Shown in pieces: positions 1 to 64,000 of a stretch of DNA of 64,000 nt. The notes below the pieces were generated by a model, which was not told the DNA's origin, searched no databases, and saw only the letters and a program-made list of their open reading frames with translations. The stretch lies in assembly GCA_963817895.1 (NCBI GenBank), contig CAWFQB010000005.1, forward strand, positions 832,001 through 896,000, given 5' to 3'. How positions within the stretch are numbered: the stretch's first letter is position 1; the number at the start of each line of letters is the position of its first letter. Made by a program: the position numbers and the translations under genes. The stretch comes from an uncultured Chthonomonadaceae bacterium. GTDB lineage: Bacteria > Armatimonadota > Chthonomonadetes > Chthonomonadales > Chthonomonadaceae.

Positions 1-538
1 GGGCTACGAGTTCGTCAACAAGCTGACGGGCGGCTCGATCCCGAAGGAATTCGTTCCCGCCATTGAAAAGGGCGTGAAGGAAGCCTTGGAAGCGGGCGTG
101 ATTGCCGGCTACCCGGTTGTGGACGTGAGAGTGTCCGTAACCGACGGCTCATACCACGAAGTCGACTCCAGCGAAATCGCCTTCAAAGTGGCCGCCAACC
201 AGACGATGAAGGAAGCCCTGCGCAAAGGACGCTCGTACATCAAAGAGCCGATTATGGCAATTGAAGTGACCACGCCCGAAGCCAACATGGGCGACGTGAT
301 CGGCGACATCAACCGTCGGCGCGGTCAGGTGGAAGGCATGGAGCCGGAGCCGGGCGGCAAGCAGGTTGTGCGCGCGCAGTGTCCCCTGTCCGAAATGTTC
401 GGGTACGTGAACGATCTGCGCGGGTTTTCGCAGGGCCGCGCGTCCTTCACCATGACGCCCTCGCACTACGCGGAAGTGCCGCGCAACGTGGCGGAAGAGA
501 TCGCCGCCAAGAGCGGCAAGCAGCCCGTCAAGGCATAG
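1..538 (+). CDS. fusA: Elongation factor G, C-terminal part (partial at window edge)
   Basis: Frame open from base 2: [16 protein letters not shown]...[22 protein letters not shown]...[23 protein letters not shown]...[16 protein letters not shown] (EF-G domains IV-V). Confidence 0.97.
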
Positions 539-550
539 CGCAGTAACTCA

Positions 551-600
551 GGGAGTAAGGGGCAGTTGTCTGTCCCTTACTCCCGTTTCTTTGCTTCTTA
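551..600 (+). terminator. Intrinsic terminator after fusA
   Basis: GGGAGTAAGGGGCAG-ttgt-CTGTCCCTTACTCCC stem followed by a T-rich tract. Confidence 0.7.
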
Positions 601-681
601 TATTTTTGCCTGATGAAGTTTGTTTCCGGCGTTGATACCGCGCGTTCACACGACGCGCTTTGTGCCTGTCTGGATGCGTGA

Positions 682-1182
682 ATGACTCTCCTGACGCGAC
701 TGGCTGTTAAAGAACCCTTTGAGACATGGCCGGATATGGAACTTGCCGCAACAGAACGCTATTGGGACGGCCTGGCATTAGCGGCACATGACCTGTCACG
801 CAATACAGGGGCGGTCTACTGTTTCGGCTACGTTGTCGAGATGTTGTTAAAGGCAGCGTACTTTCGCGTTACCGGTGTGGCAGATACGCAGAACTTAAAT
901 GCAGGGCCATTAGCTGCTATGCGAACGCAGGCCGCATGGCGCGGACGTAATTTACACGATTTGCAAGGGTTAGCCAGTCTGTTGATTGACGTGAGGCAGG
1001 CGCTTGGCATTGCGTTTGATCCCGCTGTGGCCGCGCAAATGCTGTGGTATGTACTCACAGTGGATTCTCATTGGAGAGAAACCCTGCGCTACAAGCACAC
1101 TCCCGCGCTGGAAGAAGAGCTGCATGAGGTGTATTACGGTGTAGAGTGGATTTGGGAGCATCGTAATTTGTTGTGGAGTTAA
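682..1182 (+). CDS. HEPN-like domain protein (putative toxin/RNase)
   Basis: GAVYCFGYVVEMLLKA ... HDL ... W.ETLRY pattern typical of HEPN domains. Confidence 0.7.
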   Translation: MTLLTRLAVKEPFETWPDMELAATERYWDGLALAAHDLSRNTGAVYCFGYVVEMLLKAAYFRVTGVADTQNLNAGPLAAMRTQAAWRGRNLHDLQGLASLLIDVRQALGIAFDPAVAAQMLWYVLTVDSHWRETLRYKHTPALEEELHEVYYGVEWIWEHRNLLWS

Positions 1183-1185
1183 ACC

Positions 1186-1500
1186 ATGCCGGTAATTAGA
1201 ATTCATCCAACAGTTCCGCAAGCCCCGCCGGAGTTAGTAGCCGCGCTTGCCGACGAGTTGCGGCGTAATGAGGTGGATGGGCCGGAAGACGCGCCGCATA
1301 TTGTTGAGGAAGAAGCCCTGCGCGGCAACTACTTTGCGGTCAAAGTGATATGGGATGCCTGGAAAGGTCTTGACCCGGAACTCCGTAGTCGCGCCATCAT
1401 GGATGCTTACAATCAAGTGAGGCCGGAAGATGTGTCTCACATCAGCCTTGCAATCGGTTTTACCCATGCGGACGCGCAACGCTTCAATATCGCTTCCTGA
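1186..1500 (+). CDS. Small partner of the HEPN gene (putative antitoxin; BolA/MNT-like beta-alpha pattern)
   Basis: Starts 3 nt after the HEPN stop with a GGAG RBS; F.VKVIWDAWKGL...RS.AIMDAY pattern. Confidence 0.6.
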   Translation: MPVIRIHPTVPQAPPELVAALADELRRNEVDGPEDAPHIVEEEALRGNYFAVKVIWDAWKGLDPELRSRAIMDAYNQVRPEDVSHISLAIGFTHADAQRFNIAS

Positions 1501-1515
1501 AGCAGAGGTGGTCCA

Positions 1516-2112
1516 ATGTCTAAGATCAAACCAGACTGCGACCAATCCGCGCCCTTTCTGATGTGGGTTGAAGAGATTACAAGGCTACGCCGCGATATTT
1601 GCCTTGTGATTGGGCTTGTTGAGCGCGGGAAATTAGAACTTAATGCGCGTATCGAAGTTGTAGGCGGACAATCCGTTCAACAGGCGCGTATCGCAGACAT
1701 TGAACAGTTCTACAAAAAACAAACTGTTATGCGTTGTGGAGAGCAGGCAGGTGTTCTTCTTAGGCCGACGCCCAAAAAAATAACTCAAGATTGTGTCATT
1801 GCTGCGCCGGACAGTATTCAGGCATGTACAAAATTTCGCGGCAATATACAAGTCGTGAACGAAGCGGAAGGCAGCGGCAAACCTGTCTTCCTTACAGGCG
1901 AAGAAGTTCAGTTCTTCTTTCGTAATATTTATGTGCCGGGAACTTATACGTTCCTTGATGGTTTCGATTCGACAGTATCCGAGAACAGAGTGATTCTGAT
2001 TTGTACGCTTACTCGCCCTGTTGCCATGGAAGAAGGACAAGAGTTTACCGTCTATAGCAACGGGAGAGTTGTTGGAATAGGTAAGGTTGTCGAACTGATT
2101 ACGAAAAGTTGA
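1516..2112 (+). CDS. Diverged EF-Tu domain II+III-only protein (no GTPase domain)
   Basis: PFLMWVE, GLVERG, IEVVG, IEQFYK, GEQAGVLLR, TKF, QFFFR, PVAMEEG..F.V...GRVVGIGKV are collinear with EF-Tu domains II-III; GAGG RBS. Confidence 0.85.
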   Translation: MSKIKPDCDQSAPFLMWVEEITRLRRDICLVIGLVERGKLELNARIEVVGGQSVQQARIADIEQFYKKQTVMRCGEQAGVLLRPTPKKITQDCVIAAPDSIQACTKFRGNIQVVNEAEGSGKPVFLTGEEVQFFFRNIYVPGTYTFLDGFDSTVSENRVILICTLTRPVAMEEGQEFTVYSNGRVVGIGKVVELITKS

Positions 2113-2129
2113 GCTTCTGGAGGAACAAA

Positions 2130-2375
2130 ATGCCGGAAGAAGCTAATATGGCGGCGGATTGGCTCAAACAAGCTGCCGCCGAACGTGGAATGGCAGACAG
2201 GTTCAGCGCCACGTATATGCGCGCTGACAGAGAATGGTTATATTTCGCGGTGCGGCTGAGTAACGCAGGTGATGCTTCGGAAAGAGCAAATTTATTGCTT
2301 GATCTGGAAGACGCCTGGGAGTCTCACGAACCGAACCCGCGCTGGCATTTGATGTTGATGCCTTCCGGCGCGTAG
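2130..2375 (+). CDS. Small hypothetical protein, paralog of 3053..3346
   Basis: GGAGGA RBS; C-terminal LEDAW...EP.P...L.L.P.G motif shared with 3053..3346. Confidence 0.7.
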   Translation: MPEEANMAADWLKQAAAERGMADRFSATYMRADREWLYFAVRLSNAGDASERANLLLDLEDAWESHEPNPRWHLMLMPSGA

Positions 2376-2454
2376 GAAGCGCGCGATTGACCGATAAACC
2401 AACAGTCGGCTTTATTCCTGCAAATGAAGCCGAACTGATTGCGAAAAATTGAGG

Positions 2455-2504
2455 TATAATAGCAAGCCGGTCTGCGGACAACGGATGCCCGACCGGTTTT
2501 TGCT
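2455..2504 (+). promoter_or_regulatory. Putative S10 promoter -10 box and leader hairpin
   Basis: TATAAT at 2455-2460 then an AGCAAGCCGGTC...GACCGGTTTTTGCT hairpin upstream of rpsJ; no clear -35. Confidence 0.45.
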
Positions 2505-2514
2505 TTGACTATGG

Positions 2515-2613
2515 TTCAGGTATTCAGGTATTCAGGTATTCAGGTATTCAGGTTAGGCGCAATTCCTTCCTGTACACCTGAATACCTGAATACCTGAATA
2601 CCTGAATACCTGA
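2515..2613. repeat. Inverted pair of tandem octamer arrays (TATTCAGG)n / (CCTGAATA)n
   Basis: About 4.5 units per arm, 22-nt spacer, ends just before the rpsJ RBS. Confidence 0.95.
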
Positions 2614-2630
2614 CACAGAAAGAGGTACTA

Positions 2631-2951
2631 ATGCCACCCCTCGGACGACAGGACAAGGTTCGCATTCGCTTGCGGGCTTTTGACCACCGCATCCTGGACC
2701 AGTCGGCAGAAAAGATCGTGGATACCGCCAAGCGCACGGGCGCGCGCGTGGCCGGACCCGTTCTTCTTCCGACCGAGAAGCTGATCATCTGCGTGAACCG
2801 CAGCACGACCATTGACAAAGAGAGCATGGAGCATTTCGAGCAACGGACGCATAAGCGCCTGATTGATATTCTCGAACCCGGCCCCAAAACCATTGACGCG
2901 CTGATGCGCCTCGATCTGCCGAGCGGCGTTGACATCGAAATAAAACTGTAG
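2631..2951 (+). CDS. rpsJ: 30S ribosomal protein uS10
   Basis: [35 protein letters not shown]...HKRLIDI. Confidence 0.98.
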
Positions 2952-3052
2952 GCGCAACGTTTATGGAACTCTGGCAGCAATGGTGGATGCTGGCGCAGTA
3001 ATCGGTTCATCACGGCTCAGATAGAAGCGATTTTGCCGAAAGAAAACTAGCA

Positions 3053-3346
3053 ATGGCTGATTTGTTGGAGAAACCAGTCCGGCTGGATCTCGATGCGCTT
3101 CACGCCTGGCTAGAGCAAGAGGCAAAAGCGCAAAACATTCAGGCATATTTCGCAATCCGAAGCGCGAAGGTGCTTGAGGATGGCTACCTTAAATTGCCGA
3201 CCTACATCGGCAATCCAGGAACTGCCTTTGAACAGGTGGTCTTGATGGGAAACCTTGAAGACGCCTGGAACGATCAGGAACCGAAGCCTGAGTTTAAGCT
3301 GCACCTCTACCCGATGGGCAAGCCCCGCGAGTGGAGCAGCGAGTAG
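3053..3346 (+). CDS. Small hypothetical protein inserted between rpsJ and rplC, paralog of 2130..2375
   Basis: LEDAWNDQEPKPEFKLHLYPMG motif shared with the upstream paralog. Confidence 0.7.
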   Translation: MADLLEKPVRLDLDALHAWLEQEAKAQNIQAYFAIRSAKVLEDGYLKLPTYIGNPGTAFEQVVLMGNLEDAWNDQEPKPEFKLHLYPMGKPREWSSE

Positions 3347-3367
3347 AACGAGACACGAGGAGAAACT

Positions 3368-3997
3368 ATGGCGGTCGACACAATTCTGGGCAGAAAAATT
3401 GGCATGACCCAGGTCTTCAATGACCGGGGCGAAATCGTGCCGGTTTCCGTGATAGAAGCAGGCCCCTGCATTGTCACGCAGCTCAAAAGTGTTGAAAAAG
3501 ATGGCTATGTAGCTGTCCAGGTCGGGTTTGGCGAGATACGCCCCCGGCTTGTCAACAAACCGGAAACGGGGCACTTCACCAAAGCAGGCGTCACGCCCAC
3601 GCGACACCTGCGCGAAATCCGCACCGAGGACACGAGCGCGTACAAACTGGGAGATGCGATTACATGCGACATCTTTGCCGTTGATCAGCGCGTCAAGGTG
3701 ACGGGTATATCCAAAGGCAAAGGTTTTGCCGGCGTTGTCAAGCGCTTCCACTTTCATGGCGGCGATATGACGCACGGCTCGATGATCCACCGCAAGCCGC
3801 AGTCCAGCGGCGCGACCGATGCGGCCCGCACGTTCAAGGGGACCCGAAAACCCGGGCAGATGGGCAACAAGCAGGTGTCGGTGCGCGGATTGCGCATTGT
3901 GCGCGTGGATGCGGCACAGAATTTGCTGCTAATAGAGGGAGCCATTCCCGGCTCCGATGGCGGCCTTGTGACCATTCAGCGCCTGGCGCGACGTTAG
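3368..3997 (+). CDS. rplC: 50S ribosomal protein uL3
   Basis: ILGRKIGMTQVF...DGYVAVQVGF...SKGKGFAGVVKR. Confidence 0.98.
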   Translation: MAVDTILGRKIGMTQVFNDRGEIVPVSVIEAGPCIVTQLKSVEKDGYVAVQVGFGEIRPRLVNKPETGHFTKAGVTPTRHLREIRTEDTSAYKLGDAITCDIFAVDQRVKVTGISKGKGFAGVVKRFHFHGGDMTHGSMIHRKPQSSGATDAARTFKGTRKPGQMGNKQVSVRGLRIVRVDAAQNLLLIEGAIPGSDGGLVTIQRLARR

Positions 3998-4011
3998 GGA
4001 GACAACACATC

Positions 4012-4767
4012 ATGGCAAGCATAACATTAATGAACCAGGAGGGCGGCCAGGTTGGCGCGCTCGAACTGCCTGATGCGGTCTTCGGCGTCGAATACAATCA
4101 GGCGCTCGTCCATCAGGCTATCGTGTCCGAAGAGGCCAATCAGCGGCAGGGCACACACAACACTAAACAACGCTCCGATGTGCGCGGCGGCGGACGCAAG
4201 CCCTGGAAGCAAAAGGGGACGGGACGCGCCCGACAGGGTACGATTCGCGCCCCGCAGTGGCGTGGCGGCGGCGTTGTCTTTGGTCCGCACCCCCGTGATT
4301 ACCGCAAGGCGTTTCCTGTAGCGATGCGGCGCGGCGCAATGCGCAGCGTCCTTTCGGAAAAAGTCCGCGAAGGCAACATCATCGGTCTGGACGCGCTCAC
4401 GTTCGCGGAAGCCAAAACCAAAAACGCGGTCGCATTGCTCAAAGCGCTGAACTTAGGCAGCGAGAAGCATGTGCTGATCGTGGTTCCCGAACACAGCGAT
4501 ATGCTGCGGCGGGCTACGCGCAATCTGGAAAGCCAGGGTCTGGAACTTCGGTTCGCGCCCAACTTCTCCGTGCGCGACGCGCTGTTGGCGACCAAAATCG
4601 TCCTCGTGCAAGACGCGGTTGCTAAAATCGAAGCCGTGTGGAATTCCAAGAGCAAGCAGAAGACAAACAACGCGCTGGGCGCGCAGGATGAAACCGCCGA
4701 AGAAGCGGCTGCCGTTCTGACGGAAGACTCTACAATGGGAATAGAAGGAGCGGAGGTGTCCGCATGA
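4012..4767 (+). CDS. rplD: 50S ribosomal protein uL4 (acidic C-terminal tail)
   Basis: [31 protein letters not shown]. Confidence 0.98.
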
Positions 4768-5096
4768 GAAACGTACACGAAATCATTATTCGTCCCCTGA
4801 TGACGGAAAAAAGCACCATTCAGGCGCAGCAGAACAAATACCACTTCAAAGTGAATCCGACGGCCAACAAGATCGAAATCGCCGACGCGGTGGGCATTAT
4901 ATATGCCAACGCGGGCGCGAAAGTGCTGTCGGTTAATACCGTTCACGTCAAAGGCAAGAAAAAGCGGGCCATGAGCAAGGGCGGCAAGCCCGGCTATTCA
5001 CCCAACTGGAAAAAAGCCATCGTGACAACCGACAAGCCTCTCGAACTCTTCGATTTTATGAATCAGGAGACGGATGACCAGGGAGGACAGGTGTAA
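4764..5096 (+). CDS. rplW: 50S ribosomal protein uL23
   Basis: [11 protein letters not shown]...ANKIEI..AV...[12 protein letters not shown]...WKKAIV. Confidence 0.96.
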
Positions 5097-5098
5097 CC

Positions 5099-5959
5099 AT
5101 GCCCATTCGTCACTACAAACCGAATACGCCGGGAACCCGCTTCCGCTCCGTTGCCACCCATACGGAACTGACAAAGCAGGAGGGCAAAAACCAGCCCGTT
5201 CGCCCGCACAAACCCCTGCTGGAGCCGATCAAAAAGAGCGGCGGACGCAACAACAAGGGGCGTATCACGTCACGCTTCCGGGGCGGCGGCAACAAGCGCA
5301 TGTACCGGATCATTGACTTCAAGCGCAACAAGTACGATATGCCCGCAGCGGTCCGAACGATTGAGTACGATCCCAACCGCACCTGCCGTATCTCTCTGAT
5401 AGAGTATGCGGACGGCGAAAAGCGCTACATCCTGACGCCCATCGGCATGAAGGTCGGCGATACCGTGATTGCCAGCGAAACCGCGGACATTCGGCCCGGT
5501 AACAGCCTGCCTTTGTACGCCATTCCCGTCGGCACAGTGATCCACAATGTGGAACTGCATCTGGGCAAGGGCGGCCAACTGGTTCGCTCCGCCGGTGTGG
5601 GCGCGCAATTGATGGGCAAGGGCAGCGGCAGCAAGTTCGGTCAGGTGCGCCTGCCTTCGGGCGAAACGCGCCTGATCCTGCTGACGTGCCATGCCACTAT
5701 CGGACAGGTCGGCAACCCCGAACACGAGAATATCTCGTACGGCAAAGCGGGCGCAACCCGATGGCGCGGACGACGCGGCCATGTGCGCGGTATTGCCATG
5801 ACCCCACGCGATCACCCGCATGGTGGCGGCGAAGCGCAAAGCCCCATCGGACGCAAAAAAGGTCCGGCTTCGCCCTGGGGTAAACCCGCCATTGGCGCCA
5901 AGACCCGCCGCAACAAGGCGACGGACAAGTTCATTATTCGCCGACGAAATAGCAAATAG
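5099..5959 (+). CDS. rplB: 50S ribosomal protein uL2
   Basis: [26 protein letters not shown]...IEYDPNR...DHPHGGGE. Confidence 0.98.
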
Positions 5960-6074
5960 GGAGTAGGGAGTAGGCAGTAGGGAGTAGGTAAATGCCCTGT
6001 TCCATTAACTCTTAAATCAAGAGTGTAGTAGGTAGTGTATTTACCTACTTCCTACTCCCTACTCCCTACTCCCT
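5957..6074. repeat. Inverted pair of tandem heptamer arrays (TAGGGAG)n / (CTCCCTA)n
   Basis: Left arm begins at the rplB TAG; right arm ends at the rpsS RBS. Confidence 0.93.
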
Positions 6075-6083
6075 GGAGTTACC

Positions 6084-6371
6084 ATGGGACGTTCACTCAA
6101 AAAAGGACCGTATGCCGATCCCAAGCTGCTGGAAAAGGTGCGGGGCATGAATGCGCGCAACGAAAAAAAGGCCATCAAGACCTGGTCGCGCCGCTCCACC
6201 ATTTTCCCCGACTTTATCGGTCATACCATGCTCGTACACGATGGGCGCAAGCATATTCCGATCTTCATCACTGAAAACATGGTCGGGCACAAGCTGGGCG
6301 AATTCGCCGCAACGCGCCTTTTCCGTGGACATGCCGGACAGCAGGTGGAACGCCGCTCCGGCGTCAAATAG
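6084..6371 (+). CDS. rpsS: 30S ribosomal protein uS19
   Basis: [10 protein letters not shown]...[18 protein letters not shown]...[10 protein letters not shown]. Confidence 0.98.
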
Positions 6372-6389
6372 AAAGGGACGCGAACCGTC

Positions 6390-7262
6390 ATGTCTGATGA
6401 TACGATAGACTCGAACGTGGCCGTTATGGAACGCCCGCGTCAGCACCGCGAAAACCGCAAAAAGAATATCGGGCGCAAAGTGGCCCCCAACCAGGCGTTT
6501 GCCGTCGTCAAGTTCATCCGCGTGCCGCCGCGCAAAGCGCGGCTGGTTATCAACGAAGTGCGCGGCAAGTACACCAACGACGCGCTGGCGTTTCTGCGCT
6601 TTATTCCCAACCGCGCGGCAGGTTACATCTCCAAAGTGCTGTATTCCGCCGTCGCCAACGCCGCCAACAATCACGGCCTGAACCCGGACAACCTGAAGCT
6701 GGTGGAAGCCCGCGTGGACGAAGGCCCGCGCATGAAGCGCGTCCAGCCCCGCGCACAGGGGCGGGCGTACCGCATCCTGAAGCGCATGAGCCATATCACA
6801 GTTGTTGTGGAAGAGGTCGGTCCCAAGCCGCGCAAGCCGAAAAAGGCGGGACGCCGCAACCAGCAGCCCGGTCGCCAACAGCAGGCCGCTCCGATGACAA
6901 CGGCGGCCCCGGTCAGCATTGCGGAAGATACGGAAATCACCACACCGGTAACGGCAGTGGAAGATACCGCGTCCGCCGCAGTGGCAGCCGAGGCGACAAC
7001 GCCGGTCACTCCGACAACGGAAACAACCACATCCGCGAGTGAAGCGACGGCAGCGCCGGAAGCAACACCCGCCACTGCTGACGTGCCGGAAGGTCCGCAA
7101 ACGGCGAACCCGGCAGCCACGGACGAAATTGGCGCGCCGACCACGCCGGACGCAGTGGAACCGACAATCGCCTCCACGGATGGCGACGTAACCGGCGATA
7201 CGCAGGCGGAAACCGCCAACACTCAGGACAAAACCGACGAAATCGGAGCGCCGACGGAGTAG
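6390..7262 (+). CDS. rplV: 50S ribosomal protein uL22 with N-terminal and long Ala/Thr/Glu/Pro C-terminal extensions
   Basis: IRVPPRKARLVINEVRGK...SAVANAANNH...VDEGPRMKR..PRAQGRA..ILKRMSHITVVV core. Confidence 0.96.
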   Translation: MSDDTIDSNVAVMERPRQHRENRKKNIGRKVAPNQAFAVVKFIRVPPRKARLVINEVRGKYTNDALAFLRFIPNRAAGYISKVLYSAVANAANNHGLNPDNLKLVEARVDEGPRMKRVQPRAQGRAYRILKRMSHITVVVEEVGPKPRKPKKAGRRNQQPGRQQQAAPMTTAAPVSIAEDTEITTPVTAVEDTASAAVAAEATTPVTPTTETTTSASEATAAPEATPATADVPEGPQTANPAATDEIGAPTTPDAVEPTIASTDGDVTGDTQAETANTQDKTDEIGAPTE

Positions 7263-7266
7263 GAGG

Positions 7267-7391
7267 GAAGATACGAGATACGAGATACGAGATACGAGTG
7301 GGGAACTATAATTCCGCGTTTTCTCGGTTCAGGGAATACAGTGTAGGATGGTCTTTTCACTTGTATCTTGTATCTCGTATCTCGTATCTTC
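7267..7391. repeat. Inverted pair of tandem heptamer arrays (GATACGA)n / (TCGTATC)n
   Basis: Between the rplV stop and the rpsC RBS; 4 units per arm. Confidence 0.93.
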
Positions 7392-7409
7392 TGCCTCTCA
7401 GGAGAGACT

Positions 7410-8657
7410 ATGGGCCAGAAAGTACACCCAATCGGATTTCGAATCGGCGTGATTCGCGACACGGAGAGCAAGTGGTATCTCCCGAAGCGCGGTTTCGCCG
7501 ATGCCGTATATGAAGATTACAAGATTCGCCGTTATATCAAGAAGCACAAAATTCTTGCCAACGCCGCTATTTCCCGCGTGGAAATCGAGCGGGGCGGCAA
7601 CCGCGTAAAAGCCACGCTGCACACCGCCAAACCCGGCATCATCATCGGGCGGCAGGGGCAGGGCGTGGACAACCTGAAAGCCGAACTGGAAAAGTTGACA
7701 CAGAAACAGGTGCATGTTTCAGTCAATGAAATCCGGCAGCCCGATCAGGACGCGCAGCTCGTGGCCGAAAGCATCGCGCAGCAGATCGAAAAGCGCATCG
7801 CGTACAAACGCGCCATGCGTCAGGCGGTTCTTCGCGCCATGAAACTGGGCGTCAAGGGTATCCGCGTGATGTGTTCCGGGCGGCTCGCGGGCGCGGAAAT
7901 GGCGCGCAAAGAGCAGGATCGCCAAGGCAAAATTCCGCTTCACACCCTCCGCGCCGACATTGACTACGGCTTTGCCGAAGCGGCAACCACGTATGGCAAC
8001 ATTGGCATCAAAGTGTGGATTTACAAGGGCGATGTTCTGCCGGGACAGGCGCGGCAAACGGAGTCCGAGCCGGCTCGCCCGCAGCGCGGCGATGGCCGCC
8101 CGGATCGTTCCGGCGAACGGTCGGACAGCGGACGTGGCGGTGATCGCGGCGGCAGGGGCGGCAGAAGCGGTGGCGGCGGTGATCGCGGCGGACGCGGTGG
8201 CGGCGGCGGTGGACGCGGCGGCCAGGGTAGCGGCGGCTTTAGCGGCGGCGGTGGTCAAGGCGGTGGCGGCTTCAGTGGCGGTGGCGGTCGCGGCGGTCAA
8301 GGCGGCGGTGGCGGCTACCAGGGCGGCGGTCAAGGCGGTCAGGCTGGCGGTCAGGCCGGACCTGCCCGCACCGGCGGACGCGGCGACGGCTTTGGCGGCG
8401 CGGCGCAGGGCGGCCCGCGCGCGCAGGGTACGGGCGGCAGTCGTCCAAGTGGCGGGGGCGGCGGCACAAGCCGACCGGGCGCAGGTGGTGGGCCGAGCGG
8501 CGTACCGGGCGGCGGCGGGCGACCTGCCGGCGAGCCGGGGCCGCGCGCCGATGTGAGTGGAACCGGGCGCGAGGCGCCCCAGGGTCATCAGGATCAACGC
8601 GGGGGCGCAGGCCCCGGCGGCGGTCATCCCAACGACAATCCTACACCGAACGAGTAG
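7410..8657 (+). CDS. rpsC: 30S ribosomal protein uS3 with about 200-aa Gly/Arg-rich tail
   Basis: [13 protein letters not shown]...KPGIIIGR...[12 protein letters not shown]...[12 protein letters not shown]; start placed at ATG 7410 after AGGAG. Confidence 0.97.
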
Positions 8658-8670
8658 GTGCAAGGCAATG

Positions 8671-8760
8671 CAGGCTTCAGGTTTCAGGTTTCAGGTTTCA
8701 GGGAAATGCTCTCGTTGTAGAAGGCTTATCCTGACACCTGACACCTGACACCAGAAACCT
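8671..8760. repeat. Inverted pair of tandem heptamer arrays (TTTCAGG)n / (CCTGACA)n
   Basis: Between rpsC and rplP; arms differ at one position per unit. Confidence 0.88.
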
Positions 8761-8789
8761 ACACGTTGCTGCATGGAGGAATCTCAATT

Positions 8790-9278
8790 ATGTTGATGCC
8801 GAAGCGCGTGAAACACCGCAAACAGCATCGTGGACGCCGGAATGGTACGGCGTCGGGCGGAACGGAAGTCTCTTTTGGCGATTTCGGATTGCAAGCGCTG
8901 GAGTCCTGCTGGATGACGGCCAACCAGATCGAAGCCGCGCGTATCGCGATGAACCGCTATATCAAGCGGCAAGGTAAAATCTGGATTCGCATTTTCCCTG
9001 ATAAGCCGTTTACCAAGAAGCCGGCGGAAACCCGCATGGGTTCCGGTAAGGGCGCTCCCGATGGCTGGGTCGCGGTTATCAAGCCGGGGCGCGTGTTGTT
9101 CGAGATGGGCGGCGTGGCCGAGTCAGTGGCGCGGGAAGCGATGCGTCTGGCCGCGCACAAATTGCCCATTCATACCAAGTTTATCCTGCGGGACACACCG
9201 ACTGCGGTTGTAGATGAATTGGATGCCGGGGAAGCGGCCAAAGTGCTGATGGAGGGCGATGACAATGGCGGAGCTTAA
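8790..9278 (+). CDS. rplP: 50S ribosomal protein uL16
   Basis: [16 protein letters not shown]...QIEAARIA...[25 protein letters not shown]. Confidence 0.98.
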
Positions 9279-9495
9279 AATCAAACAGGTGCGCGAACAT
9301 CTGCGCCAGATGAGCGTTGACGAACTTCATCAGGAGATCGCCGCGAACAAGGCGCTGCTGTTCGATTTTCGCCGCCGTCAGGCCATGCGCCAACTGGAAA
9401 ACACGGCGGCCATTCGCAACGCGCGCAAGCAGATCGCCCGCGCCTTGACGATTATACGAGAGCGCGAAATCGCCGCTCAGGGAGAAACGAAGTAG
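9265..9495 (+). CDS. rpmC: 50S ribosomal protein uL29
   Basis: LRQMSVDEL...[32 protein letters not shown]; operon position. Confidence 0.94.
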
Positions 9496-9497
9496 CC

Positions 9498-10151
9498 ATG
9501 TCAGACGAAACAGTAAACTCGGTGGCAACGCCCGTCGAGACGGAACCGACGGCTGCTGCGGTCACTGCTCCCGAAGCGACGCCTGCGGAAGAGGCCATCG
9601 GCGTCTTAGCGACACCCAACGCGGAAGCGGCAACGGAAACATCGGAAACGGAACCCGTGACTACGGAAACCACCACAGCCGAAACCAATGCTGGAGAAGC
9701 CGGAACGACAGATGCGCCTATGGCAGTGGAAACGCCCACAGCGGAACCGGCGGCTGCCGCTCCCGCCCCGGTTGTGGCTGCGCCCACGCCTCCCAAAGCG
9801 AAGGCGAAAGCAACGGGCGGTGGTTCGGCGCAGTCCAAACTGTCCGATCCCGCCAACGACTTGAACATCATTCATTTCGAGGGCGACAAGAGCGATACGG
9901 AGCGCGGGCGGCGTAAAGTTCGCACCGGGCGCGTGGTCAGCAGCAAAATGCAGAAGACTGTTGTTGTGGCTGTGGAAACGCGCAAGCGTCACCCGCTATA
10001 CGGCAAGTTCATGCGCCAGACGGCGAAGTTCAAGGCCCACGACGAGCAGAATGAGTGCGGCGAGGGCGATACCGTGGAAATCATGGAAACTCGTCCGCTG
10101 TCCAAAGACAAGAACTGGCGCGTTATCCGTATCATAGAAAAAGCGAAGTAG
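9498..10151 (+). CDS. rpsQ: 30S ribosomal protein uS17 with about 135-aa acidic Ala/Thr/Pro N-terminal extension
   Basis: C-terminal core [19 protein letters not shown]...HPLYGK...KAHDE...[11 protein letters not shown]. Confidence 0.96.
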
Positions 10152-10224
10152 GGAGTAGGAAGTAGGAAGTAGGGAGTAGAAAATGCGTATTCCCCTACTT
10201 CCTACTCCCCACGCCCTACTCCCT
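10149..10224. repeat. Inverted pair of tandem heptamer arrays (TAGGGAG/TAGGAAG)n / complement
   Basis: Starts at the rpsQ TAG and ends before the rplN RBS; same unit as 5957..6074. Confidence 0.9.
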
Positions 10225-10237
10225 GTGGGAGTGAGTG

Positions 10238-10609
10238 ATGATTTAACCCTATACCCGTTTACGCTGCGCCGACAATTCGGGGGCGCGCGAAATTATGTGT
10301 ATTCGCGTTCTCAAAGGCTCGAATACCAAATACGCTTATGTGGGCGATGTGATTGTCGGCGTTGTCAAGTCGGCCACGCCTAATCAGCAGGTCAAGAAGA
10401 GCGATGTGGTAAAATGTGTTGTCGTGCGTACCCGACAGCCCATCCGCCGACCGGATGGCAGCGTGTTGCGCTTTGATGACAACGCCGCTGTAGTTCTCGC
10501 CAACAACAATCAGGACCCGCGCGGATCGCGCATCTTTGGGCCGGTGGCGCGTGAATTGCGCGAAAACAGCTTTATGAAGATCGTTTCGCTGGCCCCGGAG
10601 GTATTGTAA
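10238..10609 (+). CDS. rplN: 50S ribosomal protein uL14; in-frame TAA at codon 3 (conserved Gln) in this sequence
   Basis: ATG ATT TAA CCC TAT ACC CGT... = [24 protein letters not shown]...FDDNAAV...[11 protein letters not shown]. Confidence 0.95.
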
Positions 10610-11044
10610 TGCCCAGACTGAAAAAGAGTACGCCGCTGGAGCCGGTCAAACTCAAAATCAAAAAAGGCGATACGGTGGAAGTGATTTCCGGCAAGGATAA
10701 ATCCGCGTCGGGACAGCCGCCCAAGCGCGGCGAAGTGCTGGCCGCGTATCCCAAAGAGAACAAAGTGCTGGTCAAGGGTGTCAACATCATGATCAAGCAC
10801 CAGAAGGAGCGGACCTCCAGCCGCCCCTCCACGAACGGCATGTCGCAGCCGGATACCATTCCCGGCGGACGTCTCGAAAAAGAGACGCCGCTGTTCGTCG
10901 CCAAAGTGATGCTGGTGTGTCCCAACTGCCAGCGGCCCACGCCGCGTCGGCTACGCCTTCAAAGAGGGCGATGGCAAACTGTCGCGCCGCAAATACCGCA
11001 TATGCAAGCATCCTGACTGCGCGAAAGCGATAGATCAGATTTAG
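10609..11044 (+). CDS. rplX: 50S ribosomal protein uL24 (Cys4 Zn-type C-terminus); 1-nt insertion at about 10942
   Basis: [15 protein letters not shown]...VLVKGVN; removing one C restores [12 protein letters not shown]...[17 protein letters not shown]. Confidence 0.93.
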
Positions 11045-11048
11045 TATC

Positions 11049-11189
11049 TCACCACAGAGGCACAGAGACACAGAGGCTTCACAGAGAAATACGAGGAGAT
11101 GAGAAGAGAGGAACTATTGTGTTTCTCCTTTTCTCCTTTTCTCTTTTTCTCCTTTTCTCCTCTGTGACGCCTCTGTGCCTCTGTGGTGA
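11049..11189. repeat. Palindromic element TCACCACAGAGGCACAGAG...CTCTGTGCCTCTGTGGTGA with an inner (TTCTCCTT)n array
   Basis: 19-bp terminal inverted repeat between rplX and rplE. Confidence 0.88.
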
Positions 11190-11241
11190 ATGATTTTCCC
11201 GCCGCCGGTCGGAAATCGGTGGGCGTTTAAGGGAGCGATTT

Positions 11242-11802
11242 ATGCCTACAACGGCTCGTTTGAAAGAGCGCTACAAAGCGGAAGTGGCGCCGAACCTCAT
11301 CAAGCAGTTCAACTATAAGAACGTGATGCAGGCTCCGAAGATTGACAAGATTGTTATCAACATGGGTGTGGGCCGCGCGGGGCAAACGGGCGGCGACAGC
11401 AAGGAACTCGACGGCGCGGTTCGCGATATGACGGCGATTGCCGGCCAGAAGCCGCTGATTACGCGCGCCCGCAAGTCCGTCGCCAACTTCAAGCTGCGCG
11501 AAGGTTCCCGTATCGGCTGCAAAGTGACTCTGCGCGGCGAACGCATGTACGAATTCTTTGATCGTCTGGTGAACGCGACCCTGCCGCGTATCCGTGACTT
11601 TCAGGGCGTGTCGCCCAACTCCTTCGATGGCAGAGGCAACTTCGCGATGGGTATGCGCGAACAGCTAGTCTTCCCCGAAATTGATTACGACAAGATTGAC
11701 AAAGTGCGCGGCATGGACATCATCGTCTGCACAACTGCCAACACGGACGAAGAGGCCCGCGCCCTGCTCAAAGCAATGGGCATGCCGTTCCGCGAGAAGT
11801 AA
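11242..11802 (+). CDS. rplE: 50S ribosomal protein uL5
   Basis: KIVINMGVG...[38 protein letters not shown]...FDGRGN. Confidence 0.98.
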
Positions 11803-11810
11803 AAGACTGT

Positions 11811-11843
11811 TTAGCCGCGAATGAACGCGAATAAACGCGAATA
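11811..11843. repeat. Single-arm decamer repeat TTAGC(CGCGAATNAA)3; similar copy at 50977..51008
   Basis: ttagccgcgaatgaacgcgaataaacgcgaata. Confidence 0.75.
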
Positions 11844-11847
11844 CCTG

Positions 11848-11891
11848 AAAAGGCCGACTGCCACTTGTTGTAAAGTGGCAGTCGGCCTTTC
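11848..11891. terminator. Bidirectional intrinsic terminator ending the ribosomal operon
   Basis: 18-bp perfect stem AAAGGCCGACTGCCACTT / AAGTGGCAGTCGGCCTTT between convergent genes. Confidence 0.85.
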
Positions 11892-11916
11892 TGTTTATGA
11901 ACCAACTTCTTTAAAC

Positions 11917-12777
11917 TCAGCGGCGGAAATTAGAGTCGTCGGTATCGAACAAACGCTCTAGCTCCTGCTCGAATAGTTCCTGATCGGCGTTGGTATCCCG
12001 TTGCGGTTGGCGTCGCCGCGCCTTTTCCAAAGGCGTCAGGGCTTTCACTTCTTCACCCTTTTGCTTCTGTTCCGCTTCCGCTTCAGCGTTTGCGGACATG
12101 GGCGGCGCCAGTTTGTCCAGTCCTGTCCGCTTCTGCACGGTCAGCGTACCCTCGTCCGTATCGGCAACCCGTACGAGTTCGCCGCGCCATAAGCCCTCCT
12201 GCGCTCTCATTACAGACGGCGGAACGATACGGGGCGCGGTGGGCTTGACATCTTCGGGTAACGCGCCCGTCCGTTTGGTTTCCATCTTGTCCAGCCGCGC
12301 CATTTCGGTCAGCCACAAATCCTCGTCGCGCTTCTGCTGCGCGCGGCGATTGGCCTCCTCATCGCGTTTTTTGCGCGCGGCCTGTTCACGCTTCTGCTGC
12401 TCCTCGCGGCGTAATCGCTCCATTGCCTGCGGATCGCGTAACTGCGCTTCCTGTTCGGGCGTCAGGCGCAATCCCTTTTCGCGCAGGCTGGTTCCAAATC
12501 CCGCATTGGATTGGCTGCCCGGCGCGTGGCGTTCGCGCGGATAGATTTTCAGCGCGCCCGGATTGCCGGGATCAATGGACACAGGAATACCCATCTCCTG
12601 ACACCAGCGCTCTACTTCGGGACGCAGCACGGCGCCCTGTCCGTGAATAATCCGCACAGCCTGTTTGCCCTGCCACTTCGGCCATTGCTGCTGCAAGGTG
12701 ACGCGCATTTGCTCGGCGGTCAACCCATGCAAATCCGCTTCCACATCCACATCTTTTTTGTTTCCCTGAGTTGCCAC
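11917..12777 (-). CDS. Smr/MutS2-domain protein (N-terminal Smr domain plus coiled coil)
   Basis: DLHGLT...VRIIHGQG.VLR..V...NPGA. Confidence 0.8.
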   Translation of the reverse strand: MATQGNKKDVDVEADLHGLTAEQMRVTLQQQWPKWQGKQAVRIIHGQGAVLRPEVERWCQEMGIPVSIDPGNPGALKIYPRERHAPGSQSNAGFGTSLREKGLRLTPEQEAQLRDPQAMERLRREEQQKREQAARKKRDEEANRRAQQKRDEDLWLTEMARLDKMETKRTGALPEDVKPTAPRIVPPSVMRAQEGLWRGELVRVADTDEGTLTVQKRTGLDKLAPPMSANAEAEAEQKQKGEEVKALTPLEKARRRQPQRDTNADQELFEQELERLFDTDDSNFRR

Positions 12778-13232
12778 ATCCGTTATCCTGAAAATACATA
12801 CCGCGTTTTGCCGTTACGTTCGATCTATCATCACTATGCCGCCAACGTCCGAAATCCGGCATAAATGAGGTGGAAAATTCAAATATGCGCGTACTCCTGC
12901 CGGGTTTCTGCCCTACTATACGCAATGAAGGGGCAAGGCGTCGCAGGCAGCAAATGAAAAGGGGAGCAAAAACACCGTTTTCTCGCGCTTTTCGCTTCAC
13001 AAAATTGCGAGATATGCGCAGGAAAAGGCTATTTTCAGGAACTTTAAGCCGCGCAAAAAGTAAAGGAACGGATAGGAAAAATCGTCGTAACTAAGTCAGG
13101 CGTACACCCTGTCATAACTGCGGATATAGTATTGTATATATCCCTTAACGTAAGATCAATTTCAAAGAAACGTGGATGTAAACTGCGCATGACGCGCCGC
13201 GTCGCTGATAGGTTGTATAGAGAAATACCATT

Positions 13233-13496
13233 ATGGGAAGACACATGGATAAAGAGTTGGAGCGTCTGGAAGACTCTCTACGAGTGGCAAGCGATAATCT
13301 GATGCGGCTTCTGCGCGACCTCTTTGGCACGGAAGAGGACCCCCGCGCGCTGGAACTGCTGCGGCTGACTTCCAAAAAAGAGGTGGCGGAGGATGCCCTC
13401 GTCACGTACCTGCTTGACAATATGCCTCTGGACGAACTGGAGGAGCCGCCGCACGGGATGCCGCCGGCTTCTCCCCCTATCGGTTATCTACACTGA
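13233..13496 (+). CDS. Small hypothetical protein
   Basis: 87-aa ORF with coding-like composition; no family recognised. Confidence 0.55.
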   Translation: MGRHMDKELERLEDSLRVASDNLMRLLRDLFGTEEDPRALELLRLTSKKEVAEDALVTYLLDNMPLDELEEPPHGMPPASPPIGYLH

Positions 13497-13551
13497 TAGT
13501 TTCCAGCCAGTTTTGGCCGTACGTCTCATTAAATGCAGTTCCTGCGTCGCG

Positions 13552-14121
13552 CTATTTGATGAGCTTCAGCACGTCGCGGAATTCCGGCGTACCCGCTTCG
13601 TGCAGCAGTTCGTACAAAGCCATTTCCACCGACGTGAGCAGGACACGTCCGGCGCGCATTTTGTCCAGTCCCAGCCGCCAATTCGCTTCGGTTCGTGAAG
13701 ACGTGGCATCCGTAACAACGTGTACCTGATAATCCGCCGCCTGCATGTCGTGAGCCGTCTGATTGATGCAGATATGAGTTTCAACGCCGCACAGCAGCAC
13801 TTGCCGCCGGCCTGTGCGCTGTAGTTCGGAGACAAAGGCGGGCGACCCCATGCTGCTGAACGTCATTTTGTCGAACGGCGGGAGTTGCGCGGGCAGCAGG
13901 CTTTTCACCGGCTCGATAACGTCTCCCATTTTTTCCGCCGCCTGCGTGGTTCCAATGACGGGCATACGCAGCACGTTCGCGCCCTGCATCAGGGCGCGAA
14001 CATTGTCCAGAACGCGCTGCTGCTCATGAATAGTGCGCAGAAACGGCTCCTGCATATCCACAACCACGAGGACGGTATTCTCTGAATGAAGCAAATGGGG
14101 ATGATTTTTCGGATTACGCAC
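13552..14121 (-). CDS. Isochorismatase-family hydrolase
   Basis: LVVVDMQE...FDKMTFS...LCGVETHICINQTA.D...VVTDATSSR. Confidence 0.92.
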   Translation of the reverse strand: MRNPKNHPHLLHSENTVLVVVDMQEPFLRTIHEQQRVLDNVRALMQGANVLRMPVIGTTQAAEKMGDVIEPVKSLLPAQLPPFDKMTFSSMGSPAFVSELQRTGRRQVLLCGVETHICINQTAHDMQAADYQVHVVTDATSSRTEANWRLGLDKMRAGRVLLTSVEMALYELLHEAGTPEFRDVLKLIK

Positions 14122-14506
14122 GGGTCTTCTTTCCCTTCAATATCGAAACGGCGTGAACAGTAATGGTACGGACATATAGCGCGATTTCGCCACAAATGCG
14201 CGTCAAGTCATGAATTCTGAATGGCTTAGTATCGGCGTAAAGCGCGAATGTCTGCATCGTTGCGCAGCGTGAAACCTCTCGACTTCTATACCTTGCCACT
14301 CTCCACACTTTACCAAGTGGAAAGTCAAGGGGATTTATATCATCTGGCGTATTTTACCTAATTAGCAGGAGAAACCGCGCCAAAGCAGGGAAAAACATGT
14401 TCGATGCGGTATAGAAGGGTACTTCGCCGTTTGGTGTATACTAGAAGGCATCCCGCAAGCGGATGAAGACTATGCCCGGACATTGAGGCAAGGAGAGGAC
14501 GAGAAG

Positions 14507-14959
14507 ATGAATATTGTAATTCTGGGCTGTGGCCGCGTCGGTTCCACGTTTGCGCGCCTGATGCACCGGGAAGGCCATAACGTTACCATCATTGATCTGC
14601 AAAGCGAGGCGTTCCGGCGGTTGGGAACCAAATTTCGCGGCAATCGCATTGTGGGCAACGGCATAGACGAGGATGTGCTGAGACGGGCGGGAATCGAGAA
14701 CGCGAATGTTTTCATTGCCGTGTCGCAGGGCGACAATCGCAACATCATGGCGGCGCAGATCGCGCAGCATGTGTTTCAGATAAAAACGGTCATCGCGCGT
14801 ATTTATGATCCCGTTCGCGCAGACCGCTACCGCCAACTCGGTATCACCACGCTTTGCACCACCACCATCGCTACCGGCCTGATGCGCGACTTTGTAACAA
14901 CCGGCGAGTGGGGCCTTGCCAAAGACTACTCGCAGGAATATTTGACGGCGAATGTGTGA
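14507..14959 (+). CDS. trkA: TrkA-family K+ uptake regulatory subunit (RCK_N only)
   Basis: IVILGCGRVG Rossmann motif; G.GIDEDVL.RAGIE.A...DNRNI. Confidence 0.88.
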   Translation: MNIVILGCGRVGSTFARLMHREGHNVTIIDLQSEAFRRLGTKFRGNRIVGNGIDEDVLRRAGIENANVFIAVSQGDNRNIMAAQIAQHVFQIKTVIARIYDPVRADRYRQLGITTLCTTTIATGLMRDFVTTGEWGLAKDYSQEYLTANV

Positions 14960-14962
14960 GGA

Positions 14963-15069
14963 GGTAGACGGTAGACGGTAGACGGTAGCATCCTTACTTG
15001 CAAGTTGTTCCTATCGAACAAAGCTTTCAGTAAACAGGCATTGCTACTGTCTACCATCTACCGTCTACC
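14963..15069. repeat. Inverted pair of tandem heptamer arrays (GGTAGAC)n / (GTCTACC)n
   Basis: Between the two trkA genes. Confidence 0.92.
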
Positions 15070-15084
15070 CCGAAGGATTGCATC

Positions 15085-15741
15085 ATGTACATCATCATCG
15101 TGGGCGGGGGGAACATCGGTTACTATCTGGCGAAAACGCTGGTATCCGCCCGGCATGAAGTTTTGCTAATGGAGAAGGATCGGACGCGCTACCGCACCAT
15201 TTCGGAAGAATTGGGCGAAGTCGTGATGCAGGGCGACGGCTGCGAAGTGGCGCAGCAGAATCAGGCGGGATTCGGGCGGGCGGACGCGGTTGTGGCCGCG
15301 ACGGGCAGCGACGACGATAACCTTGTCGTGTGCCAGATGGCGAAAATGGAACATAACGTGCCGCGCACCATTTCCCGCGTTAATGACCCGCGCAACGAGT
15401 CGCTGTTTCATAAATTGGGCATTGACGCGACGGTGAGTTCCACGAAAATCATCTACAATCTTATCGAGCAGGAGGTGGGCGGCGGTGAAGTGATTCCGCT
15501 TGCCGCTCTGAACCGGGGCAACATCGAGATTGTGGAAGTGGAAATCGGGCCGCGTTCTCCGGTGGTGGATCAGGAAATTCGCGCCCTGAAACTGCCCGCC
15601 GAGGCCCTGATTATCAGCGTGATTCGCCACGACCACGCCATTCTGCCCGCCGCCGATACGCGCTTTGAAATCGGCGACAGCGTAATTGCCCTTGTGGGCG
15701 CGGATCGGGAACACGACCTGCGCGATATTTTTGCGGAGTAA
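15085..15741 (+). CDS. trkA: TrkA-family K+ uptake protein (RCK_N + RCK_C)
   Basis: IIIVGGGNIG...GDGCE...ATGSDDDNLVVCQMAK...SPVVD..IR.L.LP. Confidence 0.9.
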   Translation: MYIIIVGGGNIGYYLAKTLVSARHEVLLMEKDRTRYRTISEELGEVVMQGDGCEVAQQNQAGFGRADAVVAATGSDDDNLVVCQMAKMEHNVPRTISRVNDPRNESLFHKLGIDATVSSTKIIYNLIEQEVGGGEVIPLAALNRGNIEIVEVEIGPRSPVVDQEIRALKLPAEALIISVIRHDHAILPAADTRFEIGDSVIALVGADREHDLRDIFAE

Positions 15742-15746
15742 TTATC

Positions 15747-16391
15747 ATGGCTCGGAAAGCGACACCGCGTAAAATGGATGGGCCGCCGGATTTTTGCGAT
15801 TACGGCGTGGGCATACTGGGGGAACGGCTGGATAAGATGTTGGCGCATACGGAGGGCGCGGCAAGCGGCACTCAGACCCGACCCATTCATCAGATGCGCG
15901 TGTGGTCCCGCCGTTCCCGCGCCGCGCTGGATGTGTTCGGCGTCTGTTTTGTGGATGCCGAGCCTGCCGCCTTTGCCGACATTGCGCAGGAGGTAAAAAC
16001 CGTCACGCGGGCATTGGGCGCGGCCCGTGATTTAGATGTGATGCTGGAAACCATGCGTACCCGCATGGAGAGCCTGCCGCCCGAACAGCGCGGCGGCGTG
16101 GACAGCTTTCTGGACTATTTGCAGGCGCAGCGCAATGACCGACAGCAGGCCGTCACCGATTCCGTCAAGCATCTGGAAAAAAGCAAACTGAAGCAGCAAT
16201 TGCAGCGACTGGCAGACAAACACGGCTACCGGTCGGTTACAGTAGAGATTCCCGCCCCGGAACCGAAAGCGGCAGAACCGCTGACCTCAGCATCCGCCAC
16301 ATCGAAAGCGGCGGAAGCATCCGTTGCAGATGCAGCGGAAGCATCGGTTGCAAAAGCAACGGCAGACAAAGCAAAGAATGGAACAGCCTGA
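15747..16391 (+). CDS. CHAD-domain protein (half 1)
   Basis: IHQMRVWSRRSRAAL...LGAARDLDV. Confidence 0.88.
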   Translation: MARKATPRKMDGPPDFCDYGVGILGERLDKMLAHTEGAASGTQTRPIHQMRVWSRRSRAALDVFGVCFVDAEPAAFADIAQEVKTVTRALGAARDLDVMLETMRTRMESLPPEQRGGVDSFLDYLQAQRNDRQQAVTDSVKHLEKSKLKQQLQRLADKHGYRSVTVEIPAPEPKAAEPLTSASATSKAAEASVADAAEASVAKATADKAKNGTA

Positions 16392-17455
16392 TGGCAAAAT
16401 CAAAGTCTTCTGCAAAAGTCAATCCACGTCAACCTGTGCTTGTCAATGCGGCCAAACTGATTACGCGGCGTCTGGACGAAATGCTTGCCTACGAGTCCTG
16501 CATCGCCGATCCTGACAACGTGTACGAACTCCATGAGATGCGGATTGCGGGCAAGCGCCTGCGCTACACGATGGAGGTCTTTCAGCCGGTTTATATCCGG
16601 TACACCGATGCGGGGCCGGAGTTCGGAACAATGCTGCAAGCCGTGAAGAATTTACAGGAGCATCTTGGAATTCTGCACGATGCCGATGTGCTGGTTCCGC
16701 AGATTCTGGAGCATTTGGGCCGCGTCGTCAAAAAGGGTTACGGCCTGCCTACTGCTGCCGCGCCCGACAGCATGAATGGTCAAGAGGGCAAGACTAAAGG
16801 CGCGAAGCAGAAAAATCATGCCGCTAAATCCGGCAAGCTGCAAGAGGTTCTGCCGATTGTAGGCGTCCATCAGGTAGATTACGCGGGTTGTGAGGGACTG
16901 CTGACGCTGTGCCGACAAATTCGCGCCGACCGTGACGCGCAATACGCGAAATTGACGCAGGAATGGCAGCAGATACGCGCCGAACAGGTGTTTGAGCGCC
17001 TGCGCGATCTGATCGCAAGGAGTGAGGGAACAGAGGGGAGAAAAGGAGAAAAGGAGAAAAGGAGAAAAGGAGAAGGGGAGGCAGAAAACGAACCCCAATC
17101 GGCAATCGAAAATCGAAAATCGGCAATCCCTTCATCCTTCATCCTTCATCCTTCATCCTTACCCAATGAGGAGCCGGATGCCGCCAACAGACAAACCCCG
17201 CAAGTCCAGCGCGCGCCCGGTGAACCGGGACACGTCGCCGCCGCCCGCCGCCGAGTCGCGCCCCGCGCCCCGGAAAAAGATGGCGAACCGGAGCCGCAAG
17301 GACACAAAGGCAGGCAAAGGCGAGACGCCAGCGCAAGCGCCCGAATTGACAGTTCTGCCCCTCCCGCCGCCCGAACCGGCAATACGCGCGCTCCGCGACA
17401 TCCCCGGACTGGGGCCGATACGGATTCGGGCGCTGGAAAAGGCGGGGCTGAGTAG
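16391..17455 (+). CDS. CHAD-domain protein (half 2); 3' end extended through repeat arrays
   Basis: LHEMRIAGKRLRYTME.F...LQEHLGILHDADV; tail after about 17030 is repeat-derived and overlaps the next gene. Confidence 0.8.
   Translation: MAKSKSSAKVNPRQPVLVNAAKLITRRLDEMLAYESCIADPDNVYELHEMRIAGKRLRYTMEVFQPVYIRYTDAGPEFGTMLQAVKNLQEHLGILHDADVLVPQILEHLGRVVKKGYGLPTAAAPDSMNGQEGKTKGAKQKNHAAKSGKLQEVLPIVGVHQVDYAGCEGLLTLCRQIRADRDAQYAKLTQEWQQIRAEQVFERLRDLIARSEGTEGRKGEKEKRRKGEGEAENEPQSAIENRKSAIPSSFILHPSSLPNEEPDAANRQTPQVQRAPGEPGHVAAARRRVAPRAPEKDGEPEPQGHKGRQRRDASASARIDSSAPPAARTGNTRAPRHPRTGADTDSGAGKGGAE
17035..17160. repeat. Composite arrays (GGAGAAAA)4 + (AATCGAA/AATCGGC)4 + (TTCATCC)4
   Basis: Three different tandem units within about 125 nt inside the CHAD ORF. 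Confidence 0.92.
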
Positions 17456-18050
17456 CCTGACGCTATTGCGCGACGCGACGCTGGAACGTCTGCTGGTTGT
17501 GCCGGGTATGAGCGAAATCAAGGCGCGGCACATACATACGTTTCTCGCCAACGCGCTTATTCTGACTGAGACGGAAGCAGTCACGAAATCGACGGATGGT
17601 GATGGGATTGCAGGGACGCAATCGGTTTCCATTCTGCCGACCACGCCTCTGCTCGACGCCAACAGCGGAAACGGCATCGCGGAAGCAGCACAACTATTAC
17701 CGACATGGCTGGTGGAAATGCAGGTTGCGCGGGATGAGACGGTTGCGCTGCTGACTAGCCGACACGCCCCGAATTTTCGCGCCCGTCTGCTGCGCGAACT
17801 GGTGCGGTTTGCCGCCGGCATCCCCGGATGGCAGCAGGGATTGATGCAGGGCGCGGAGAAAGATCAGGAACGCGCTTTGCGACGCGTCCGTCGCCTGCGC
17901 CTGTCGCTGATGGAAGCGCTGCCGCAAACCGAACCGGATCGCAAAACGCAGTCGCGCCTGGCCGAAGACATCGCGGAAGCCAGTGACCGCCTGTACGCTT
18001 TGAGCGGCCAAACGGAACCCACCCGCAGCACGGAGGACGCGCATGACTGA
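17178..18050 (+). CDS. Helix-hairpin-helix domain protein
   Basis: LRDIPGLGPIRIRALEKAG and LLVVPGMSEIKA tandem HhH motifs; GAGGAG RBS before ATG 17178. Confidence 0.75.
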   Translation: MPPTDKPRKSSARPVNRDTSPPPAAESRPAPRKKMANRSRKDTKAGKGETPAQAPELTVLPLPPPEPAIRALRDIPGLGPIRIRALEKAGLSSLTLLRDATLERLLVVPGMSEIKARHIHTFLANALILTETEAVTKSTDGDGIAGTQSVSILPTTPLLDANSGNGIAEAAQLLPTWLVEMQVARDETVALLTSRHAPNFRARLLRELVRFAAGIPGWQQGLMQGAEKDQERALRRVRRLRLSLMEALPQTEPDRKTQSRLAEDIAEASDRLYALSGQTEPTRSTEDAHD

Positions 18051-19110
18051 GGAAGAAGAGGAGAAGATACGAGATACGAGATACGAGATACGAGAAGGAG
18101 AGGAATCCCTCTCAACTCTCAACTCCCTGTATGCGGGCGTGGATGTTGGCACGAACTCCGTGAAGATGATTGTGGCGGATTTGGGAGAGGGGCGGGCGGA
18201 TCGCGTCTTTGAGCAGACTATTGTAACCCGGTTGGGCGAGGGGATGCAGGCGCAGGGCAACCGTTTGCGCGAAGCTGCCATGCGCCGCACCCTTGACGCT
18301 CTTGCGGAACTCGTGGACGCGGGACGGGCGCATCAGGCGCGCGCGTTTGCGGCGGTGGGGACGGCGGCATTGCGAGACGCGGAAAACCGTGACGATTTTT
18401 TGCAGAGGGCGCAGGAGCGAATGGGACTGAGCATTGACGTAATCCCCGGCGAGGAGGAGGCGCGATTGTCGTATCTGGCCGTGCGGCGCGACCCGCACTG
18501 GCGCGGGCAGGCGCATTTGCGCGTGATTGACATCGGCGGCGGCAGCACGGAGATCATCGAAGGGACGCCCAACGGGAACAACATCGCTTCGCGCATCAGC
18601 GTCAACTACGGGGCGGTGAAATTGACCGAGCAGTTTTTGCGCTCCGACCCGCCCACCGTTCAGCAGTTGGAAGACGCCAATCTTGCCGTACTCAAAGCAT
18701 TCGCGCGTATTGATGAGGAGGCTTTCCACTCCGCCGATACAGGGAGTGATAAGCCTGCCGCAACCGCCTTCGCGTCCTCGCAAGAGTATGCGCTGGTGGG
18801 GGTGGGCGGAACCGTCACCAATCTCGGCGCGATGGATCAGGGCGGCAAACTGGGCGACGAATCGCTCCACGGGCATCTGCTGACAGCCGACCAACTGGGC
18901 GAACACATTGACCGTCTGGCGACCCGGACTGTGGCGCAGCGGCTGGAACTCCCCGGCCTTGATCCACGTCGGGCTGACATCATTCTGGGAGGCGCGATCC
19001 TGCTGGCGCAGGCATTGTCCCGTCTGGATGCGCCCTCCCTCGCCATCAGCACGCGCGGCCTCCGCTGGGGGTTGCTGTATGACCGTTTTCAACAGGAGGT
19101 AGATGGGTAG
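18043..19110 (+). CDS. ppx: Ppx/GppA exopolyphosphatase (ASKHA domains)
   Basis: DVGTNSVK...TRLGEG...GTAALRDAEN...GEEEARLSY...DIGGGSTE...GVGGT...RADII.GG..L...GLRWGLL. Confidence 0.93.
   Translation: MTEEEEEKIRDTRYEIREGEESLSTLNSLYAGVDVGTNSVKMIVADLGEGRADRVFEQTIVTRLGEGMQAQGNRLREAAMRRTLDALAELVDAGRAHQARAFAAVGTAALRDAENRDDFLQRAQERMGLSIDVIPGEEEARLSYLAVRRDPHWRGQAHLRVIDIGGGSTEIIEGTPNGNNIASRISVNYGAVKLTEQFLRSDPPTVQQLEDANLAVLKAFARIDEEAFHSADTGSDKPAATAFASSQEYALVGVGGTVTNLGAMDQGGKLGDESLHGHLLTADQLGEHIDRLATRTVAQRLELPGLDPRRADIILGGAILLAQALSRLDAPSLAISTRGLRWGLLYDRFQQEVDG
18065..18125. repeat. (AGATACG)4 + (CTCAACT)2 arrays inside the ppx 5' end
   Basis: Encodes KIRDTRYEIRE...LSTLNS upstream of the first Ppx motif. 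Confidence 0.88.
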
Positions 19111-19183
19111 ATGGTAGATGGTAGATCAATCAATCGTGGTTTTCTACTCACCTACCCATCTACCCATCTACCCATCTACCTAC
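19098..19183. repeat. Inverted pair (G)GGTAGAT / ATCTACCC tandem arrays
   Basis: Left arm supplies the ppx TAG; right arm ends 6 nt before the HD-gene ATG. Confidence 0.9.
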
Positions 19184-19189
19184 TCAACC

Positions 19190-19810
19190 ATGAACCCAAA
19201 ACTCAACGCAATTCTGGAACTGGCGCGTCGTTATGATTATGACGCGGGACACGCGCATCAGGTGGAGTGCCTGGCGGGAACGCTGTTTATGGAGCTTCAG
19301 TCGCTGCATCAACTGGAGCGCGAAGACCGTAAACTGCTGGAGTACGCCGCCATTCTGCACGACATCGGCTATTATGTCAGCAGCAAGGGGCATCATCGCC
19401 ACGCCTTGCAGATGATTATGATGGAGCCGCTACCCGAGTTTACGCGGGAAGAAAAAGCGATTATCGCCAATCTTGCCCGCTACCATCGTAAAGTCCTGCC
19501 GACTATCGAGCATACCGCCTTCGGGATTTTGTCCGAGGGCGATAAGCAGCGCGTGGGCCTGCTTGCGCCCCTGCTGCGGCTTGCCGACGCGCTGGATCGG
19601 GGCCACAACAACCGCGTACAGGAACTGTTTTGCGACATAAGCGACGACGTGGTACTGATTTACGCGGGCGCGGAAGCCGAGTTGCCCGAGGAAGCCCGCG
19701 CTCTGGAACAGCGCGGCGACATGTTCCGGCACGTTTACCGCCGCGACCTGCAATTGCGCGTCCTGCGTCCCCGTCTGCCTGCCGCAAGCGCAGTGATGGT
19801 CGAGGGGTAG
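19190..19810 (+). CDS. HD-domain protein (stand-alone Ppx C-terminal HD domain)
   Basis: HAHQV..LA..LF...AAILHDIGY....GHHRH...IANLARYHRK...LRLADALDR. Confidence 0.9.
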   Translation: MNPKLNAILELARRYDYDAGHAHQVECLAGTLFMELQSLHQLEREDRKLLEYAAILHDIGYYVSSKGHHRHALQMIMMEPLPEFTREEKAIIANLARYHRKVLPTIEHTAFGILSEGDKQRVGLLAPLLRLADALDRGHNNRVQELFCDISDDVVLIYAGAEAELPEEARALEQRGDMFRHVYRRDLQLRVLRPRLPAASAVMVEG

Positions 19811-19815
19811 TCACA

Positions 19816-20205
19816 TTAAGCGTCAACAATAGCCTCGGCTTCAATTTCTACCAGCATGGCAGGGTCAATCAGGCGGCTGACCTGTATCATGCTGGTGGCG
19901 GGGCGAATCTGACTGAAAAACTCGCCGTGCGCTCTGCCGACAGACTCCCAATTGTCGATATCAAGCACGTACATGCGCGTTCTGACCACATCTTCTAATC
20001 CGGCTCCCGCCCTCTTCAAAGCCGCTTCGATGTTGTGAATAACCTGCACGGTCTGCGCGTAAGCATCGCCCGCGCCGACAACCTTGCCCTCCGCATCCGT
20101 CGCCGTTGTGCCGGATACATGAATTACATTCCCCACCCGTACCGCCCGCGAGTAGCCGACAATGGGCTCCCACGGCGTTCCCGAACCAAAATGTTGTCGC
20201 TGCAT
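19816..20205 (-). CDS. RidA/YjgF-family protein
   Basis: [22 protein letters not shown]...DVVRTRMY...RPATSM..V..L....LVEIEAEA. Confidence 0.93.
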
Positions 20206-20245
20206 GTTCGCCTCCCTGTTTTGGAAAAAGATATTTTACCCGGCC

Positions 20246-20292
20246 TTGACAATTTCGTGATGGCGCGGTACTATATCGTCAATTCCCGATAT
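20246..20292 (+). promoter_or_regulatory. Sigma70 promoter (TTGACA-N17-TACTAT) overlapped by an ATATCG-N8-CGATAT operator-like palindrome
   Basis: -35 at 20246, -10 at 20269, inverted repeat 20273..20292, directly before the ArsR gene. Confidence 0.75.
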
Positions 20293-20298
20293 GAGGAT

Positions 20299-20730
20299 AT
20301 GAGCGTGAATGATTTAGTTTTACTTGGCAAGGCGCTTGCTGACCCCACGCGCATTCGTATTCTGGCTCTGCTGCGCGGCGGGGAGTTGTGCGTTTGCGAG
20401 ATTGGCGACGCGCTGGAGATGAGTCAGTCTACCCTGTCCACGCACCTGCAAACTATTCGGCAGGCCGGTCTTGTTTCCACCCGTAAAAACGCGAAGTGGA
20501 GTTATTACGGCCTTGAGCCTGCCGCTCTGCCCGTTTTGGAATCTATTTTCGCGCATTACCAGGACGTTCTTGATGTAGACCAACGCTTGAAGCGCGACCA
20601 TGAGCGCGTGGAATGTCGCCTGCAATTGCGGGTGAACGGCTGCTGCGTTATCGGAATTGCGGCTCTGGAAAACAGCCTGATGGCAGGCTGTTGTTCGGAA
20701 ACTCAAACGAAGGGAGGTGAAGCGAAATGA
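20299..20730 (+). CDS. ArsR/SmtB-family metalloregulator with Cys-rich C-terminus
   Basis: KALADPTRIRIL.LL...ELCVCEI..AL..SQSTLSTHL..IRQAGLV; C-terminal GCC and GCCS pairs. Confidence 0.93.
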   Translation: MSVNDLVLLGKALADPTRIRILALLRGGELCVCEIGDALEMSQSTLSTHLQTIRQAGLVSTRKNAKWSYYGLEPAALPVLESIFAHYQDVLDVDQRLKRDHERVECRLQLRVNGCCVIGIAALENSLMAGCCSETQTKGGEAK

Positions 20731-20846
20731 CTCTGATTGAACTTACGCCCATCGCGGCAACGACGGAAACGGAGGGCGATTGCTGCCCGTGCCAATGCGA
20801 TTGCGAACCCGGCTGCAAGTGCGGCGGCTGTCCGTGCTGCGAGTAA
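20727..20846 (+). CDS. Metallothionein-like 39-aa peptide with 10 Cys (not in ORF track)
   Basis: MTLIELTPIAATTETEGDCCPCQCDCEPGCKCGGCPCCE*; GGAGGT RBS; ATGA overlap with the ArsR stop. Confidence 0.85.
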   Translation: MTLIELTPIAATTETEGDCCPCQCDCEPGCKCGGCPCCE

Positions 20847-20849
20847 TTT

Positions 20850-20973
20850 TTACCGGATGTTGAAAACACCCGGCAGAAAAGTGCAAGCGTCCTGCGGACG
20901 CGGGAATCTTGATAAAGAGTCGCGTCCGCAGGACGCTTGTTTTGTTGAGACGGGGATTTTCAATCCCCGGTAA
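20850..20973. repeat. REP/REPIN-like composite palindrome with GCGTCCTGCGGACGC core
   Basis: Outer TTACCGG...TTGAAAA / TTTTCAA...CCGGTAA; inner inverted hairpins; related to 22628, 24611 and 54061. Confidence 0.8.
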
Positions 20974-21107
20974 GCCCCGAATGACTCAAACGCTTTAAAG
21001 TTGAAGCGCTTTTCCATCGGTGATAAAGAGGAACTTCTTGCTGTCGTGCCGAAACATACGCGCAGATGTTTTCAGCAAAATGCGTTACGTGGGGAGTGAA
21101 AAGACTT

Positions 21108-22622
21108 GTGACGAACTCGAAAGTGTGCGTGATCGGGCTGGACTGCGCCGCGCCCGAACTGGTATTTGATTTGTGGGCCGATTTGCTGCCTAATCTGTGC
21201 GGCCTGATGCAGTCCGGCATGTATGGGCCATTGGAGAGTACGACGCCTCCGATTACCGTACCCGCGTGGATGTGCATGATGACCGGCAAAGACCCCGGCA
21301 CTCTGGGCATTTACGGCTTCCGCAACCGCCGCGACCACTCCTATGAGGGGCTTGCGTTCGCGTCCGGCAAAATGGTACAGGAACCGACGCTGTGGGATGT
21401 GCTGGCGGAACACAGCAAGCGTACCATCGCGCTCGGCGTACCCCTTACATATCCTCCGCGTCCCATTCACGGCCTGCTTGTCACCGATTTTCTGGCTCCC
21501 AATGTGGACAGCGATTACACCTACCCGCCGGAACTCAAACACGAAATCAAAGAGGTGGTAGGCGAGTACCTGTTCGATACCCGCGAGTTTCGCACGGAAG
21601 ACAAGGCGAAACTGCTGGATGATATTTACACCATGACCGCCCGCCGCTTTCAACTGGCGCAACATCTGATAACCACCAAGCCGTGGGACTTCTTCATCAT
21701 GGTGGAAATGGGGCCAGATCGAATCCATCACGCCTTCTGGAAGTATTTCGACCCCAAGCACCCCAAATACATCCCCGGGAACCCCTTTGAACACGCCATT
21801 CGCGATTACTACATCGCCCTCGACGCGCATATCGGGCAACTGCTTTCCACACTGGACGAAGACACGCGCATTTTGATTGTGTCTGATCACGGCGCGAAGC
21901 GAATGGATGGCGGCCTGTGTTTCAACGACTGGCTGATACAGGAGGGCTATTTAACGCTCAAGGAAACGCCCACTCCCGGCACAAAGTTTTCGCCCGCGCT
22001 CGTGGATTGGACGCGAACCAAAGCGTGGGGCGACGGGGGCTACTACGGACGTTTGTTCCTGAACGTGCAGGAGCGCGAACCGCAGGGCATTGTGCCGCCT
22101 GAAGACGTGGAAGCCCTGAAAGTGGAACTGACCACCAAACTGGAAGCCTTGCCCAATGAACACGGCAAGCCACTTGGCAACCGCGTTTTCCGCCCCGAAA
22201 CGCTTTACGCCCAATGCCGCAATGTCGCGCCCGACCTGATCGTATACTTTGGCGATCTGCACTGGCGCTCTGTGGGCAGTCTGGGCCATCCTCAAATCTG
22301 GACACACGACAACGACACCGGCCCCGACGACGCCAACCACGCGCAGCACGGCATTTTCATTATGGCAGAAGAAAAGAAAAGGAGAAAAGGAGAAGAGGAG
22401 AAAAGGAGACCCAATCCACAATCCACAATCCACAATCCACAATCGGGTTTGTCCCTGTACGATGTCGCGCCGACGGTTTTGAACGCGATGGGGATTGCGG
22501 TTCCGGCAGGGATGGGACGCAACGCGATTGGAACTGCGCCGACTCTGCGCCCGGACAGCGCGTATAGTGAAGAGGAAGAGGCGGAACTGGCGCGGCGATT
22601 GGAAGATTTGGGATACTTGTAA
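21108..22622 (+). CDS. Alkaline-phosphatase-superfamily phosphodiesterase/nucleotide pyrophosphatase
   Basis: VIGLDCA...PPITVPAW..MMTGKDPG.LGIYGF...DRIHHAFW...IVSDHG...DVAPTVL...RLEDLGYL; start approximate. Confidence 0.9.
   Translation: MTNSKVCVIGLDCAAPELVFDLWADLLPNLCGLMQSGMYGPLESTTPPITVPAWMCMMTGKDPGTLGIYGFRNRRDHSYEGLAFASGKMVQEPTLWDVLAEHSKRTIALGVPLTYPPRPIHGLLVTDFLAPNVDSDYTYPPELKHEIKEVVGEYLFDTREFRTEDKAKLLDDIYTMTARRFQLAQHLITTKPWDFFIMVEMGPDRIHHAFWKYFDPKHPKYIPGNPFEHAIRDYYIALDAHIGQLLSTLDEDTRILIVSDHGAKRMDGGLCFNDWLIQEGYLTLKETPTPGTKFSPALVDWTRTKAWGDGGYYGRLFLNVQEREPQGIVPPEDVEALKVELTTKLEALPNEHGKPLGNRVFRPETLYAQCRNVAPDLIVYFGDLHWRSVGSLGHPQIWTHDNDTGPDDANHAQHGIFIMAEEKKRRKGEEEKRRPNPQSTIHNPQSGLSLYDVAPTVLNAMGIAVPAGMGRNAIGTAPTLRPDSAYSEEEEAELARRLEDLGYL
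22371..22444. repeat. (GGAGAAAA)n + (AATCCAC)4 arrays in frame within the phosphodiesterase
   Basis: Encodes EKKRRKGEEEKRRPNPQSTIHNPQS between GIFIMA and GLSLYDVAPT. Confidence 0.92.
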
Positions 22623-22627
22623 GGAGA

Positions 22628-22829
22628 AGTGAGAGTACATTTCACTCCCGAACACATTCTTGCCAGGGGTTGAAAACCCCTGTCTACACGGCCTGCGGCC
22701 AAGCGTCCTTCGGACGCAAATGCTTATTTTGCAGTGAATCGCGTCCGAAGGACGCCTGGCGGAACGCCACTCAGACGGGTATTTTCAATACCCGGAAAAA
22801 TGTGTCCGGTAGTGAAATGTACTCTCACT
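22628..22829. mobile_element. MITE/REPIN-like element with 19-bp perfect terminal inverted repeat
   Basis: AGTGAGAGTACATTTCACT / AGTGAAATGTACTCTCACT; inner GCGTCCTTCGGACGC / GCGTCCGAAGGACGC. Confidence 0.78.
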
Positions 22830-22846
22830 CTCACCTGAAATTGACT

Positions 22847-23686
22847 ATGTGGACAGAACAGCATTTAGTGGAGGATTTGCGGCGGATCGGGCTGACGGAG
22901 GGCGCGAATGTGCTGGCACACGCCTCGCTGCGGGCGGTCGGCGCGATAGAGGGCGGGGCGGAAACGCTGGTTCGCGCGTTTCGGCAGACGCTGGGGCCGT
23001 CCGGCACGCTGCTTGTTCCAACCTTCTGCGAAGATCATCGCGACCCGGCAGAATGGGAAACGCCGCCGGAAGCGAACGATCTGGAGCGGATGCGGGAGAT
23101 CGTGCCGCCGTATGTCCACGCCTCGCCCTCGACAACCCTGCGCTCGACGGGCGTATTCCCTGAGATTGTCCGGCAGCAACCGGACGCCCTGCGCAGCGAG
23201 CATCCGGCGTTTTCGTTTGCGGCTATCGGAGCCAACGCCGCGTTTCTCACGCAGAACGCGCCCCTGCACTATCCGCTTGGCACGGGCAGTCCGCTGGCTC
23301 GCCTGCATCAACTGGACGGCTATGTGTTGCTGATTGGCGTGTCTCACGCGGTCAACAGTTCCGTGTATCTGGGCGAAGTGTGGGGAGACGCGCCGTATAT
23401 CCACCGTTCCCGAACGGTCAAAACCGGAATCGGCGAGTGGACAAGCATGAAGGGCAGCCCGGAGTGCAGCGCGGGCTTTGTGAAAATCGAACCTTTATTG
23501 CGCAACTGCCGCGTTTTGCGCCACGACTACATCGGCAACGCGCCCGCTCAACTGATGCGGCAGCAGGCGGTTGTTTCGATGGCGATTGCGCTGTTACAGG
23601 GCAATGCCGCCGCGTTGCTATGTAACGATGCGCAATGCGCGACATGCAACCTTGCCCGCCGCTTCACCGCCGAACAGTCGCGCTAA
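22847..23686 (+). CDS. AAC(3)/YokD-family N-acetyltransferase
   Basis: VLAHASLRAVG.IEGGAETLV.A...GTLLVPTF...G.FPE..R..PDA.RS.HP..SFAA.G...SPL..L....G.VLLIGV. Confidence 0.88.
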   Translation: MWTEQHLVEDLRRIGLTEGANVLAHASLRAVGAIEGGAETLVRAFRQTLGPSGTLLVPTFCEDHRDPAEWETPPEANDLERMREIVPPYVHASPSTTLRSTGVFPEIVRQQPDALRSEHPAFSFAAIGANAAFLTQNAPLHYPLGTGSPLARLHQLDGYVLLIGVSHAVNSSVYLGEVWGDAPYIHRSRTVKTGIGEWTSMKGSPECSAGFVKIEPLLRNCRVLRHDYIGNAPAQLMRQQAVVSMAIALLQGNAAALLCNDAQCATCNLARRFTAEQSR

Positions 23687-23704
23687 ATCTCTTTTGCGAA
23701 GTTG

Positions 23705-24592
23705 TTAACGGAGCGGAAAAAGAAACTTGAGCATGTCGCCGACGCGGGCGGCCCAGGACGCTTCGTTGTGTTCCGCGCCCTCGGCTTCCACGTACTTCAA
23801 ATCCTGTTCCAGTTTCCAGCCGTCTGCAAGCAGGGCATCGCGCAGGGAGCGCGCATCGTCTACGTTCTGCTGCCAGTCCTCCTGCCGCCCCTCATGCGTT
23901 CCCATGTCCAGCCAGATGCGCAGGCGGGGCTTGAACTTCAGACTTCGCGCCTGCCGGATAATGGCCTGCTCGTCCCACCACGCGGACGGCGATACGATTG
24001 CCAGTTTGCCGAACACGCGCGGATATTTTAGCCCAAGATAGAGCGATACCAGCCCACCGAGGGAAGACCCGCCCAACCCGGTATTCATGGCGTCGCGCCG
24101 CGTCCGGTACGTTTTATCAATAAAGGGTTTCAGTTCCTCCACCAGCATACGTCCGTAAGCGTCCGCGCTTCCGCCCCGGCCCCCTTTGTCCCGCGTGGGC
24201 GTGTATTCCGCCATGCGCTCGCCCGAATTGTAAATGCCGACGATAATGAGCGGCTGAATTTTTCTCGCTTCAATCAAATTTTGCGCGGTTTCGTCCACGC
24301 GCCACTCCTGCCCCGGAATAAACGAGGTCGCGCCATCGAACAGATTTTGCCCGTCGTGCAGATACAGAACCGGGTAGCGCGTATGGTGGTTCCGCTCATA
24401 GTCCGGCGGCAGGTATACGAGAATGTCCCGGTCATGCGATAAAAAGCGCGAATGGAACTGCGCGTGTGTCTGGATGCGCCCCGTCAGCGTGTGCGTCCGG
24501 CCCGGGGACGCTTCCTGCCGCCCCGCCCGAACCGCGCGGTGAAACGCCACGAAGGACACAATCAGCAGCAGTCGAAACAACCCTTGAAACAA
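23705..24592 (-). CDS. Alpha/beta-hydrolase, putative esterase
   Basis: YPVLYLHDGQNLFD...GGSSLGGL...SPSAWW...H.E..WA.R. Confidence 0.92.
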   Translation of the reverse strand: MFQGLFRLLLIVSFVAFHRAVRAGRQEASPGRTHTLTGRIQTHAQFHSRFLSHDRDILVYLPPDYERNHHTRYPVLYLHDGQNLFDGATSFIPGQEWRVDETAQNLIEARKIQPLIIVGIYNSGERMAEYTPTRDKGGRGGSADAYGRMLVEELKPFIDKTYRTRRDAMNTGLGGSSLGGLVSLYLGLKYPRVFGKLAIVSPSAWWDEQAIIRQARSLKFKPRLRIWLDMGTHEGRQEDWQQNVDDARSLRDALLADGWKLEQDLKYVEAEGAEHNEASWAARVGDMLKFLFPLR

Positions 24593-24610
24593 TGCTTTCG
24601 CCCTTCTGAT

Positions 24611-24682
24611 ACCGGCTTATGAAAAGCCGGTTTGCAGGCCTTCGGCCAGTCGTTTTGCGGACGAAATATTCTTGTGCAGGAA
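24611..24682. repeat. Degenerate left half of the REP-like element at 22663
   Basis: CCGG..TGAAAA.CCGG...GGCCTTCGGCC...CG....CGGACG...TGCAG collinear with 22663..22738. Confidence 0.6.
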
Positions 24683-24808
24683 ATTATCTACGTAGATTAA
24701 TTCGCCGAAAGTTTTCTCGCGCCATCAATGGCAGACTGCAGCGCGTCGTTCCAACATTTCGATGTATACTGGATTAAACGCTGATAGTTCCAGACAGAAA
24801 CAATTAAC

Positions 24809-25723
24809 ATGGCGCAAACTACGCCCACAACCGCAGAAACGGACGCGAACGCTGCCGACTGCATACGGCTGTTGGGCAGTCGAAAGGCGGCGGAACGCGA
24901 CGCGGCGGAACGGAAATTGCGGCGCATGGGCGCGGCGGCAGTCGAACCCCTGTTGGCGTTAATGAAACGGGAAGACCATCGGTTGGCAAAGCGCCATCGT
25001 ATCGGGCGGGGAATAGAGTGGTATTTTAGAATGGCGCTATGGAGCGGTGTTCCCCTGTGTTTCCTTTTGCTGGTACTTCATGTCTCTTGCCCGGACTGGA
25101 TGGGCCGCTTCTTTTTTGGCAGTTTCGCGTTGTCCATGTTCTACAACATATTTGTTGAGTTTTGGCTGACGACGGGTACGCGAAAACATCGTCAGGCAAT
25201 CCGTATTGTAACGGACAGCGAAGACCTGCGCGTTGTCGGGCCGCTTTGCGCCTTTCTGCCGCACCGCTTATCCCCGGAACGCGCTCTCATTAAGTTGCTG
25301 CCGCGCCTGCGGGCATCAGACGCGCATCTGCTGAACGCGCATGAACGCGCCTGCCTGTATGAACGCCTGCGGACGAATACGCGCGGCTCGTTTCAGGGAG
25401 GGTATGCTGAGGAACTCACCCTTGCCATTCTGAAGGCGTTGGAGCAGATCGGGGATGGGCAGGCCGCGCTGTATGTCTATCAGGCCGCAAAGACCGCGAA
25501 ATCGCCCAAAGTGCGTGAAGCCGCCTCAAACTGCCTGCCCTACCTGATGCAACGCGCCGAACAGGAACGCGCCACCAACAGCCTGCTGCGCCCCTCCCAT
25601 GCCGCCGACGTTTCCGACAAAACCCTGTTACGGGCGGCGCAAAACACCCCCGGCGCAGAACCGCAACAACTCCTCCGCGCAAGCATTGCCGAAGGCTACA
25701 TACCCCCTGATGTATCGGATTAG
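24809..25723 (+). CDS. HEAT-repeat-like membrane protein
   Basis: AA..L..MGAAAVEPLL.L; two hydrophobic segments; ILKALEQIGD..A; C-terminal LLR repeats. Confidence 0.7.
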   Translation: MAQTTPTTAETDANAADCIRLLGSRKAAERDAAERKLRRMGAAAVEPLLALMKREDHRLAKRHRIGRGIEWYFRMALWSGVPLCFLLLVLHVSCPDWMGRFFFGSFALSMFYNIFVEFWLTTGTRKHRQAIRIVTDSEDLRVVGPLCAFLPHRLSPERALIKLLPRLRASDAHLLNAHERACLYERLRTNTRGSFQGGYAEELTLAILKALEQIGDGQAALYVYQAAKTAKSPKVREAASNCLPYLMQRAEQERATNSLLRPSHAADVSDKTLLRAAQNTPGAEPQQLLRASIAEGYIPPDVSD

Positions 25724-25735
25724 GACCAATACTGT

Positions 25736-25791
25736 TCAAAAAGAACATTGTAGGGACACAACAAGTTGTGTCCCTACAATGTTCTTTTTGA
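25736..25791. terminator. Perfect 27-bp-arm palindrome (GTAGGG...CCCTAC REP-like core); likely bidirectional terminator
   Basis: TCAAAAAGAACATTGTAGGGACACAAC-aa-GTTGTGTCCCTACAATGTTCTTTTTGA between convergent genes. Confidence 0.8.
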
Positions 25792-25834
25792 GGTCAATTG
25801 GCTGATTTAAATGGTATTGGGACACTATTTCGTA

Positions 25835-26554
25835 CTATTTCGCCGCCGTCGCTTTCAGGGAAGCGATCCATTCCGTATTCAGGTCGTCCAGCGTTTTGCC
25901 GGTCAGGTCGTGCCACAGCGATTCTTTGTACGTGTCGGCTCGGAGGGCGGCATCAAGTTTCTTCACAATGTCTTTGTCGTACTTGTGGAGTGTCCAGTCC
26001 AGAAACGCGCCGGTTGTGCGGTAACTGTCGCGGGCAGTCGCTTTGTCGGGGTTGGGATGCGGGCGCTTGTCTACAGGCTCGAAGTTGAACCAGCGCACCC
26101 AATCGGCAATGCCTTCGACAAGCCAGACGGGATCGTATTTCGGGTAACCCTGCACTACATGCGTCAGTTCATGCACCACCATGCCCAAATCGTCGGGATG
26201 CTTGCGTATCCACTCGGGCGACATAGCGATACGGGTTCCACTAGTAGCGGCCACGCCCTTGTAATTGAAATCCATGACAAGGGTGATATTGCTCGGCGGG
26301 TTGCTGTTCTTCGCGCCCAACAGGGCAACGATGCGCGGATACCACTTCTTAGCGGTGGCATTGGCCTGCCTGGAAAATAAGTTGAGTACCTTCAACTGCG
26401 ATGTATCATTGATGATACGCGGCATTTTAGTTTGTTGTATATTCGTTGGCGGCGTGTCCGTTTGCGCCTGCAACACGCAGGGCAGGCAGAGCGTTCCAAG
26501 CAGGACAGCGGAGAAGCGGGCGGAGGCGAAAGCGCGTGAAGCCGAAAATGGCAT
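25835..26554 (-). CDS. Secreted BSP-family (basic secretory protein) metallopeptidase
   Basis: Signal peptide; GVAAT.G..I...HELTHVVQ.Y...WLVEGIADWVR...SYRTTGAFLDW. Confidence 0.85.
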   Translation of the reverse strand: MPFSASRAFASARFSAVLLGTLCLPCVLQAQTDTPPTNIQQTKMPRIINDTSQLKVLNLFSRQANATAKKWYPRIVALLGAKNSNPPSNITLVMDFNYKGVAATSGTRIAMSPEWIRKHPDDLGMVVHELTHVVQGYPKYDPVWLVEGIADWVRWFNFEPVDKRPHPNPDKATARDSYRTTGAFLDWTLHKYDKDIVKKLDAALRADTYKESLWHDLTGKTLDDLNTEWIASLKATAAK

Positions 26555-26882
26555 GAGTGGAATAATCCCTTCTTGTCTTGAATTCAGGATGATGGCGATT
26601 CCTGTGATTACAACTTTTGTTTGCGCCGAAAGTTCTCTGCTTGCCGTACACAGGCATGACATAGAGTTCGCCATTCGTATCCCGAATCCTGCTCGATTCT
26701 GCTGATGTTGCCGGGAAGCGGTACAGGCCGATCATAACCTCACTGTCCTTGAATCTTGTTTATAAAACCCCTCTTTTCGCGGCAGGAACCCTTTCCCCCA
26801 ATATACAATATAAGAGGTGAAGTCCGCAGCGCAAGTCAGCGCGGCGGTTTATCTCCCGCCTGTCAGGAAGGACAGTTCACCG

Positions 26883-28070
26883 ATGAGCAACTACACCCCA
26901 CAGAAAAGCGATAAGTTTACGTTCGGGCTTTGGACGGTTGGCAATCCGGGCCGCGATCCGTTTGGGCCGAACACGCGCGCCGTTGTTTCGCCCTGCGGCC
27001 TGACGTTCGAGCCGACAACCATTGTGCAGAAACTCAGCGAATTGGGCGCGTATGGCGTGAATTTCCACGACAACGACCTGGTTCCCATTGACGCCACGCC
27101 GGGTGAGCGCGACCAGATTGTCGGTGACTTCAAGAAAGCCCTTAGCGACTATGGCATGGTTGTGCCGATGGCGACCACCAACCTGTTTTCCGATCCGATT
27201 TTCAAGGACGGCGCGTTCACGTCCAACGACCCGAAAGTGCGGGCGTATGCCGTGCAGAAGACTATGAGCGCGATGGATTTGGGCGCGGAGATGGGCGCGA
27301 AAATCTACGTGTTCTGGGGCGGGCGCGAAGGCACGGAAACCGATGCCAGCAAGGACGCCCGCGACTCGATGAAACGGTTCCGCGAGTGTTTGAACTTCTT
27401 GTCCGCTTATGACGACGCGCAGGGGTACGGCTTCAAGTTCGCTCTGGAACCCAAGCCCAACGAACCGCGCGGCGACATCTATCTGCCCACTGTCGGCAGC
27501 GCATTGGGCTTTATCGCCACGCTGGAAAAGCCGGATAAGTTCGGCGTGAACCCCGAATTCGCGCACGATACGATGGCCGGACTGAACTTTGTCCATGCCG
27601 TCGCGCAGGCCATTGACGCGGGCAAACTGTTCCACATTGACCTCAACGGCCAGAAACCGGGAAGGTACGATCAGGACTACCGCTTCGGCGCGGAAGACAT
27701 CAAGGCCAATTTCTTCCTCGTAAAAATGATGGAAGACAGCGGGTACGAGGGGATGCGGCATTTCGACGCCCACGCCTACCGCACGGAAGACGAAGAGGGC
27801 GTTTGGGATTTCGCGCGCGGCTGTATGCGAACCTATCTGATCCTGAAAGAGAAAGCGCGGCAGTTCAACGCCGACCAGGAGATTCAGGGCATGATTTCCA
27901 ATCTCAGCACAGACCTGGAAGGCATCAGCCCGCTTCTGGCCTCCTACTCCGCAGAAAATGCCGACAAGATCAAGAACCTCAACGTAGACCGCGTCGCGTA
28001 TGGCAAAAAAGGCTACGGCTATGAGAAACTCGACCAACTGACGACGGAACTCCTGCTCGGAATGCGCTGA
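26883..28070 (+). CDS. xylA: Xylose isomerase (class I)
   Basis: [15 protein letters not shown]...FHDNDL...ATTNLF..P.FKDGAFT...WGGREG...[10 protein letters not shown]...NPE..H..MAGLNF...LFHIDLN. Confidence 0.97.
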
Positions 28071-28235
28071 ATGTGACCGAAGCGAACCTGTCAGGAATGT
28101 ACGCGCGATCCTACAGGAATAGAGACACAGGAGTGATATGACACGCTCCTGTGTCTTTTTTTGTCACCAACACGCGCAATTTCACCTGGTATAAAACAAA
28201 TTATACAAATTGTGTAAAATTTGGCTCGCAGGTGA

Positions 28236-28264
28236 TTGACAACCCTTGCGCGACCTGCTATTAT
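28236..28264 (+). promoter_or_regulatory. Sigma70 promoter TTGACA-N17-TATTAT with extended TG
   Basis: -35 at 28236, TG at 28256, -10 at 28259, upstream of 28355. Confidence 0.65.
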
Positions 28265-28354
28265 TACATGCAAGCGAGTGAGCAAAAGGGTATTGTTCCT
28301 TTGCTTACTCTCTTTTATCATTCTTTTAGATACCAACATTGAGGGGAGAGCCAC

Positions 28355-28711
28355 ATGCCACTCAGCCCGAATCAGGCGTTGCAAATCGCTGCATCCGCCG
28401 TTCATGAAGTAACAGATACCTATGGGCCTCCCGGCCCCGATGCCGCCGTAAAGCTTTTGATTGACGCTGCTGACCCCGATGATCCCACACAGGTGCCTGT
28501 CAACGTTCCCTTTATTGTAGGAGGGTTGCAACTGCGTAGCTTTTACGCGTTCTCCGGTAAAGCAGGGTTTGACAAAGATGCTTTGTGGACAGCTCTGGAG
28601 GTGGATTGGCAGGATGCAACCGAGACCAAAGCTAATCTGCCACAACCTGCCACCTGGGATGAGAAAACGGCGCTTTCTCAATTAGGCGGATGGGTGTGGG
28701 CGCACTCCTGA
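28355..28711 (+). CDS. Hypothetical protein
   Basis: GGGGAG RBS; 118-aa acidic ORF; no family recognised. Confidence 0.6.
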   Translation: MPLSPNQALQIAASAVHEVTDTYGPPGPDAAVKLLIDAADPDDPTQVPVNVPFIVGGLQLRSFYAFSGKAGFDKDALWTALEVDWQDATETKANLPQPATWDEKTALSQLGGWVWAHS

Positions 28712-28793
28712 AATCGCTGTCACCACGACAAGATGTTTCGAGGCCACGCCGAATAATATCTCCGTACATCAGAGAACTGAACGAGGAAAAGTT

Positions 28794-29969
28794 ATGTTCC
28801 TTAAACGCAAACTGAATGTGTTCAACACATCTCTGCGCCTTTGTCTGTGCCTGTGTCTTCCGGCTTTGCTGTGCAGCCCCGGATTGGCGCAGTCGCCCCC
28901 TGCGTATACGCCTCAGCAAACAAACGCGCAAAACCCGTCCCTGATTGACGACATTGATATTGGATTGGGCTACCTCTCCGCGTTGAGCAGTGGGGGCAGC
29001 AGCGGCTTCTACTACCATCTGGCTTACAAAGGCAGTCTGCTGACACAGCGCGGAACTCCCTTCACGCCTGCGGATGTCAATGCGCCCCTTGATCTGAAAG
29101 CGCCTGATCCTGTTAAAACCGACGGCGATTTTGATCTGTTCGCCCTGCGCTTTGAGCGGGGTGGAGCCGGTATCCAGAATGGGTTTTTGGAGGGGCTGGG
29201 CTTGATACCTGTCAAGTTCAGCAGTCGCAGTCGCTTTTTACGTGAAACTCGCGGTGTGCTGCAAGTATCGTCAAGGTTTGATGGCAAACAATCCAACATC
29301 GCGGGTGGTCTGGAAACTCCCCCCCTGCATCCTCTGCGGCTGATTGGCAACAGCTATGGAACAACAAACTGGCTGACCTTCGGCGGCCTTGTAGAGGGGC
29401 AATCCCGGCGGGCCAGCGAGGGCGGCAATCAGGCTGTTCCTATGATTACGTATCGCGCATTCCTCGGCAAAGGTTTTGGTTGGGTACAGGGCAAATCGCT
29501 GGTTGATGAGATGTACGCCGCGATTATCAAACAAGCGCCCACTTATGAGGCTTTGCTGCAACAGATTCCGCAGATCAAGCAACGTATTGTGACTTCCGGC
29601 CAGTTGCCCACCCTGCAAGAATCTGTCCTGATACAGCTTTCCGGTGTCGCTCCCTGGCAGACCCAAAAGCCGTCACAGGAAGATTACCAGAAAAAGGTAA
29701 AAGAATTCCTGGGTGATTTTTCTAAATCCTACACCACTCGCCCCGGTTTCGCCGCCTGGCTCGAGTCTTCGGCGTGGTACGCCCTGAGCCATGACTCCGG
29801 CACTTCTGCCCGTTTCAACAACATTCTGGCGGCAACGCTGACCTACTGGATTAATCCTCGCGATGACAGCCCCTACTGGCTTCGAGTACGCTATGAGAGT
29901 GGACGTGAACGCGCCGCGCCGACGGTCAATCTAAACCAGATACTCTTCTTCATCGGACGCAATTTTTGA
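28794..29969 (+). CDS. Secreted/outer-membrane hypothetical protein
   Basis: Signal peptide (..GLA-Q); alternating beta-strand-like segments; C-terminal Phe. Confidence 0.65.
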   Translation: MFLKRKLNVFNTSLRLCLCLCLPALLCSPGLAQSPPAYTPQQTNAQNPSLIDDIDIGLGYLSALSSGGSSGFYYHLAYKGSLLTQRGTPFTPADVNAPLDLKAPDPVKTDGDFDLFALRFERGGAGIQNGFLEGLGLIPVKFSSRSRFLRETRGVLQVSSRFDGKQSNIAGGLETPPLHPLRLIGNSYGTTNWLTFGGLVEGQSRRASEGGNQAVPMITYRAFLGKGFGWVQGKSLVDEMYAAIIKQAPTYEALLQQIPQIKQRIVTSGQLPTLQESVLIQLSGVAPWQTQKPSQEDYQKKVKEFLGDFSKSYTTRPGFAAWLESSAWYALSHDSGTSARFNNILAATLTYWINPRDDSPYWLRVRYESGRERAAPTVNLNQILFFIGRNF

Positions 29970-30140
29970 AATGAGACGGCTGTGATTTAGATACCGCCCG
30001 GTCAAACACATAGAATGTACATAAGAGGCGCGTCCTCAAAATGGAAAAGCAGATTGCGGCTGCTATTCGTATTGAGGACGCGCGGGCTACGCGCATCGCA
30101 GCAAGGAATGATGCGCGTAACAGCGTGGAGACAGCAATCC

Positions 30141-31109
30141 CTACATGGCTGCGCTCCTGCGGTTGCGGCGCAGAAATCCCGCGCCAACCGTTCCCACACT
30201 GAGAAGCAGGGCAATGCTGCCGGGTTCGGGAACCGCAGCGGGAGCAAATAAAAATTGCGAGGGTGACAGCGCGGCGTCGCTGAGGCGAATCTCATCAATC
30301 AGGCCGCCAAACTGATCTGTAAAAATACCATTGTATTCCCCGCGCCCCACCGTGAAAACGGTATTGTCCGTGTGCAAACCTCCGATAAATGGCGCGGAAT
30401 TATCCAGAGTGTACGCGCCGCCGGGTGTACCCTGCACATACAGAAACAATGTGTTGCCATCACTGACGGCTGCCACGTTGTACCATTGGCCGACCTGAAG
30501 TAGTGTGGTTCCGTCAATTATGATAAAGTTGCCATCGGCCTGACGCGCTCGGATGGAAAAAATGTTCTGGTTGGGGGACTGAAAGTACAGGTTCGAGGCG
30601 TTTGGATCGCCGCTGCCGGAGATGTTCTGGCCGTCTTTGCCGAGGAAGGTTTGAAAGCCGCCGAAACTGTTGAACTTCACGGAAGCCTCAATGGTGAACT
30701 GATTGAAAACGTGGGTGTTGATGGCGTCCCCATCCGAATACAGGTCGCGCGTTCGGTCCGGATCTGTGGGTACGCTGAAGTCCAGGCTGCGCGTGTTGGA
30801 AGTTGTTGGATTGGTGACGGTTCCCGGGTTATCCGCGCGGTAAGTGGGGGCTGCCAGCCCATCGAACGCCAGCAGGATGTTGCCGTTGCCCGATGAGTCA
30901 GGAATAGGCGCAGGCTGTGTCACTGTTTGCGCGCCGGGGCTGCCCTCTTCAAAGCGGTAGTACGCCAGCGTTTGCGCCTGCGCATGGCCCGATACGAGCA
31001 AACTTAACAGCATCGCCGCGCCAGGCAAACTGAGCCTGCCGCGCCAATGCCGCAGACAGGGGTACTTCCTGAGCGATGGTAAAGAACGATTACGGGAAAT
31101 CGGTTTCAA
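30141..31109 (-). CDS. LamG/ConA-like domain protein with PEP-CTERM sorting signal
   Basis: AYYRFEEG...FTIEASVKF...WYNVAAV.DG..L.LY...FGGLIDEIRLSD.AL; VPEPGSIALL-TM-RR; TTG start after AAGGAG. Confidence 0.88.
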   Translation of the reverse strand: MKPISRNRSLPSLRKYPCLRHWRGRLSLPGAAMLLSLLVSGHAQAQTLAYYRFEEGSPGAQTVTQPAPIPDSSGNGNILLAFDGLAAPTYRADNPGTVTNPTTSNTRSLDFSVPTDPDRTRDLYSDGDAINTHVFNQFTIEASVKFNSFGGFQTFLGKDGQNISGSGDPNASNLYFQSPNQNIFSIRARQADGNFIIIDGTTLLQVGQWYNVAAVSDGNTLFLYVQGTPGGAYTLDNSAPFIGGLHTDNTVFTVGRGEYNGIFTDQFGGLIDEIRLSDAALSPSQFLFAPAAVPEPGSIALLLSVGTVGAGFLRRNRRSAAM

Positions 31110-31290
31110 GAGGGTTCTCCTTGCGAGGCGGAATGGATATTGCCGCAACAAACAGGCGTTACCATACAGCGGAATCTTTACAACACTGCTATTGTACAAA
31201 CCCATCGTGAAAACATCGTGAAAAGCAGTAGCAAAAGCGGGCGTAACCGTCAAAAATAGACAGGTGGAGGAAAAAAGAGTCAGATGAGGT

Positions 31291-34200
31291 TCAGGATTCC
31301 TCTTGAATCTGCAATATCGAGGTAACCGCCTGTTCCAGAGACAATATCTGCCCCTGCGTCCAGGCGCGGGCAAAAGACGAAGCGCCAAGAGCAGCCTGCA
31401 TCGCGGCTGCGCTTCGCTCCCAATCTACGCGTTCAGCGGCTGTCAGGGGCGCGGCGATGGATTCGCGCAGAGCGTTTGCCGCGCTGAACAATTGTGTCGC
31501 TTCCGTATGCCGGTTTTGGGCGTGACGAATGTTGGCGAAGGTTTCCAGACAGCCTGCCATGCGCCGCCGGTCTCGCATCTCCCAGAAGAGCGCGACGCTT
31601 TCGCGTTCCAACTCTTCCGCGCGGGCGATATTGCCCTGGCGCAGGGCCACCATGCCTAATTTGCCCAGCGCATACGCGACACCATTGGTGTCCTGTATGG
31701 CGCGGAATCCTTCCAAACTTTCGGCATGAAGAGCCGCCGCATCGTCCCATTCCCCCCGCAGGAACGCCAGGTCGGCAAGGTTGCTGATGGAAACAGCAAC
31801 GCCGTGCGTATCGCTCAGTTCGCGGCGCAAAGACAGACACTGCCGATCCAGAGCTTCTGCCTGCGCATAATCACCCGCATCGCGAACGGCATACGAGAGC
31901 CTGTCAAGCGTATGGGCGATACCCCAGCGATCCCCGGCCTCTCGAAAGAGAGATATACTCTCCTCCAGAAGTCCTTGCCCCCTTTCAGTATCGCCCTTCA
32001 GGACAGCCAGCATCCCCGTAAGTGAAAGAGAAGCCGCGATACCACGCTTATCGTCCAGATTACGATGCGCTTCCAGACTCTCTTCGCAAAGCCGCTCCGC
32101 CTCGCCGTAAACATCCTGTGTCCATGCCAGAGTGGCCGCGGCAAGCAGGGCGCGGGCGCGAGAGGGCAGGGATACCCGCGTGTGTTCCAGCATCCGATAC
32201 AGCCAGTCTCTCCCCTCGCTCCAGTACCCGCGCAGATACCAGAAACGTCCCAGAGCGCCGGCCAACCGTAACGCCGCTTCGGGATGGTTTTCCGCTCGCG
32301 CCAGTATCCATCGCATATTTTCCTGCTCTGCTTCCAGGCGCAGCAGCCATTGGGAAACGCCTTCGCGCCGAAGCTGCGGCTCAATAGTTTCCGCAAGAGC
32401 AACAAAATAATCGCTATGCCGATCCGCCATGCCCTTTTGCTCTTTCGCGCTTAGTTGTTCCCAGGCATACTCCCGCACGGTTTCCGCCATGCGGAACCGC
32501 ATCTCTCCACTTTCGTCGGCGCTGTCTTCTGCGATTACGAGCGAACACTCCCGTAATTTTGTGAGCGCTTCCAGCGTCTCAGGAAGCTCGCAAACCGCTT
32601 CCGCCGCTTCCAGCGTCCAGCCGCCGCGAAACACGGCCAGTCGCGCGAACACGGTTTGCAGCGCGGGCGTGAGCAGTTCATAGCTGCCTGTCAGCGCGGC
32701 TCGAAGCGATTGATGACGGGGTATCCGCGTGTGATGACGCGAGACGAGCAAATCTAATGGCCGTTCCACGCGCAGCAGCATTTGCGCGGGCGACAGGGTT
32801 TGCGCCCACGAGGCCGCCAGTTCCAGCGCGAGGGGAAGGCCCTCCAGTTTCCGGCACAGAAGGGCGACAGAGCGGGCATTGCCCCGCGTAATCTGAAAAT
32901 CGGGGCGCGCGGCCTGTGCGCGATCCAGAAACATCTGCACAGAGGCAAAATCCAGCAGGTGTTCCGGCGTATCCGGGTATTCGGGGGTAGGCAGCGGCAG
33001 CAGGGGAAACTCGCGTTCGCCCTCCACAAGCAGGGGCTGACGCGACGTTACCAGGCAGGACAGGTTGGGAACCCGCGCCAACAGCGTTTGCGCAATCCGC
33101 GCGCCCTCCGGCGTGGACAGTTGCTCGAAGTTGTCCAGTATCAACACGGCGTTTTCCCAACCCGCCAGCGCGAAGGTAATCTGCTCCCACTGTTCCGTTT
33201 CCGACCCGTCGGTGTTCTGCGCTCCCGCAGGGCGCAGGGCATTGGCGATTTCACTCACAATCAGATTCGGGGCGACAACATCCGCGAGGGGCACAAACAC
33301 AACGAGCAGATGGGGAAGGGCGCTGAGTTGGCGCGCGGTTTCTATGGCAAGGCGCGTTTTCCCCGCTCCGCCCTGCCCGGTCAGCGTCACCAGTCGGACG
33401 CGCCTGTTCTCCTCTGCGCCTTGCAGCCAATGCAGCAGCCGCGCGCGCTCCGCTTCGCGTCCAAAAAAGCGCGTCAGCGTCAGGGGCAGGCGGGTGGCCG
33501 GGGAGTGTCGCGCCGAGGCCGGCGGCTTTGCTTCCCGCGATGGCAGGAATTCTCCCTCCTGCGACGGCAGGGGAATAGACGGCATTATCGGAACGGGTTC
33601 GGAAAGAGCGGGGCTGTCATCGTGGACGGAACCGTTGCCGCCATGTTGCTGCGGTTGCCGGATGGACTCGACAAGGCGGCGCGTGATGGCATCCGGGCGG
33701 TCGTTAACTCCTCTTGCCACAATTGCTCCATCCGGGCGTATTGCTGCAGCGCCGCTTCCGTGTTGCCGGCATCAGCCAGCGCGCGGATGAGCGCCTGTTG
33801 CGCTTCCTCGTCCAGCCGATTTGCGGCAACCCATTTTCGCGCGTTTTCCAGCGCGCAGTTCCAATCGCGCATGTGTCGCGCGAGCGTAGCAATCTCCCGC
33901 AGGGCTGCCAGATAGTGGTTCCGCAGACGCTCGCGCTCCCCCAGAATCCACGCCTCGTAAAACCCCGGCAATAAATCGCCCCTGTACAAAGCGACGGCCC
34001 GCGTAAGCCGGTCCAGACGCGCTTCCCCAGCGGTCTTGTCTCGCAAAAAAAATGCGTCGGTCAGGAAAGTTTTGTTTATTGGGGCAAGCGCTTTCAGCGC
34101 GGCCTCGAATTCAGCGGTATCGGTGGCAACCGTCAGGGGATTGAGGCGGACGGCAAAACGATCCGCAATCAGAACGCTGCCGGAAAGAACACCGGGCGGT

Positions 34201-34457
34201 TCCAGCTGACGGCGCAGCGACGCAAGCGCGGCGCGCAGGCTTGCGCGTCCCGCCTCGGTTCTGGCCTCCGGCCACAGCATATCGGCCAGCAATTCGCGCG
34301 GATGGGCAGGCTGTTTCAGATGGCAGGCGAGGTAGGCCAGGAGGGACGCGGTCTTGCGGGTGGCAAACCGCGACACGACGCGAGGTTCTTCCCCGGCGTG
34401 GGCCGCGTATGCCAACTGCAAACCGCCCAGCATTTCGATTCGACAGGGCGCGTCCAT
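31291..34457 (-). CDS. SARP/BTAD transcriptional regulator with NB-ARC-like ATPase and TPRs; frameshift at about 33705
   Basis: N-terminal wHTH/BTAD (RELLADMLWPE, LYRGDLLPGFY..W...ERERL); LT.FFGRE, LTGQGGAGKTRLA, LILDNFEQL, EGLPLALELAA; one missing A joins ..EEL to NDRPDAITRRL. Confidence 0.85.
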
Positions 34458-34604
34458 AGGGTTCCTCGCTGAACTCTGGACATCTTTCAGCAGCTTTGTC
34501 GGGCGGCACGGCAAACAGCAAAATCAAAAACAGCAACAACCCAAAGTAAGGGATTAGACAAATATACGGCGGAATGGGGATAAAGTATGCAAAACTGCGG
34601 CATT

Positions 34605-34646
34605 AAAAATCCTCTCCCGCCAGATTATGTCCGGCAGGGAGAGGAT
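34605..34646 (-). terminator. Putative intrinsic terminator of the ABC/TPR operon
   Basis: ATCCTCTCCC.GCC...GGC.GGGAGAGGAT stem with a T-tract on the minus strand. Confidence 0.55.
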
Positions 34647-34649
34647 AGG

Positions 34650-34755
34650 AGTTGATAGTTGATAGTTGAGGGTTGATAGTGGCAGCTATTCGACAGCGTA
34701 CTGGATGATACAGTATGGCTCGAGTTATCAACTATCAACCCTCAACTATCAACTA
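34650..34755. repeat. Inverted pair of tandem heptamer arrays (GTTGATA)n / (TATCAAC)n
   Basis: Both arms carry the same GTTGAGG variant unit; right arm supplies the stop of 34753..36270. Confidence 0.93.
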
Positions 34756-36270
34756 CCCATTCGGAACGATGTCTTTGTCCGTAATCGGCTTTTTGCCCTC
34801 CATCTGTTCGCGGCTGACTTTGTAAGTCACCCGCGTCAGGCGCAAGGGCTGCCCGAACTTGCTGAAAGGCACGATTTTGCCGTCCCATACCGGTGCCTCG
34901 CCCCCGAAACCCTCAATCATCGTGGTTCCCATTTCGCCGGGGCTTTTTTCCAGCACGACATTGGATGGGTTGGAGTCCGTCAGTCCCTCGCCGTTCCAGC
35001 CAAACCGGTCTTGCAGGAAGGGGGAGGACTGGCGCACATTGTAGTCGAGGACGATTTTGTAGGAGTCAGACACGAAACTGTACATCTTCGGGTCTTTGCT
35101 CATGTCCATTTCGCGCGCGTACTTGCCCTCATGGACGCTGATGGCATCATGCAGAATCGTGGTATCCTGGTCCACTTCAAAAGAACTGAGCGTTTGTCCG
35201 AGTCCTTTGGATTTGTAGTCCCAGTCGCTGATCCAGACGTTGACGCGAGAACCGGGGGCCGTGTTGAACGTGCCGGAGATTTTCAGCACATGCGGGCGCA
35301 CGACATCAATCTGCGTGGTCAGCGCGACATTCCACGGGCGGGGAGTCTGGTCGGCGGCTTTGAGCGGCGGCGCGATCACGTTCGGGAATTTCGTCGGGTT
35401 GATTTTCGGGTCGTGATCGGTTGTGGTATAGCGGTCGTGGTAGCGCTGCACGTTCTGCTCGTAGTTGTGGATTTCCGTGGCAAGCATCTGCTTCAGCGAG
35501 TATTCCACATCTTTATGCTCTGCTTTCGCTTTCGCGATGTCCCCTTCCGTCCGCTCTCGGGCGCGCCGCCAGATTTGCAGGGCTTCGGGGATGCGTCCCA
35601 TGCGCTCATACGTGTGTCCCAAAATGTGATAGGTTTTGATGGGCGCGGCATACGGGAAATCATCCGTGTCCTTTACGCCTTTTTCATTGCCGTATGGCCC
35701 GGCAATTGCCATTTCAAAGGCGGCGGCGGCGACGGGGTAGTCCTTGATCTTGTCGAAGTTTTGCCAGCCCTTTTCAAACTTGATGTCGGCAATGTTCATG
35801 TTGTTCTTGATGCCTTCATCCAGCAGGGCCTGCGAGGGGGCGATGTAGCGCCAGTCGGAACGCTCGGAACTGTCCGTGAAGTTGTAGGAGAGATGCCACG
35901 CGCCGGTCACGTACACGTTGTCGGCGTGGGGGTCGAGCCACGTAATCATGCGGACAAGCGGCAGAATCGCGTCGTAGTCGCCCGAATGGAAGAACTCGTC
36001 GCAACGTACCCACAGCAGGCCGGCAGCCGCTTCGCGGAAGCCGAGCAGGGGCAGCAGCATGAACTCGTTGTTCAGCCCGGACGCGCTCGTCCCGATGCTG
36101 ACCTCCTCCTTATGAATGTCTTTGATCTGCGGGTCGAGCATGTGCTGAACCAGCATCGTGCCGAGGAAGAACGCTGCCGCAAGGGGAATCAACTTCTGCC
36201 GCCGCTTGATGGTTTCATGCGACATGCGCTTGTTCGCATGGGTCAGGTGGGATATATCTTGGTTTGCCAT
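34753..36270 (-). CDS. Membrane-anchored TPR-like protein in the ABC operon
   Basis: N-terminal TM; LLGFRE.AA.LLWVR.D.FFH.G.Y...ITWLDPH...Y..GAWHL.YN; TPR-like helices. Confidence 0.75.
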   Translation of the reverse strand: MANQDISHLTHANKRMSHETIKRRQKLIPLAAAFFLGTMLVQHMLDPQIKDIHKEEVSIGTSASGLNNEFMLLPLLGFREAAAGLLWVRCDEFFHSGDYDAILPLVRMITWLDPHADNVYVTGAWHLSYNFTDSSERSDWRYIAPSQALLDEGIKNNMNIADIKFEKGWQNFDKIKDYPVAAAAFEMAIAGPYGNEKGVKDTDDFPYAAPIKTYHILGHTYERMGRIPEALQIWRRARERTEGDIAKAKAEHKDVEYSLKQMLATEIHNYEQNVQRYHDRYTTTDHDPKINPTKFPNVIAPPLKAADQTPRPWNVALTTQIDVVRPHVLKISGTFNTAPGSRVNVWISDWDYKSKGLGQTLSSFEVDQDTTILHDAISVHEGKYAREMDMSKDPKMYSFVSDSYKIVLDYNVRQSSPFLQDRFGWNGEGLTDSNPSNVVLEKSPGEMGTTMIEGFGGEAPVWDGKIVPFSKFGQPLRLTRVTYKVSREQMEGKKPITDKDIVPNG

Positions 36271-36274
36271 GAAA

Positions 36275-37042
36275 TTACACCTCGCGCCGGTCGAAGATGA
36301 GAATCGCCAGCGTCAGCAGCACGGCAGAATAGATGATGGCGTAGATAATATTGTTGCGGTAGAACACGCCCTCGTTGGTAATCTCCTGCGTCGGGTGAAT
36401 CAGCGCGTTCTGGATGTTGAAGTTGCCGAAGTTGGGCAGAATGTAGTGAACGATGGTTCCCACGAATTTGGCGGCCTGTCCCCGGCTGGTCATCAGCGAT
36501 TCAGTAACGCTGGACAGGTTGCCCACGAGGAAGATACCGAACGACAGGAAGAAGTTGACGACCGGCGTGGCGAACGTGGAAAAGAAGATTGTCAGCGCGG
36601 CCAGCAGCAGCATCTGGAAGAACGTCATCACGACGCCCTTGACCATTTCCGGCGGCACTTTGCCCAACTGGAACTTCAGCATAATCAGGAACACGATGCC
36701 CATGGCGGCGATATTGATGAAGACCGTGAAAAAGCCGCCCAGAAACTTGCCCAGCACGAACTCGTAGCGCTGCACGGGCTTGGAAAGCACGGTATAAATG
36801 GTGCGCCGCTCGATCTCAACGGGTATCAGGTAGATACAGGTGACAATCGTGATGAACAGGCCGGCCAGCAGAATGGCGGCGAGTCCCAAGCTTTTCAAAA
36901 CGGTCTGGCTGTCTTTGCCGAGGAAGTTGAAGACGGGGCCGAGCGAGATCAGGAAGATACCCGAAATCAGGAACACCCACATAACGCGCCGTCGCAGCGC
37001 TTCGCGCACGGTTTGGCGGGCAATTGCCCATGTTACCATCAT
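36275..37042 (-). CDS. ABC-2-type permease (PilI-like)
   Basis: IA..T.REA.RRR...EIERRTIYTVLSKPV.R.EFVLGKFLG; about 6 TM segments. Confidence 0.88.
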   Translation of the reverse strand: MMVTWAIARQTVREALRRRVMWVFLISGIFLISLGPVFNFLGKDSQTVLKSLGLAAILLAGLFITIVTCIYLIPVEIERRTIYTVLSKPVQRYEFVLGKFLGGFFTVFINIAAMGIVFLIMLKFQLGKVPPEMVKGVVMTFFQMLLLAALTIFFSTFATPVVNFFLSFGIFLVGNLSSVTESLMTSRGQAAKFVGTIVHYILPNFGNFNIQNALIHPTQEITNEGVFYRNNIIYAIIYSAVLLTLAILIFDRREV

Positions 37043-37044
37043 AT

Positions 37045-37983
37045 TTAGACCTCATCCTCCTTACGAACCGTTTCCACGAACACCTCTTCCAGCGTCCGCT
37101 TGTGCGGCACAACCGCGATCAATTCGCCCTGCGCGCCCCGTACCAGATCAATAATCGCCGCTACTTTTTCCCGGTCATCGCTGGACAGGCGGACGCCGTT
37201 CGCGCCATCCCTGACCGCATCGGGGGCCAGCGCGCGCAGCTTGTCGAACGTGCCGTTGACCAGACTGCCGCCCTGCGCCACGATTTCGGTTCGTTCGCCG
37301 GATACCAGTTCGCGGATCGTGCCGACTTTGAGCAACTTGCCCCGGTGGATAATGGCGACGCGAGAGCAGATCAGTTCCACGTCGGCCAGTTGGTGCGAGG
37401 AGAGGAAAACGGTCTTGCCCTCATCTTTGAGACTGCCAACGATGTCGCGCAGTTCCGCGTGGGCAATAGGGTCAAGGCCGGATGTCGGCTCATCGAGAAA
37501 CAGCAGTTTAGGATCGTTGATGAGCGCCTGCGCGATACCTGTGCGCTGGCGCATGCCTTTGGAGTAGCCCCGGATGTTGCGCTTCCAGGCGTCGGGCTGT
37601 AGCCGGACTTTTTCCAGCGACAGTTTCACGCGGCGGCTGCGCTCCGGTTCGGGAATTTTGAACAGGCGGCCATAAAAGTCGAGCAGGTCCCAGCCGGTCA
37701 TGCCGTCGTAGAAGTAGGTCTCTTCCGGCAGGTAGCTGAGTTGGTTCTTGATGGCATTGTCGCCCATCGGCTTGCCCAGGATGTTGGCGTCGCCCGCTGT
37801 CGGGAAAATCAGTCCGAGCAGCATTTTGATGGTCGTGGTTTTGCCGGCTCCATTGCGGCCCAGGAAGCCGAAAATTTCGCCCTCTTCCACTTCGAGGTTG
37901 AGGTTATTAACGGCCGTAACCTCGCCGGTGCCCACTCCGAGGTACTTTTTGGTCAGTCCCTGGATGGAAATTGCAGCAGCCAT
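37045..37983 (-). CDS. ABC transporter ATP-binding protein (PilH-like)
   Basis: GRNGAGKTT, YSKGMRQR, LFLDEPTSGLDP, SSH. Confidence 0.94.
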   Translation of the reverse strand: MAAAISIQGLTKKYLGVGTGEVTAVNNLNLEVEEGEIFGFLGRNGAGKTTTIKMLLGLIFPTAGDANILGKPMGDNAIKNQLSYLPEETYFYDGMTGWDLLDFYGRLFKIPEPERSRRVKLSLEKVRLQPDAWKRNIRGYSKGMRQRTGIAQALINDPKLLFLDEPTSGLDPIAHAELRDIVGSLKDEGKTVFLSSHQLADVELICSRVAIIHRGKLLKVGTIRELVSGERTEIVAQGGSLVNGTFDKLRALAPDAVRDGANGVRLSSDDREKVAAIIDLVRGAQGELIAVVPHKRTLEEVFVETVRKEDEV

Positions 37984-38486
37984 AAAAGCGGTTTCCTCCC
38001 TCCGTCGCGCAAACTCAGACGCGCAGGGCAAGGCTGTCAACTCGCGGCTTCCCAAACAATCTTCCCGATGGCTTCTAAGATAAGGATAAAGAATAAGAGC
38101 GGAAGAGAGGCCCGTCGCGCGGGCGGAAGCGAAAGCGAAACAGCGTTCCTCATACGCGCCGCCTCGTGGCGACAGGTGAAACAAAACAAACACATAGAGA
38201 ATAAGAGCAGTCGCGGCGTTCAAAACAGGAACCATCAACCGTATGCCGCGCGAACGGGTAACGCGGTATTATACCGTCTGAACTACGTCCTGTCAAACGG
38301 CTTTAATCCGAGTGTGAAAACAGGAAGCCTTCAACGAAGCGCCCTGAACCCAATACCGCATACCCTCTTTGATTCAGTACGGAAGAAACAGGCTGTTTTG
38401 TCACATGGGGAGGCGTACTGTTTCATAGATAGAGCCTGCATTGGGTACACTGTGTTTGCGCGTTATATCCTTTGCGGAGGTTCTGC

Positions 38487-39767
38487 ATGGTCTTTCCCCA
38501 ATCTTCTTCCAATTCTCCTGCGGCAGTGGCGGAGATTGTTCCGACCGATGCGGCTTCACCCTCTGTGGACGCGACAAATCCAACTGCGGATGTGATGAAG
38601 TCGGCAATCTCGACTGCGGCCTCAAAACCGCGCCTGCCGCAACTGGATTTTCTGCGGTTCGTCGCGATTATACTGGTGATGGGCCGCCATGCCATCCTGC
38701 CGCCGGAAGGAGCCGTGGGAATTCGACCGCTGGCGCAATGCTGGTACGATCTGGGCTGGACGGGCGTGGATTTGTTCTTCATCTTATCCGGCTTCCTGAT
38801 TGGCGGCCTGCTGTTCGCGGAACTGCGCCAGTACGGGACGTTTGACGCGCGGCGGTTCATCATTCGGCGCGGCTTCAAGATATGGCCCCTGTACCTGGGA
38901 TATGTCGCCATTATTATCGCGCTGATCCGCCACAAAGACCATGTTTCGCTCTGGCAAGCCTTTCTGCGGGCGTGGCCGTTTTATACGCACACGCAAAACT
39001 ACACGATGCACAGCGACCTGTATTTCAGATACCCGGTCACGCATCTGTGGAGTCTGGCTGTAGAGGAGCATTTTTACCTGCTGCTTCCCCCGTTACTCGT
39101 ATTCCTGACGCGCCGCGCGCCCGACGTTAAGCGGGCGATCCCCCTCTTTCCGGTCGCCGCCCTTGCCGTGATGCTCGGCTGCCTTGCGGTTCGCGCCCTG
39201 ACTTTTCATCATCCCATTACGCCCGAACGCAATATATGGCCCACGCATCTGCGTATAGACAGCCTGGCCTTCGGCGTCCTGCTGGCGTATGCCTGGCACT
39301 ACAAGCGCGCGTGGATTCAGCCCCTGTTAAATCGTCCCGGGTGGCTGCTTGTCGGGGGATTTGGCGTGATGGCGCTCATCTGGCCCTATCTGGGCCTCCC
39401 CGAATTCAACTGCATAACAGGGTATACGGTGCTGTATCTGGTTTATGGCTGTATTCTGCTGGCCTGCATGGCGTCCACCCTGCCGGAGCAGCAGAACGGG
39501 CGCATGGCCGCCTTTTTTCGCCTTGCCCCCTGCCGTTTTCTCGCGGGCATCGGCTTCTGGAGCTATTCCATTTATATTGTGCATCTGTGGGGGGGGCAGA
39601 AGCCGTCTCTATGGTTCCTGCACCAGAATATTCCGCTCAATCGAGACGCGCGCTGGCTGTTCGTCATGCTGCTGTATCTCGCCACATCCATTCTGCTCGG
39701 AACCCTGTGCGGCAGGCTGATTGAAAAGCCGACCCTTGCCCTGCGCAACCGCCTGTTTCCCGCCTGA
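38487..39767 (+). CDS. Acyltransferase_3 (OafA-like) membrane acyltransferase, copy 1
   Basis: LDFLRFVAI..V...H...GVDLFFILSGFLIG...RRGFKIWPLY...HLWSLAVEEHFY...G..SYSIY..H...IEKP. Confidence 0.92.
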   Translation: MVFPQSSSNSPAAVAEIVPTDAASPSVDATNPTADVMKSAISTAASKPRLPQLDFLRFVAIILVMGRHAILPPEGAVGIRPLAQCWYDLGWTGVDLFFILSGFLIGGLLFAELRQYGTFDARRFIIRRGFKIWPLYLGYVAIIIALIRHKDHVSLWQAFLRAWPFYTHTQNYTMHSDLYFRYPVTHLWSLAVEEHFYLLLPPLLVFLTRRAPDVKRAIPLFPVAALAVMLGCLAVRALTFHHPITPERNIWPTHLRIDSLAFGVLLAYAWHYKRAWIQPLLNRPGWLLVGGFGVMALIWPYLGLPEFNCITGYTVLYLVYGCILLACMASTLPEQQNGRMAAFFRLAPCRFLAGIGFWSYSIYIVHLWGGQKPSLWFLHQNIPLNRDARWLFVMLLYLATSILLGTLCGRLIEKPTLALRNRLFPA

Positions 39768-39826
39768 TTGCGGCAACCGCGCGAATTCAGACTGGCTGAT
39801 AGCGGTTCCCGCGCGGCGGCCGGCTA

Positions 39827-39855
39827 TTGACAAGCAGGTAAATGCGGCTTATAAT
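39827..39855 (+). promoter_or_regulatory. Perfect sigma70 consensus promoter TTGACA-N17-TATAAT
   Basis: TTGACA at 39827-39832, TATAAT at 39850-39855, about 100 nt before copy 2. Confidence 0.85.
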
Positions 39856-39954
39856 GAAGGTGTTTCTGCCTCATTTGCTTCCTCTTTCCAATATCGGCGC
39901 GTTGGCAATCCGGTACACTCTGTTGCGTACCCTCCTCCGGCGTGGAGTGTCTGT

Positions 39955-41241
39955 ATGGTTTTCCCTGATGTGTCTCAAAATTCTTTAGCACAAGTCAGGC
40001 TCACAGCGACGCAGGCGGCGGCGTCTGAGTCGGGTCTGCCGGATGCGATCTCCTCCCCTGTTGTCGCGCCGGAGATGATCGGGGCGACAACGGCATCCAG
40101 ACAACGCCTGCCGCAGCTGGATTTTCTGCGCTTCGTCGCCATCTTTTTAATTATCGGCCACCACATTATCATGCCGCCGCAGGAGGCCAACCGACTGGAG
40201 CCGATTGCGCATATCTGGCAGGTTTATGGCTGGACGGGTGTCGACCTGTTCTTTGTGCTGTCCGGCTTCCTCATCGGCGGGCTGCTATTCACGGAATTGC
40301 GCAAATCCGGCAAACTGGACGCGCGCCGGTTCATCATTCGGCGCGGGTTCAAGATATGGCCGCTGTACCTGGGGTACGTCGCGCTTATAATCGCGCTGAT
40401 CCATCACAGGACGCGCGTTTCGTGGTGGCAGGCAATTGGGCGCGCATGGCCGTTTTATACGCACACGCAGAACTACACGATGCACAGCGACCTGTACGTC
40501 AATTATCCTGTCGCGCACCTGTGGAGCCTGGCTGTAGAGGAGCATTTTTACCTGCTGCTTCCCCCGTTACTCGTATTCCTGACGCGCCGCGCGCCCGACG
40601 TTAAGCGGGCGATCCCCCTCTTTCCGGTCGCCGCCCTTGCCGTGATGCTCGGCTGCCTTGCGGTTCGCGCCCTGACTTTTCATCATCCCATTACGCCCGA
40701 ACGCAATATATGGCCCACGCATCTGCGTATAGACAGCCTGGCCTTCGGCGTCCTGCTGGCGTATGCCTGGCACTACAAGCGCGCGTGGATTCAGCCCCTG
40801 TTAAATCGTCCCGGGTGGCTGCTTGTCGGGGGATTTGGCGTGATGGCGCTCATCTGGCCCTATCTGGGCCTCCCCGAATTCAACTGCATAACAGGGTATA
40901 CGGTGCTGTATCTGGTTTATGGCTGTATTCTGCTGGCCTGCATGGCGTCCACCCTGCCGGAGCAGCAGAACGGGCGCATGGCCGCCTTTTTTCGCCTTGC
41001 CCCCTGCCGTTTTCTCGCGGGCATCGGCTTCTGGAGCTATTCCATTTATATTGTGCATCTGTGGGGGGGGCAGAAGCCGTCTCTATGGTTCCTGCACCAG
41101 AATATTCCGCTCAATCGAGACGCGCGCTGGCTGTTCGTCATGCTGCTGTATCTCGCCACATCCATTCTGCTCGGAACCCTGTGCGGCAGGCTGATTGAAA
41201 AGCCGACCCTTGCCCTGCGCAACCGCCTGTTTCCCGCCTGA
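39955..41241 (+). CDS. Acyltransferase_3 membrane acyltransferase, copy 2
   Basis: Same motifs as copy 1; 40528..41241 appears identical to 39054..39767. Confidence 0.92.
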   Translation: MVFPDVSQNSLAQVRLTATQAAASESGLPDAISSPVVAPEMIGATTASRQRLPQLDFLRFVAIFLIIGHHIIMPPQEANRLEPIAHIWQVYGWTGVDLFFVLSGFLIGGLLFTELRKSGKLDARRFIIRRGFKIWPLYLGYVALIIALIHHRTRVSWWQAIGRAWPFYTHTQNYTMHSDLYVNYPVAHLWSLAVEEHFYLLLPPLLVFLTRRAPDVKRAIPLFPVAALAVMLGCLAVRALTFHHPITPERNIWPTHLRIDSLAFGVLLAYAWHYKRAWIQPLLNRPGWLLVGGFGVMALIWPYLGLPEFNCITGYTVLYLVYGCILLACMASTLPEQQNGRMAAFFRLAPCRFLAGIGFWSYSIYIVHLWGGQKPSLWFLHQNIPLNRDARWLFVMLLYLATSILLGTLCGRLIEKPTLALRNRLFPA

Positions 41242-41374
41242 CGCTCTTTGCCCCTCCTTCAAGATAGTTCGCGCCTGTCAGTTCTGCCACGACAAAGAGA
41301 TTCTGGTGGATGCTACTGTCTTATTCACAGAAGTAGACACAAACACTAATCGTGTCCTGTGATTCGACGCGCGC

Positions 41375-41788
41375 CTACTCACTCCACGCGATATTTTGCG
41401 CGGCAAGGTGCGCTTTGATACGCGCAAACTCCTGATCGTAGTATCTTATTACCTCTTCCGGTGTCGGCTCCCACAGATTATAACGCACGGTTTTGCTTGC
41501 GTTCTCTAAATTTTGATAATCCCATTCGGGACGGCCCAGGTGCTGTACTACATATTGGATGCGTTGATTATAGTTTTCAGGGATCGACTCCTGAAGCAGA
41601 GCGCATTTTGTAACCGCATGAGCCTGCACAAGATGCAGAGCGGCCTAGAATAGCGCTACCAGCGCCCATCCCCTGTCTTCCGGCGTTTGCAGGAGACGTT
41701 GGTAGCGTTGATAATTGGCCTGCGCTCCGGCAATGTGTTCACGCGCTTTCTTACCCGGCTGAAGTTTCAATGGCTGTCTGGAAGGCAT
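41375..41788 (-). pseudogene. HEPN-like gene with in-frame TAG at codon 48
   Basis: MPSRQ...EHIAGAQANY...WALVALF*AALHLVQAH...L.NASKTVRY; TAG at 41645..41647 where HEPN-like FYAALH has Tyr. Confidence 0.7.
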
Positions 41789-41803
41789 GGTTCTCCGTCT
41801 GCA

Positions 41804-42229
41804 TTAACTGATAAGAATCTCGGATATGGGACACTCCCCCAGCTCGCGCCTGCCACGAACTTCCACATTCAAGTTCGCTTTTGGGTATTTGCGGTAAAGA
41901 TCGCCGCGCAGTTTGTAAACGCCATGCGCCGCCTCGCTTCGCAGTTCGGGAACCACAATAAGATAAATGGGTTCCCACTCGTTTTCGCCCCGGCGTATCA
42001 TCATTTCCGCGTCGGGGATTTGTTCAGCCTTCTCTCGGAAAATCCGGTTGGCGGTCTGCGTTTGCGTTTCCGTCAATGTTGGCGCGGGCGCGTCCGAAGC
42101 AGCGCTCTGCCCATTGCCCGCAGCAGACAAGGGGTTGATAGCCGCCTGTTGCGCGGCCCTCTTGTTCGCCAATCCGCGCCCCGGCTTTGGAAAATAACGC
42201 CCCGGCTTTACCTCTGTTTCCATCTCCAT
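41804..42229 (-). CDS. Hypothetical protein, upstream partner of the HEPN-like gene
   Basis: GGAGG RBS; TGcTATAAT extended -10 at 42275..42283 (minus strand); stop 15 nt before the HEPN ATG. Confidence 0.65.
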   Translation of the reverse strand: MEMETEVKPGRYFPKPGRGLANKRAAQQAAINPLSAAGNGQSAASDAPAPTLTETQTQTANRIFREKAEQIPDAEMMIRRGENEWEPIYLIVVPELRSEAAHGVYKLRGDLYRKYPKANLNVEVRGRRELGECPISEILIS

Positions 42230-42559
42230 GCCTCCGGTTCTGAATGTTGTATCAGCCACAAACCTGTTTGCTCTATTATAGCATGGGAAGCGCGGCCATA
42301 AAGCGTTCTGAGAGTACGAACCTCCACACAAACTAATGCTAACAAGCAGGCGTTTCCACTGTCTGAAGCAGTAGCGTACAGGCTATGGCCTCCCGAAACT
42401 TAGCGGCGGCAGTCTGGCTGCGACCTCATACTTTCCCCGCGCCTGCTTCGTACTTCAAATAGGCAGAGGCAGCGCGGATTGCGTTGCCGGATCAAAGAAA
42501 GTATTGTAAGGCTGATTTTAGAGGTTTTTTAGAGTTTTTCAAGTTTGACAGGAGAGATT

Positions 42560-43363
42560 ATGATGTCAGTTACGCCACGTCGCGCCGGTTTTGGTTTATT
42601 GATGGCTGTGTTCGCGCTGTTGGGGAGTGGGATGGACGCGCCGCGACATAACGCATTGGCTTTTGCCGCCCCGCGCGCCGCTGTGAGCGGTAAACTCAGC
42701 GATTACGAAGTGACCAAACTGGAAGATTTCGAGACGACCATGAAGGCCACCTTCCACAATGATTACGCCGCCCGCAAAATAGACCGCGATGCGGGGCTTA
42801 TCTATCAACTGAAAAGCAATGTTCACATCCGCTACAAGGAAGAGAACAAATTTCGCGCCGATGGAACCATCGGCGTGAATCGGGCCAGCCTGATTATCAA
42901 CGACAGCAAGCAGAGCGTTCGCCTGTCACTGGGCATTAAAAAGACCGAAGATATGGGCGCGGCCCCCGGCAAGCGCAAGACCCTGCTCGATGTGGGCCTG
43001 ATTTCGGAATACTATCTCAAGTACGCGCAGGGCGAATTTATCGGGGAGCGCGTTTTTGAAGGGACACCGTGCGCCGTGTTCAAAATCACCTTCAAAGACC
43101 GCAGCCTGGACACGTCGCATCGCATCGTCTGGATTGACCCCAAAACCAAAATCACGCTGAAGCGCGAGGAGTATTTGCAGGACACGCGGGGCGGCAAATT
43201 GCGCGACGTGTGGCTGTACCGCGATCCGCGGGAGGTCGCGCCTGGCCTCTATTTCCCCACGCGCATCGAACTCTACAACAACGAGAACCAGAAGGCGGGC
43301 GAGACAACCTACACCCAAACGCGCGTCAACATCGGCCTCAGTGACAGCCTCTTCCGCCTGTGA
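42560..43363 (+). CDS. LolA-like outer-membrane lipoprotein-sorting protein
   Basis: Signal peptide; G....G..C.VFKI...RIVWIDPKTK..LKRE.Y...G.Y.PT.IE.YN...VN.GL.DSLF. Confidence 0.72.
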   Translation: MMSVTPRRAGFGLLMAVFALLGSGMDAPRHNALAFAAPRAAVSGKLSDYEVTKLEDFETTMKATFHNDYAARKIDRDAGLIYQLKSNVHIRYKEENKFRADGTIGVNRASLIINDSKQSVRLSLGIKKTEDMGAAPGKRKTLLDVGLISEYYLKYAQGEFIGERVFEGTPCAVFKITFKDRSLDTSHRIVWIDPKTKITLKREEYLQDTRGGKLRDVWLYRDPREVAPGLYFPTRIELYNNENQKAGETTYTQTRVNIGLSDSLFRL

Positions 43364-43427
43364 AAGTGGAGGGCTGTTTCTTTTGAAGTCTGCGCAGGCG
43401 CGGGAAGCCTTCCCGGTTGCGCCTGCT

Positions 43428-44843
43428 TCACCCCACTGCCGAGCGCAGCGGGCGCACACGCAGGGTGATGATTTTCACCGTGCCACCCGTGACAAACACG
43501 CTCAGGGGCTGCGCGTCCGGCAGGGGCGCGAACGTATTGGTCAGGGACACGCAGCCGCCATTCGCGAAAACTTCTATAGAACTGCGGTCCGCCAGAACGC
43601 GCAGTTGGATTCGCCCATTTTCGGGTTTCAGAGGCGCGCTGCTGTCCAGGCAGGTCAACGTTTGCGCGGCCACATTGTAGCGAACGGAAACGCCGCACAC
43701 GACAAACCCGAACTCCCCGCCGTTTTCCAGTTCAAACTCCGCTTCCACATCCCATAAATTGCCCTGCTGTCCCGCGACGGGGTTCTGCGTGGGTTTGAGG
43801 GACAGGTTTTTCCAGCGTTGCTCCTTGACGTACAAATTGGCGATTTCGCGCGCGGGCTGGCGGTACAGGCACATTCCCGCCGGGGTCTGGCGCAGCGTCA
43901 GTTCACAGGGGAAACTCATCTGCTGATTGAACGGCATGCCGGGGTATTTGCCGCCCCGCATCCAGGCGATTTGCAGCCGCCTGCCGTCGGAGGCGGGAAT
44001 GTCGCTGAAGGTTTGCGGGGCATAAAAGTTCGCGCCGTATTCCACCCGCTGCGGACTGCCGACCGGCGCGAATTGCCGGCCATCGAACGCGCCCACGAGA
44101 TAGCGCCCATCCCCGGCCATAAACACCCACTGCGTTCCCTGACTGCTGTTTTCCGGTTCAAGCGGGAAAAAGTCGGGACACTCTTCGCTCTCGGGCAGGG
44201 AGAGGTTGTGCAGGTGCGTCCAGTTTTTCAGATCGGGCGAAGCGAAAAGCGCGAAATCGCTTTTATCCAGATACAGCGCCATGACCCAGTGTTGTGTGGG
44301 CGTATGCCAGATCACTTTGGGGTCGCGGTTGCTGCCTACGATATGCTTGAGAATGGGGTTACGAGGATACTTTTTCCAGATACGTCCCCGATTGTTGCTG
44401 TACGCCAGGCATTGAGTGAAGAGCTGCCCCTGCGATTCGGGCGACGAGTTTCCCGCAGCGGTGTAGATAGCAATCAGGGACTTCTCTTTTCCACTGGAAA
44501 AACCGGTTGTGTCGTTCACATCCACAACTGCCGACCCGGAAAACATGGTTCCCATGACGTCCGGTTCCAGCGCGTTTGCCAGTTGGTTCCAATGTATCAG
44601 ATCACGGCTGACGGCATGGCCCCATGTCATATTGCCCCACTCGTTCCCCGTCGGGTTGTGCTGGAAGAAGAGATGGTACTCGCCCTTGTAGAACACCAGT
44701 CCATTCGGGTCGTTCAGCCAGTACCGGCGGGCGGTAAAGTGAAATTGCGGACGCAAGGCTTCGTTGTAAAGCATTGCAGACGGCGCATCGGCGGCTTCAG
44801 ACACCGGCGATATCGCGTTCATTGGGTTCCAAAGTGGGTACAT
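43428..44843 (-). CDS. GH32 beta-fructofuranosidase/levanase
   Basis: RPQFHF, WLNDPNG, WGHAVS.DL.HW, FSGSAV, RDPKV, ECPD, FYAPQT, D.SSIEVF; start approximate. Confidence 0.93.
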   Translation of the reverse strand: MYPLWNPMNAISPVSEAADAPSAMLYNEALRPQFHFTARRYWLNDPNGLVFYKGEYHLFFQHNPTGNEWGNMTWGHAVSRDLIHWNQLANALEPDVMGTMFSGSAVVDVNDTTGFSSGKEKSLIAIYTAAGNSSPESQGQLFTQCLAYSNNRGRIWKKYPRNPILKHIVGSNRDPKVIWHTPTQHWVMALYLDKSDFALFASPDLKNWTHLHNLSLPESEECPDFFPLEPENSSQGTQWVFMAGDGRYLVGAFDGRQFAPVGSPQRVEYGANFYAPQTFSDIPASDGRRLQIAWMRGGKYPGMPFNQQMSFPCELTLRQTPAGMCLYRQPAREIANLYVKEQRWKNLSLKPTQNPVAGQQGNLWDVEAEFELENGGEFGFVVCGVSVRYNVAAQTLTCLDSSAPLKPENGRIQLRVLADRSSIEVFANGGCVSLTNTFAPLPDAQPLSVFVTGGTVKIITLRVRPLRSAVG

Positions 44844-44947
44844 TCCCTTCTCCGCGCAGGGGCGCAGGGCCGGACGTTTGTTCGCCGCCTGAACGCAATG
44901 TCGGCGGAACAAACGAGCGTCGCTTCACGCGCCTCGCGTTCTTTTGC

Positions 44948-45449
44948 TTAACGCCGCTCGCCCCACCAGAGGGGGCGATGCTGTTGCAGAAGACCGAAAA
45001 ATCGGCGGATGCCCTCCATCCGGGCAACAGCGCGGTCATGTTCCATTCCGGCACAGGCAACCGCAAGCCGCTGCGCTTCCCGCGCATCCGGGCTGGCGTG
45101 TTGGCTGACGCCATTGCTGCATTTTTTCCAGTTCGCCCTCCTGAACCCAGAAGCCGCCGCAATCCAGGCAGGCGTTGAGTTCAATGGGCGAGTCGTACTG
45201 GTAATGATAAACGTGCAGCAGGCTGTCGCAGCCGGGGCAGGTAGTAGCGGCGGCTTGATTTTCTGCTGCGTTACGCGGGGCGTCAGTTTTTCTTCCAGAA
45301 CAATCATACTGACCGGGTCCGCCGCAATCAGGCGGCGCAGTTCCTCCGCGTCGAACCAGATTCCGGCGCAGTTGCGGCACACGTCGAGTTCGATCGTGGT
45401 GTCGTTCCGTCACCATCGGGTAGCGGCAATCCGGGCAAGCGCGCGTCAT
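44948..45449 (-). pseudogene. Tandem zinc-ribbon (zf-TFIIB-like) protein broken by about 3 frameshifts
   Basis: CPDC..M / ELDVCRNCAGIWFDAEEL / CPGC...IELNACLDCGGFWVQEGELEK alternate between two frames. Confidence 0.7.
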
Positions 45450-45589
45450 ATTCAGTTCCAGCCTCCCACAATTTTTCGAGTCGGATTATTTGGTATGTCC
45501 CAATAGTTTGACATGATTTGGCTAATGTATTGCAACCAAACAGCAGTATACCCGTAACTTAGGCCGGAAAAGCAACATTCCGGCCTGAA

Positions 45590-47419
45590 TTACGGGCATA
45601 ATTTCACACGGCCGGCGCTGTCTACCAGATGTGCCCCCTGCAAATCGGCGTACCGTCCCTCCTGACTCATCAATTCCTCGTGTGTGCCGAGTTCCACGAT
45701 CTGCCCCTGCTCCAGCACGGCGATCTGGTGCGCCGTGCGAATGGTCGTCAGGCGGTGCGCGATGACAATGGTGGTGCGGCCTTGCATCACGCGCTCCAGC
45801 GCTTCGCGCACAAGGGTTTCGCTGCGGGTATCGAGCGCGCTTGTGGCCTCATCCAGAATCAGAATACGCGGGTTTTTCAGCACGGCGCGGGCAATCGCCA
45901 CCCGCTGCCGCTGCCCGCCCGAAAGCGTCACGCCCCGTTCGCCAATCATGGTGTCGTATCCCTGCGGAAACTGCGCGACGAATTCCGCCACATTCGCGGC
46001 CTGCGCAGCGGCTTCCACATCGGCGTCCGTTGCCGTTAAATTGCCATAGCGGATGTTGTCGCGCAGAGTGCCGTTGAACAGAACCGGGTCCTGCGGCACA
46101 AGCCCGATATGTTCGCGCAGTTGCGCCCGCTTGATGCGGGTGACGGGAATGTTGTCAATGGCGATGCTTCCCGCCTGCGTCTCATAAAAGCGGTACAGCA
46201 GGGCGGCAAGCGTGGTTTTGCCCGAACCGCTCGGACCGACAAGCGCGGTCACTTTGCCGGGTGGCACATCAATGGATAAATCGCGCAATACGGGCGTTTC
46301 GGGCGTGTACGCGAATTCTACATTGCGGAATATAACATGTCCCAGACTGTCGGGAAAATCAACCGCGTCGGGCAGGTCGGGCGGTTCGGGCGCGTCGTCG
46401 AGCAGGGCGAACAGACGATCCGCCGCGCCAATCGCGCGCTGCAAACGGGCGTACTGCATCGCCAGAGCGCCCATCGGCCCGCTGATAATGGTAATCGTCA
46501 GCAGAAAGGCGACAAGCGAACCGGGGGAAAGGGTTCCGTTCAGCACGTTATGCCCGCCGTACCAGACCACGCCGAGCAGCACAAGGGTAAATCCGCTGAA
46601 CGCGACGATTCCGAACGCGCTTTCCAGACGGCTGGCCTTCATGCTCAGGTCGAACATGCGCGCGAGTTTTTCTCCCACGCGGCCATCCTCATGCGGTTCG
46701 CGGGCAAAGGCTTTCACCAGACGAATGTTGGCGAAGGCTTCGCTCATGGTTCCCATTGCGTCTGATAGAGCATCTAAACTGGCCCGGTTCAGACTGCGCA
46801 GTCGCTTGCCGTTGACAATGAAGAAACTCATCACGAGCAGCAGGAGGAACACGACAATGGCGGTCAACCGCCAGTCAATGATGATGGCGAGCGCGATACC
46901 GCAGACGAGGGTAATCAGGTTGCCCGCAAGCTGCACGAGATCGCTGGTCAGGGTCATTTGCAGTTGGCTGACATCGTTGGACAGGTGGGACGTGAGATCG
47001 CCGGAACGAACGCGGTCGAAAAAGGAAACGGGCAGGCGCTGCAAGTGCGCGAACAGTTTCTGCCGCATCTCCATCACGATGCGGTTGCCCGCATACGCCA
47101 TGAGCAGGAATTGCCCGTAGCTGAACACGGAACCGAGGATAATCAGGCCGATCAATCCCATGCCCAGTTGGTCGAGCAGGTGGGCGCGGCGGGTGTGGGT
47201 AAACTGGTCAATGGCGTAGCGCGTGACGAGCGGGAGGGACAGGGACACGGCTGTAGACAGCAACATCAGGATGCCCGCCACAATCAGTACGGGGCGATAC
47301 GGCGCGGCCAGAGCCAGCAGGCGGCGCATAGCCGTAAGGGATACTTTGCCTTTGGCGTCCGGCTCCAGAGAATTTGTAGCCGCCGTTGGAGTCGGCGGGG
47401 AAACGTTTGAGTTACTCAT
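45590..47419 (-). CDS. ABC transporter, fused TMD-NBD (MsbA-like)
   Basis: 6 TM; GPSGSGKTT, LSGGQRQRVAIARA, ILDEATSALD. Confidence 0.94.
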   Translation of the reverse strand: MSNSNVSPPTPTAATNSLEPDAKGKVSLTAMRRLLALAAPYRPVLIVAGILMLLSTAVSLSLPLVTRYAIDQFTHTRRAHLLDQLGMGLIGLIILGSVFSYGQFLLMAYAGNRIVMEMRQKLFAHLQRLPVSFFDRVRSGDLTSHLSNDVSQLQMTLTSDLVQLAGNLITLVCGIALAIIIDWRLTAIVVFLLLLVMSFFIVNGKRLRSLNRASLDALSDAMGTMSEAFANIRLVKAFAREPHEDGRVGEKLARMFDLSMKASRLESAFGIVAFSGFTLVLLGVVWYGGHNVLNGTLSPGSLVAFLLTITIISGPMGALAMQYARLQRAIGAADRLFALLDDAPEPPDLPDAVDFPDSLGHVIFRNVEFAYTPETPVLRDLSIDVPPGKVTALVGPSGSGKTTLAALLYRFYETQAGSIAIDNIPVTRIKRAQLREHIGLVPQDPVLFNGTLRDNIRYGNLTATDADVEAAAQAANVAEFVAQFPQGYDTMIGERGVTLSGGQRQRVAIARAVLKNPRILILDEATSALDTRSETLVREALERVMQGRTTIVIAHRLTTIRTAHQIAVLEQGQIVELGTHEELMSQEGRYADLQGAHLVDSAGRVKLCP

Positions 47420-47450
47420 ATCCTTTATTGTACGCCAAAACTGCTGTGAA

Positions 47451-47741
47451 AGAAAAGGAGAAAAGGAGAAGAGGAGAAGAGGAGAAAGAAAACATCTGAC
47501 GTTGTGAATTTTGCGGCAGGGGTAAGGAAGGCGGGCAGAACTGCCGATACTGTAAACGATTCGAGTTCACCTTCCTTTCCTGGGTGGCAGGCTTTTCTCT
47601 CCTTTTGCCTGCCACTCTTTTTTCGCCTGCTTGTTTCTGTATACTCCTCTTTCCGGTCTTTTCTTTTGCTTTTTTTCGTGTGTTTGGCGTATTTCGCGGT
47701 TCCCCCTCTCCTCTTCTCCCCCTCTCCTTTTCTCCTTTTCT
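47451..47741. repeat. Inverted pair (GGAGAAAA/GGAGAAGA)n ... (TTTTCTCC)n with about 215-nt spacer
   Basis: Right arm abuts the stop of 47740..50334; spacer holds a degenerate TTTCGTGTGTTTGGCGTATTTCGCGGT arm. Confidence 0.8.
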
Positions 47742-50334
47742 ATCTGCTTGCCGGCAGTCCTTCCAACATGCGCAACGTTTGCGGAATAGTCAGTTCCGTC
47801 AGGTCGAAGGTAAGGCCGCGCCAGTCCTGAGCGGCGCGCTGTGCCACTCTGCCGACGGCGTAGGCCAGGGCTTGCGGATTGCCGTATGTGCCGCGCAGGT
47901 TGAGCAGGGGTTCGGAAGAGCCGGCGAACGCTTTTTCACGTCCTTCGCTGTCGCCCCAGTACATGGGGTTGATGGGAATTCGTTCCGGCGCGTCCCATTT
48001 GCCGTGCCAGCTGAGGTTCGGATCGGTATAGGAACTGGCGCGGTCATCCAGGTACAGGGGCAGGCCGGGCGCGGATTGATGCAGAGTGGCGTAGATTTGG
48101 GCAAGCGCCTGTTTGTTGCGGGTCAGGCGGAAATCCGTCAGGGGTTTCCAAAGGTCGTTGCCGCGATCCTCAAAAAATGGCAGGGTGGGGGTAAGACTCA
48201 GGTTATTGGAATAGGCCGCCGCGTCAATCGGGTCGAAGCCCTCTTTGCGAATACAGGCAAGGCGGGTTTCCACGTCATAGCCCAGATGCCCATCACGCCA
48301 GATGCCGTCGCCCCCGCCCGGATCACCCGCGCAGCCGGGAGCCGCCGTCGCTTTGAGGGCAAAGGCGCAAAGGCCGGGAACCTGTGACAAGCGGGACAGG
48401 AGGGGCATCACTTGCTTCTCGTCCCAAACCTGCCAGCCGGCCATTTTAACGAGATCGGCCTGAACGTCGGGCTTTCCCGCGCCTCGGCGGGCAGCTAACT
48501 GCGCGCCTGTTTCGCCAAAAACGTTGACATCTTCCTGTCCGGCCAGGCCATTGTTACGCAGCAGGGAAACCGCTACGCCAATGCGCAACCCAACATCTTT
48601 TCCCGCTGTGACCGCAATTTTCAATCGTTCGGGCGCGGCAGCGTCGTTGAGCAGAACGCGCAGCCATGTTTCCGTAAAGCCTTTGCTTTTGGCGGCAACA
48701 AGTAATGCGGCAATGCTTTTGGCGTCCGGGGGAAGGTCTGCAAGCAGAACGCGCTTTTTCAATGTTGCGGGCATGGGCATTGGCGGGGCGGGAACAGGGG
48801 TGGATAGTGGGGCCGCAACCGCGTGAGCCGGGAGAGTGGCTAAATTTTGCAGATAGTGTGAGCCGATGTTTTGCGCAAAGGGGACTTCCAGAGCCGCGCC
48901 GTTGGGAAGCACATACTGCGCGGAAAGCTGCGTTCCAACCCTTACCCTGTCCATGCGGAATTTTGTGCCGTCTGCGGAAAACCCTTCTAAATGAAAGTCG
49001 AGGGACCTGCGCAGGGGTTCCGGCAGGTCGGCGGGATTGATTTCGGTTTCCCGCGAAGCGCGATAAGCGTCGTCCGCGCGCTTGAGCAGATCAGGCGGGA
49101 GAGCGAAGGGATCGCCGGGCGCGAACTTGATGTGAGAAAGCGGGTCGTTTTTCGCGGTTGCGCCTTCCAGTTCCTGCATCGCCTTGTACCGGGCAATGCC
49201 GGCTTCTTCGGCCCACTCGTCCAGATGTTCAAAGCGCGTCCCGATGCCCTGTATGTCATCCGTCAGCAGGAACGTGGACGCGCCCACCTGTCGAAACGCG
49301 CCCGTCACCGACCAGCACAGCGCCTGCAAAATCTCGCCTGCCCTCGCGCTTTGATTGGGCGCAATCCGCGTGACAACGCGCAAATCGGCAAGACGCTTAT
49401 CGCACAGCAGTTCCATTCCCGTCGCCTGCGCCACTCTTTGCAGCAGGTCCTCCAGCGGTTCCTCTTTCTCATTCAGGGCAACCTGCGCCCGCATTTTCGC
49501 CGATTTGAAATTGAGTTGGCTGCGCTTCAAGGCGTTGGGTACGGCGCGGATGATGGGAACGCCCAGCGCGAAAACGTCTGTCTTGCCGCTGTCGTCCGGT
49601 GGCTTATCTGCCCGCGCTCCGCCGCCGATAGGCGACATGGTATGCTCTTCACCCGCGTCCGCCGGACGGGCAGTGGCCCGGTAGCCGTAATCCTTCGCGC
49701 CCTCTCTGGCGAATTGAAACGTCGTCTGGCGAATCAGGCGCAGGCGGGCCATATTGGGATTGAATTCCTGCTTATCGCCCTGATACTCAGCGCGATATTC
49801 GTTTGGTTTGTCGCCGGGAACGAATCTGGCGCGCTGAATAACAAGTTGTTCGGGCAGGAGTTCGGCAAAAAGCGCCTTCTGCTGGTCGTTCAAATCTCCC
49901 GCGCCGATGCCCTGCCCGCTTCCAGCCAGTTCCCACTGTGCCGGATTCAGTAACGCCAGGAGGACTTTGAGACACTCATGCGCTTTCAATCCGGCAAAGG
50001 GATTGGGCTTGCCGGGATGCTCTTCGAGTACGCGCATGGTTGAAGGGACAATTACGGTCAGTCCACCGACAACGACAACGCGCCGCCCAAGCGCTTCCGT
50101 CAGCGCGGACAGCGACGTTTTGCCTTTTGCAGACGTGTAAACAGCCCACACGTCCGACGCTTCAATTAGCAGGAGGGGGCCGCGTTTCGCCGCGTCGTAG
50201 GGTAGGGTGTCGAGCAAACCGGGAGGTTTCGCGGGCGTGGTTTGCGCGGCCTGCGCACGCGCGGGAAGCGTGGACAAGGCGAAGAAGCTGACGGCGCAGC
50301 AAAGGACCGGCGCGACGAAGCAGAAGCGGCGCAT
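47740..50334 (-). CDS. Large secreted hypothetical protein
   Basis: Signal peptide (ARA-Q); 864-aa open frame; STN-like L.DLLQRVAQATG.EL segment. Confidence 0.75.
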   Translation of the reverse strand: MRRFCFVAPVLCCAVSFFALSTLPARAQAAQTTPAKPPGLLDTLPYDAAKRGPLLLIEASDVWAVYTSAKGKTSLSALTEALGRRVVVVGGLTVIVPSTMRVLEEHPGKPNPFAGLKAHECLKVLLALLNPAQWELAGSGQGIGAGDLNDQQKALFAELLPEQLVIQRARFVPGDKPNEYRAEYQGDKQEFNPNMARLRLIRQTTFQFAREGAKDYGYRATARPADAGEEHTMSPIGGGARADKPPDDSGKTDVFALGVPIIRAVPNALKRSQLNFKSAKMRAQVALNEKEEPLEDLLQRVAQATGMELLCDKRLADLRVVTRIAPNQSARAGEILQALCWSVTGAFRQVGASTFLLTDDIQGIGTRFEHLDEWAEEAGIARYKAMQELEGATAKNDPLSHIKFAPGDPFALPPDLLKRADDAYRASRETEINPADLPEPLRRSLDFHLEGFSADGTKFRMDRVRVGTQLSAQYVLPNGAALEVPFAQNIGSHYLQNLATLPAHAVAAPLSTPVPAPPMPMPATLKKRVLLADLPPDAKSIAALLVAAKSKGFTETWLRVLLNDAAAPERLKIAVTAGKDVGLRIGVAVSLLRNNGLAGQEDVNVFGETGAQLAARRGAGKPDVQADLVKMAGWQVWDEKQVMPLLSRLSQVPGLCAFALKATAAPGCAGDPGGGDGIWRDGHLGYDVETRLACIRKEGFDPIDAAAYSNNLSLTPTLPFFEDRGNDLWKPLTDFRLTRNKQALAQIYATLHQSAPGLPLYLDDRASSYTDPNLSWHGKWDAPERIPINPMYWGDSEGREKAFAGSSEPLLNLRGTYGNPQALAYAVGRVAQRAAQDWRGLTFDLTELTIPQTLRMLEGLPASR

Positions 50335-50361
50335 GGCGTTTACTCTCCCATTGCCACCATT

Positions 50362-50946
50362 TTACAGTGGCTTCAGGCGTGAGGCGAGAAGGGCGCGAAC
50401 GGGTTGGTAGAAAGGTTGTTCAAAGTCGGAGGTGTTCAGCGTGAGCAGGTCGCCCTCTATGGCGAGAGGGTCCTGTTCCTCACCGCGCAGCAAAAAGGCT
50501 TTCATCTCCTCCAGATGCTTCAAGCCCTGATGCCCCGGATGCCGATTGGTTTGTTCGCGCCGAATAAAGCGTTCGAGCAGAATGGGGCCGTCCGCTTTCA
50601 GTTGTATCTGCATTACGTGAAAATCAAAGCGCGGTTTCAGTTGCGCAAGCCGGGGCGAAAACAGGCGGCTGTCGAAATTGGCTTCCAGAATCAGGCTTTG
50701 CCGCGCTGCCAGCATGGTTTCGGCCACAAACAGCAGGCTGTCCATGCTGAACCGCCCAAGCAGGCGCGACAGGTCGCGGGGAATGTCGCTCGCGCCGCTT
50801 GTTTCCGTTACGGCATCGTACATGCGCTCCTTGAAGCCGTCTTTGTAGAAAAACGGTAGGCCGAACTCCTGCGCAATCCGGCGTCCAAGCGTGGTTTTGC
50901 CGGTGCAGGGCGGGCCGGTAATTATAACAAGCACGGGCAGGGACAT
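50362..50946 (-). CDS. P-loop kinase (AAA_33-like)
   Basis: LVIITGPPCTGKTTL...KDGFKE...ILEANF...RF..R....RHPGH. Confidence 0.85.
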   Translation of the reverse strand: MSLPVLVIITGPPCTGKTTLGRRIAQEFGLPFFYKDGFKERMYDAVTETSGASDIPRDLSRLLGRFSMDSLLFVAETMLAARQSLILEANFDSRLFSPRLAQLKPRFDFHVMQIQLKADGPILLERFIRREQTNRHPGHQGLKHLEEMKAFLLRGEEQDPLAIEGDLLTLNTSDFEQPFYQPVRALLASRLKPL

Positions 50947-51020
50947 ACGCGCTCCCGTCAGCCAGAAGAAGAGAATTTAGCCGCGAATACACGCGAATGA
51001 ATGCAAATATACATTCCTGG

Positions 51021-51281
51021 TTAGCGTCTCTCTTCAATAATGGTTTTTGAAAGCGGCTTGCCCTGAATGGGTACTGCCGGGGCTTCTGAGAAATTCACCG
51101 GGGGCGTTTTGATCTTTTTGACTATTCCGGCGTCAAGCAATGCCTGATGAACAGCAGCGCGTTTCTGCGCGTCCGTCATGGGTTCAAGCTGCTATTTGAC
51201 CGCCTGATTTACTTGAAGTAACTCGTCCGGTTCGAGCGTCTTGATCTGTTCAAGAATGTGAGTGAGTGTTGCCTGCGCCAT
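51021..51281 (-). pseudogene. Antitoxin-like (VapB-type) gene with in-frame TAG; no toxin adjacent
   Basis: GGGAGG RBS; MAQATLTHILEQIKTLEPDELLQVNQAVK*QLE...LLDAGIVKKIK...IQGKPLSKTIIEERR; TAG at 51192..51194. Confidence 0.65.
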
Positions 51282-51422
51282 ATCAGCCTCCCTGACAAAT
51301 TTCACGGAGAATATTCTCCATAGAACCGTATTTTCCTGCTGCCAACGTCAAATACGGCCTGCTGTAACAGACAGCAGGCCGCAGATGTTAGTTTCAGAAA
51401 CACAGTTGTGTTTTCGCCGTGA

Positions 51423-54026
51423 CTACTTACCTGTGAACTGTTTGAGTTCGGCTTCGGTGAGTTTGTCTTTGCCATCCTTGCCGATTTGTATGGCGTTTTT
51501 GCCCAATCGGACAATCACTTCATCACCAACGGAGGAGTACGCGGCAAGACTGGGAACGGCGCGTAACAGGGCGAAATGCGCGTCGCTGTACGCCTGTATT
51601 TTCAGCAGGCCGTTGGCTTTGGCGTCGTAGGATTGATCCTGCCAGATGTTGCTGGCCTGCCGGTAGAAGGTTCGGTCATGGACGGCCTGTACCACAACCG
51701 CGTTGTTGTCGCCGGAGGATGCGGAGAATACGCCCAAGCTGTTGCCTTGCGACCGCGCCCCTCCGAAGTTGCCTGTTTTGGCTTTGCCGGCGAACACGGC
51801 TTGCGGCAGGTTGACGCTACCTGTACCGATGGAACCGCCTGCGCCCCCGCCTCCCAAACCGCCGGTGCCACCGCCGCCACTCGAAAGCGCGTAGACGCCC
51901 CCGTTCGCCGACTGGTAGCGTGGCGCGACTGTATCAGCGTTTTTGTAGTCTTTGGCCCGCGCGCTCTGATCGGTCACGCCTAATCCGGTTGCGCCGTACT
52001 GTGCCGCGCGACCGGCCACTTCCCGGCGCAAAATCTGGCTGTTCGCTTCGTCCAGTTTGAACAGCGAACCGTCCCTGCCGCGCAGACTGAGGGCGCGTTG
52101 TTCGCGGTCATCCACGAGGAATGAGGTGTACTCCGTGATGATACCGTATTCCCGCGACAGGCGCACAATCTCATCAATCAGTTCTTTGTTCCCCTGCGGG
52201 CTTGTCGCGGCGTTCAGCCGCAGTTGGTCAATTAAAAAGCCGATTTTGCGCTGCGCCCATAAACGCGGCACAAAGCCGTTTTCGCCGCCCGCGCTGCCGA
52301 ACGGCGCGCCCGCTTTGAATGTCTCCTGGCTGTCGTTCGCCATTCCTGCCAGATGGACTGTTCCCGACCTGTCGCCCCGGAACCGCCCCGTAATCACCAA
52401 TTGTGACCCTTTGAACAGGTCGGGCAGTTGTTTGGGAAAAACATCGTACACGTCCCCGCCATCGAACGCCAGTTTCACATTCGACAGCACAGGCGAGGCG
52501 ACTTTGGCGAAGAAGGAGGATACTTTCACTTCCACATCCTCTTCCGGCTTGATAAAATCGCTATCTCCCCGCTCCTGTTCGCCCAATCGGTCCAGAAACG
52601 GCACATTCACGTCGAACCCCAACCCGAAGCAGAAGATTCGCGCCTGCGTATTAACCTCAGCATCCCCCGCCTTCGCTTCTTCTAATTTCGTCTCTTTCAA
52701 CCCCGCCAATCGCGTTTGATGGGAATTGCCTTTTCCCTCTTCCCTCTTCCCTTTTCCCTCACCCGCCTGCGCCAGATGTTTCGCGCCGTTCAGTTCGCGG
52801 GCGTGCTGTAAAATGGTGTTGATGTTGGTTTCGCCCACAGTGGGCAGGCCGTCCGTCAGGAATACCACCATCTTTTGGGTTCCCGCATCGTCCTTGACCA
52901 GTTTCAGGGCGGCGCGGAGAGCCTCATCAATGTTGGTTCCGCCCGACGCTTCGATGTTCTCCACGAACTTGCGGGCGCGGCTGACGTTCGCCTCGCTTGC
53001 CGGTTCCAGCTTGGGCATCAGGATTTCCGCCGACTCGCTGAAGGTAATCACGTCGAAACGATCCTCTTTATGTAGGCTGTTCAGGCAATAGAGGAGGGAT
53101 TTTCGCGCCTGTTCGATCTTCTTGCCCGCCATCGAACCCGTTCTGTCCAGCACGAAAACAACCTGTTTGGGCAGAATTTTTTCTTTGGGAATGGACACGC
53201 GGGGCGAGGCAAGCAGGACAAAATAGCCGTCCCGATCCCCGCTCTTGTACGTCAGCAGGGACATGCCCACATCCTCATTGTTTGTGCTGAAATACAAACT
53301 CAGGTCGCGATCCGAAGCGTCGTTGCTGCCCTCATAAGAAGCGGACGCGCTGTGTTCATCGGTTTTGCGCACCGCAAGCTCGTGCGTGGGCGAATAGATG
53401 TTTTTGATGGGCGATTGCGTGGCGAGTTTGATGCTGACAACCGCTGTTCCCACCGGACGCGCGCCGAAACGGGACGTGGAAAGCGGGTAGGCGTATTTGC
53501 GCAGGCCGTTTTCGGGTTTCAGCACTTCCGTATAGCGCAGGGAGATTTTGCGTTCGCCATGCGCGGGTATGGGATACACGCTGATTTTCACCAGACCGCG
53601 CCCGACGTATTCCAATAGAGCCGGGTCGCGCCGCCGCCGCACAATCTCCTCGTAAATGCCCCGCGCCTCTTCCCGCGTTAAAATTTTGGGTTCCAGCGTC
53701 CGGTCGCCAACGGTCATGCTGAACGCGGTCGGGCTTGCGCCCTCCGGCAGGGGGTACAGATACGTGCCCTCCTGCTCCACGCTGCTGTCGTTGACGAAGG
53801 TTTGCTCCACAACGGTTTCGGCAACCGCGTCGTGAATGGTGGCGTTGACCCGCAAATCCTTCACGTAAAACGGCTGCAACAGGGGTACAGGAACGGGAAT
53901 GGGATGCGTCGGGCGAACGTGGGCTTCAGGAAACAGGATTCCCTGCGCCTGTCCGGGCTGCGCCATGCCTGCCGTCGCCAGCAACGCGGCAGTGGTCCCT
54001 AAAAATGATTGAAAACGACGGTTCAT
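51423..54026 (-). CDS. Secreted VIT + vWA domain protein
   Basis: Signal peptide; VEQTFVN...EGTYLYPLP; VFVLDRTGSM.G.KI; GGTNI..AL; FLTDGLPTVGE; LWAQRKI. Confidence 0.9.
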   Translation of the reverse strand: MNRRFQSFLGTTAALLATAGMAQPGQAQGILFPEAHVRPTHPIPVPVPLLQPFYVKDLRVNATIHDAVAETVVEQTFVNDSSVEQEGTYLYPLPEGASPTAFSMTVGDRTLEPKILTREEARGIYEEIVRRRRDPALLEYVGRGLVKISVYPIPAHGERKISLRYTEVLKPENGLRKYAYPLSTSRFGARPVGTAVVSIKLATQSPIKNIYSPTHELAVRKTDEHSASASYEGSNDASDRDLSLYFSTNNEDVGMSLLTYKSGDRDGYFVLLASPRVSIPKEKILPKQVVFVLDRTGSMAGKKIEQARKSLLYCLNSLHKEDRFDVITFSESAEILMPKLEPASEANVSRARKFVENIEASGGTNIDEALRAALKLVKDDAGTQKMVVFLTDGLPTVGETNINTILQHARELNGAKHLAQAGEGKGKREEGKGNSHQTRLAGLKETKLEEAKAGDAEVNTQARIFCFGLGFDVNVPFLDRLGEQERGDSDFIKPEEDVEVKVSSFFAKVASPVLSNVKLAFDGGDVYDVFPKQLPDLFKGSQLVITGRFRGDRSGTVHLAGMANDSQETFKAGAPFGSAGGENGFVPRLWAQRKIGFLIDQLRLNAATSPQGNKELIDEIVRLSREYGIITEYTSFLVDDREQRALSLRGRDGSLFKLDEANSQILRREVAGRAAQYGATGLGVTDQSARAKDYKNADTVAPRYQSANGGVYALSSGGGGTGGLGGGGAGGSIGTGSVNLPQAVFAGKAKTGNFGGARSQGNSLGVFSASSGDNNAVVVQAVHDRTFYRQASNIWQDQSYDAKANGLLKIQAYSDAHFALLRAVPSLAAYSSVGDEVIVRLGKNAIQIGKDGKDKLTEAELKQFTGK
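52729..52759. repeat. (GGGAAAA/GGGAAGA)4 array in frame within VIT-vWA
   Basis: Encodes EGKGKREEGKG inside a vWA loop insertion. Confidence 0.8.
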
Positions 54027-54198
54027 GGCTTGTTTCTCCTTACGTGATAACCGTGACCCACGCGACGGAATGAATTCTACAAGTGTTGAAAGCCTGTCTG
54101 CTGCAACGGAATGAATTCCTTTGCTATGGGCGCTTCGCGCCAAATGTCCTTCGGACATAACTCTCTTTGCAGAGACTCGCGTGTCCGAAGGACACTTA

Positions 54199-55328
54199 TG
54201 GACAAATCAGTTAAACATGGTACACTGAGGTATGAGCCAACGAACTTTTCACCTCAATGAAGCCGACGCCAACGCATTGAACGCTGCATACCTGCATTGC
54301 AAGGATGCTAACACTAAAAGCCGCTACCAAGCTGTTCGTCTGTATGGCTTGGGCTACTCTGTTGCCGAAATCCAAGACATCTGCGGGTGTAGCCGTACTC
54401 GCCTATTCTGCTGGACACGCGCCTATCAGGAACACGGCCTCACCGCGCTCGTGGATGCCCGACGCGGCGGCAACCGGGCGCGTCTATCGGGCGAACAACT
54501 CGAAGCCTTGCAGAACCAGTTGCATCGCTACACTCCCACTCAGTTGTTGGGCAAGGAGAAATGCCAGGGGGACGGGCAGTTTTGGAGTGTCTCCGATCTT
54601 GTCACCCTCTTAGCCCGTGACTACAACGTTGTATACCAGAGCCGGACGTCCTTGCGCACCCTGCTGCGTACCTGCGAGATGAGCTACCAGCGTCCTGAGA
54701 AACAATATAAGAGCCACAACGCGACCAAGCTCATGGAATTCGAGGAACACCTGGAAAAAAAATCCTCGATGTGGCGTTAAACGCGCCCAAGACGATCTTA
54801 CTCGCGGGCGACGAAGCCAGCGCGTACCTGCAAGCCACCTTGATGCGCGTGTGGGCCAAGAAAGGCCACACGCCGGTTGTGCCCGTAAGTGCCAGTCGGG
54901 ACAACACGCACTTCTACGGAGCACTCAATATGGCAACCGGCAAGGAAACCCTGTTGCGCTCCGCCTTGATGAACAGCGAGGTATCCGCCTTGTTCTTGCA
55001 GAAGTTGCTCGACGCCTACCCGAACTTACCTCTTCTGCTGTTATGGGATCGCGCTCCCTGGCACAAAGGCGAAGCGGTTCGCGCGGTTCTGGAAGCGAAC
55101 CCGCGCTTGGAAGTCCTGTGGTTTCCACCCGGTTGCCCGGAGTTGAACCCGCAGGAACATGTCTGGAAAGCCGCCAGAAAAGCGGTCGGACACAACCATC
55201 AATGTGCGACGCTTGCCGTTTTAGCTGAAGAGTTCGAAACCTACTTGAAGACAGCAGAATTTCCTTGCTCGCTTCTGGAACAGCACAACTTTCCAGTGCT
55301 ATGTACCATGTTTAACTGATTAGTCCAT
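54199..55328 (+). mobile_element. IS630-family insertion sequence
   Basis: TIR TGGAC(A/T)AATCAGTTAAACATGGTACA at both ends; TA on both flanks (54197-98, 55329-30). Confidence 0.92.
54232..55319 (+). CDS. IS630 transposase (HTH orfA + DDE orfB, -1 frameshift at A8 run 54755..54762)
   Basis: orfA winged HTH; orfB GDEAS, WDRAPWH, PELNPQEHVW DDE motifs. Confidence 0.9.
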
Positions 55329-55449
55329 TAGCCTTGGGCTTCACAGCAAAGGAATTCATTCCGTTGTAACGTTGCGGCGTTCAAACAAGCGGGCTTTCAA
55401 CACTTGTAGAATTCATTCCGTCGCGTCCTGCGGCATAGCGCGACTTATA

Positions 55450-55506
55450 AAAACAGAGTAAAGCGGCTATTCCTTATCACATAAGAATGTGAAAGGGAAC
55501 AGCCGC
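55450..55506 (-). terminator. Putative terminator of the MFS gene
   Basis: GCGGCT.TTCC...TCACAT-aaga-ATGTGA...GGAA.AGCCGC stem with T-rich tail on the minus strand. Confidence 0.55.
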
Positions 55507-55566
55507 GAAACGCGCAAACTGTTCGCCGTTTAGACGGCGCAGGTTCGACAAACGTTACATCCCCGT

Positions 55567-56841
55567 CTAACCTGTCGCGCTTGGTATTTCCAGTTCCGCC
55601 GTTCCCACATGCGTTGGCTCGCCATGGGGTTCACGGAAAGTTACCATGTACGCGAAAGCGCAGATCAGGGTTGTGACGGCAGGCAGAATAAACACCGGAA
55701 CCCAATCTGTCGTGCCGTTCGTCGTGAAATGCTGCTGAACCATACCGCTGAAGTAGCTTCCCAACACGTTTCCAATGCCCAGCGTGGTAAACGTCAACAG
55801 ACTCTGCGCACTGCCGCGAACATCTTTAGGCGCAACGCGGTCTACGTAAAGCTGCTGCACCACCAGTACGAAAGCATAGCCAAATCCGTGCAGGCCAAGC
55901 GACAATACCACCAGCACGATAGGCTTGCCGATGGCAAAAATGATGTAACGCAACGGCCACGCGAAACTTCCCACCAGCAGACACCAGCGCATCCCTTTTT
56001 TGGGCAGCAGTAGGGGCAACAGTACGCCCAATGCAACAAGTTCCGTGATCTGGCTGATGCTTTTCACAATCGGGATCAGGTTGTGCGGAATAGCCTTGCT
56101 TTCAAGAAATTGCGCCGACAGGCCGTAGAAGAACATGAACTCCGTTGCGGCAAAAAACGAGATCGCCATGAACACGCCAAACCCCGGCACGGTCTTGAAC
56201 AGCGCGGTCGCTCTGCGGAAAGCAAGCGGGTCTTCGCGCTTCTCCTTTGAGGGCGGCGTATTGGGCAGGAAGAACGAGAACACGCCCATTAAAACGCCGA
56301 AGATGGCAGTCAGTTGCAGTTCGGGAATCGGCCCCGATACCGCTTTGGCGTCCGCATGGCTCAGTTGCAAAAATTCCACAAGGACAAAGGCTGCGGCAAT
56401 CCATCCCAATGTGCCTGCCGTGCGTATCAGCGAAAAGTCGCGTTCACGGCTCGGCTCATCGCCGCCCATTTTTTCGATCTGCTGAAAGGCGACCGAGTTG
56501 GTAATTCCCAGACTGGGCGCGAACAGCACCGCCCAGATAAGCATCCACATCCACAGCCCCTGATCCGTTGTTTGCAGCGACATGATGTAGGCCGCGCCCG
56601 CCGCGAGCAGATGCGAAATGCCCAAAAACACCTGCGACGCCATAAAGCGGTCTACAAGCTGTCCGCCGAGGAAGGGAGAAATAACGCAGCCAAGCCAGAA
56701 CGCGCCGTAAATACCCCCCACATGCGCGGGAGAGACATGGCGGTTAATCAGGGTTGCGCTGAGAATGGGCATCCACGATCCCCATGCCGCATAGTTCAAA
56801 AACATCATGGCGGCCAGAAGCCATTTTGCGCGAGATTGCAT
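55567..56841 (-). CDS. MFS nucleoside:H+ symporter family (NupG-like)
   Basis: MMFLNYAAWGSW.P...SPF.GG..VDRF...IR..GT.GWI...LP.TPP...SQI.E...LHG. Confidence 0.88.
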   Translation of the reverse strand: MQSRAKWLLAAMMFLNYAAWGSWMPILSATLINRHVSPAHVGGIYGAFWLGCVISPFLGGQLVDRFMASQVFLGISHLLAAGAAYIMSLQTTDQGLWMWMLIWAVLFAPSLGITNSVAFQQIEKMGGDEPSRERDFSLIRTAGTLGWIAAAFVLVEFLQLSHADAKAVSGPIPELQLTAIFGVLMGVFSFFLPNTPPSKEKREDPLAFRRATALFKTVPGFGVFMAISFFAATEFMFFYGLSAQFLESKAIPHNLIPIVKSISQITELVALGVLLPLLLPKKGMRWCLLVGSFAWPLRYIIFAIGKPIVLVVLSLGLHGFGYAFVLVVQQLYVDRVAPKDVRGSAQSLLTFTTLGIGNVLGSYFSGMVQQHFTTNGTTDWVPVFILPAVTTLICAFAYMVTFREPHGEPTHVGTAELEIPSATG

Positions 56842-57031
56842 GACAACACTCCTTACGACCCGCGCGAAAGACAATTGGCTTGAACGCAGTCGGAAATCGG
56901 CAGGAAGACACAACGGGAACGTTCAAGCGGCGCGGGTGTTTCACGCTGATTCTACACTGCCCTGCCATGTTCCTGCGCGAACTTTCTCCTTTTTGTCAGG
57001 CGCATCCCGCCCGCGCAAGGTATAATCAGAT

Positions 57032-58753
57032 ATGCTACGTCAATTTTTCGCGTATTATCGGCCTCACCGCCGCCTGTTTGTGCTTGATTTCTCGTGCGCC
57101 GTGATTTCGGGACTTTTGGAACTGGCGTTTCCGCTTGCCGTCCGAACGTTCGTGGATAGATTGCTGCCGAGCCAGAACTGGAGTCTGATCCTGAGCGCGG
57201 CCATCGGCCTGCTCGTTATCTATCTGCTGAACACGGGCTTGCAGTATATCGTCAACTACTGGGGGCATGTGCTGGGCATCGCCATTGAAACCGAGATGCG
57301 GCGCAAGATTTTCGACCATCTGCAAAAACTCTCGTTTCGCTTCTACGATAACCAGAAGACCGGCCATTTAGTCGCCCGCGTCACCAAAGATTTGGAAGAG
57401 GTCGGCGAAGTGGCGCATCATGGCCCGGAAGACGCTTTTATTGCCGTGATGACCTTTCTCGGCTCGTTCTTCCTGATGTACGCGCTCAATCCCAAACTCG
57501 CGCTGCTTACCGGACTTGTGGTTCCGCCCATGACGTGGATTTCCACGCGGTACGGCGCGGCCATGACGCGGACATGGCGTTCCCTGTTCAGTCAGGTGGG
57601 GAATTTCAATGCGCGGATCGAGGAGAACGTGGGCGGGATTCGCGTGGTGCAGGCGTTTGCCAATGAAGACCACGAGCGAAGCCTGTTTGCCCACGACAAC
57701 CTGAAGTACCGCGATACGAAACTGGATGCCTACCGCCTGATGTCCAAAAGCATGTCCCTGAGTTACATGACCATGCGGATCGTGCAGCTTTTCGTGATGA
57801 TCGCGGGCGCGTATTTCGTGCTGCATGGACAATTGACAGTGGGCGGCTTTATGGGCTTTCTGCTGCTCGTGAACGTGTTCTTCCGGCCTGTGGAAAAAAT
57901 CAACGCCGTGCTGGAAACGTATCCCAAAGGCATTGCGGGCTTCAAACGCTATACCGAGTTGTTGGGAACCGTTCCCGATATTGCCGACGCGCCGGACGCG
58001 AAAGACATTGGACACCTGCACGGCGACATTCGCTTTGAGGGCGTCAGTTTCGGCTACGAGTCTCATAAAAAGGTGCTGAACGATATTGACCTGGTGATAC
58101 CGGCGGGAGAAACCGTGGCGTTTGTCGGGCCGAGCGGGGCGGGCAAGACCACGATTTGTTCGCTCGTGCCGCGCTTTTACGAGATCGAAACGGGCCGAAT
58201 CACCATTGACGGCATAGACATACGCCAAATGACATTGGCCTCCCTGCGCCGCAACATCGGCATCGTGCAGCAGGATGTGTTCCTGTTCGCCGGTTCGATT
58301 CGGGACAACATCGCTTACGGGAAACTGGACGCGACCGAACCGGAATTGTGGGAAGCGGCGCGGCGGGCGCGACTGGACGACATGATTTCGCAGTTGCCCG
58401 AAGGATTGGACACGATCATTGGAGAGCGCGGCGTGAAACTCTCCGGCGGGCAGAAACAGCGGCTGGCGATTGCGCGTATGTTCCTCAAGAACCCGCCGAT
58501 TCTGATACTGGATGAGGCCACGTCCGCATTGGACACGGAAACCGAGCGGGCGATACAGGCGTCGCTGTCGGAACTGGCGGTAGGCCGCACCACCCTCGTT
58601 ATAGCGCACCGACTGGCGACCATTCAGAACGCCGATAGAATTGTGGTTGTAGATGAAACCGGGGTTGCAGAACAGGGATTGCACCGCGATTTGATGTTTG
58701 CAGGCGGCGTGTACCAGCGTTTGCACGAGGCGCAGTTTCACGCGATGGCTTAG
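57032..58753 (+). CDS. ABC transporter, fused TMD-NBD
   Basis: E.AHHGPED; GPSGAGKTT; LSGGQKQR; ILDEATSALD. Confidence 0.94.
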   Translation: MLRQFFAYYRPHRRLFVLDFSCAVISGLLELAFPLAVRTFVDRLLPSQNWSLILSAAIGLLVIYLLNTGLQYIVNYWGHVLGIAIETEMRRKIFDHLQKLSFRFYDNQKTGHLVARVTKDLEEVGEVAHHGPEDAFIAVMTFLGSFFLMYALNPKLALLTGLVVPPMTWISTRYGAAMTRTWRSLFSQVGNFNARIEENVGGIRVVQAFANEDHERSLFAHDNLKYRDTKLDAYRLMSKSMSLSYMTMRIVQLFVMIAGAYFVLHGQLTVGGFMGFLLLVNVFFRPVEKINAVLETYPKGIAGFKRYTELLGTVPDIADAPDAKDIGHLHGDIRFEGVSFGYESHKKVLNDIDLVIPAGETVAFVGPSGAGKTTICSLVPRFYEIETGRITIDGIDIRQMTLASLRRNIGIVQQDVFLFAGSIRDNIAYGKLDATEPELWEAARRARLDDMISQLPEGLDTIIGERGVKLSGGQKQRLAIARMFLKNPPILILDEATSALDTETERAIQASLSELAVGRTTLVIAHRLATIQNADRIVVVDETGVAEQGLHRDLMFAGGVYQRLHEAQFHAMA

Positions 58754-58796
58754 AGCCTTCTGGAACGATTTTTCAAATTAATTATGAAGGAGTCAT

Positions 58797-59171
58797 TTGG
58801 TGCAAATACAGCAGGATTTGAAATATGACGGCAATGGATTGATTCCCGCCGTGGTGCAGGATGCGGCCAATGGCGACGTGCTGATGGTCGGTTATATGAA
58901 CCAGGAAGCCGTGAAACGGACGCTGGAAACAAAGCGCGTTACTTTTTGGAGTCGTTCGCGTCAACAATTCTGGGTGAAAGGTGAAACTTCCGGTAACGCG
59001 CAGCACGTTATAGAACTCTATGTGGACTGCGATCAGGACTGTCTGCTCGTGAAAGTGGAACAAGTCGGCGCGGCCTGTCACGAAGGCTACCGTTCCTGCT
59101 TCTTTCGCCGCATTGCCCCCGATGGCAACACACTCGAAACCATTGGCGAACCGTTGATGAAGAGTTACTAG
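58797..59171 (+). CDS. hisI: Phosphoribosyl-AMP cyclohydrolase
   Basis: GLIPAVVQD...VLMVGYMN...FWSRSR...W.KGETSGN.Q...DCDQD...[10 protein letters not shown]. Confidence 0.96.
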
Positions 59172-59289
59172 GTTTTAGGGTTCTATGGTTTTAGGGTTTT
59201 AGGCTGAAAGTATCTATGTGCAACCTGTAGTAGAAGTGTTGGTCTACTACTACAATCCTAACCTGAAACCATAGAACCCTAAAACCCTA
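59169..59289. repeat. Inverted pair of tandem octamer arrays (GGTTTTAG)n / (CTAAAACC)n
   Basis: Starts at the hisI TAG; variant GGTTCTAT unit mirrored as ATAGAACC in the right arm. Confidence 0.9.
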
Positions 59290-59322
59290 ACCACCTGTTT
59301 TACGAAGGGAACTACCCATAAT

Positions 59323-62300
59323 ATGTCCGCTTTGTCCGCTTTTCGCAGGAAGTTTGGTTCGCGCCGCCCGCTCGCTGCGGTTGTGGGAATGAGCGCGTTG
59401 TTTGGTGTTGGCAGTGTCGGACGGCCCGCGCAGGCCGCCGCGCCGCATTATTCCGACATCCTGCCCCTGAGCAAGATAAAGCCGGGAATGACGGGCTATG
59501 GCCTGACCACGTTCAAGGGAACGACCATTTCGCGCTTTGAAGTGACGGTTATCGGCATCATGCGCAAGGTCAACAACGGGCATGACCTGATTCTGGTGCG
59601 AATGAAGGGCGGCCCGATTACCGAGCGGGGCGCAAACCTCATTCACGGCATGAGCGGCAGCCCCATCTATATCAACGACAAGTGCATCGGCGCGTTTTCG
59701 CAGGGCGAACAGTGGCCCAAAGAACCCATCGGCATGGTCACGCCCATTGAAGACATGCTGGAAGCCTGGGACCCCGACATCCCGCAAACCCCACCCTATT
59801 TCCAGCCCGCCGATAAGCCGCCCACACCCGGCGGCGGCAATCCGTCACCGACGGATAAGAACAGACCGGGAGACAGGGAGACAGGGAGACAGAGAGAGGG
59901 AAAAGGAAAAAAGGAAAAGGATAAAGGGAAAACGGCTCTATCGTCTATCAACTATCAACTATCAACTCCTGAAACGATTACTCTGCCTTCGCCGATTACA
60001 GTGGGGAACAGGCGGATTAAAACGGTTGTGCTGAACGCCGGTCCGAACAGCAAACTGGCGAGTCGGTCTGATTGCGCCGTGCTGCACCGGGCGACCACAT
60101 TCGCGTCCGTCAGTGGCGTGACCGAAAAGGAAGTGGCGCTTTTTCAGAAGGAGTTGGACAAGCGCGGGTTTGCCATGACTTTGCAGCAGGCTCCCGTGAT
60201 GGGCGCGGGCAAGGCTAATATTCCCGCCTCGACGCTGAAGCCGGGTTCCGTATTCGGCACGTTTCTGTCGTCGGGTGATGTGGAGTTCGGCGCGTTTGGA
60301 ACCGTGACGTACCGCAAGGGCAACCGTATACTGGGATTCGGGCATCCGTTTATGGGCATGGGCGCATTGAACGCGGCTACCACAACCGCATCCGTCGTGG
60401 ATGTGTTTTCTGGCTTGCAGTCGTCGCATATCATTGCCGAGGCCGGCCCGGTTGTCGGCACATTTACGCAGGATCGCAACTTTTCCGTTGGCGCGGAATT
60501 GGGACGCAAGCCGTTTCAGATTCCGTTTACGATTACCGTCAACGACGAAAGCACGCACCGCATCCAAACGTTCCATACGCAGATGTTCCAGCATCCTGAC
60601 CTGACCGCCGCCCTGATGGGCATGATCGGACAGGCCGCCGTGTCGCGCATCCACAACATGCCGGGTGACATGATGGCGCGCGTGACCACAACGGTCGAGG
60701 CGGGCGAGGTGGGCAAAACCACGCGAACCAATCTGCTGTTCGACGCCGATGATATTTCGCAGGCCGTGACCAAAGACCTGACCGACATTACGGGAATCAT
60801 CAGCGGCAACCCGTTTTATCCCCTGCCGATCAAAGGCGCGAGCATGACCGTGAACCTGTACAGCGGGCATAACACGGCTACCATCGAGCGCATTTTCCTC
60901 AAGCAGGGACGGTATGAACCGGGGGATACGCTGGACGTTGGCGTTGTGCTGAAACCCTATCGCCGCGACCCGATTTACAAAAACCTGACGCTGAAAATCC
61001 CCTCCGACACGCCAACGGGACGCTACGCCCTTGCCGTGCGCGGCGGCTCGGCAACCGTGACGCGCATTGGCCCGTTCATTCTGTCCGGGGGTGGGGCGCA
61101 GGACACGCAGGCTCCGCCCGTCAACGTGCGGCAGATGCTGGCCCGTTTGAGCGCGCGGGAAACCAATACCGATATGGTAGCGCGTCTTGTCCTGAACACC
61201 GCCGCGCCCGCAATTGAGGGTGAAAAACTGTCGCAACTGCCGCCCAATCTGGCCGTGCTGATGCGCAGCGACCGCAATTCCGGCGTTCGTATCGAGCGCG
61301 ACGAAGTGCGAACAACCGCCCCGACGGATTACGTCGTGAGCGGGACGCAGCAGCTTGTCGTGACCGTCGTGCGCAAGAACACGCAGGAGATACCCGGCCC
61401 GGTCACATTCCCAGGTTCGTCCGGCGCTGCTACCTCCACCGGCAGCAGCTCCTCCTCGTCGCTCCAGAGCGGCAGCAGCAGCGCGTCCGCGCAGGACGAT
61501 GACGCCAAAGCCACTCCCGACACCGCGAACATGGGTTTATTGCAGTTCGGTAACGAGACGCAACGCTGGCTGGACGAACTGACAGGCGCGAAAAGGGTAA
61601 ATGAGACAACGGCAGAGCAGGACCCACCCGTAAATCCGCTGAAGCCGCCCGTTACCGACGACAAAACCAAAACGGACAAGAACGCCAAACCTAAAAACGG
61701 CAAGCAGGCAGTTGTGGTTCCGCCTGCGCCTGTGGCTGTCGCGCCCCCTGTTGTGACCGGCGACACCAAACCCGCCACCACGCCCAATGACAACGAACCC
61801 GTGAAAATCGTCGCCCGCCAACTGCAGGTATGGCGGCAAACGGGCGCGAACGGCTTCGCGTCCGGCAAGTTCATGGGAACCAGCGTGGCGGCAACCGGGG
61901 AACTGCGGCTCGCGTCGCGCCTGCGCCGCCTTGCCACCACAAACGAAACCTACATCTGGTCAGTGGTCACGGATAATCAGGGCAATGTGTACGCGGGAAC
62001 CGGCACGACGGGTAAAATCCTCAAAGTGGACGCGAACGGCGGCCTGAAAACCTTCGCGCAACTGCCCATCGTGTCCGTGCAAAGCCTGTTGTTGGCAAAA
62101 GACGGCACGATGTGGGCGGGCAGCAGCGTGAAGGGCCAGTTGTTTCACGTCAAGCAGGACGGCACGTATACCCTGACCGCAACCCTGCCGGAAAAATACA
62201 TCCTTGCGCTGGCTGAAGACAGTCAGGGCAATGTGTACGCGGGTCCGGGCGGGGGAGGAAACATCTATAAAATTCCCGTCGGCTATTCCGCGCCCGACCC

Positions 62301-63987
62301 GACCCGCACAGACGCGCTTAAACCGTTTGTGAAAACGCCCGCCGACTACATCACGTCCATAGCCGTTGACGGCAAGGACAACCTGTATATGGGTACGGGC
62401 AGTGAGGGAATCGTTTATCGCATTACGCCGGACGGCAAAAGCAGCGTTCTGTACGACGCCAGAGAAAACAGCGTCACCGCGCTTGCCGTAGACAGCAGCG
62501 GGATTGTGTACGCGGGAACCGGGCCAAAGGGTATCCTGTACCGTATTACGCCGGACGGATTGGCGACCGTGGCGTATGACCGCGCCACCAGTTTCTACAC
62601 GGGCCTGCGCGCGGCGAAAGACGGAACCCTGTACGCCACAACGGTCAATGCCGCGTACCATATCTTCCCGTCTACCGCCGACCCGACACATCCGGTTGTT
62701 CAGCCCTTAGACAATCCCCGCGACGTGGACTTTCTGACCCTCGGCCTGCTGCCAGACAACACGCCGATTATCGGCACGGGCAACATCGGCGAATTGTACA
62801 CGGCGGCGGGAGAAAACACGCCCAACCCGGATGGCAGGCCAACGGGCGCAGGCACTTTTGAAAGCGTAATTCATGACGCCAAACTGGTCAGTCAGTGGGG
62901 CGCGTTGCGCGTCAACGCGGCACTGACGAATGGCGCGAAAATGGCGGTTGCCACCCGGACAGGCAATGTGGCGGAACCCGATGCGACATGGAGCGACTGG
63001 AAAGCGGCTGCGCCTGTGGGCGGCAACGAGAACCGAATTACCAGTCCGCCCGCCCGGTTCATCCAGTATCGCCTGACGCTGATTCCCGCGTCGGGTTCAT
63101 CCGGCGTGTCGGCTGCGAACATGGCGGGAGTGGATGCGCCTTCAGTGCGCGAAGTGAGTCTCTCGTACATGCCGCGCAATCAGGCTCCCCGCGTGGGCTT
63201 CGCGTCCCCACAGGGGGGCGAACGGTGGGCCAAATCGCAGACGGTTCGCTGGCTGGGACTGGACCCGGACGGCGACACGCTCAGTTATGAGTTGTACTAT
63301 TCCAACGACGGCGTAAACTGGAAATCCCTGCCCAACGCGGCAGCGGCTTCCACTTCCTCCGCTGCTACTCCTGCCGCTGTCGCCGCGTCCGGCGCGAGTG
63401 GAAGCGCGGCTGCGCCCGCGCTGTCGCTGGACGAAATTCAGAAGCGATTGGAAGCGCAGAACGCGCCCGAATCCGTGCGGCGCATGGTGCTGGAATCGGC
63501 GCAGCGGCGAATGGCGGCAAATGGGGGAAGCAGTAATGCAGGGGGAATCGGCTCCCGCGAAACCTCCAAAACGTGGGACACCAAAACCCTGCCCGATGGC
63601 GCGTACTGGCTGAAAGTGGTGGCTTCGGATTACGCGAGTAATCCCTCCGACCCACAAACGGCGCAGGCGATTTCCGAGCCATTCGTAATCTGTAACAGCC
63701 TGCCGCAATTGACCCTGAGCGGAACGCCGTTGCTTGGCGCGGATCGGCGCGTCACCCTGAGTGGCAGCGCGTCACAGGGTTTGATTACGATTACGGCTGT
63801 GCAGTACCGCATAGACGGCGGCGACTGGCTGGCCGCTGTTGCCAGAGACGGCCTGTTCGACTCTACTAACGAGGGTTTCGGATTGACCACCCTGCCTCTA
63901 ACACCGGGCAAGCACACCATCGAAGTCGCCGCCTTCAATGCCGCCAACAATAAAGCCACCCAAAAAGTCGAGGTCACTGTGCCGTAA
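59323..63987 (+). CDS. Secreted SpoIVB (S55) peptidase fused to beta-propeller and Ig/FN3-like domains
   Basis: IKPGMTGYGLTTFKG...GMSGSPIY...GTVTY....ILGFGHPF; repeated D..G.VYAGTG..G..Y.I blades; N.AP.V....P..G. Confidence 0.85.
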   Translation: MSALSAFRRKFGSRRPLAAVVGMSALFGVGSVGRPAQAAAPHYSDILPLSKIKPGMTGYGLTTFKGTTISRFEVTVIGIMRKVNNGHDLILVRMKGGPITERGANLIHGMSGSPIYINDKCIGAFSQGEQWPKEPIGMVTPIEDMLEAWDPDIPQTPPYFQPADKPPTPGGGNPSPTDKNRPGDRETGRQREGKGKKEKDKGKTALSSINYQLSTPETITLPSPITVGNRRIKTVVLNAGPNSKLASRSDCAVLHRATTFASVSGVTEKEVALFQKELDKRGFAMTLQQAPVMGAGKANIPASTLKPGSVFGTFLSSGDVEFGAFGTVTYRKGNRILGFGHPFMGMGALNAATTTASVVDVFSGLQSSHIIAEAGPVVGTFTQDRNFSVGAELGRKPFQIPFTITVNDESTHRIQTFHTQMFQHPDLTAALMGMIGQAAVSRIHNMPGDMMARVTTTVEAGEVGKTTRTNLLFDADDISQAVTKDLTDITGIISGNPFYPLPIKGASMTVNLYSGHNTATIERIFLKQGRYEPGDTLDVGVVLKPYRRDPIYKNLTLKIPSDTPTGRYALAVRGGSATVTRIGPFILSGGGAQDTQAPPVNVRQMLARLSARETNTDMVARLVLNTAAPAIEGEKLSQLPPNLAVLMRSDRNSGVRIERDEVRTTAPTDYVVSGTQQLVVTVVRKNTQEIPGPVTFPGSSGAATSTGSSSSSSLQSGSSSASAQDDDAKATPDTANMGLLQFGNETQRWLDELTGAKRVNETTAEQDPPVNPLKPPVTDDKTKTDKNAKPKNGKQAVVVPPAPVAVAPPVVTGDTKPATTPNDNEPVKIVARQLQVWRQTGANGFASGKFMGTSVAATGELRLASRLRRLATTNETYIWSVVTDNQGNVYAGTGTTGKILKVDANGGLKTFAQLPIVSVQSLLLAKDGTMWAGSSVKGQLFHVKQDGTYTLTATLPEKYILALAEDSQGNVYAGPGGGGNIYKIPVGYSAPDPTRTDALKPFVKTPADYITSIAVDGKDNLYMGTGSEGIVYRITPDGKSSVLYDARENSVTALAVDSSGIVYAGTGPKGILYRITPDGLATVAYDRATSFYTGLRAAKDGTLYATTVNAAYHIFPSTADPTHPVVQPLDNPRDVDFLTLGLLPDNTPIIGTGNIGELYTAAGENTPNPDGRPTGAGTFESVIHDAKLVSQWGALRVNAALTNGAKMAVATRTGNVAEPDATWSDWKAAAPVGGNENRITSPPARFIQYRLTLIPASGSSGVSAANMAGVDAPSVREVSLSYMPRNQAPRVGFASPQGGERWAKSQTVRWLGLDPDGDTLSYELYYSNDGVNWKSLPNAAAASTSSAATPAAVAASGASGSAAAPALSLDEIQKRLEAQNAPESVRRMVLESAQRRMAANGGSSNAGGIGSRETSKTWDTKTLPDGAYWLKVVASDYASNPSDPQTAQAISEPFVICNSLPQLTLSGTPLLGADRRVTLSGSASQGLITITAVQYRIDGGDWLAAVARDGLFDSTNEGFGLTTLPLTPGKHTIEVAAFNAANNKATQKVEVTVP
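59863..59967. repeat. Composite (GGGAGACA)n + (GGAAAAG)n + (TATCAAC)3 arrays in frame within the SpoIVB gene
   Basis: Encodes RPGDRETGRQREGKGKKEKDKGKTALSSINYQLST. Confidence 0.9.
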
Positions 63988-64000
63988 CTGGCCCTCAATG

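Follow-up and report, generated by a model that had tools for sequence, protein, structure and literature searches.

Between fusA and rpsJ, the 64,000-nt stretch of DNA analysed here (the window) carries four small open reading frames, which raises the question of whether they form one system or share only a location. A sequence-only reading had proposed a four-gene, translation-linked defence or toxin-antitoxin system, with independent insertions at a hotspot as its fallback. It is the fallback that fits best. The locus is probably an insertion hotspot where three unrelated elements have come together: a type II toxin-antitoxin-like pair with predicted HEPN and BolA-like folds (ORF1-ORF2), a GTPase-less EF-Tu that likely descends from tuf (ORF3), and an orphaned partner from a second HEPN family, HEPN-B (ORF4). 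The features are as follows, with all coordinates given as positions within the window, 5' to 3'.

551-594, + strand: terminator-like hairpin and T-run closing fusA, 15 pairs at 551-584, also in G002
682-1182, + strand: ORF1, 166 aa, HEPN-T-fold protein and predicted RNase toxin of module A
1186-1500, + strand: ORF2, 104 aa, BolA/KH-II-like partner of module A, likely antitoxin
1516-2112, + strand: ORF3, 198 aa, EF-Tu domains 2 and 3 without the G domain, in the ancestral tuf slot, fast-evolving and mosaic in domain 2
2130-2375, + strand: ORF4, 81 aa from an ATG behind a GGAGG site, orphaned HEPN-B partner
2456-2461, + strand: TATAAT, candidate -10 element for the S10 operon, from the sequence and the alignment with G002
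2631-2951, + strand: rpsJ (Pfam S10)
2963-3001, + strand: HEPN-B gene stub of 12 codons behind rpsJ, like the start of the intact G002 HEPN-B
3053-3346, + strand: ORF5, paralogue of ORF4 and second orphaned HEPN-B partner, behind rpsJ

The four ORFs are co-oriented on the + strand with intergenic gaps of 3, 15 and 17 nt, as had been noted. None of them is a chance frame, because all four families have intact relatives elsewhere. The stretch is bounded downstream by rpsJ and upstream by the end of fusA at 538 with its hairpin at 551-584, which agrees with one of the boundaries proposed earlier. The other, an S10 promoter region, gave no signal in a consensus scan, which found no sigma-70 promoter in positions 1-4000; it gains support from the TATAAT at 2456-2461, which that scan did not score and which is conserved, along with a hairpin behind it, in the same-genus genome G002. 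Just 5' of rpsJ, tandem 8-nt repeats and their reverse complements opposite make up a long hairpin (2516-2612). G002 has a similarly arranged hairpin before rpsJ with a different repeat unit, and Rfam returned only sub-threshold miRNA-type hairpin matches for the region (2518-2612). One contig in sequencing data covers the ORF3/ORF4 junction (2055-2271) without differences and may stem from the source sample. Two DNA sequencing runs contained small shares of the stretch, and no RNA sequencing runs containing it were listed.

ORF1 had been called HEPN-like, and despite the absence of matches in Pfam, NCBIfam, PADLOC and PHROGs its AlphaFold (AF2) model (pLDDT 93) shows the predicted four-helix HEPN fold. 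Ranks 1-4 in VIA were all HEPN proteins, namely AF0298 (2hsb; Z 14.1, rmsd 3.0, 123 aligned), TT1696 (Z 13.9), ST0689 (Z 13.0) and the sacsin HEPN (Z 12.9), with rmsd 2.5-3.0 over the four; these scores carry the caveat that helical bundles generally score high. The top five Foldseek hits were also all HEPN, at weak E-values of 0.13-0.4. ORF1 gave no match at the PF05168 gathering score, and among 35 family members one matched at E 0.087. Searches of PDB sequences with the ORF1, ORF2 and ORF4 profiles returned noise only. Clustered at 50% identity, the ORF1 family counts 1120 clusters with a cut-off of E<=0.001 and 704 with E<=1e-10, and no relatives were found in viral contigs.

An alignment of 140 rows identified Y46, E53, K57, H92, W131, R136 and Y137 as conserved, with E53, K57 and R136 at 99%, Y137 at 99-100% and H92 at 100%. 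E53 and K57 form the Ex3[KR] motif of helix 2 that is described for HEPN-T in the accessible part of PMC3710099. The canonical HEPN Rx4-6H motif is missing from ORF1, and no conserved His follows R136 in the 140 rows. H92 and R136 correspond to the alternative His in the helix 2-3 insert and the motif Arg of the AF0298 type, for which the same part of PMC3710099 proposes that a His between helices 2 and 3 replaces the motif His. Because this active-site layout matches that of AF0298-type HEPN-T, RNase activity is predicted for ORF1, which by analogy would be an RNase toxin. HEPN-T proteins belong to the HEPN-MNT type II toxin-antitoxin systems (PF05168; AF0298/2hsb, TT1696/1ufb, ST0689/1wol; PMC3710099, accessible part), and ORF1 resembles them in its predicted fold (Z 13-14), its Ex3K motif, its alternative His between helices 2 and 3, and an Arg before the C-terminal Tyr. 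It differs in being longer (166 aa) and in lying below Pfam detection.

The missing Rx4-6H motif and the missing Pfam HEPN hit both speak against a toxin-antitoxin reading. The former would suit an alternative in which ORF1 is a non-catalytic HEPN, the pair an RNA-binding regulator of the surrounding operon, and ORF3 a slowly dying tuf remnant; non-catalytic HEPN regulators are described in the part of PMC3710099 that is accessible. We consider this alternative very unlikely, given the near-invariance of E53, K57, H92 and R136 (99-100% in 140 rows) and the fact that the host operons are unrelated to each other.

ORF2 had been flagged as a 104-aa partner without the GS/DxD signature, in a pairing that looked non-standard, and both points hold. 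GS and DxD are nucleotidyltransferase motifs, and no such columns occur in the 47-row ORF2 alignment; ORF2 as an active MNT was rejected. The AF2 model (pLDDT 75) has an alpha-beta-beta-alpha-alpha-beta-alpha order, a predicted fold like that of BolA/YrbA (PF01722), and BolA leads both fold searches, with BolA1 in Foldseek (E 2.7e-3) and the BolA-family YrbA in VIA (Z 6.3, rmsd 3.2, 65 aligned). This Z lies below the tool's distinctive level, which counts against the preferred reading; minimal nucleotidyltransferases score lower still (1ylq Z 4.1, 2rff Z 3.7). The conserved His of BolA is an Fe-S ligand. ORF2 differs from BolA/YrbA in having no conserved His column (47 rows), in having no Pfam hit (PF01722 is matched by 0 of 47 family members) and in being nearly always tied to a HEPN gene. 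Neither ORF2 nor ORF4 matched PADLOC, PHROGs or NCBIfam. The ORF2 profile matches another HEPN partner of the same genome (hhalign 90%, E 1.4e-6), and that partner hits PF01722 at E 1.8e-4. Descent from BolA and descent from a dead MNT are both possible. In loci L042-L107, many ORF2 relatives are extended at the C-terminus by about 80 residues, which are missing from the window's ORF2.

ORF2 is the constant partner of ORF1. The metagenome set consisted of the best 80 of 129 confirmed ORF1-family matches, of which four loci with less than 150 nt downstream were left out. A profile search found an ORF2 relative directly 3' of ORF1 in 73 of the 76 counted, with a partner profile built partly from the loci on which it was tested; the window's ORF2 alone as query gave a match in 67 of the best 80. 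The three misses comprise a locus with reversed order (L101), one with a garbled HEPN (L100) and one in which the HEPN is intact and its partner truncated (L083). The partner lies 5' of the HEPN in L096 and L101. Across a phylum sample, the ORF1 family was present in 16 of 201 genomes, at 22 loci, and the partner at 21 of these, the remaining locus being cut by a contig end. Genome G150 holds two ORF1-ORF2 modules in tandem (L170 and L184).

ORF1-ORF2 resembles HEPN-MNT systems in pairing the HEPN gene with one other gene, for a small alpha/beta protein. It differs in gene order, since the HEPN comes first (partner 3' in the 73 of 76 loci above, from the best 80 of 129 matches), whereas the MNT gene is almost always 5' of HEPN according to the accessible part of PMC3710099. 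It also differs in its partner, which lacks GS/DxD and whose model scores higher against BolA (Z 6.3) than against MNT (Z 4.1).

The pattern of gene loss in this family is no more than suggestive. G002 has lost ORF1 except for its last 13 bases and kept ORF2 under purifying selection (dN/dS 0.08 against the window's copy). Among the genome loci, stops occur in 4 of 22 ORF1-family genes and in none of 21 partners, an asymmetry that is not significant (Fisher p 0.11) and to that extent weakens the case. HEPN loss with the partner kept is the pattern expected from toxin loss with antitoxin retention, to which L083 is a counter-case. We consider ORF2, with its predicted BolA-like shape, the likely antitoxin of ORF1. 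In such a system, ORF1 would dimerise and use R136, H92 and E53/K57 to cut RNA, following the proposal for AF0298-type HEPN-T; ORF2 would silence it by direct binding, not AMPylation, and loss of ORF2 would lead to translation arrest.

The surroundings of the module are mostly metabolic or housekeeping. A flank scan took 90 of 129 candidate ORFs (37 loci), and 42 of the 90 had Pfam hits, including gap-pgk, glycine cleavage, lipoamide dehydrogenase-like, ispG and MoxR-DUF58 genes. The gap-pgk pair flanks ORF1-ORF2 in four of five loci, which comprise relatives and a paralogue in the window's own genome. Defence or mobile flanks amounted to one Uma2 and one transposase among the 42 Pfam hits. 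The module is probably a selfish or stress-response element, transcribed by read-through from housekeeping operons.

These flanks bear on another possibility, anti-phage abortive infection, in which ORF2 would sense a phage protein or nucleotide and release the RNase, like the core proposed for HINPO. HINPO combines a HEPN with an inactive nucleotidyltransferase-ParA, together with ORC/CDC6 (bioRxiv 10.64898/2026.10.19.760177, accessible part). The gene order is the same here, with an uncharacterised HEPN first and a catalytically inactive alpha/beta domain behind it; the spread of the family is patchy (the 16 of 201 phylum genomes), and ORF2 also aligns to MNTs (Z 3.7-4.1). As far as HINPO is described there, ORF1-ORF2 differs in that the partner stands alone or has a short C-terminal extension and no ParA or ORC/CDC6 ORF lies between fusA and rpsJ. 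This absence, the metabolic flanks and the lack of a PADLOC match lead us to regard an anti-phage role as unlikely. HINPO is nevertheless the nearest system, set apart by that description, and ORF1 and ORF2 could be stand-alone relatives of PA-HEPN1/iNTase, which would lower the novelty of the pair.

ORF3 and ORF4 are not constant companions of the toxin-antitoxin-like pair. Profiles for ORF3, ORF4 and HEPN-B found nothing in the 80 ORF1 metagenome loci (best 80 of 129), 45 of them with 1.3 kb or more of downstream sequence, and among the 22 ORF1-family genome loci ORF3 and ORF4 occur in the window only (0 of 21 others). The proposed neighbourhood search for HEPN genes co-occurring with EF-Tu II-III-only genes thus came back empty in both sets, and, with ORF4 tied to a different HEPN family, the idea of a four-gene translation-linked system is not supported. 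On the other side of the balance, contigs of equal length suggest that very close relatives probably have the four genes together at this locus too. Shared descent explains such recurrence, while a local functional link may exist.

ORF3 is the only one of the four ORFs with library hits (PF03144 and PF03143, both above cut-off). In agreement with the sequence-only reading, it carries EF-Tu domains 2 and 3 alone, aligning to EF-Tu 202-395 only, at 33-35% identity to the tuf of its own genome. With EF-Tu (TIGR00485) it shares these domains and the tuf position in the str operon; it differs in its missing G domain and its changed tRNA-contact equivalents. In a chosen, not random, set of 16 relatives fetched, tuf lies directly before rpsJ in 12, the slot has no recognisable content in G001, G015 and G023, and G002 holds a broken ORF3. 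The only full tuf found in the window's own genome is on another contig, with tRNA genes and nusG as neighbours. In a mixture-model tree the ORF3 clade falls within the tufs of the host lineage (SH-aLRT 99, stem of 2.56 changes per site), and the lineage-typical Q64 and F134 are common to all five ORF3-clade proteins. Subsets of 50 and 36 rows from the 63-row tree went into AU tests, which left other origins unrejected: with LG+G4 the alternatives had the better scores (p 0.61 and 0.62), and with the mixture model p was 0.075 and 0.16. From these comparisons, ORF3 likely descends from a host tuf copy that was once at this position. Paired tuf genes normally differ by <1.4% (PMC6822514, accessible part), and ORF3 is likely a duplicate tuf that escaped the usual uniformity and took a new job.

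Four intact ORF3 relatives, at 81, 74, 60 and 39% identity, make five intact frames with the window's own, and a recent pseudogene was rejected as an account of ORF3 on these grounds. In neutral simulations, the probability of no stop was 0.18, 0.10, 0.03 and 0.004 at these identities; because the frame has been kept against a neutral chance of 0.4-18% per pair, ORF3 is probably under selection. An L3 that is 98-100% identical to the window's lies on contigs equal in size to those of the 81, 74 and 60% relatives, which suggests that these three ORF3 relatives occupy this locus in very closely related genomes. A search of 42 family and 301 phylum genomes turned up no other intact ORF3, and ORF3 appears confined to close relatives. 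Other taxa also have stand-alone EF-Tu domain 2+3 proteins, a domain set seen in 29 of 30 Atlas hits, and none of them scored as an orthologue. Phage records gave EF-Tu matches at 30-33% only, among the matches listed (15 of 16), and no paper on stand-alone EF-Tu domain 2-3 proteins was among those listed in literature searches. A slowly dying remnant, as the regulator alternative has it, would agree with the broken ORF3 in the G002 assembly and with a GC3 of 0.43 in ORF3 versus 0.77 in tuf. The five intact frames argue against it, as do the G002 breaks over ORF3-ORF4, which are mostly insertions (14 versus 3 deletions), suggest a noisy consensus and may be assembly noise.

We take the EF-Tu residues F218, G222, R223, T228, R230, N273, T382, E215, E259 and Q329 to be tRNA-contact positions. 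The window's ORF3 keeps the equivalents of E215, E259 and Q329, and those of F218, G222, R223, T228, R230, N273, R318, T338, R377, E378 and T382 are changed. In domain 3, E378, paired with R318, is the acidic T-stem contact in tRNA binding (PMC12221289, accessible part); its equivalent is S or L, and that of R318 is changed, in all five ORF3-clade proteins. Delivery of tRNA by ORF3 is unlikely because tRNA-contact residues have been lost, and the earlier suggestion that the EF-Tu-like domain brings tRNA to the nuclease founders on the E378, R318 and T382 equivalents; ORF3 was rejected as such a carrier. Selection likely maintains it as a binding protein without catalytic activity.

What it binds could be imagined in terms of a locally evolved guard system, in which ORF3 would act as an EF-Tu decoy catching EF-Tu-binding toxins, antibiotics or phage proteins and would be functionally coupled to ORF1-ORF2. 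The frame kept over large divergence is consistent with this, and so is the pattern of that divergence: domain 3 is about 78% identical among four members, domain 2 ranges over 31-83% in two allele types (values of 83, 67 and 37% among them), and L3 on the equally sized contigs is nearly unchanged. Moreover, domain 2 of the G002 ORF3 resembles that of P0034, not the window's, and in one other assembly ORF1 and ORF3 relatives are found on equally sized contigs. Fast change equally fits relaxed constraint, however, and the empty counts at other ORF1 loci (0 of the best 80 of 129; 0 of 21), the position of ORF3 at the usual tuf position and the complete loss of slot content in three relatives make a guard system quite improbable. 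We give similarly little credence to a wider conjecture, that a spare tuf became an EF-Tu decoy which evolves fast, can exchange its domain-2 alleles, binds EF-Tu attackers and, at this locus, triggers or shields the HEPN RNase of a large, undescribed toxin-antitoxin class with BolA-fold antitoxins.

ORF4 is an orphaned partner from a second HEPN family, not from the ORF1-ORF2 module. Of 42 genomes of the family, 11 besides the window's own gave a match to ORF4, and in 10 of the 11 a PF05168-type HEPN gene (HEPN-B) lies directly upstream of the ORF4 relative, between rpsJ and rplC. The exception, G019, has a marginal ORF4 match (E 0.005, three stops) and no HEPN-B or rpsJ context. G002 retains a degraded HEPN-B between ORF3 and ORF4, where the gene is missing from the window. 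ORF5 is 32% identical to ORF4 (E 8e-12), with a dN/dS of 0.18 against G002, and the ORF2 and ORF4 families have no detectable relation (hhalign 0.8%). Here too partners have stayed where the HEPN gene has gone, a pattern again suggestive of toxin loss with antitoxin retention: the window has lost HEPN-B twice over, and the copies in G023 and G024 are broken. In relatives, the gap between rpsJ and rplC holds HEPN-B pairs, intact or in tandem; the window has the stub and the orphan ORF5 there, inside the S10 operon.

Returning to the toxin-antitoxin-like pair, ORF1-ORF2 is likely a new variant of HEPN toxin-antitoxin modules. Our literature search, which covered few subscription journals, turned up no description of a HEPN/BolA-fold pair standing by itself, and BolA is unmentioned in the accessible main text of PMC3710099, whose supplements may list the ORF1 family. 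If ORF2 is an antitoxin, at least 700 clusters (50% identity) use a BolA-shaped, non-enzymatic partner instead of a nucleotidyltransferase, which would extend HEPN toxin-antitoxin biology and link the BolA and MNT folds. Small BolA-like genes in housekeeping operons, such as that in the nuoE/nuoF-like pair of this genome, may then be antitoxins, not iron-sulfur factors.

This last gene, next to a HEPN gene, sits between nuoE-like and nuoF-like genes on contig C3 (L159:512-1224; neighbours read by eye). The same genome holds at least six further pairs of a HEPN and a small partner (L160-L165 and L005), two with weakly BolA-like partners and one with a truncated HEPN, and at gap-pgk an ORF1 paralogue with a premature stop adjoins an intact partner. 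A candidate from the genome-contig profile search with ORF1 alone (L007) was a false positive with no HEPN ORF. Within the window, long tails of low complexity extend the C-termini of the ribosomal proteins L4 (4012-4767), L22 (6390-7262) and S3 (7368-8657), whose names were assigned by eye from sequence and gene order. Upstream of rpsL (L023:5396-6535), a frame that by eye resembles a REP-associated transposase runs into another small-protein domain.

Follow-up and report, generated by a model that had tools for sequence, protein, structure and literature searches.

A G-domain-less EF-Tu gene in the tufA slot of a Chthonomonadaceae bacterium

The two bacterial genes for elongation factor EF-Tu, tufA and tufB, are normally held near-identical by gene conversion, and a spare copy is either kept or lost. 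The fusA-rpsJ interval of an uncultured Chthonomonadaceae bacterium raises the question of what else can become of a spare tuf. In the window, the 64,000-nucleotide stretch of DNA analysed here, this interval contains ORF 1516-2112 (forward strand, as are all features below unless noted), which encodes 198 aa from an ATG start with zero internal stops and is preceded by a Shine-Dalgarno-like GAGGTG at 1505-1510, 5 nt before the ATG, as read from the sequence. Its product matched the Pfam profiles GTP_EFTU_D2 (31.8 bits, cut-off 30.3) and GTP_EFTU_D3 (46.1 bits, cut-off 27), and the Pfam search gave no match to the G domain (GTP_EFTU, PF00009). TIGR00485 aligned over profile positions 203-393 only, and its score of 110 bits lies below the curated cut-off of 522. 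Together with the structural model, these matches place domain II at about residues 9-98 and domain III at 100-194. The AlphaFold model, computed from an input alignment of five sequences, is all-beta (pLDDT 79, pTM 0.70; the remaining four models scored 50-62). The matches listed for it by Foldseek were EF-Tu (TMq 0.78-0.84), and 5i4q_C, which comprises domains 2 and 3, aligned with a TMt of 0.82. These results confirm that ORF 1516-2112 codes for the second and third domains of EF-Tu and lacks the G domain, as the original prediction had read from the letters together with the ribosome-binding site and the intact frame.

The same prediction described the gene as more AT-rich than its neighbours. 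Its GC content is 46.1% (GC3 0.43) against 60.8% (GC3 0.79) in domains II-III of the genome's own tuf; a GC3 this low occurs in about 1.4-1.5% of 5444 crude ORFs, and the codon bias typical of EF-Tu is gone. Identity to the own tuf is 34%, and 32% in domain II alone. G-domain remnants lying upstream in another frame had been named in advance as a sign against the prediction; tblastn, blastn and phmmer --max detected none in any frame of the fusA-rpsJ interval (best E 0.19). In an RNA run from another strain (X2), contigs fell on fusA, rpsJ and rplC and none on ORF 1516-2112, although such contigs cannot show absence.

The original prediction had also found no full tuf, which holds within the fusA-rpsJ interval but not genome-wide, as one full tuf is present on another contig, at G000:C10:82361-83554 (697 bits); with the genome 81% complete, there may be a further copy. 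This gene lies between tRNA-Tyr/Thr and tRNA-Trp and is followed by ORFs that presumably represent secE, nusG and rplK, surroundings that indicate the tufB arrangement. Synteny was compared in 41 other family genomes, 28 of which had an rpsJ match. In 23 of these 28 relatives, the position directly upstream of rpsJ is occupied by tuf or by a C-terminal end of it; 13 of the slots were checked by tblastn (81-98% identity to the own tuf) and 10 were read from coordinates, many of the 23 being contig-end pieces. Three relatives (G001, G023 and G015) showed no tuf-like remnant over a fusA-rpsJ distance of 0.2-0.6 kb, G002, of the same genus, carried a frameshifted copy of ORF 1516-2112 in the slot, and the remaining one was uninformative. 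This pattern indicates that tufA is ancestral here and dispensable, and that ORF 1516-2112 stands in its place. The fusA end at locus L026 (L042) is 98% identical to that of the window.

Residues shared with local tuf genes point the same way. Q64 and V179 occur in 6/6 members of the G-domain-less family described below, and the same state is found in 20/20 family tufs and 0/10 outgroup EF-Tus; D61 and F134 occur in 5/6 and have the state of the tufs of the own subclade (10/10). Only 3/9 diagnostic columns match at the family level, and the subclade columns gave 2/8 clear matches, one more in 1/6 of the proteins and two that lean to the other state. A free tree nested the G-domain-less family inside the own tuf subclade (SH-aLRT 93), but the AU test did not reject a position outside it (p 0.80), and placing the family outside raised the score by 8.9 log units; the trees have long branches, and five redundant or short rows were excluded from the AU-tested one. 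We therefore base a tufA origin on the slot and the shared residues, not on the tree. ORF 1516-2112 is likely an in-place descendant of tufA, cut at the domain I/II boundary. Most probably, once tufB sufficed, tufA would have been cut down at the domain boundary by its 5' half; the truncated gene would have gained a new start and would no longer have been homogenised with tufB.

A different origin, in which the gene arrived as cargo of a mobile cassette carrying part of a foreign EF-Tu and landed in an empty tufA slot, would agree with the outside tree position, with an AT shift common to the cassette genes of the interval and with the reuse of domains II-III as a module in unrelated bacteria. 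However, the lineage residues are shared with local tufs, the slot is the same in four placed copies despite their differing cassettes, and no copy was found at another site in 42 family genomes, all of which makes importation very improbable.

The gene belongs to a small family. Protein searches, which return intact genes only, yielded five homologs of 183-204 aa, namely P0002 (81% identity), P0003 (73-74%), P0004 (60%), P0006 (41%) and P0157 (38-39%), which together with the product of ORF 1516-2112 (P0001) make up a family of six proteins and form one clade with a support of 100/100. A new N-terminus ending in SAPFLM is common to four of the homologs, and P0002 is called from the next Met. 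Further copies were found as DNA. On a contig of run X3 (7242 bases), where the differences reproduce P0004 residues, about 55 bases separate the middle of the fusA hairpin from the gene; there is no cassette upstream of the gene, and 401 extra bases stand downstream. A contig of run X5 carries fusA, the 104-aa ORF and the gene; it is free of gaps over 1790-2106 and has 8 gaps (net -6) somewhere over 1170-1790, and the 217 bases of a contig of run X1 are identical to window 2055-2271. All four copies that could be placed (window, G002, X3 and X5) lie between fusA and rpsJ. A scan of the genome contigs of the whole collection returned only the broken G002 copy and a true tuf, and a scan of 42 of the 64 parts of the metagenome contigs returned at least four true tufs and no family member. 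A DNA motif scan gave the broken G002 copy and locus L041, which had no tblastn match to the queries and was taken as chance.

The original prediction held that the gene is not a simple decaying tuf, and the selection analysis upholds this in part. Between ORF 1516-2112 and the G002 copy, dN/dS is 0.59 (146/198 codons, breaks excluded), an estimate that is noisy because the G002 copy is broken. The same G000-G002 pair gave 0.04 for tuf (0.01 for domains II-III), 0.04 for fusA, 0.03 for rpsJ and 0.13 for rplC, and 0.08, 0.19 and 0.42 for the neighbouring ORFs 1186-1500, 3053-3346 and 2130-2375, respectively. Compared with the X3 contig, 20/184 zero-fold and 9/45 four-fold sites differ (K0/K4 0.50, Fisher p 0.13); this comparison covers domain III, the part that aligns, and 34 of the 35 listed differences (one gap artefact was dropped; 40 in all). 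Constraint thus stands at a dN/dS of about 0.5-0.6, not significantly below 1, and is not the strong purifying selection seen in EF-Tu. Neutral simulations from ORF 1516-2112 to the identities of the five homologs gave 2.1, 3.2, 5.3, 10.3 and 11.1 expected stops, with probabilities of no stop of 0.125, 0.045, 0.003, 0/400 and 0/400, a test that is inflated because protein searches see only intact genes. Substitutions were milder than neutral in 3/5 pairs (p 0.000, 0.007 and 0.003) and not in the other two (0.12 and 0.14), and three-way invariance (0.269) fell inside the neutral range (maximum 0.293). These counts show, with modest strength, that frame and fold are kept beyond neutral expectation and that the sequence is nearly free. 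The intact homologs, the N-terminus that four of them share, the stops expected and the missing G-domain remnant speak for the prediction; the weak constraint, one frameshifted copy and the loss of the slot tuf in three relatives count against it.

The many frameshifts and stops in the G002 copy, and the preference of protein databases for intact genes, would also suit a neutral pseudogene of which searches pick the intact copies. We consider this highly unlikely. Of the three homologs found as DNA, X3 matches the intact P0004 and X5 is gap-free over 1790-2106; the probability of no stop is 0.003 or less for three pairs, and no short split forms of the gene occurred among 160 candidates. Furthermore, the G002 breaks affect the ORF and a partner-type gene alike, many of them are one-base insertions, and the genes on both sides are spared, a pattern that may reflect assembly noise.

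Could the product still do any part of the work of EF-Tu? We mapped the six proteins on E. coli EF-Tu (Met1 numbering). The tRNA contacts His67 and Lys90 belong to the domain missing here. The T-stem residues of domain III, which we take to be R319, H320, T321, T339, R378 and E379, are lost in 6/6, and the presumed EF-Ts contacts (321-324 and 348-352) are mostly replaced. Four invariants absent from tuf are new and family-wide (E130, Y144, C163 and E176); the last replaces an arginine presumed to face domain I, and at the domain I interface R374 is E in 6/6. Titration of EF-Ts, or of the G domain of the real EF-Tu, through domain III would make the product a translation regulator. Domain III is indeed available and a single tsf occurs in the genome, but with the assumed contacts mostly replaced and E in place of R374 throughout, we give this idea little chance. 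The sites of Lit cleavage and of Tse6 lie in the G domain and are thus absent from ORF 1516-2112. The Doc target Thr382, on a domain III loop, is V, A or R in 6/6 proteins (site from PMC7180214). Of the attackers named in the original prediction, only those of the CdiA kind would still suit a bait, through domain II.

For the aminoacyl end of tRNA, we used the A76/aminoacyl pocket and the 5'-phosphate arginine as defined in PMC4329189. Pocket residues are identical in 23/54 cells, near the background of 32-40%, and the arginine, R289 (Arg300 in T. aquaticus), is lost in 6/6; E216 and L278 are kept in 6/6, and E260 in 5/6 plus one D. The three kept residues would suit the tRNA-binding adaptor of the original prediction, or a protector of the aminoacylated 3' end that works through the domain II pocket without GTP control. 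This is unlikely given the loss of R289, a pocket no better conserved than the remainder, the position of His67 and Lys90 in the missing domain and the loss of the presumed T-stem residues. Without a G domain there would be no GTP cycling, and without tRNA contacts no tRNA carriage. From the established structure of EF-Tu, the product would not act in elongation and likely cannot deliver tRNA. All 20 family EF-Tus have Gln-Phe-His beside the A76-binding glutamate, where other EF-Tus have Met-Phe-Arg/Lys.

Divergence differs between the two domains. Between P0001 and P0004, identity is 33% over residues 20-98 but reaches 77% over 99-198 (p 4e-9), and the reverse holds for P0004 and P0157 (64% in domain II, 38% in domain III, p 9e-4). 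In P0004, G002, P0006 and P0157, identity to tuf is 45-49% in domain II and 29-35% in domain III, whereas in real EF-Tus domain III is the better conserved of the two (59% in II and 74% in III between the own protein and that of E. coli). Three alleles have a domain II of very different type, and deeply different types of domain II occur on near-identical domain III backgrounds. Between G000 and G002, dS is 0.35 in domain III, like that of core genes (0.24-0.33), and 0.85 in domain II. Quartet sites for differing trees are thin (3 vs 1 in domain II, 6 vs 0 in domain III). Domain swapping between old alleles and domain-specific bursts would both fit. As domain II is tuf-like in four alleles and replaced by a different type in three, it may be the working part, possibly exchanged by recombination.

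The surroundings of the gene change from copy to copy. Behind the 3' end of fusA (2..538; EF-G domains IV-V, Pfam EFG_IV and EFG_C), the predicted terminator was found as a hairpin of 15 pairs at 551..584 with a T-rich tail to ~607, and G002 has an equivalent hairpin. ORF 682..1182 (166 aa) is a HEPN-like candidate toxin of a two-gene cassette; its feature match (0.94) to an Atlas cluster with PF05168 in 12% of its members is a lead only, and Pfam, NCBIfam and PADLOC gave zero matches. G002 and both run contigs (X3 and X5) lack it, so ORF 1516-2112 shows no fixed linkage to this HEPN gene. The partner, ORF 1186..1500 (104 aa), is 91% identical in G002 and has a paralog on C14 next to a HEPN-like paralog. 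This second pair (G000:C14:564369-565217) stands between ORFs reading like gap and pgk, in another housekeeping operon. ORF 1186-1500 and ORF 1516-2112 share a frame, with one TGA and five codons between them. A read-through fusion of the two was considered and rejected: G000 and G002 both show the shared frame, but both also have the TGA, and ORF 1186-1500 is lacking from the X3 contig.

Downstream of the gene, ORF 2130..2375 (81 aa) is likely an orphan antitoxin; in relatives, ORFs of its type stand behind a HEPN gene (32% identity to ORF 3053-3346). Its homologs in G001 and G002 come after a 133-aa gene behind rpsJ, which is a Pfam HEPN in G002, and in the X3 contig the 401 extra bases stand directly before its equivalent. 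rpsJ itself (S10; 2631..2951, Pfam PF00338) is followed by a 12-codon remnant of a HEPN gene start (2963..3001), matching the start of the 133-aa gene of G002, and by a second partner-type ORF of 97 aa (3053..3346, between rpsJ and rplC; 86% identical in G002). The AT shift extends to ORFs 682-1182, 1186-1500 and 2130-2375 (52-55% GC), and PADLOC gave no match for five window proteins, ORF 1516-2112 among them. The HEPN-type cassettes in the tufA slot had gone unmentioned in the original prediction. They differ among all four placed copies, and the EF-Tu derivative is the constant element.

A 23-nt direct repeat, also present in G002 and the X3 contig, has its first copy at the 3' end of ORF 1516-2112 (2091..2113) and its second at 2431-2453 (21/23 identical); the second copy and the TATAAT at 2455-2460, likely the -10 box of the S10 promoter, span 2431..2460. 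TATAAT and a downstream hairpin are conserved in G001 and G002, and a sigma-70 promoter scan gave 0 sites (none with a -35 box). Since the repeat ends one base before TATAAT, ORF 1516-2112 was likely at one time adjacent to the S10 promoter, an arrangement that tuf seems to have in G024, with a TATACT box 7 nt behind its stop; a cassette was then likely inserted behind it. The rpsJ leader contains tandem 8-mers that form a 38-bp inverted repeat (2515..2613, no strand assigned), and Rfam gave chance miRNA hairpin matches only. The leader hairpin of tandem repeats is built of an 8-mer unit in the window and of a different 7-mer unit in G002 (L020 8784-8873).

Two readings are the most likely. 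The one we tentatively prefer is that ORF 1516-2112 is kept as a dispensable, passive bait whose domain II would bind EF-Tu-directed toxins or drugs; binders of domain II would then be drawn from real EF-Tu by competition with a stable II-III fragment. Such a fragment is indeed stable and binds CdiA-CT/CdiI NC101, of which the toxin touches domain 2 only (PMC5737660). Among the domain 2 contacts named there (Glu260, Phe262, Arg263 and Asp267), E260 is kept in 5/6 proteins, F262 in 3/6 and D267 in 1/6, and position 263 is H, as in the own tuf, in 3/6. A tuf-like 8-mer around E260 in P0001 was within chance. The bait reading is further favoured by neighbouring HEPN-type cassettes that come and go, by open frames with mild substitutions in 3/5 pairs, by the domain-specific divergence of P0001 and P0004, and by the tuf slot of 23/28 relatives, in which the G002, X3 and X5 homologs also lie and with whose lineage the residues are shared. 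The main objection is that the host target is little resembled, domain II of P0001 being only 32% identical to that of the own tuf. D267 and the Doc threonine (0/6) are poorly kept, dN/dS is not significantly below 1, and invariance falls within the null. Moreover, a GC3 of 0.43 suggests low expression against a competitor that ranks among the most abundant proteins, the gene is lost in G001, G023 and G015 and broken in G002, the family has six proteins only, and its origin is not fixed by the tree. A more specific version, in which an in-place tufA decoy is polymorphic and its domain II alleles are swapped between close strains, protecting them from EF-Tu-docking toxins, is conceivable but doubtful.

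Almost as likely as bait is a slowly fading, partnerless relic of tufA, whose frame would stay open through translation in a cassette operon and which would be lost on clean deletion. Misfolded or truncated products or lost coupling would carry a small cost, and the last codons would hold sequence beside the S10 -10 box, in keeping with the repetition of the 3' end of the gene just before TATAAT and with the TATACT of G024. Weak constraint, the vanished codon bias, functional surfaces eroded with no spared patch, and clean loss in 3/28 relatives plus one broken copy agree with such a fate. Useless bacterial genes, however, are usually deleted long before such divergence, and even alleles of only 38-41% identity all retain their full length, both barrels and the new N-terminus that they share. 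The new invariants also speak against a relic, and domain-specific divergence needs recombination or selection.

How does the gene compare with known systems? It shares with EF-Tu (TIGR00485; PF03144, PF03143) two beta-barrels of the same order and fold, the fusA-rpsJ position and 34% identity to the own tuf. Unlike EF-Tu, which has a G domain, keeps the tRNA 5'-phosphate and Doc residues and evolves at a dN/dS of 0.01-0.04, it is dispensable, scores far under the family cut-off and shows a ratio of about 0.5-0.6. In the accessible text of PMC4342817, actEF-Tu (Streptomyces EF-Tu3) is named as the sole clearly distinct EF-Tu-like subfamily, and unconverted duplicates are said to be readily lost. 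EF-Tu3 is likewise an additional tuf copy, no longer subject to gene conversion and now divergent, but it is described as a working, antibiotic-resistant translation factor and has a G domain. The EF-Tu fragment Lys209-Gly394 bound to CdiA-CT/CdiI NC101 (PMC5737660) has near-identical boundaries and is the Foldseek match of TMt 0.82, but it is a laboratory piece of wild-type EF-Tu, not a gene; of its contacts, P0001 keeps E260 and F262, and 263 and 267 are changed. aSelBL/MM1309 and SelB, as described in PMC4329189, are EF-Tu-like paralogs with altered tRNA pockets that, unlike our protein, keep the G domain and bind GTP. As the EF-Tu, EF-Tu3 and SelB-like families all need a G domain, ORF 1516-2112 falls outside them. 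HEPN cassettes with small partners (PF05168; PMC7180214) resemble the flanking genes, whereas ORF 1516-2112 gave neither a HEPN nor a PADLOC match and stays in place as the cassettes change. Among open-licence papers, searched through listings and the starts of abstracts, we found none on a natural G-domain-less EF-Tu gene.

The G-domain-less EF-Tu gene is real and lineage-restricted, and it represents a third fate of a spare tuf, in which the GTPase half is lost at the domain boundary and the remainder persists in several strains and diverges to about 35% identity. If a partner exists, EF-Tu would have a natural decoy here, and the idea that fragments of translation factors can serve in toxin conflicts could be tested directly; if the polymorphic decoy reading is true, a core translation gene would have turned into a polymorphic defence gene. 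If there is no partner, the gene still illustrates clearly for what length of time a truncated housekeeping gene may endure. Annotation pipelines may call the gene tuf, which would distort EF-Tu marker trees.

The II-III unit recurs in other proteins. P0005 and P0007 carry repeated units of an L7/L12 C-terminal domain and EF-Tu II-III without a G domain, and P0005 further contains a PASTA domain and begins with a stretch reading like a lipoprotein signal. Other G-domain-less II-III proteins are P0022 (signal-like N-terminus), P0037 (DUF900 fusion) and the apparently stand-alone P0029 and P0093; in P0063, EF-Tu II-III precedes a diverged G domain. These five have ordinary EF-Tu-like scores and look independent of the family described here, and some may be partial calls. 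P0023 and P0134 are membrane or pentapeptide-like proteins of ~1100 aa that end in a whole diverged EF-Tu.

Beyond the tufA slot, the rpsJ-rplC gap (window 2952-3346; L020 9183-10586; L023, L044, L045, L048, L049 and L052) appears as a family-wide hotspot of HEPN/partner cassettes, and in G002 this region shows a duplication of the rpsJ 3' end (35-nt repeat) together with three genes of the partner type. Further along the window, the gene at the rplV position (6390-7262, 290 aa) has a long low-complexity, Thr/Ala-rich C-terminal tail, with a similar tail in G001, and the one at the rpsC position (7368-8657, 429 aa from an early start) has a Gly-rich low-complexity C-terminal tail.

Follow-up and report, generated by a model that had tools for sequence, protein, structure and literature searches.

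The 64,000-nt window analysed here, from the genome of a soil bacterium of the Chthonomonadaceae, contains four protein genes that carry tandem arrays of 7- or 8-nt units. Arrays were located with Tandem Repeats Finder (TRF) and host genes were identified by Pfam matches to open frames. The arrays are built from G-rich arms (G arms), C-rich arms (C arms) or both, as listed.

18043..19110, + strand: ppx/gppA-family gene (Pfam Ppx-GppA, E = 2.5e-53)
18065..18095, + strand: ppx G arm, AGATACG x4.4 (TRF, 100% matches), reading IRDTRYEIRE in the N-terminal extension
18109..18125, + strand: ppx short C arm, CTCTCAA x2.4 (TRF), reading LSTLNS, non-complementary to the G arm
21066..22622, + strand: type I phosphodiesterase/AlkP-superfamily gene (Pfam PF01663, E = 1.9e-45)
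22375..22409, + strand: phosphodiesterase G arm, AGAAAAGG x4.4 with one variant unit (TRF), reading EKKRRKGEEEKRR
22412..22444, + strand: phosphodiesterase C arm, CAATCCA x4.7 (TRF, 100% matches), reading NPQSTIHNPQS
51423..54158, - strand: VIT plus vWA domain gene (Pfam VIT, E = 1.3e-28; VWA_2, E = 1.9e-17)
52729..52760, - strand: vWA single arm, GAGGGAA x4.6 in sense (CCTCTTC on the + strand; TRF), reading GEGKGKREEGKG in a variable loop
59323..63987, + strand: gene for a large secreted protein with an S55 (SpoIVB-like) peptidase segment and Reg_prop repeats (Pfam; the Peptidase_S55 match is weak, E = 6.3e-6 and 26.8 bits vs a cut-off of 25)
59863..59897 and 59897..59932, + strand: two adjoining G arms of the S55 linker, AGACAGGG x4.4 and a degenerate GGAAAAG-like run, reading PGDRETGRQREGKGKKEKDKGK
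59945..59967, + strand: S55 linker C arm, CTATCAA x3.3 (TRF), reading SINYQLST

All four arrays lie in frame within their genes, one in an N-terminal extension, two in loops and one in a linker. The initial annotation had placed in-frame arrays at 18065, 22371, 52729 and 59863, and TRF, the Pfam host genes and the orthologue comparison all agree with it. Two of the added peptides that it named, NPQSTIHNPQS and SINYQLST, were found as described; 'RKGEKEKRR' is not literal, because one unit is a variant and the protein reads EEKKRRKGEEEKRR. The CTCAACT-type second arm of ppx exists, with only 2.4 copies.

No repeats were found at the four sites in orthologues from other genera. The ppx/gppA ATG overlaps the TGA stop of the upstream gene, and this ATGAsTGA start is kept by all three congeneric species. 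Homology to 38 relatives begins at residue 27-31, and no alternative ATG, GTG or TTG occurs from the conserved ATG to residue 33. At the G-arm site, the congener G002 carries GGGAACA x4 and the congener G001 a degenerate GGAGAAA-like run; at the C-arm site, G002 carries CCCAACA x4-5. Phosphodiesterase orthologues were present in 24 of 41 genomes. The G-arm peptide is identical in a relative with 91% overall identity, the C arm is replaced by other C arms in P0005, P0006 and G002, and AlphaFold2 pLDDT is below 50 at residues 448-455, in the C-arm region. The vWA array is missing from all 15 aligned orthologues, G001 and G002 included. In the S55 linker, the GGAAAAG-like part is common to G002, which carries CCCTCAA x4 at the C-arm site; the alignment of orthologues that had been proposed as a check on length gave a linker divisible by 3 in 14 of the 14 with both anchors. 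At three further in-gene sites compared with orthologues, 11 of 11 were in frame and one site was empty in G020. As judged from these seven alignments, the arrays would add peptide to variable protein regions with the frame kept. Equally long loops in orthologues had been named as evidence against such additions, and comparable variable loops do occur at the phosphodiesterase and vWA sites, where the repeats appear to occupy, and partly replace, loops that already existed.

Three hairpins of the window served as intergenic references.

2515..2613, no strand: TTCAGGTA x4.9 / ACCTGAAT x4.8, perfect arms (TRF; -69.5 kcal/mol, z = -14.4)
19098..19180, no strand: GGTAGAT(G) x4, 16-nt spacer, TCTACCCA x4.8 (TRF; fold z = -7.5)
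59171..59290, no strand: GGTTTTAG / CCTAAAAC (TRF)

The two-arm inserts of the focal proteins fold no better than shuffles (z = -2.2, -0.66 for the ppx arm pair and +0.55) vs -14.4 and -7.5 for two of these intergenic pairs, as expected from the claim that the in-protein arms cannot pair. The ppx stop codon lies inside the first units of the 19098..19180 hairpin, and at this 3' junction the three congeners carry three different hairpins (GTAGACG arms in G002, GGAGAAA arms in G001).

The genome contains 2080 arrays of 7/8-nt units, representing 351 unit types. TRF returned 340 rows of period 7/8 in the 910-kb contig vs 4, 6 and 4 in three Markov simulations; with four or more copies, the numbers were 223 vs 0. 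Arm order is strongly polar. In adjacent pairs genome-wide the G-rich arm stands first 561 times and second 4 times, and G-to-C transitions outnumber C-to-G by 638 to 9 over the genome and by 100 to 1 in verified in-gene clusters. This upholds the G-first order of the initial annotation; the random order in a larger sample that would have spoken against it was not found. Single arms, judged by the gene end next to them, show this polarity too, with 164 G-type vs 26 C-type arrays by stop codons and 87 C-type vs 17 G-type by start codons. Mismatched positions of complementary pairs, 164 of them G.U-type and 178 A.C-type, are not biased towards RNA wobble, so that the arms are not kept alike by hairpin selection at the RNA level. 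The non-random order and the unbiased mismatches are in line with polarity being a product of mechanism rather than of hairpin selection, a claim that is only partly borne out.

The intergenic form is already known from Xanthomonas. According to Rehm et al. (2015, PMC4692102), X. campestris and X. axonopodis carry convergent GGGAATC heptamers, with 70-75 pairs convergent, that is, with the G-rich arm first, and Nostoc carries GGGGA(C/T)T repeats. The G-rich strand is described there as sense within 50 bp past a stop and antisense within 50 bp ahead of a start, and the repeats as lying mostly between same-direction genes. Arm order, the stop/start strand rule and the prevalence of sites between same-direction genes are all reproduced here. 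The same source reports one unit per genus, a G-quadruplex reading and few repeats in coding regions (7-11%), whereas here about 350 unit types, mostly without G-tracts, form a species-specific vocabulary, and at least 165 clusters lie in frame within 149 genes. Since most unit types have no G-tracts, the four-unit rule cannot reflect a quadruplex requirement.

The in-gene count rests on a flank test, in which both flanks scored best in the frame of the ORF for 165 of 191 in-gene clusters (26 failed) vs 573 of 600 random in-gene control sites. Gene calls beyond the window came from our own codon-usage caller, which is crude: 19 of 469 'in-gene' arrays contained a stop when read on the strand called as sense. 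In-gene inserts are modular, non-palindromic composites of tandem 7/8-mers, 32-140 nt long. Among 77 two-arm clusters in genes, 64 were non-complementary and 12 complementary, while 377 of 475 intergenic two-arm clusters were complementary (intergenic plus partial, 377 vs 82 not; Fisher p = 1e-29 against in-gene). Units are strongly biased to one strand, with sense:complement counts of 65:1 for AAAAGGAG, 32:2 for ACGAGAT, 22:1 for AAGAGGAG and 21:0 for AACCACC. The complements of these units are likewise stop-free, and sense-strand units in genes nearly always give a hydrophilic reading. Neither 7 nor 8 is divisible by three, so translation of an arm runs through all three phases. A hydrophilic arm becomes hydrophobic when its reverse complement is translated; in-protein non-complementarity alone is therefore no proof of independent origin, and peptide-level selection may account for much of it.

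Comparison of relatives revealed a rapid turnover of arms. Among phosphodiesterase orthologues 91-92% identical, the G arm is kept next to three different C arms. A pattern of AGATACG x3 has 276 matches in this genome and none in 40 relatives, and AGATACG corresponds to GGGAACA of G002 at two orthologous sites. At some orthologous sites a single base, changed in every copy, separates the units (GTAGATG/GTAGACG, AAGGATG/AATGATG). Arms at a site are thus exchanged or rewritten fast, each independently, and the site and the frame persist. The initial annotation had gone further, proposing that left and right arms arise independently. Independent change is seen in the one G arm with its three C arms; selection offers an alternative, and some in-gene composites are copied whole, so the arms are not always independent.

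In-frame additions of repeated sequence have precedents. Rickettsia palindromic elements (RPEs) and other MITEs fuse in frame to protein genes, and RPEs, palindromes of 105-146 bp with a fixed sequence, occur in 19 reading frames according to the review by Delihas (PMC2229807). Like RPEs as described there, the elements studied here are small, dispersed and non-coding, lie between genes and in frame in conserved proteins, and add peptide that the host tolerates. Unlike RPEs, they are 32-140 nt tandem 7/8-mer composites, non-palindromic in genes, with arm-by-arm exchange between near-identical orthologues. Borg elements carry tandem repeats reported to create disordered protein regions (PMC9879509). 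There as here, proteins gain segments of low complexity, probably disordered, from tandem repeats that evolve fast; the unit lengths of the Borg repeats aside, ours are marked by unit lengths indivisible by three and by a polar two-arm architecture.

Given the observed family, its polarity, in-frame positions, strand and peptide bias and turnover, we consider it likely that the four arrays belong to a family of genome-wide 'arm cassettes', polar between genes and selected within proteins, of which they are pieces translated in frame. Each cassette, about 31-38 nt long, repeats a 7- or 8-nt unit four to five times in tandem, with a fixed starting phase. Between genes, cassettes form a polar hairpin of G-rich arm, spacer and C-rich arm, with the G-rich strand running 5' to 3' outward from the flanking gene. 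Cassettes and fixed composites may land in, or expand within, tolerant protein parts such as N-terminal extensions, loops and inter-domain linkers. There, selection would keep only versions whose total length preserves the frame, whose three sense-strand phases are all free of stops, whose reading is hydrophilic and whose arms form no long stem. Such filtering could explain why in-protein pairs are non-complementary yet G-first; non-complementarity would then be caused by selection rather than by mechanism.

Ordinary microsatellites, in which a local 7-8-nt word slips in place and selection keeps in-frame lengths, would require no mobile cassette. Among long simple repeats, heptamers are indeed described as the most over-represented class in many bacterial genomes (PMC4679880, PMC4692102), and the one-base unit differences across all copies are what slippage and homogenisation would give. 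We nevertheless regard this as improbable. A single unit can be found at up to about 180 loci, its start phase being fixed (85 of 109 AAGGATG arrays begin at the same base), and imperfect cassettes recur identically, a 28-mer of the phosphodiesterase G arm 53 times genome-wide. Of 25 copies of a 69-nt composite module, 20 have exactly that length, and three copies of a 104-nt composite in different genes have a common internal variant. Moreover, copy number is peaked near 4.4-4.5, not geometric, and unrelated units replace arms at the same site.

Somewhat less probable still is a telomere-like healing, in which both 3' ends of a break would receive G-rich repeats from a reverse transcriptase or a comparable enzyme before they are joined, the arms being chosen separately. 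Its geometry fits, as on either side the 5' to 3' direction of the G-rich strand points to the centre; the two arms can differ; and congeners use different unit vocabularies, as a change of trans-acting template would produce. However, RVT_1 genes do not track the arrays (no match in the array-rich G023, which is 97% complete, and five in G020, which has no arrays). Processive addition would also give variable copy numbers instead of one fixed near 4.4, and the faithful copying of imperfect cassettes and the 7-135 nt spacers of the hairpins are left unaccounted for. That in-gene arrays are contingency loci, toggling the host protein by one unit more or less, is very unlikely: unit lengths that three does not divide, within ORFs and in one case near a 5' end, would suit such a switch, but copy numbers are nearly constant, orthologues with both anchors are all in frame (S55 linkers and further sites alike), the ppx start is conserved and the hosts are housekeeping enzymes, not surface antigens. 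In favour of such loci, 42 of the 77 verified two-arm clusters combine periods 7 and 8, so that one extra unit in each arm would keep the frame. That the arrays are removed from RNA, as RNase III is reported to do with related hairpin elements of 23S rRNA (PMC4990558), or that host ORFs are mis-called, the ppx array passing for a 5' UTR once its repeats are ignored, is hardly credible, as the in-protein pairs offer RNase III no stem, ppx has no other start before residue 33 although homology begins at residue 27-31, and the segments are probably read, since the hydrophilic sense bias and the sense-only composites (15 of 15 in-gene copies of the 69-nt module, 14 of them exactly 69 nt) would not exist otherwise.

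If the arrays are arm cassettes, we suspect that new arms arise by DNA-level copying from other cassettes, possibly tied to a four-helix-bundle cassette. In 23S rRNA intervening sequences with an ORF, an S23p four-helix-bundle gene (PF05635) lies within terminal inverted repeats with tandem heptamers, whose number varies across strains according to Warrier et al. (2016, PMC4990558). Likewise, all 12 PF05635 loci compared here, drawn from 12 genomes, lie between inverted arms of tandem units, 11 of them G-first. Unlike the rRNA elements, the focal-protein arrays sit in protein genes, enclose no gene, form no RNase III stem and use other units. Our full-text literature search found no paper tying free heptamer hairpins to the four-helix-bundle gene. 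The link between arrays and this gene is weak. All three of the array-rich genomes have at least two PF05635 copies, and the array-poor congener G001 has none, with 0 of its 12 arrays perfect. In nine genomes that bear PF05635, array density is 0-3.3 per 100 kb (Mann-Whitney p = 0.07, for genomes that are related and not independent). This genome has two small PF05635 genes, both enclosed by the arm build. Only 5 of 333 hairpin spacers match the two cassette interiors (blastn), each over 11-13 nt, and the units of the four focal proteins differ from those of the cassettes. Two intergenic hairpins of the window do have units in common with them: the unit of the 19098..19180 hairpin resembles the arms of cassette 2, and the variant unit GGTTCTAT of the 59171..59290 hairpin also occurs in the arms that flank a four-helix-bundle gene at another locus of this genome.

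Tandem Repeats Finder and direct reading recovered all the arrays that the initial annotation had named in four genes of the window. The term array (also arm or cassette) designates four to five tandem copies of a 7- or 8-nt unit, a G arm being G-rich and a C arm C-rich.

Arrays in the four focal genes (window coordinates; Tandem Repeats Finder and direct reading)
18065-18095, ppx gene: G arm, AGATACG x4.4
18109-18125, ppx gene: C arm, CTCTCAA x2.4, 13 nt past the AGATACG array
22375-22409, phosphodiesterase gene: G arm, AGAAAAGG x4.4
22412-22444, phosphodiesterase gene: C arm, CAATCCA x4.7, directly after the AGAAAAGG array
52729-52760, vWA gene: lone array, sense strand GAGGGAA
59863-59967, S55 gene: AGACAGGG x4.4, a degenerate GGAAAAG-like run, then CTATCAA x3.3

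Each falls in an open frame whose Pfam identity is clear or weak: Ppx-GppA, type I phosphodiesterase, VIT plus vWA, and S55 peptidase plus Reg_prop, respectively. The four inserts measure 32-105 nt and enclose no gene. RNA folding of the three two-arm inserts was similar to that of shuffled sequence (z = -2.2, -0.66 and +0.55), and two intergenic pairs in the window folded much more strongly than their shuffles (z = -14.4 and -7.5).

It had been proposed that such arrays keep the frame and add peptide to protein loops, and orthologue alignments of the four genes agree with this. Alignment of ppx to relatives begins only at residue 27-31 (38 of the 38 relatives with a match), no ATG, GTG or TTG occurs from the first ATG to residue 33, and this first ATG overlaps the TGA stop of the upstream gene, an arrangement that the three species of the genus have in common. 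On these grounds, the N-terminal extension is coding sequence. Its arms differ between species: AGATACG/CTCTCAA in the window, GGGAACA/CCCAACA in the congener G002 and a degenerate GGAGAAA-like run in the second congener, G001. In other genera, the ppx N-terminal extensions are short and carry no repeats.

In the phosphodiesterase, an alignment of 20 sequences shows the insert in place of a variable loop that joins a strand to a helix. The initial annotation had counted equally long unrelated loops in orthologues against its reading, and this is partly the case here: orthologues of other genera do have non-repetitive variable loops at this place, of roughly 11-25 residues and in one case about 65, compared with 26 in the window. 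The G002 loop reaches 53 residues and is composed of a purine-rich arm, CAATCGG x5 and CTTCATC x4. An AlphaFold2 model of the window protein (mean pLDDT 77.8, pTM 0.81) places the insert after strand 428-435 and ahead of helix 464-474, with a helical K/E/R-rich part and a pLDDT below 50 for residues 448-455.

The vWA array is a genome-specific insertion, absent from both G001 and G002, in a loop of variable length (about 5 to 60 residues across the 15 aligned orthologues). In G002 the orthologue (L065, on contig G002:C32) matches as two pieces in different frames, with the break in the same variable loop and no array there, owing perhaps to a genuine frameshift or else to misassembly. In the S55 gene, two conserved anchors bound a linker of 180 nt in the window, 165 nt in G002 (the shared GGAAAAG-like run followed by CCCTCAA x4), 192 nt in G001 (degenerate G arm) and 30-153 nt, repeat-free, in 11 other orthologues. 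Its length is a multiple of three in all 14 orthologues with both anchors, a count that leaves out six further loci lacking an anchor. Some homologues are labelled Chthonomonadaceae, Chthonomonadales or Armatimonadetes by their sources.

These arrays belong to a large family. Tandem Repeats Finder, run on the whole 7.48-Mb, 14-contig assembly holding the window (period 7 or 8, at least 2.8 copies, non-overlapping), gave 2080 arrays of 351 unit types, 1375 with period 7 and 705 with period 8. On one contig, 340 rows of period 7 or 8 were obtained compared to 4-6 in three Markov simulations. Copy number is peaked, with medians of 4.3 (period 7) and 4.2 (period 8) and 674 of the 1375 heptamer arrays in the 4.5 bin. 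The start phase is fixed for each unit (e.g. 85 of 109 AAGGATG arrays begin at one phase), and an imperfect 28-mer with a variant third unit, which is the cassette of the phosphodiesterase loop, occurs 53 times in the genome. Because of these three properties, the arrays behave like defined cassettes, about 31-38 nt long, that have been copied; the same properties speak against slippage alone. No master locus with many cassettes was found: on two contigs the arrays are evenly spread (18-44 per 100 kb, at most 10 per 5-kb bin).

Joining arrays no more than 150 nt apart gave 1294 clusters. The proposal that the G-rich arm comes first proved to hold genome-wide: two-array clusters are G-rich then C-rich in 561 cases and the reverse in 4, and adjacent array transitions of all kinds are G-to-C 638 times and C-to-G 9 times. 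Since both possible orders are strand-symmetric, this polarity is a real property of the elements. The 561 G-first pairs comprise 384 complementary, 20 intermediate and 157 non-complementary ones. Sampled DNA of array-rich relatives gave the same order (13 versus 0 in G002; 8 versus 0 in G023, from another genus). Array pairs begin at a median of 2 nt past the upstream stop and end at a median of 17 nt ahead of the downstream start. Single arrays beside a stop codon have a sense strand of G type more often than of C type (164 versus 26), and beside a start codon the bias is towards C type (87 versus 17).

Genes were called with our own simple codon-usage caller (6854 genes, 80% coding). Clusters located deep in genes number 268; a further 62 sit close to a start and 39 close to a stop, 349 straddle a gene end, and the remaining 576 fall between genes. 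Clusters are under-represented in coding sequence, as only 369 of 1294 are wholly within called genes although genes make up 80% of the genome; the four focal arrays are among these exceptions. To this in-gene fraction we applied a stricter definition, clusters made solely of unit families with five or more arrays (n=191). In 165 of the 191, the ORF's own frame is the best-scoring one for both 174-nt flanks, compared with 573 of 600 random in-gene control sites. The 165 in-frame clusters sit mostly towards the protein middle in 149 genes with a median of 597 residues. About 2% of called genes (149/6854) tolerate cassettes, apparently as translated and hydrophilic segments that are probably disordered.

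Units of 7 or 8 nt pass through all three phases when read, so that the sense strand must be stop-free throughout and the resulting peptide acceptable. Sense-strand usage in genes is one-sided: units outnumber their complements 65 to 1 for AAAAGGAG, 32 to 2 for ACGAGAT, 22 to 1 for AAGAGGAG, 21 to 0 for AACCACC and 13 to 0 for AAAAGGG. The bias persists for units whose complement contains no stop either. K, E, R, G, N, Q, S, T and P are frequent in the favoured readings, and L, F, V, W and C in the avoided ones. Such a one-sided hydrophilic usage is strong indirect evidence, at the level of sequence, that the arrays are translated. Among called proteins, the peptide cycle of AAAAGGAG is present in 77, that of ATCCTTC in 51 and that of AGATACG in 36. 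Pairing differs accordingly with location: the 77 verified in-gene two-arm clusters include 12 complementary, 1 intermediate and 64 non-complementary cases, compared to 377 complementary and 82 non-complementary ones among intergenic and gene-end clusters (Fisher p = 1e-29). Most of this in-gene non-complementarity is probably explained at the peptide level, since an arm complementary to a hydrophilic one would read as a hydrophobic peptide; harm might also come from a long stem within the mRNA.

In a common in-gene build, AGATACG x4.4, with or without a purine-rich arm ahead of it, is joined to TCATCCT x4 by a ~10-nt linker that resembles AGGAGAGGAT. A pattern search found 25 copies of its core, 20 of them exactly 69 nt; 15 of the 25 are in called genes and 10 outside. 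The in-gene copies are all sense-oriented; 14 of the 15 measure 69 nt, i.e. 23 codons. A longer composite of 104 nt is present in three copies, which carry a common internal variant unit in different genes and show by eye no evident target-site duplication. Some pairs at least are therefore copied as whole in-frame units.

Between relatives, turnover is fast. With one mismatch allowed, three copies of AGATACG, the commonest unit here, gave 276 hits in this genome and none in 40 relatives including both congeners. AGATACG has GGGAACA as its G002 counterpart at the ppx N-terminus and at an orthologous site in a second gene, and at a third site AAGGATG/CATCCTT corresponds to AATGATG/CATCATT, a one-base change in both arms. 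The AAGGATG/CATCCTT site is empty in the relative G020 (0 nt versus 90 nt here). At the junction 3' of ppx, the three congeners carry GTAGATG, GTAGACG and GGAGAAA hairpins with differing spacers and conserved flanks. Frame is kept in all orthologues with both anchors, at further in-gene sites as in the S55 linker. For the phosphodiesterase, two database orthologues with overall identities of 91% and 92% retain the G-arm peptide wholly or in part; the C-arm peptides that they carry are unlike that of the window and unlike one another (a GAAYACC-type unit and an ATCCTTC unit), all in frame. Arms at one site can therefore be replaced separately and quickly, and wholesale between orthologues 91-92% identical. 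The idea that left and right arms arise independently consequently stands in part: the separate replacement of C arms supports it, and the 69-nt composites copied whole limit it.

Likeness between arms could in principle be maintained by selection for pairing in RNA. This is ruled out by the mismatch spectrum of the 310 complementary pairs, which in sense orientation is symmetric, with 164 G.U-type and 178 A.C-type mismatches; without an excess of the G.U type, arm likeness reflects DNA-level copying rather than selection on an RNA stem.

A candidate link to how the arms are written is the gene of a small four-helix-bundle protein (PF05635, S23p). Two such genes (131 and 121 bits) are present in this genome, each between a G arm and a C arm. 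The units of these cassettes, GGTTTTAG with a variant GGTTCTAT, and GGTAGATG, are those of the window hairpins at 59171-59290 and, approximately, 19098-19180. Inverted tandem-unit arms flank the PF05635 gene at 12 of 12 loci from 12 genomes, 11 of them G-first. The sole C-first locus (L160, around 955451-955765 of G005:C1) belongs to G005, a relative without free arrays in 100 kb. Array density was compared in sampled DNA.

Array density in sampled DNA (stricter filter than for the whole-genome set)
This genome: 21.5 per 100 kb
G002 (congener): 23.5 per 100 kb
G023 (another genus): 27 per 100 kb
G001 (same genus): 3 per 100 kb
15 other relatives: 0-3.3 per 100 kb

Each of the three array-rich genomes has two or three PF05635 copies, and the array-poor G001 (97% complete) has none; perfect arrays number 0 of 12 in G001 versus 11 of 55 here. 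Nine PF05635-bearing genomes have few or no arrays, and the association (Spearman 0.57, p = 0.01; Mann-Whitney p = 0.07) is overstated by kinship of the genomes. The genus, with an array-rich species pair and an array-poor species devoid of this gene, is a good place to seek the arm-writing process.

The hairpins are not deletion remnants of the genome's two PF05635 cassettes, since among 333 hairpin spacers similarity to the cassette interiors was limited to 5 blastn hits of 11-13 nt; nor did tblastn find further PF05635 gene fragments. A classical MITE with a conserved interior was rejected as well: spacers of same-arm hairpins vary in length (7-78 nt) and sequence, and only 28 of 333 resemble another spacer. 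Neither reverse transcriptase genes (RVT_1, PF00078; 17 of 41 genomes, absent from array-rich G023 and five in array-free G020) nor Y1_Tnp genes (PF01797, RAYT/IS200 type; 26 of 41 genomes including array-free ones) track the arrays. The single RVT_1 gene of this genome (G000:C6:132948-133580) lies in an open frame of 503 aa, with 484-aa counterparts in both congeners.

We propose that the in-protein arrays are cassettes of the element family, translated and filtered by selection, that their G-first order is inherited from the build of the element, and that arms are exchanged by DNA-level copying, one at a time. A more specific scheme, which we consider rather unlikely, is that a site-bound process overwrites 31-38-nt cassettes at fixed sites, copying others armwise with the G-rich strand outward-to-inward, perhaps tied to the four-helix-bundle cassette. 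If such rewriting takes place, about 150 in-protein sites would continually acquire new peptide loops in otherwise conserved enzymes, and loop diversity would arise naturally and without targeting, in a way that differs from both diversity-generating retroelements and simple slippage.

To our knowledge, tandem heptamers beside genes have long been known in bacterial genomes with no explanation. Intergenic heptamer arrays relate to the STRR and long simple-sequence-repeat literature. The intergenic form seen here is of a known kind, described in Xanthomonas and Nostoc. Rehm et al. give for the single GGGAATC unit of Xanthomonas the same geometry at gene ends as that of our arrays (PMC4692102). 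The likeness covers dispersed tandem 7-nt units (7-8 nt here), about four of them per array, convergent G-first pairs, under-representation in coding sequence, and a G-rich strand that is sense after a stop and antisense before a start. Unlike that unit, the commonest ones here (ACGAGAT, AAGGATG, AACAACCT and AAAAGGAG) contain by inspection no run of three G, and hence no G-tract from which a G-quadruplex could form. Hundreds of units without G-tracts obey the four-unit rule and the G-first polarity, so that the quadruplex explanation cannot be general.

The terminal stem of the Coxiella intervening sequence of 23S rRNA carrying S23p also has tandem heptamers, in strain-variable number, with RNase III cutting at the first repeat (PMC4990558). 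The in-protein inserts differ from this sequence and from the PF05635 cassette in that they enclose no gene and their pairs form no long stem, the RNase III substrate. The Rickettsia palindromic elements (RPEs) are small dispersed elements inserted in frame (PMC2229807). They resemble our family in that one dispersed element is found both between genes and in frame in conserved genes, as is the 69-nt module (15 in, 10 out); cassettes that occur in genes likewise form intergenic hairpins (58 ACGAGAT, 21 AAGGATG). RPE-type elements are, however, palindromes of 105-146 bp with terminal inverted repeats, in contrast to our in-gene pairs, 64 of 77 of which are non-complementary.

New here are the scale of in-frame occurrence, the reading of one arm in three phases under strong filtering for hydrophilic peptide, composites of fixed in-frame build, the replacement of single arms between orthologues that are nearly identical, and a four-unit rule and polarity that need no G-tracts. 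A literature search of main texts, supplements aside, found none of these five features, and full-text searching returned no paper tying tandem heptamers to a gene cassette or describing in-protein arrays at scale. Gene callers and aligners will meet in-gene arrays as spurious 'low-complexity' differences between close species, and the genus offers a natural set of loop insertions for studying how proteins tolerate or use new segments.

Several other repeats were observed. At 17037-17160 of the window, three adjoining arrays (GGAGAAAA x4.8, CAATCGA x4.7, CCTTCAT x4.6) lie at the overlap of long ORFs 16391-17455 and 17022-18050 and could be one more instance of in-frame arrays, located at either a C-terminus or an N-terminus; the three-arm combination recurs in the G002 phosphodiesterase loop. 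A nested structure at 11053-11185 is composed of CACAGAGG x3, a spacer, TTTCTCCT x5 and GCCTCTGT x2, with complementary outer arms and an inner C arm of a different unit. At 47451-47741, between two minus-strand genes, a AGAAAAGG array and a TCTCCTCT-type array are ~220 nt apart; this spacer is far above the usual and might enclose something small. Two dispersed short repeats of this genome are unrelated to the heptamer arrays: a ~30-nt hairpin in about 43 copies, with the loop in either orientation, and a repeat of about 35 nt in up to 37 copies that contains AAATGCAATC. The latter may be the source of an AATGC motif at the inner edge of arms, located within 6 nt of the arm edge in about 82 of 442 spacers. 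Finally, the two adjacent paralogous genes at 38526-41241 carry the same 10-nt tandem motif in equivalent places, at 39378 and 40852; this suggests a recent tandem gene duplication.

Follow-up and report, generated by a model that had tools for sequence, protein, structure and literature searches.

A cysteine-rich mini-gene behind arsR in an uncultured Chthonomonadaceae bacterium appears to belong to an unnamed Armatimonadota peptide family and probably encodes a metallothionein-like chelator

Directly behind an arsR gene of an uncultured Chthonomonadaceae bacterium lies an unannotated reading frame of 39 amino acids with a dense run of cysteines at its end. Is this a gene, and what might its product do next to a repressor of the ArsR family? 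The original prediction, made from the letters alone, had read the locus as a minimal, sequestration-only metal or arsenite resistance operon with a new type of metallothionein, and had named a ribosomally synthesized, modified peptide (RiPP) as an alternative. We addressed both questions by comparative sequence analysis of the window, that is, the whole 64,000-nucleotide stretch of DNA, and of related genomes. The features of the locus are as follows.

20246-20274, + strand: sigma-70-type promoter, TTGACA (20246-20251), 17 nt, TACTAT (20269-20274), 10/12 consensus
20273-20292: operator palindrome ATATCG-N8-CGATAT; it overlaps the -10 element at its end, and also the presumed +1
20299-20730, + strand: arsR-family repressor gene, 143 aa from ATG 20299, with alpha3 C31-V-C33, C115-C116 and C131-C132
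20713-20718, + strand: GGAGGT RBS for the peptide gene, lying within the arsR 3' end
20727-20846, + strand: gene of a 39-aa Cys-rich mini-protein (4.0 kDa, pI ~4), its own ATG overlapping the arsR stop (ATGA, 20727-20730)
20781-20843, + strand: Cys core of the peptide, residues 19-39, 10 Cys with 5 CxC, 2 CC and 3 CxxC spacings
20850-20973, no strand: long inverted repeat directly after the peptide stop (z = -9.3), copy of a dispersed genomic repeat

The peptide was found as originally described. It lacks His, Phe, Trp and Tyr, consists of 25.6% Cys and holds all 10 Cys within its last 21 residues, spaced as CxC, CC and CxxC with conserved Pro, Gly and Glu; the N-terminal 18 residues form an acidic stretch ahead of this core. 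The GGAGGT RBS and the ATGA overlap with arsR are likewise in place. Cys composition by itself does not decide whether the ORF is a gene. In the source genome (G000, ~81% complete), 5 of 186,128 stop-to-stop segments have at least 10 Cys in their last 25 codons, and 31 open segments have at least 8 by chance. Among this genome's short ORFs that start with ATG behind a GGAGG RBS, 745 in all, the 39-aa ORF has the highest Cys density.

We then compared the locus with the other two genomes of the genus, G001 (97% complete) and G002. Both contain an orthologous arsR (84% and 76% identical, respectively), and in both the same RBS and an orthologous peptide come next, 37 and 40 aa long, the latter with one His in its N-terminal part; the genes that flank the arsR-peptide unit differ among the three genomes. 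An AAGG(G)AGGTGA element precedes the peptide genes of G001 and G002 and that of the related locus in G005. The last 14 codons, within the Cys core, gave pN values of 0.03-0.08 against pS values of 0.27-0.50, and the first 16 codons gave pN values of 0.17-0.50; with few sites, these figures are indicative. The neighbouring arsR has a pS of ~0.5-0.7 across the three genomes, and start, stop, RBS and core of the peptide gene are all kept. Because orthologues stand behind orthologous arsR genes amid differing flanks, and because selection acts on the Cys core, the ORF is a real, conserved and unannotated gene whose core is under purifying selection, and the conservation that the prediction called for is thus present.

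A profile built from the three same-genus peptides retrieved 5 further small proteins among 6 candidates in a protein collection; one differs from the 39-aa peptide by a single residue, and 4 of the 5 share their longest-contig size with an ArsR match. Sequence scans of Pfam, NCBIfam and PDB assigned the peptides to no family, and at E<=1 Pfam returned 0 families for the 39-aa peptide and for all 17 members of the peptide alignment. The ESM Atlas gave unnamed clusters only, at 0.77-0.82, which serve as leads only, and the sole match of a profile search against 1.84 billion representatives was P0124, itself a training-set sequence. When ten peptides were looked up in a collection of 15 billion proteins, eight were absent and the other two had no name. 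Gene callers mostly miss this peptide family. The AlphaFold2 model of the peptide has no secondary structure and a low confidence (pLDDT 54, from a shallow alignment), and an Rfam scan of the locus produced only chance miRNA-hairpin matches below the gathering score.

In 2 kb of sequence, nothing else resembles a promoter besides the TTGACA-17-TACTAT site, which had been predicted as a consensus promoter, but shuffled sequences also yield a mean of 1.0. TTGACA and the -10 region are kept in G001, G002 and G005, and it is this conservation in three related loci that supports the call. The predicted operator palindrome recurs across the subfamily: of 81 distinct upstream regions, 78 carry it when up to 3 mismatches are allowed, compared with ~3 in shuffles, and it lies nearly always 12-46 nt ahead of the start. 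Scanning the source genome with an operator matrix returned one strong site, at the arsR-peptide unit (28.9 bits). Hence, the repressor probably controls only arsR and the peptide gene in this genome. The second-best site, C1:95902, scored 16.4 bits and was not accepted as a target; the gene behind it is presumably fasciclin-like. We propose GTG 20305, 7 nt after GAGGA, as the probable start of arsR because close homologues begin with MND; ArsR residue numbers are counted from ATG 20299 throughout.

The inverted repeat at 20850-20973 may end the transcript. We rejected it as a dedicated terminator, since it is a genome-wide dispersed repeat (66 BLAST pieces in the source genome, several near full length) outside the conserved unit, and the peptide genes of relatives end in different hairpins. 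Of the two neighbours, the Rid-family gene is divergent and the phosphodiesterase-family gene lies downstream; neither is related to the unit, and the genes after the peptide in G001 and G002 are convergent and equally unrelated. Stand-alone arsR-peptide units end in hairpins and have no conserved downstream gene; therefore, the peptide product appears to be what matters.

The repressor is a regular member of its family, scoring 66.9 bits against PF01022 (cut-off 22) and 95.2 bits against NF033788 (cut-off 55). Its model has a winged-helix fold matching HlyU, CadC and SmtB, with a mean pLDDT of 87.7 and a low-confidence tail; no match was found in a plasmid collection at E<=1e-20. Both the ELCVCE motif (alpha3 C31-V-C33) and the two CC pairs noticed originally are present, and only the first pair is conserved. 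The alpha3 CVC occurs in 124 of 124 subfamily members, C116 is kept in at least 90% of 76 aligned homologues (of 120 listed), and a C-terminal Cys at this place is found in 123 of 124 members, as CC in 83. C131-C132 lacks such conservation and falls where the low-confidence tail of the model begins. The alpha5 His motif of Zn sensors, DxHx10Hx2(H/E), was found in 0 of 124 members. A Cys at +5 from the alpha3 motif, present in 48 of 124, is absent here, as is any Cys N-terminal of C31. The conserved C-terminal Cys is located in an extension past two extra helices, a part covered by no solved structure.

These residues mark the repressor as a thiol-type sensor. The dominant As(III) sensor is described as combining C-(V/A)-C with one more Cys, either close by or in the C-terminal region; Cd/Pb sensors are said to add two N-terminal Cys to their CxC (PMC11672702). 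By analogy, the C-terminal CC of our ArsR could equally well join the CxC in a four-thiolate site of the Cd/Pb type, like the alpha3N site. The ligand is therefore not fixed by sequence alone, because the C-terminal CC could replace the missing N-terminal Cys.

We next asked which ArsRs are accompanied by a Cys peptide. With the alignment of 76 homologues as query, we took 80 of 420 genome loci and 80 of 568 metagenome loci, in each case the best ones, and added 30 loci from a 401-genome sample of the phylum, in which 35 genomes matched at E<=1e-30. The counted set comprised 122 distinct subfamily ArsRs with at least 130 bits and at least 200 nt of downstream sequence, a filter that left out L120 (short flank) and L196 (Cys more spread). 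The original prediction had suggested looking for short Cys-rich ORFs after ArsR homologues, and they were indeed there: for 25 of the 122 ArsRs a separate Cys-rich ORF comes next, and 3 others have an in-frame Cys-rich tail. Such a mini-gene occurs in 16 of 24 rows titled Armatimonadota or Abditibacterium, in none of the 53 other genome rows, and in none of the 70 control ArsRs (0/25 and 0/45). Kin are not independent, so these counts describe the association and do not test it; as they stand, they suggest that the link of Cys peptides to this ArsR subfamily is specific. Searching from the peptide side, we obtained 13 matches in 12 of the 401 genomes. Eleven lie directly behind an arsR, 10 of them behind this subfamily (mostly training sequences) and 1 behind another ArsR. 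The other two have no arsR upstream; one precedes a UxxU gene and one lies just after tRNA-Sec.

The peptides come in four forms. The first, in the genus of our source genome, has an acidic N-terminus and a Cys core. The second is leaderless, with 25-47 aa and 9-16 Cys and without His or aromatic residues. The third, of 42-85 aa, has a basic-hydrophobic start that by eye looks like a signal peptide, followed by a Cys/Pro tail. In the fourth, the peptide is joined in frame to the end of ArsR, with an RBS and Met of its own still in place (L033, L088, L103 and, independently, P0115). Cys content in the family ranges from 21 to 48%, with almost no His in the cytoplasmic forms. Only M1 and two Cys are invariant across the aligned forms, and common descent of all of them cannot be shown from sequences so short and biased. 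The 39-aa peptide thus appears to be one form of an unnamed Armatimonadota family of tiny Cys peptides.

The genes around other subfamily members bear on the possible inducer. Genes of the ArsC, MIP (aquaporin) and ArsM types were present at 55 of 86 subfamily loci without the peptide and at 7 of 32 with it; the loci span 1-8.5 kb and some near-duplicates remain among them. At 25 of the 32 peptide loci, no ars gene was found in the 1-8.5 kb of DNA covered. At L033, where arsR has a Cys tail, one perfect operator separates this gene from an aquaporin-ArsC operon that runs the other way and shares the site, and L103, L122, L124, L129 and L133 also mix the peptide with ars genes. At L037-L039, one group of the Fimbriimonadaceae-type peptide loci, a divergent gene starts 57 bp from arsR and encodes a P1B ATPase of the Cu(I) type, with a TIGR01511 score above the cut-off; other members of the same ArsR subfamily head Czc-like RND pumps. 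Many Fimbriimonadaceae-type peptide loci continue into genes for a candidate UxxU selenoprotein and a thioredoxin-like protein; in some relatives the peptide ORF overlaps the next gene. SECIS-like hairpins were seen behind the UxxU codons in 3 of 4 folds and were not more stable than shuffles. In a 36-row unrooted tree, a 97/94 split parts the Fimbriimonadaceae-type, Cu(I)-ATPase and RND loci from the group that contains our ArsR, which groups with aquaporin/ArsC-linked ArsRs; the sister of its clade is not settled by this tree.

These loci also qualify the notion of a sequestration-only unit. It holds for the operon and not for the cell: elsewhere the source genome encodes an operon in which a different ArsR stands with DUF6428, aquaporin and metallophosphoesterase genes (C5:409.9-412.4 kb) and a metal-efflux island (~C2:180-219 kb) with P-type ATPases, cation-diffusion facilitators and an RND system. 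Among relatives it fails, as the peptide gene also occurs inside operons with transporters and redox proteins. Neither Acr3 (PF01758) nor the candidate UxxU selenoprotein gene was found in the source genome, at 81% completeness.

Overall, the unit probably is a two-gene operon complete in itself, the product of which would be an inducible, metallothionein-like chelator that has no His and sequesters a soft metal or metalloid through its thiols. An ArsR dimer on ATATCG-N8-CGATAT, over the -10 element and +1, would repress its own transcript, as the position and conservation of the operator and knowledge of the family suggest. Binding of the inducer to C31 and C33 of alpha3 and to the C-terminal C116, possibly with C115, would release the repressor. 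The 39-aa peptide would then be made from a strong RBS of its own, with translation coupled to that of arsR, and would stay unstructured until loaded. Going by the usual stoichiometries of thiolate clusters, its ten thiolates, with no His, would take ~3 trivalent or divalent ions such as As(III) or Zn/Cd, or ~6 Cu(I). Loaded with the ion, it would lower the free concentration, and repression would be restored. For the inducer of such a chelator, we give As(III)/Sb(III) an even chance, arsenite being favoured because the usual cargo of the subfamily is aquaporin, ArsC and ArsM. The inducer may not be arsenic, because a Cu(I) ATPase, RND pumps and UxxU/thioredoxin-like genes stand at kindred loci; soft cations such as Cu(I), Ag, Cd, Hg or Pb are a less likely though serious option, and some other inducer is less likely again.

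Alternatively, the peptide could work on the side of the sensor, as a buffer or metallochaperone that sets the threshold or shut-off of ArsR or passes the ion to a transporter, with little bulk detoxification. Translational coupling to arsR, the existence of peptides as in-frame ArsR tails with their own RBS and Met, and a regulon that a single strong operator confines to arsR and the peptide would all be consistent with this role. It accounts less well for the three peptide matches away from this ArsR subfamily, two of them without any arsR upstream, and for the signal-peptide-like forms, which would leave the cytoplasm; moreover, a repressor with the peptide as its sole other target fits the peptide as output better. 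We regard this role as unlikely.

Slightly less likely still is that the unit answers thiol-reactive, sulfur or selenium stress, with the peptide as a sacrificial reductant or a sink for persulfide or selenium. Some ArsRs sense reactive sulfur or peroxide, according to PMC11672702, and both the Fimbriimonadaceae-type loci, with their UxxU and thioredoxin-like genes, and the peptide copy just after tRNA-Sec point in this direction. However, the repressor has the alpha3 C-V-C of arsenic and metal sensors, the commonest cargo of its subfamily is aquaporin and ArsC, and the UxxU gene was missing from what is assembled of the source genome. Selenoproteins are, in addition, described as often tied to Hg/As resistance anyway (PMC13188914).

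The RiPP alternative, in which the Cys core would be modified by a radical SAM enzyme, an MNIO or a similar enzyme, is largely refuted and very improbable. The acidic 18-residue N-terminus ahead of a Cys core does resemble a precursor, and the source genome and G002 each have one MNIO (PF05114) gene, on other contigs. But the pattern of conservation is the reverse of that in a precursor: the N-terminus is the variable part and the core is kept, and many relatives lack the putative leader altogether. No maturase family was found among the 116 neighbouring proteins scanned (from 222 called ORFs and the window genes), and no SPASM domain in the source genome, where the nearest radical SAM gene is ~118 kb away. 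MNIO was also not found in the peptide-bearing genomes G001 (97% complete), G005 and G166.

We hold it to be just as improbable that the ORF is a Cys-sensing attenuator, at which ribosomes stalled at Cys codons control the next gene, as polycysteine short ORFs are reported to do in mycobacteria (bioRxiv 10.1101/834739). The ORF does have a hairpin behind it and runs into the following gene in some relatives; yet it comes last in the unit and not first, the convergent, unrelated genes that come next in G001 and G002 leave nothing to attenuate, the Cys are spaced as CxC, CC and CxxC with conserved Pro, Gly and Glu, and the hairpin is a dispersed repeat. Least probable of all is a chance ORF or the dead remnant of a longer ars operon: Cys-rich frames of this size do arise in the source genome, as the 31 segments with at least 8 Cys attest, but start, stop, RBS and core are kept in three genomes despite the divergence of arsR, and the association with this ArsR subfamily is specific.

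A metallothionein-like chelator would be of interest beyond this genus. Characterised bacterial metallothioneins are few (the SmtA/BmtA types, MymT and Pseudomonas MTs) and are described as His-using (PMC13578184, PMC7387436, PMC11705764, PMC10612145), and the class would be widened by a family that lacks His, resembles eukaryotic forms and is mostly overlooked by gene callers. If arsenite is the ligand, the peptide would supply the intracellular sequestration gene that ars operons are said to lack; according to a 2025 abstract, no such gene has been found within them (PMC12093948). More tentatively, the peptide could be a dedicated bacterial arsenic metallothionein, His-free, all-thiolate and under an As(III) sensor, that founds a modular family of cytoplasmic, secreted and repressor-fused forms and in some Armatimonadota acts jointly with an undescribed double-selenocysteine UxxU envelope protein. 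The unit brings together sensor, operator and putative chelator in 600 bp and might be used in biosensors or for arsenic or metal capture; it is cheap to test because of this size and because natural 25-residue versions exist. Our literature search, which covered the main text of mostly open articles, found no publication on this peptide family or on Armatimonadota metallothioneins. One paper that came up, PMC8692599, proved unrelated.

How does the unit compare with known systems? Metallothioneins are defined as Cys-rich proteins of ~3.5-14 kDa with C-X-C, C-X-X-C and C-C motifs (PMC13578184), and the 39-aa peptide, with 4.0 kDa, 25.6% Cys, 5 CxC, 3 CxxC and 2 CC, has this composition. The predicted new metallothionein type thus stands as far as composition and the lack of a Pfam, NCBIfam or PDB family go, and metal binding is a prediction. 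The DeepMetagenome candidates are likewise unannotated and average ~40 aa; in E. coli, 20 of 23 conferred higher tolerance of Cu/Cd (PMC11705764). They average 10.6% Cys and 13.3% His, unlike the family described here with its 21-48% Cys and near absence of His in cytoplasmic forms; ArsR is mentioned 0 times in that paper.

As(III)-sensing ArsRs of the EcArsR, CgArsR and AfArsR types share with our repressor the alpha3 C-V-C and a further Cys in the C-terminal region (PMC11672702). They differ in that the conserved Cys here lies in an extension and that the cargo in this genus is the peptide only. CadC/AztR-type alpha3N sensors of Cd/Pb use an N-terminal Cys pair, whereas the ArsR studied here has no Cys before C31.

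Short eukaryotic metallothioneins without His resemble the peptide in size, in Cys-only ligands and in CxC and CC motifs with Gly, Ser or Pro linkers; the beta domain of animal MTs has nine Cys. The sole PDB match of the peptide family profile was the 25-aa metallothionein 1t2y, at an E value of 5.1 that is not significant and driven by composition. 1t2y and its kin are eukaryotic, whereas our peptide is bacterial and under an ArsR repressor, and homology is not supported. MymT of Mycobacterium tuberculosis has His and is regulated by a copper-sensing repressor of another family. It is described as a small bacterial copper metallothionein outside the SmtA sequence family (PMC10612145, PMC11672702), and is like the peptide in being small and in lying outside that family, a comparison made by description and by the Pfam, NCBIfam and PDB scans, which gave no match.

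The closest parallel in logic is that of SmtB-SmtA in Synechococcus and of BxmR-BmtA and AzuR-NmtA in cyanobacteria, where an operator at the promoter puts a small Cys-rich protein under the control of an ArsR/SmtB repressor (PMC7387436, PMC8790569). The differences that the original prediction had drawn are borne out: smtB and smtA are divergent, whereas the two genes here lie on the same strand with an ATGA overlap and would be co-transcribed, and SmtA and BmtA have His among their ligands and fold as a GATA-type zinc finger with hydrophobic residues (PMC7387436, PMC10612145), whereas the peptide has neither His nor aromatic residues. The alpha5 Zn site of SmtB is also missing from our repressor and its subfamily. 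PF02069, the SmtA/BmtA profile, was not over cut-off in 5 genomes and was over cut-off once in a control genome. Profile, His ligands, divergent layout and alpha5 sensor all fail, and the peptide is not an SmtA/BmtA member. The arsR-peptide unit appears to be an undescribed variant of the ArsR-metallothionein theme.

The arsR-peptide unit lies downstream of a polyphosphate-related cluster, an operon encoding two TrkA-like proteins (labelled by eye), two CHAD-domain proteins, a helix-hairpin-helix protein, Ppx/GppA, and an HD/Ppx domain III protein. The window also contains two kinds of repeat.

Window 14483-19810, polyphosphate-related operon
Window 20850-20973, dispersed palindromic repeat of ∼120 nt
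Window 17022-17180, 22380-22440, and 18043-18090 (approximate coordinates), short tandem low-complexity insertions, in frame within genes

The palindromic repeat gave 66 BLAST pieces across the genome, several of them near full length, and is REP- or MITE-like. Among the tandem insertions, EKRRKGE and NPQSTIH repeats sit within a CHAD protein and the phosphodiesterase, and a DTRYEIR repeat lies at the start of Ppx/GppA.

Two further loci in the source genome (G000) relate to metals or to ars genes.

G000 contig C5, 409894-412406 (L221:1894-4407), - strand, second ars-like operon
G000 contig C2, ∼180000-219300, heavy-metal island

In the ars-like operon, the ArsR carries several CC pairs, and the other genes encode DUF6428, an aquaporin, and a metallophosphoesterase; a similar CC-type ArsR is found at L236, upstream of a Cys family peptide. 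The island, in which some gene labels were assigned by eye, carries two P1B ATPases, a multicopper-oxidase-like gene, CDF transporters, an RND system, a MerR-like gene, and an ArsM-like methyltransferase. Several of its genes look frameshifted, possibly through long-read assembly errors.

The ArsR subfamily also precedes genes other than that of the Cys peptide. In a more distant branch (L210-L215), the place of the peptide is taken either by a membrane protein of 167-182 aa whose C-terminus is rich in Cys or by an HMA-like domain. Elsewhere, ArsR is followed by a larger protein.

L043:4394-5644, gene for a ∼415-aa protein behind an ArsR subfamily member

The same order occurs in ∼18 similar loci, most from Verrucomicrobiota. 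The protein combines a Cys-rich N-terminus with an MtrA-like corrinoid domain, which scored 322 bits against NF002128, below the cut-off. It may be a hitherto unrecognised bacterial protein that methylates or demethylates metal(loid)s in a corrinoid-dependent manner.

In L233, an ORF ∼110 nt downstream of tRNA-Sec, with no arsR upstream, encodes a family member, and other loci carry a candidate double selenoprotein gene immediately 3' of the Cys peptide or ArsR gene.

L233:1253-1345 and the next ORF, leaderless Cys peptide family member with 16 Cys behind tRNA-Sec
L036:4428-5081, L037:4424-5068, L106:1035-1667, and L117:3414-4064, candidate double selenoprotein gene

This gene is present in 12 further loci, and L230 and L236 also carry it; a search of G000 did not find it. 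The predicted protein has an N-terminus resembling a signal peptide, an invariant P-T-[TGA]-x-G-[TGA]-P-G-E-G motif, and ∼180 aa after the motif ending in Phe, a region that by eye appears outer-membrane-barrel-like. SelA was found in all five genomes tested. The protein, translated with TGA as Sec, had no match in an NCBIfam scan and was not recognised in the consulted passages of a 2026 selenoproteome review; it is a candidate for an undescribed double selenoprotein of UxxU type.
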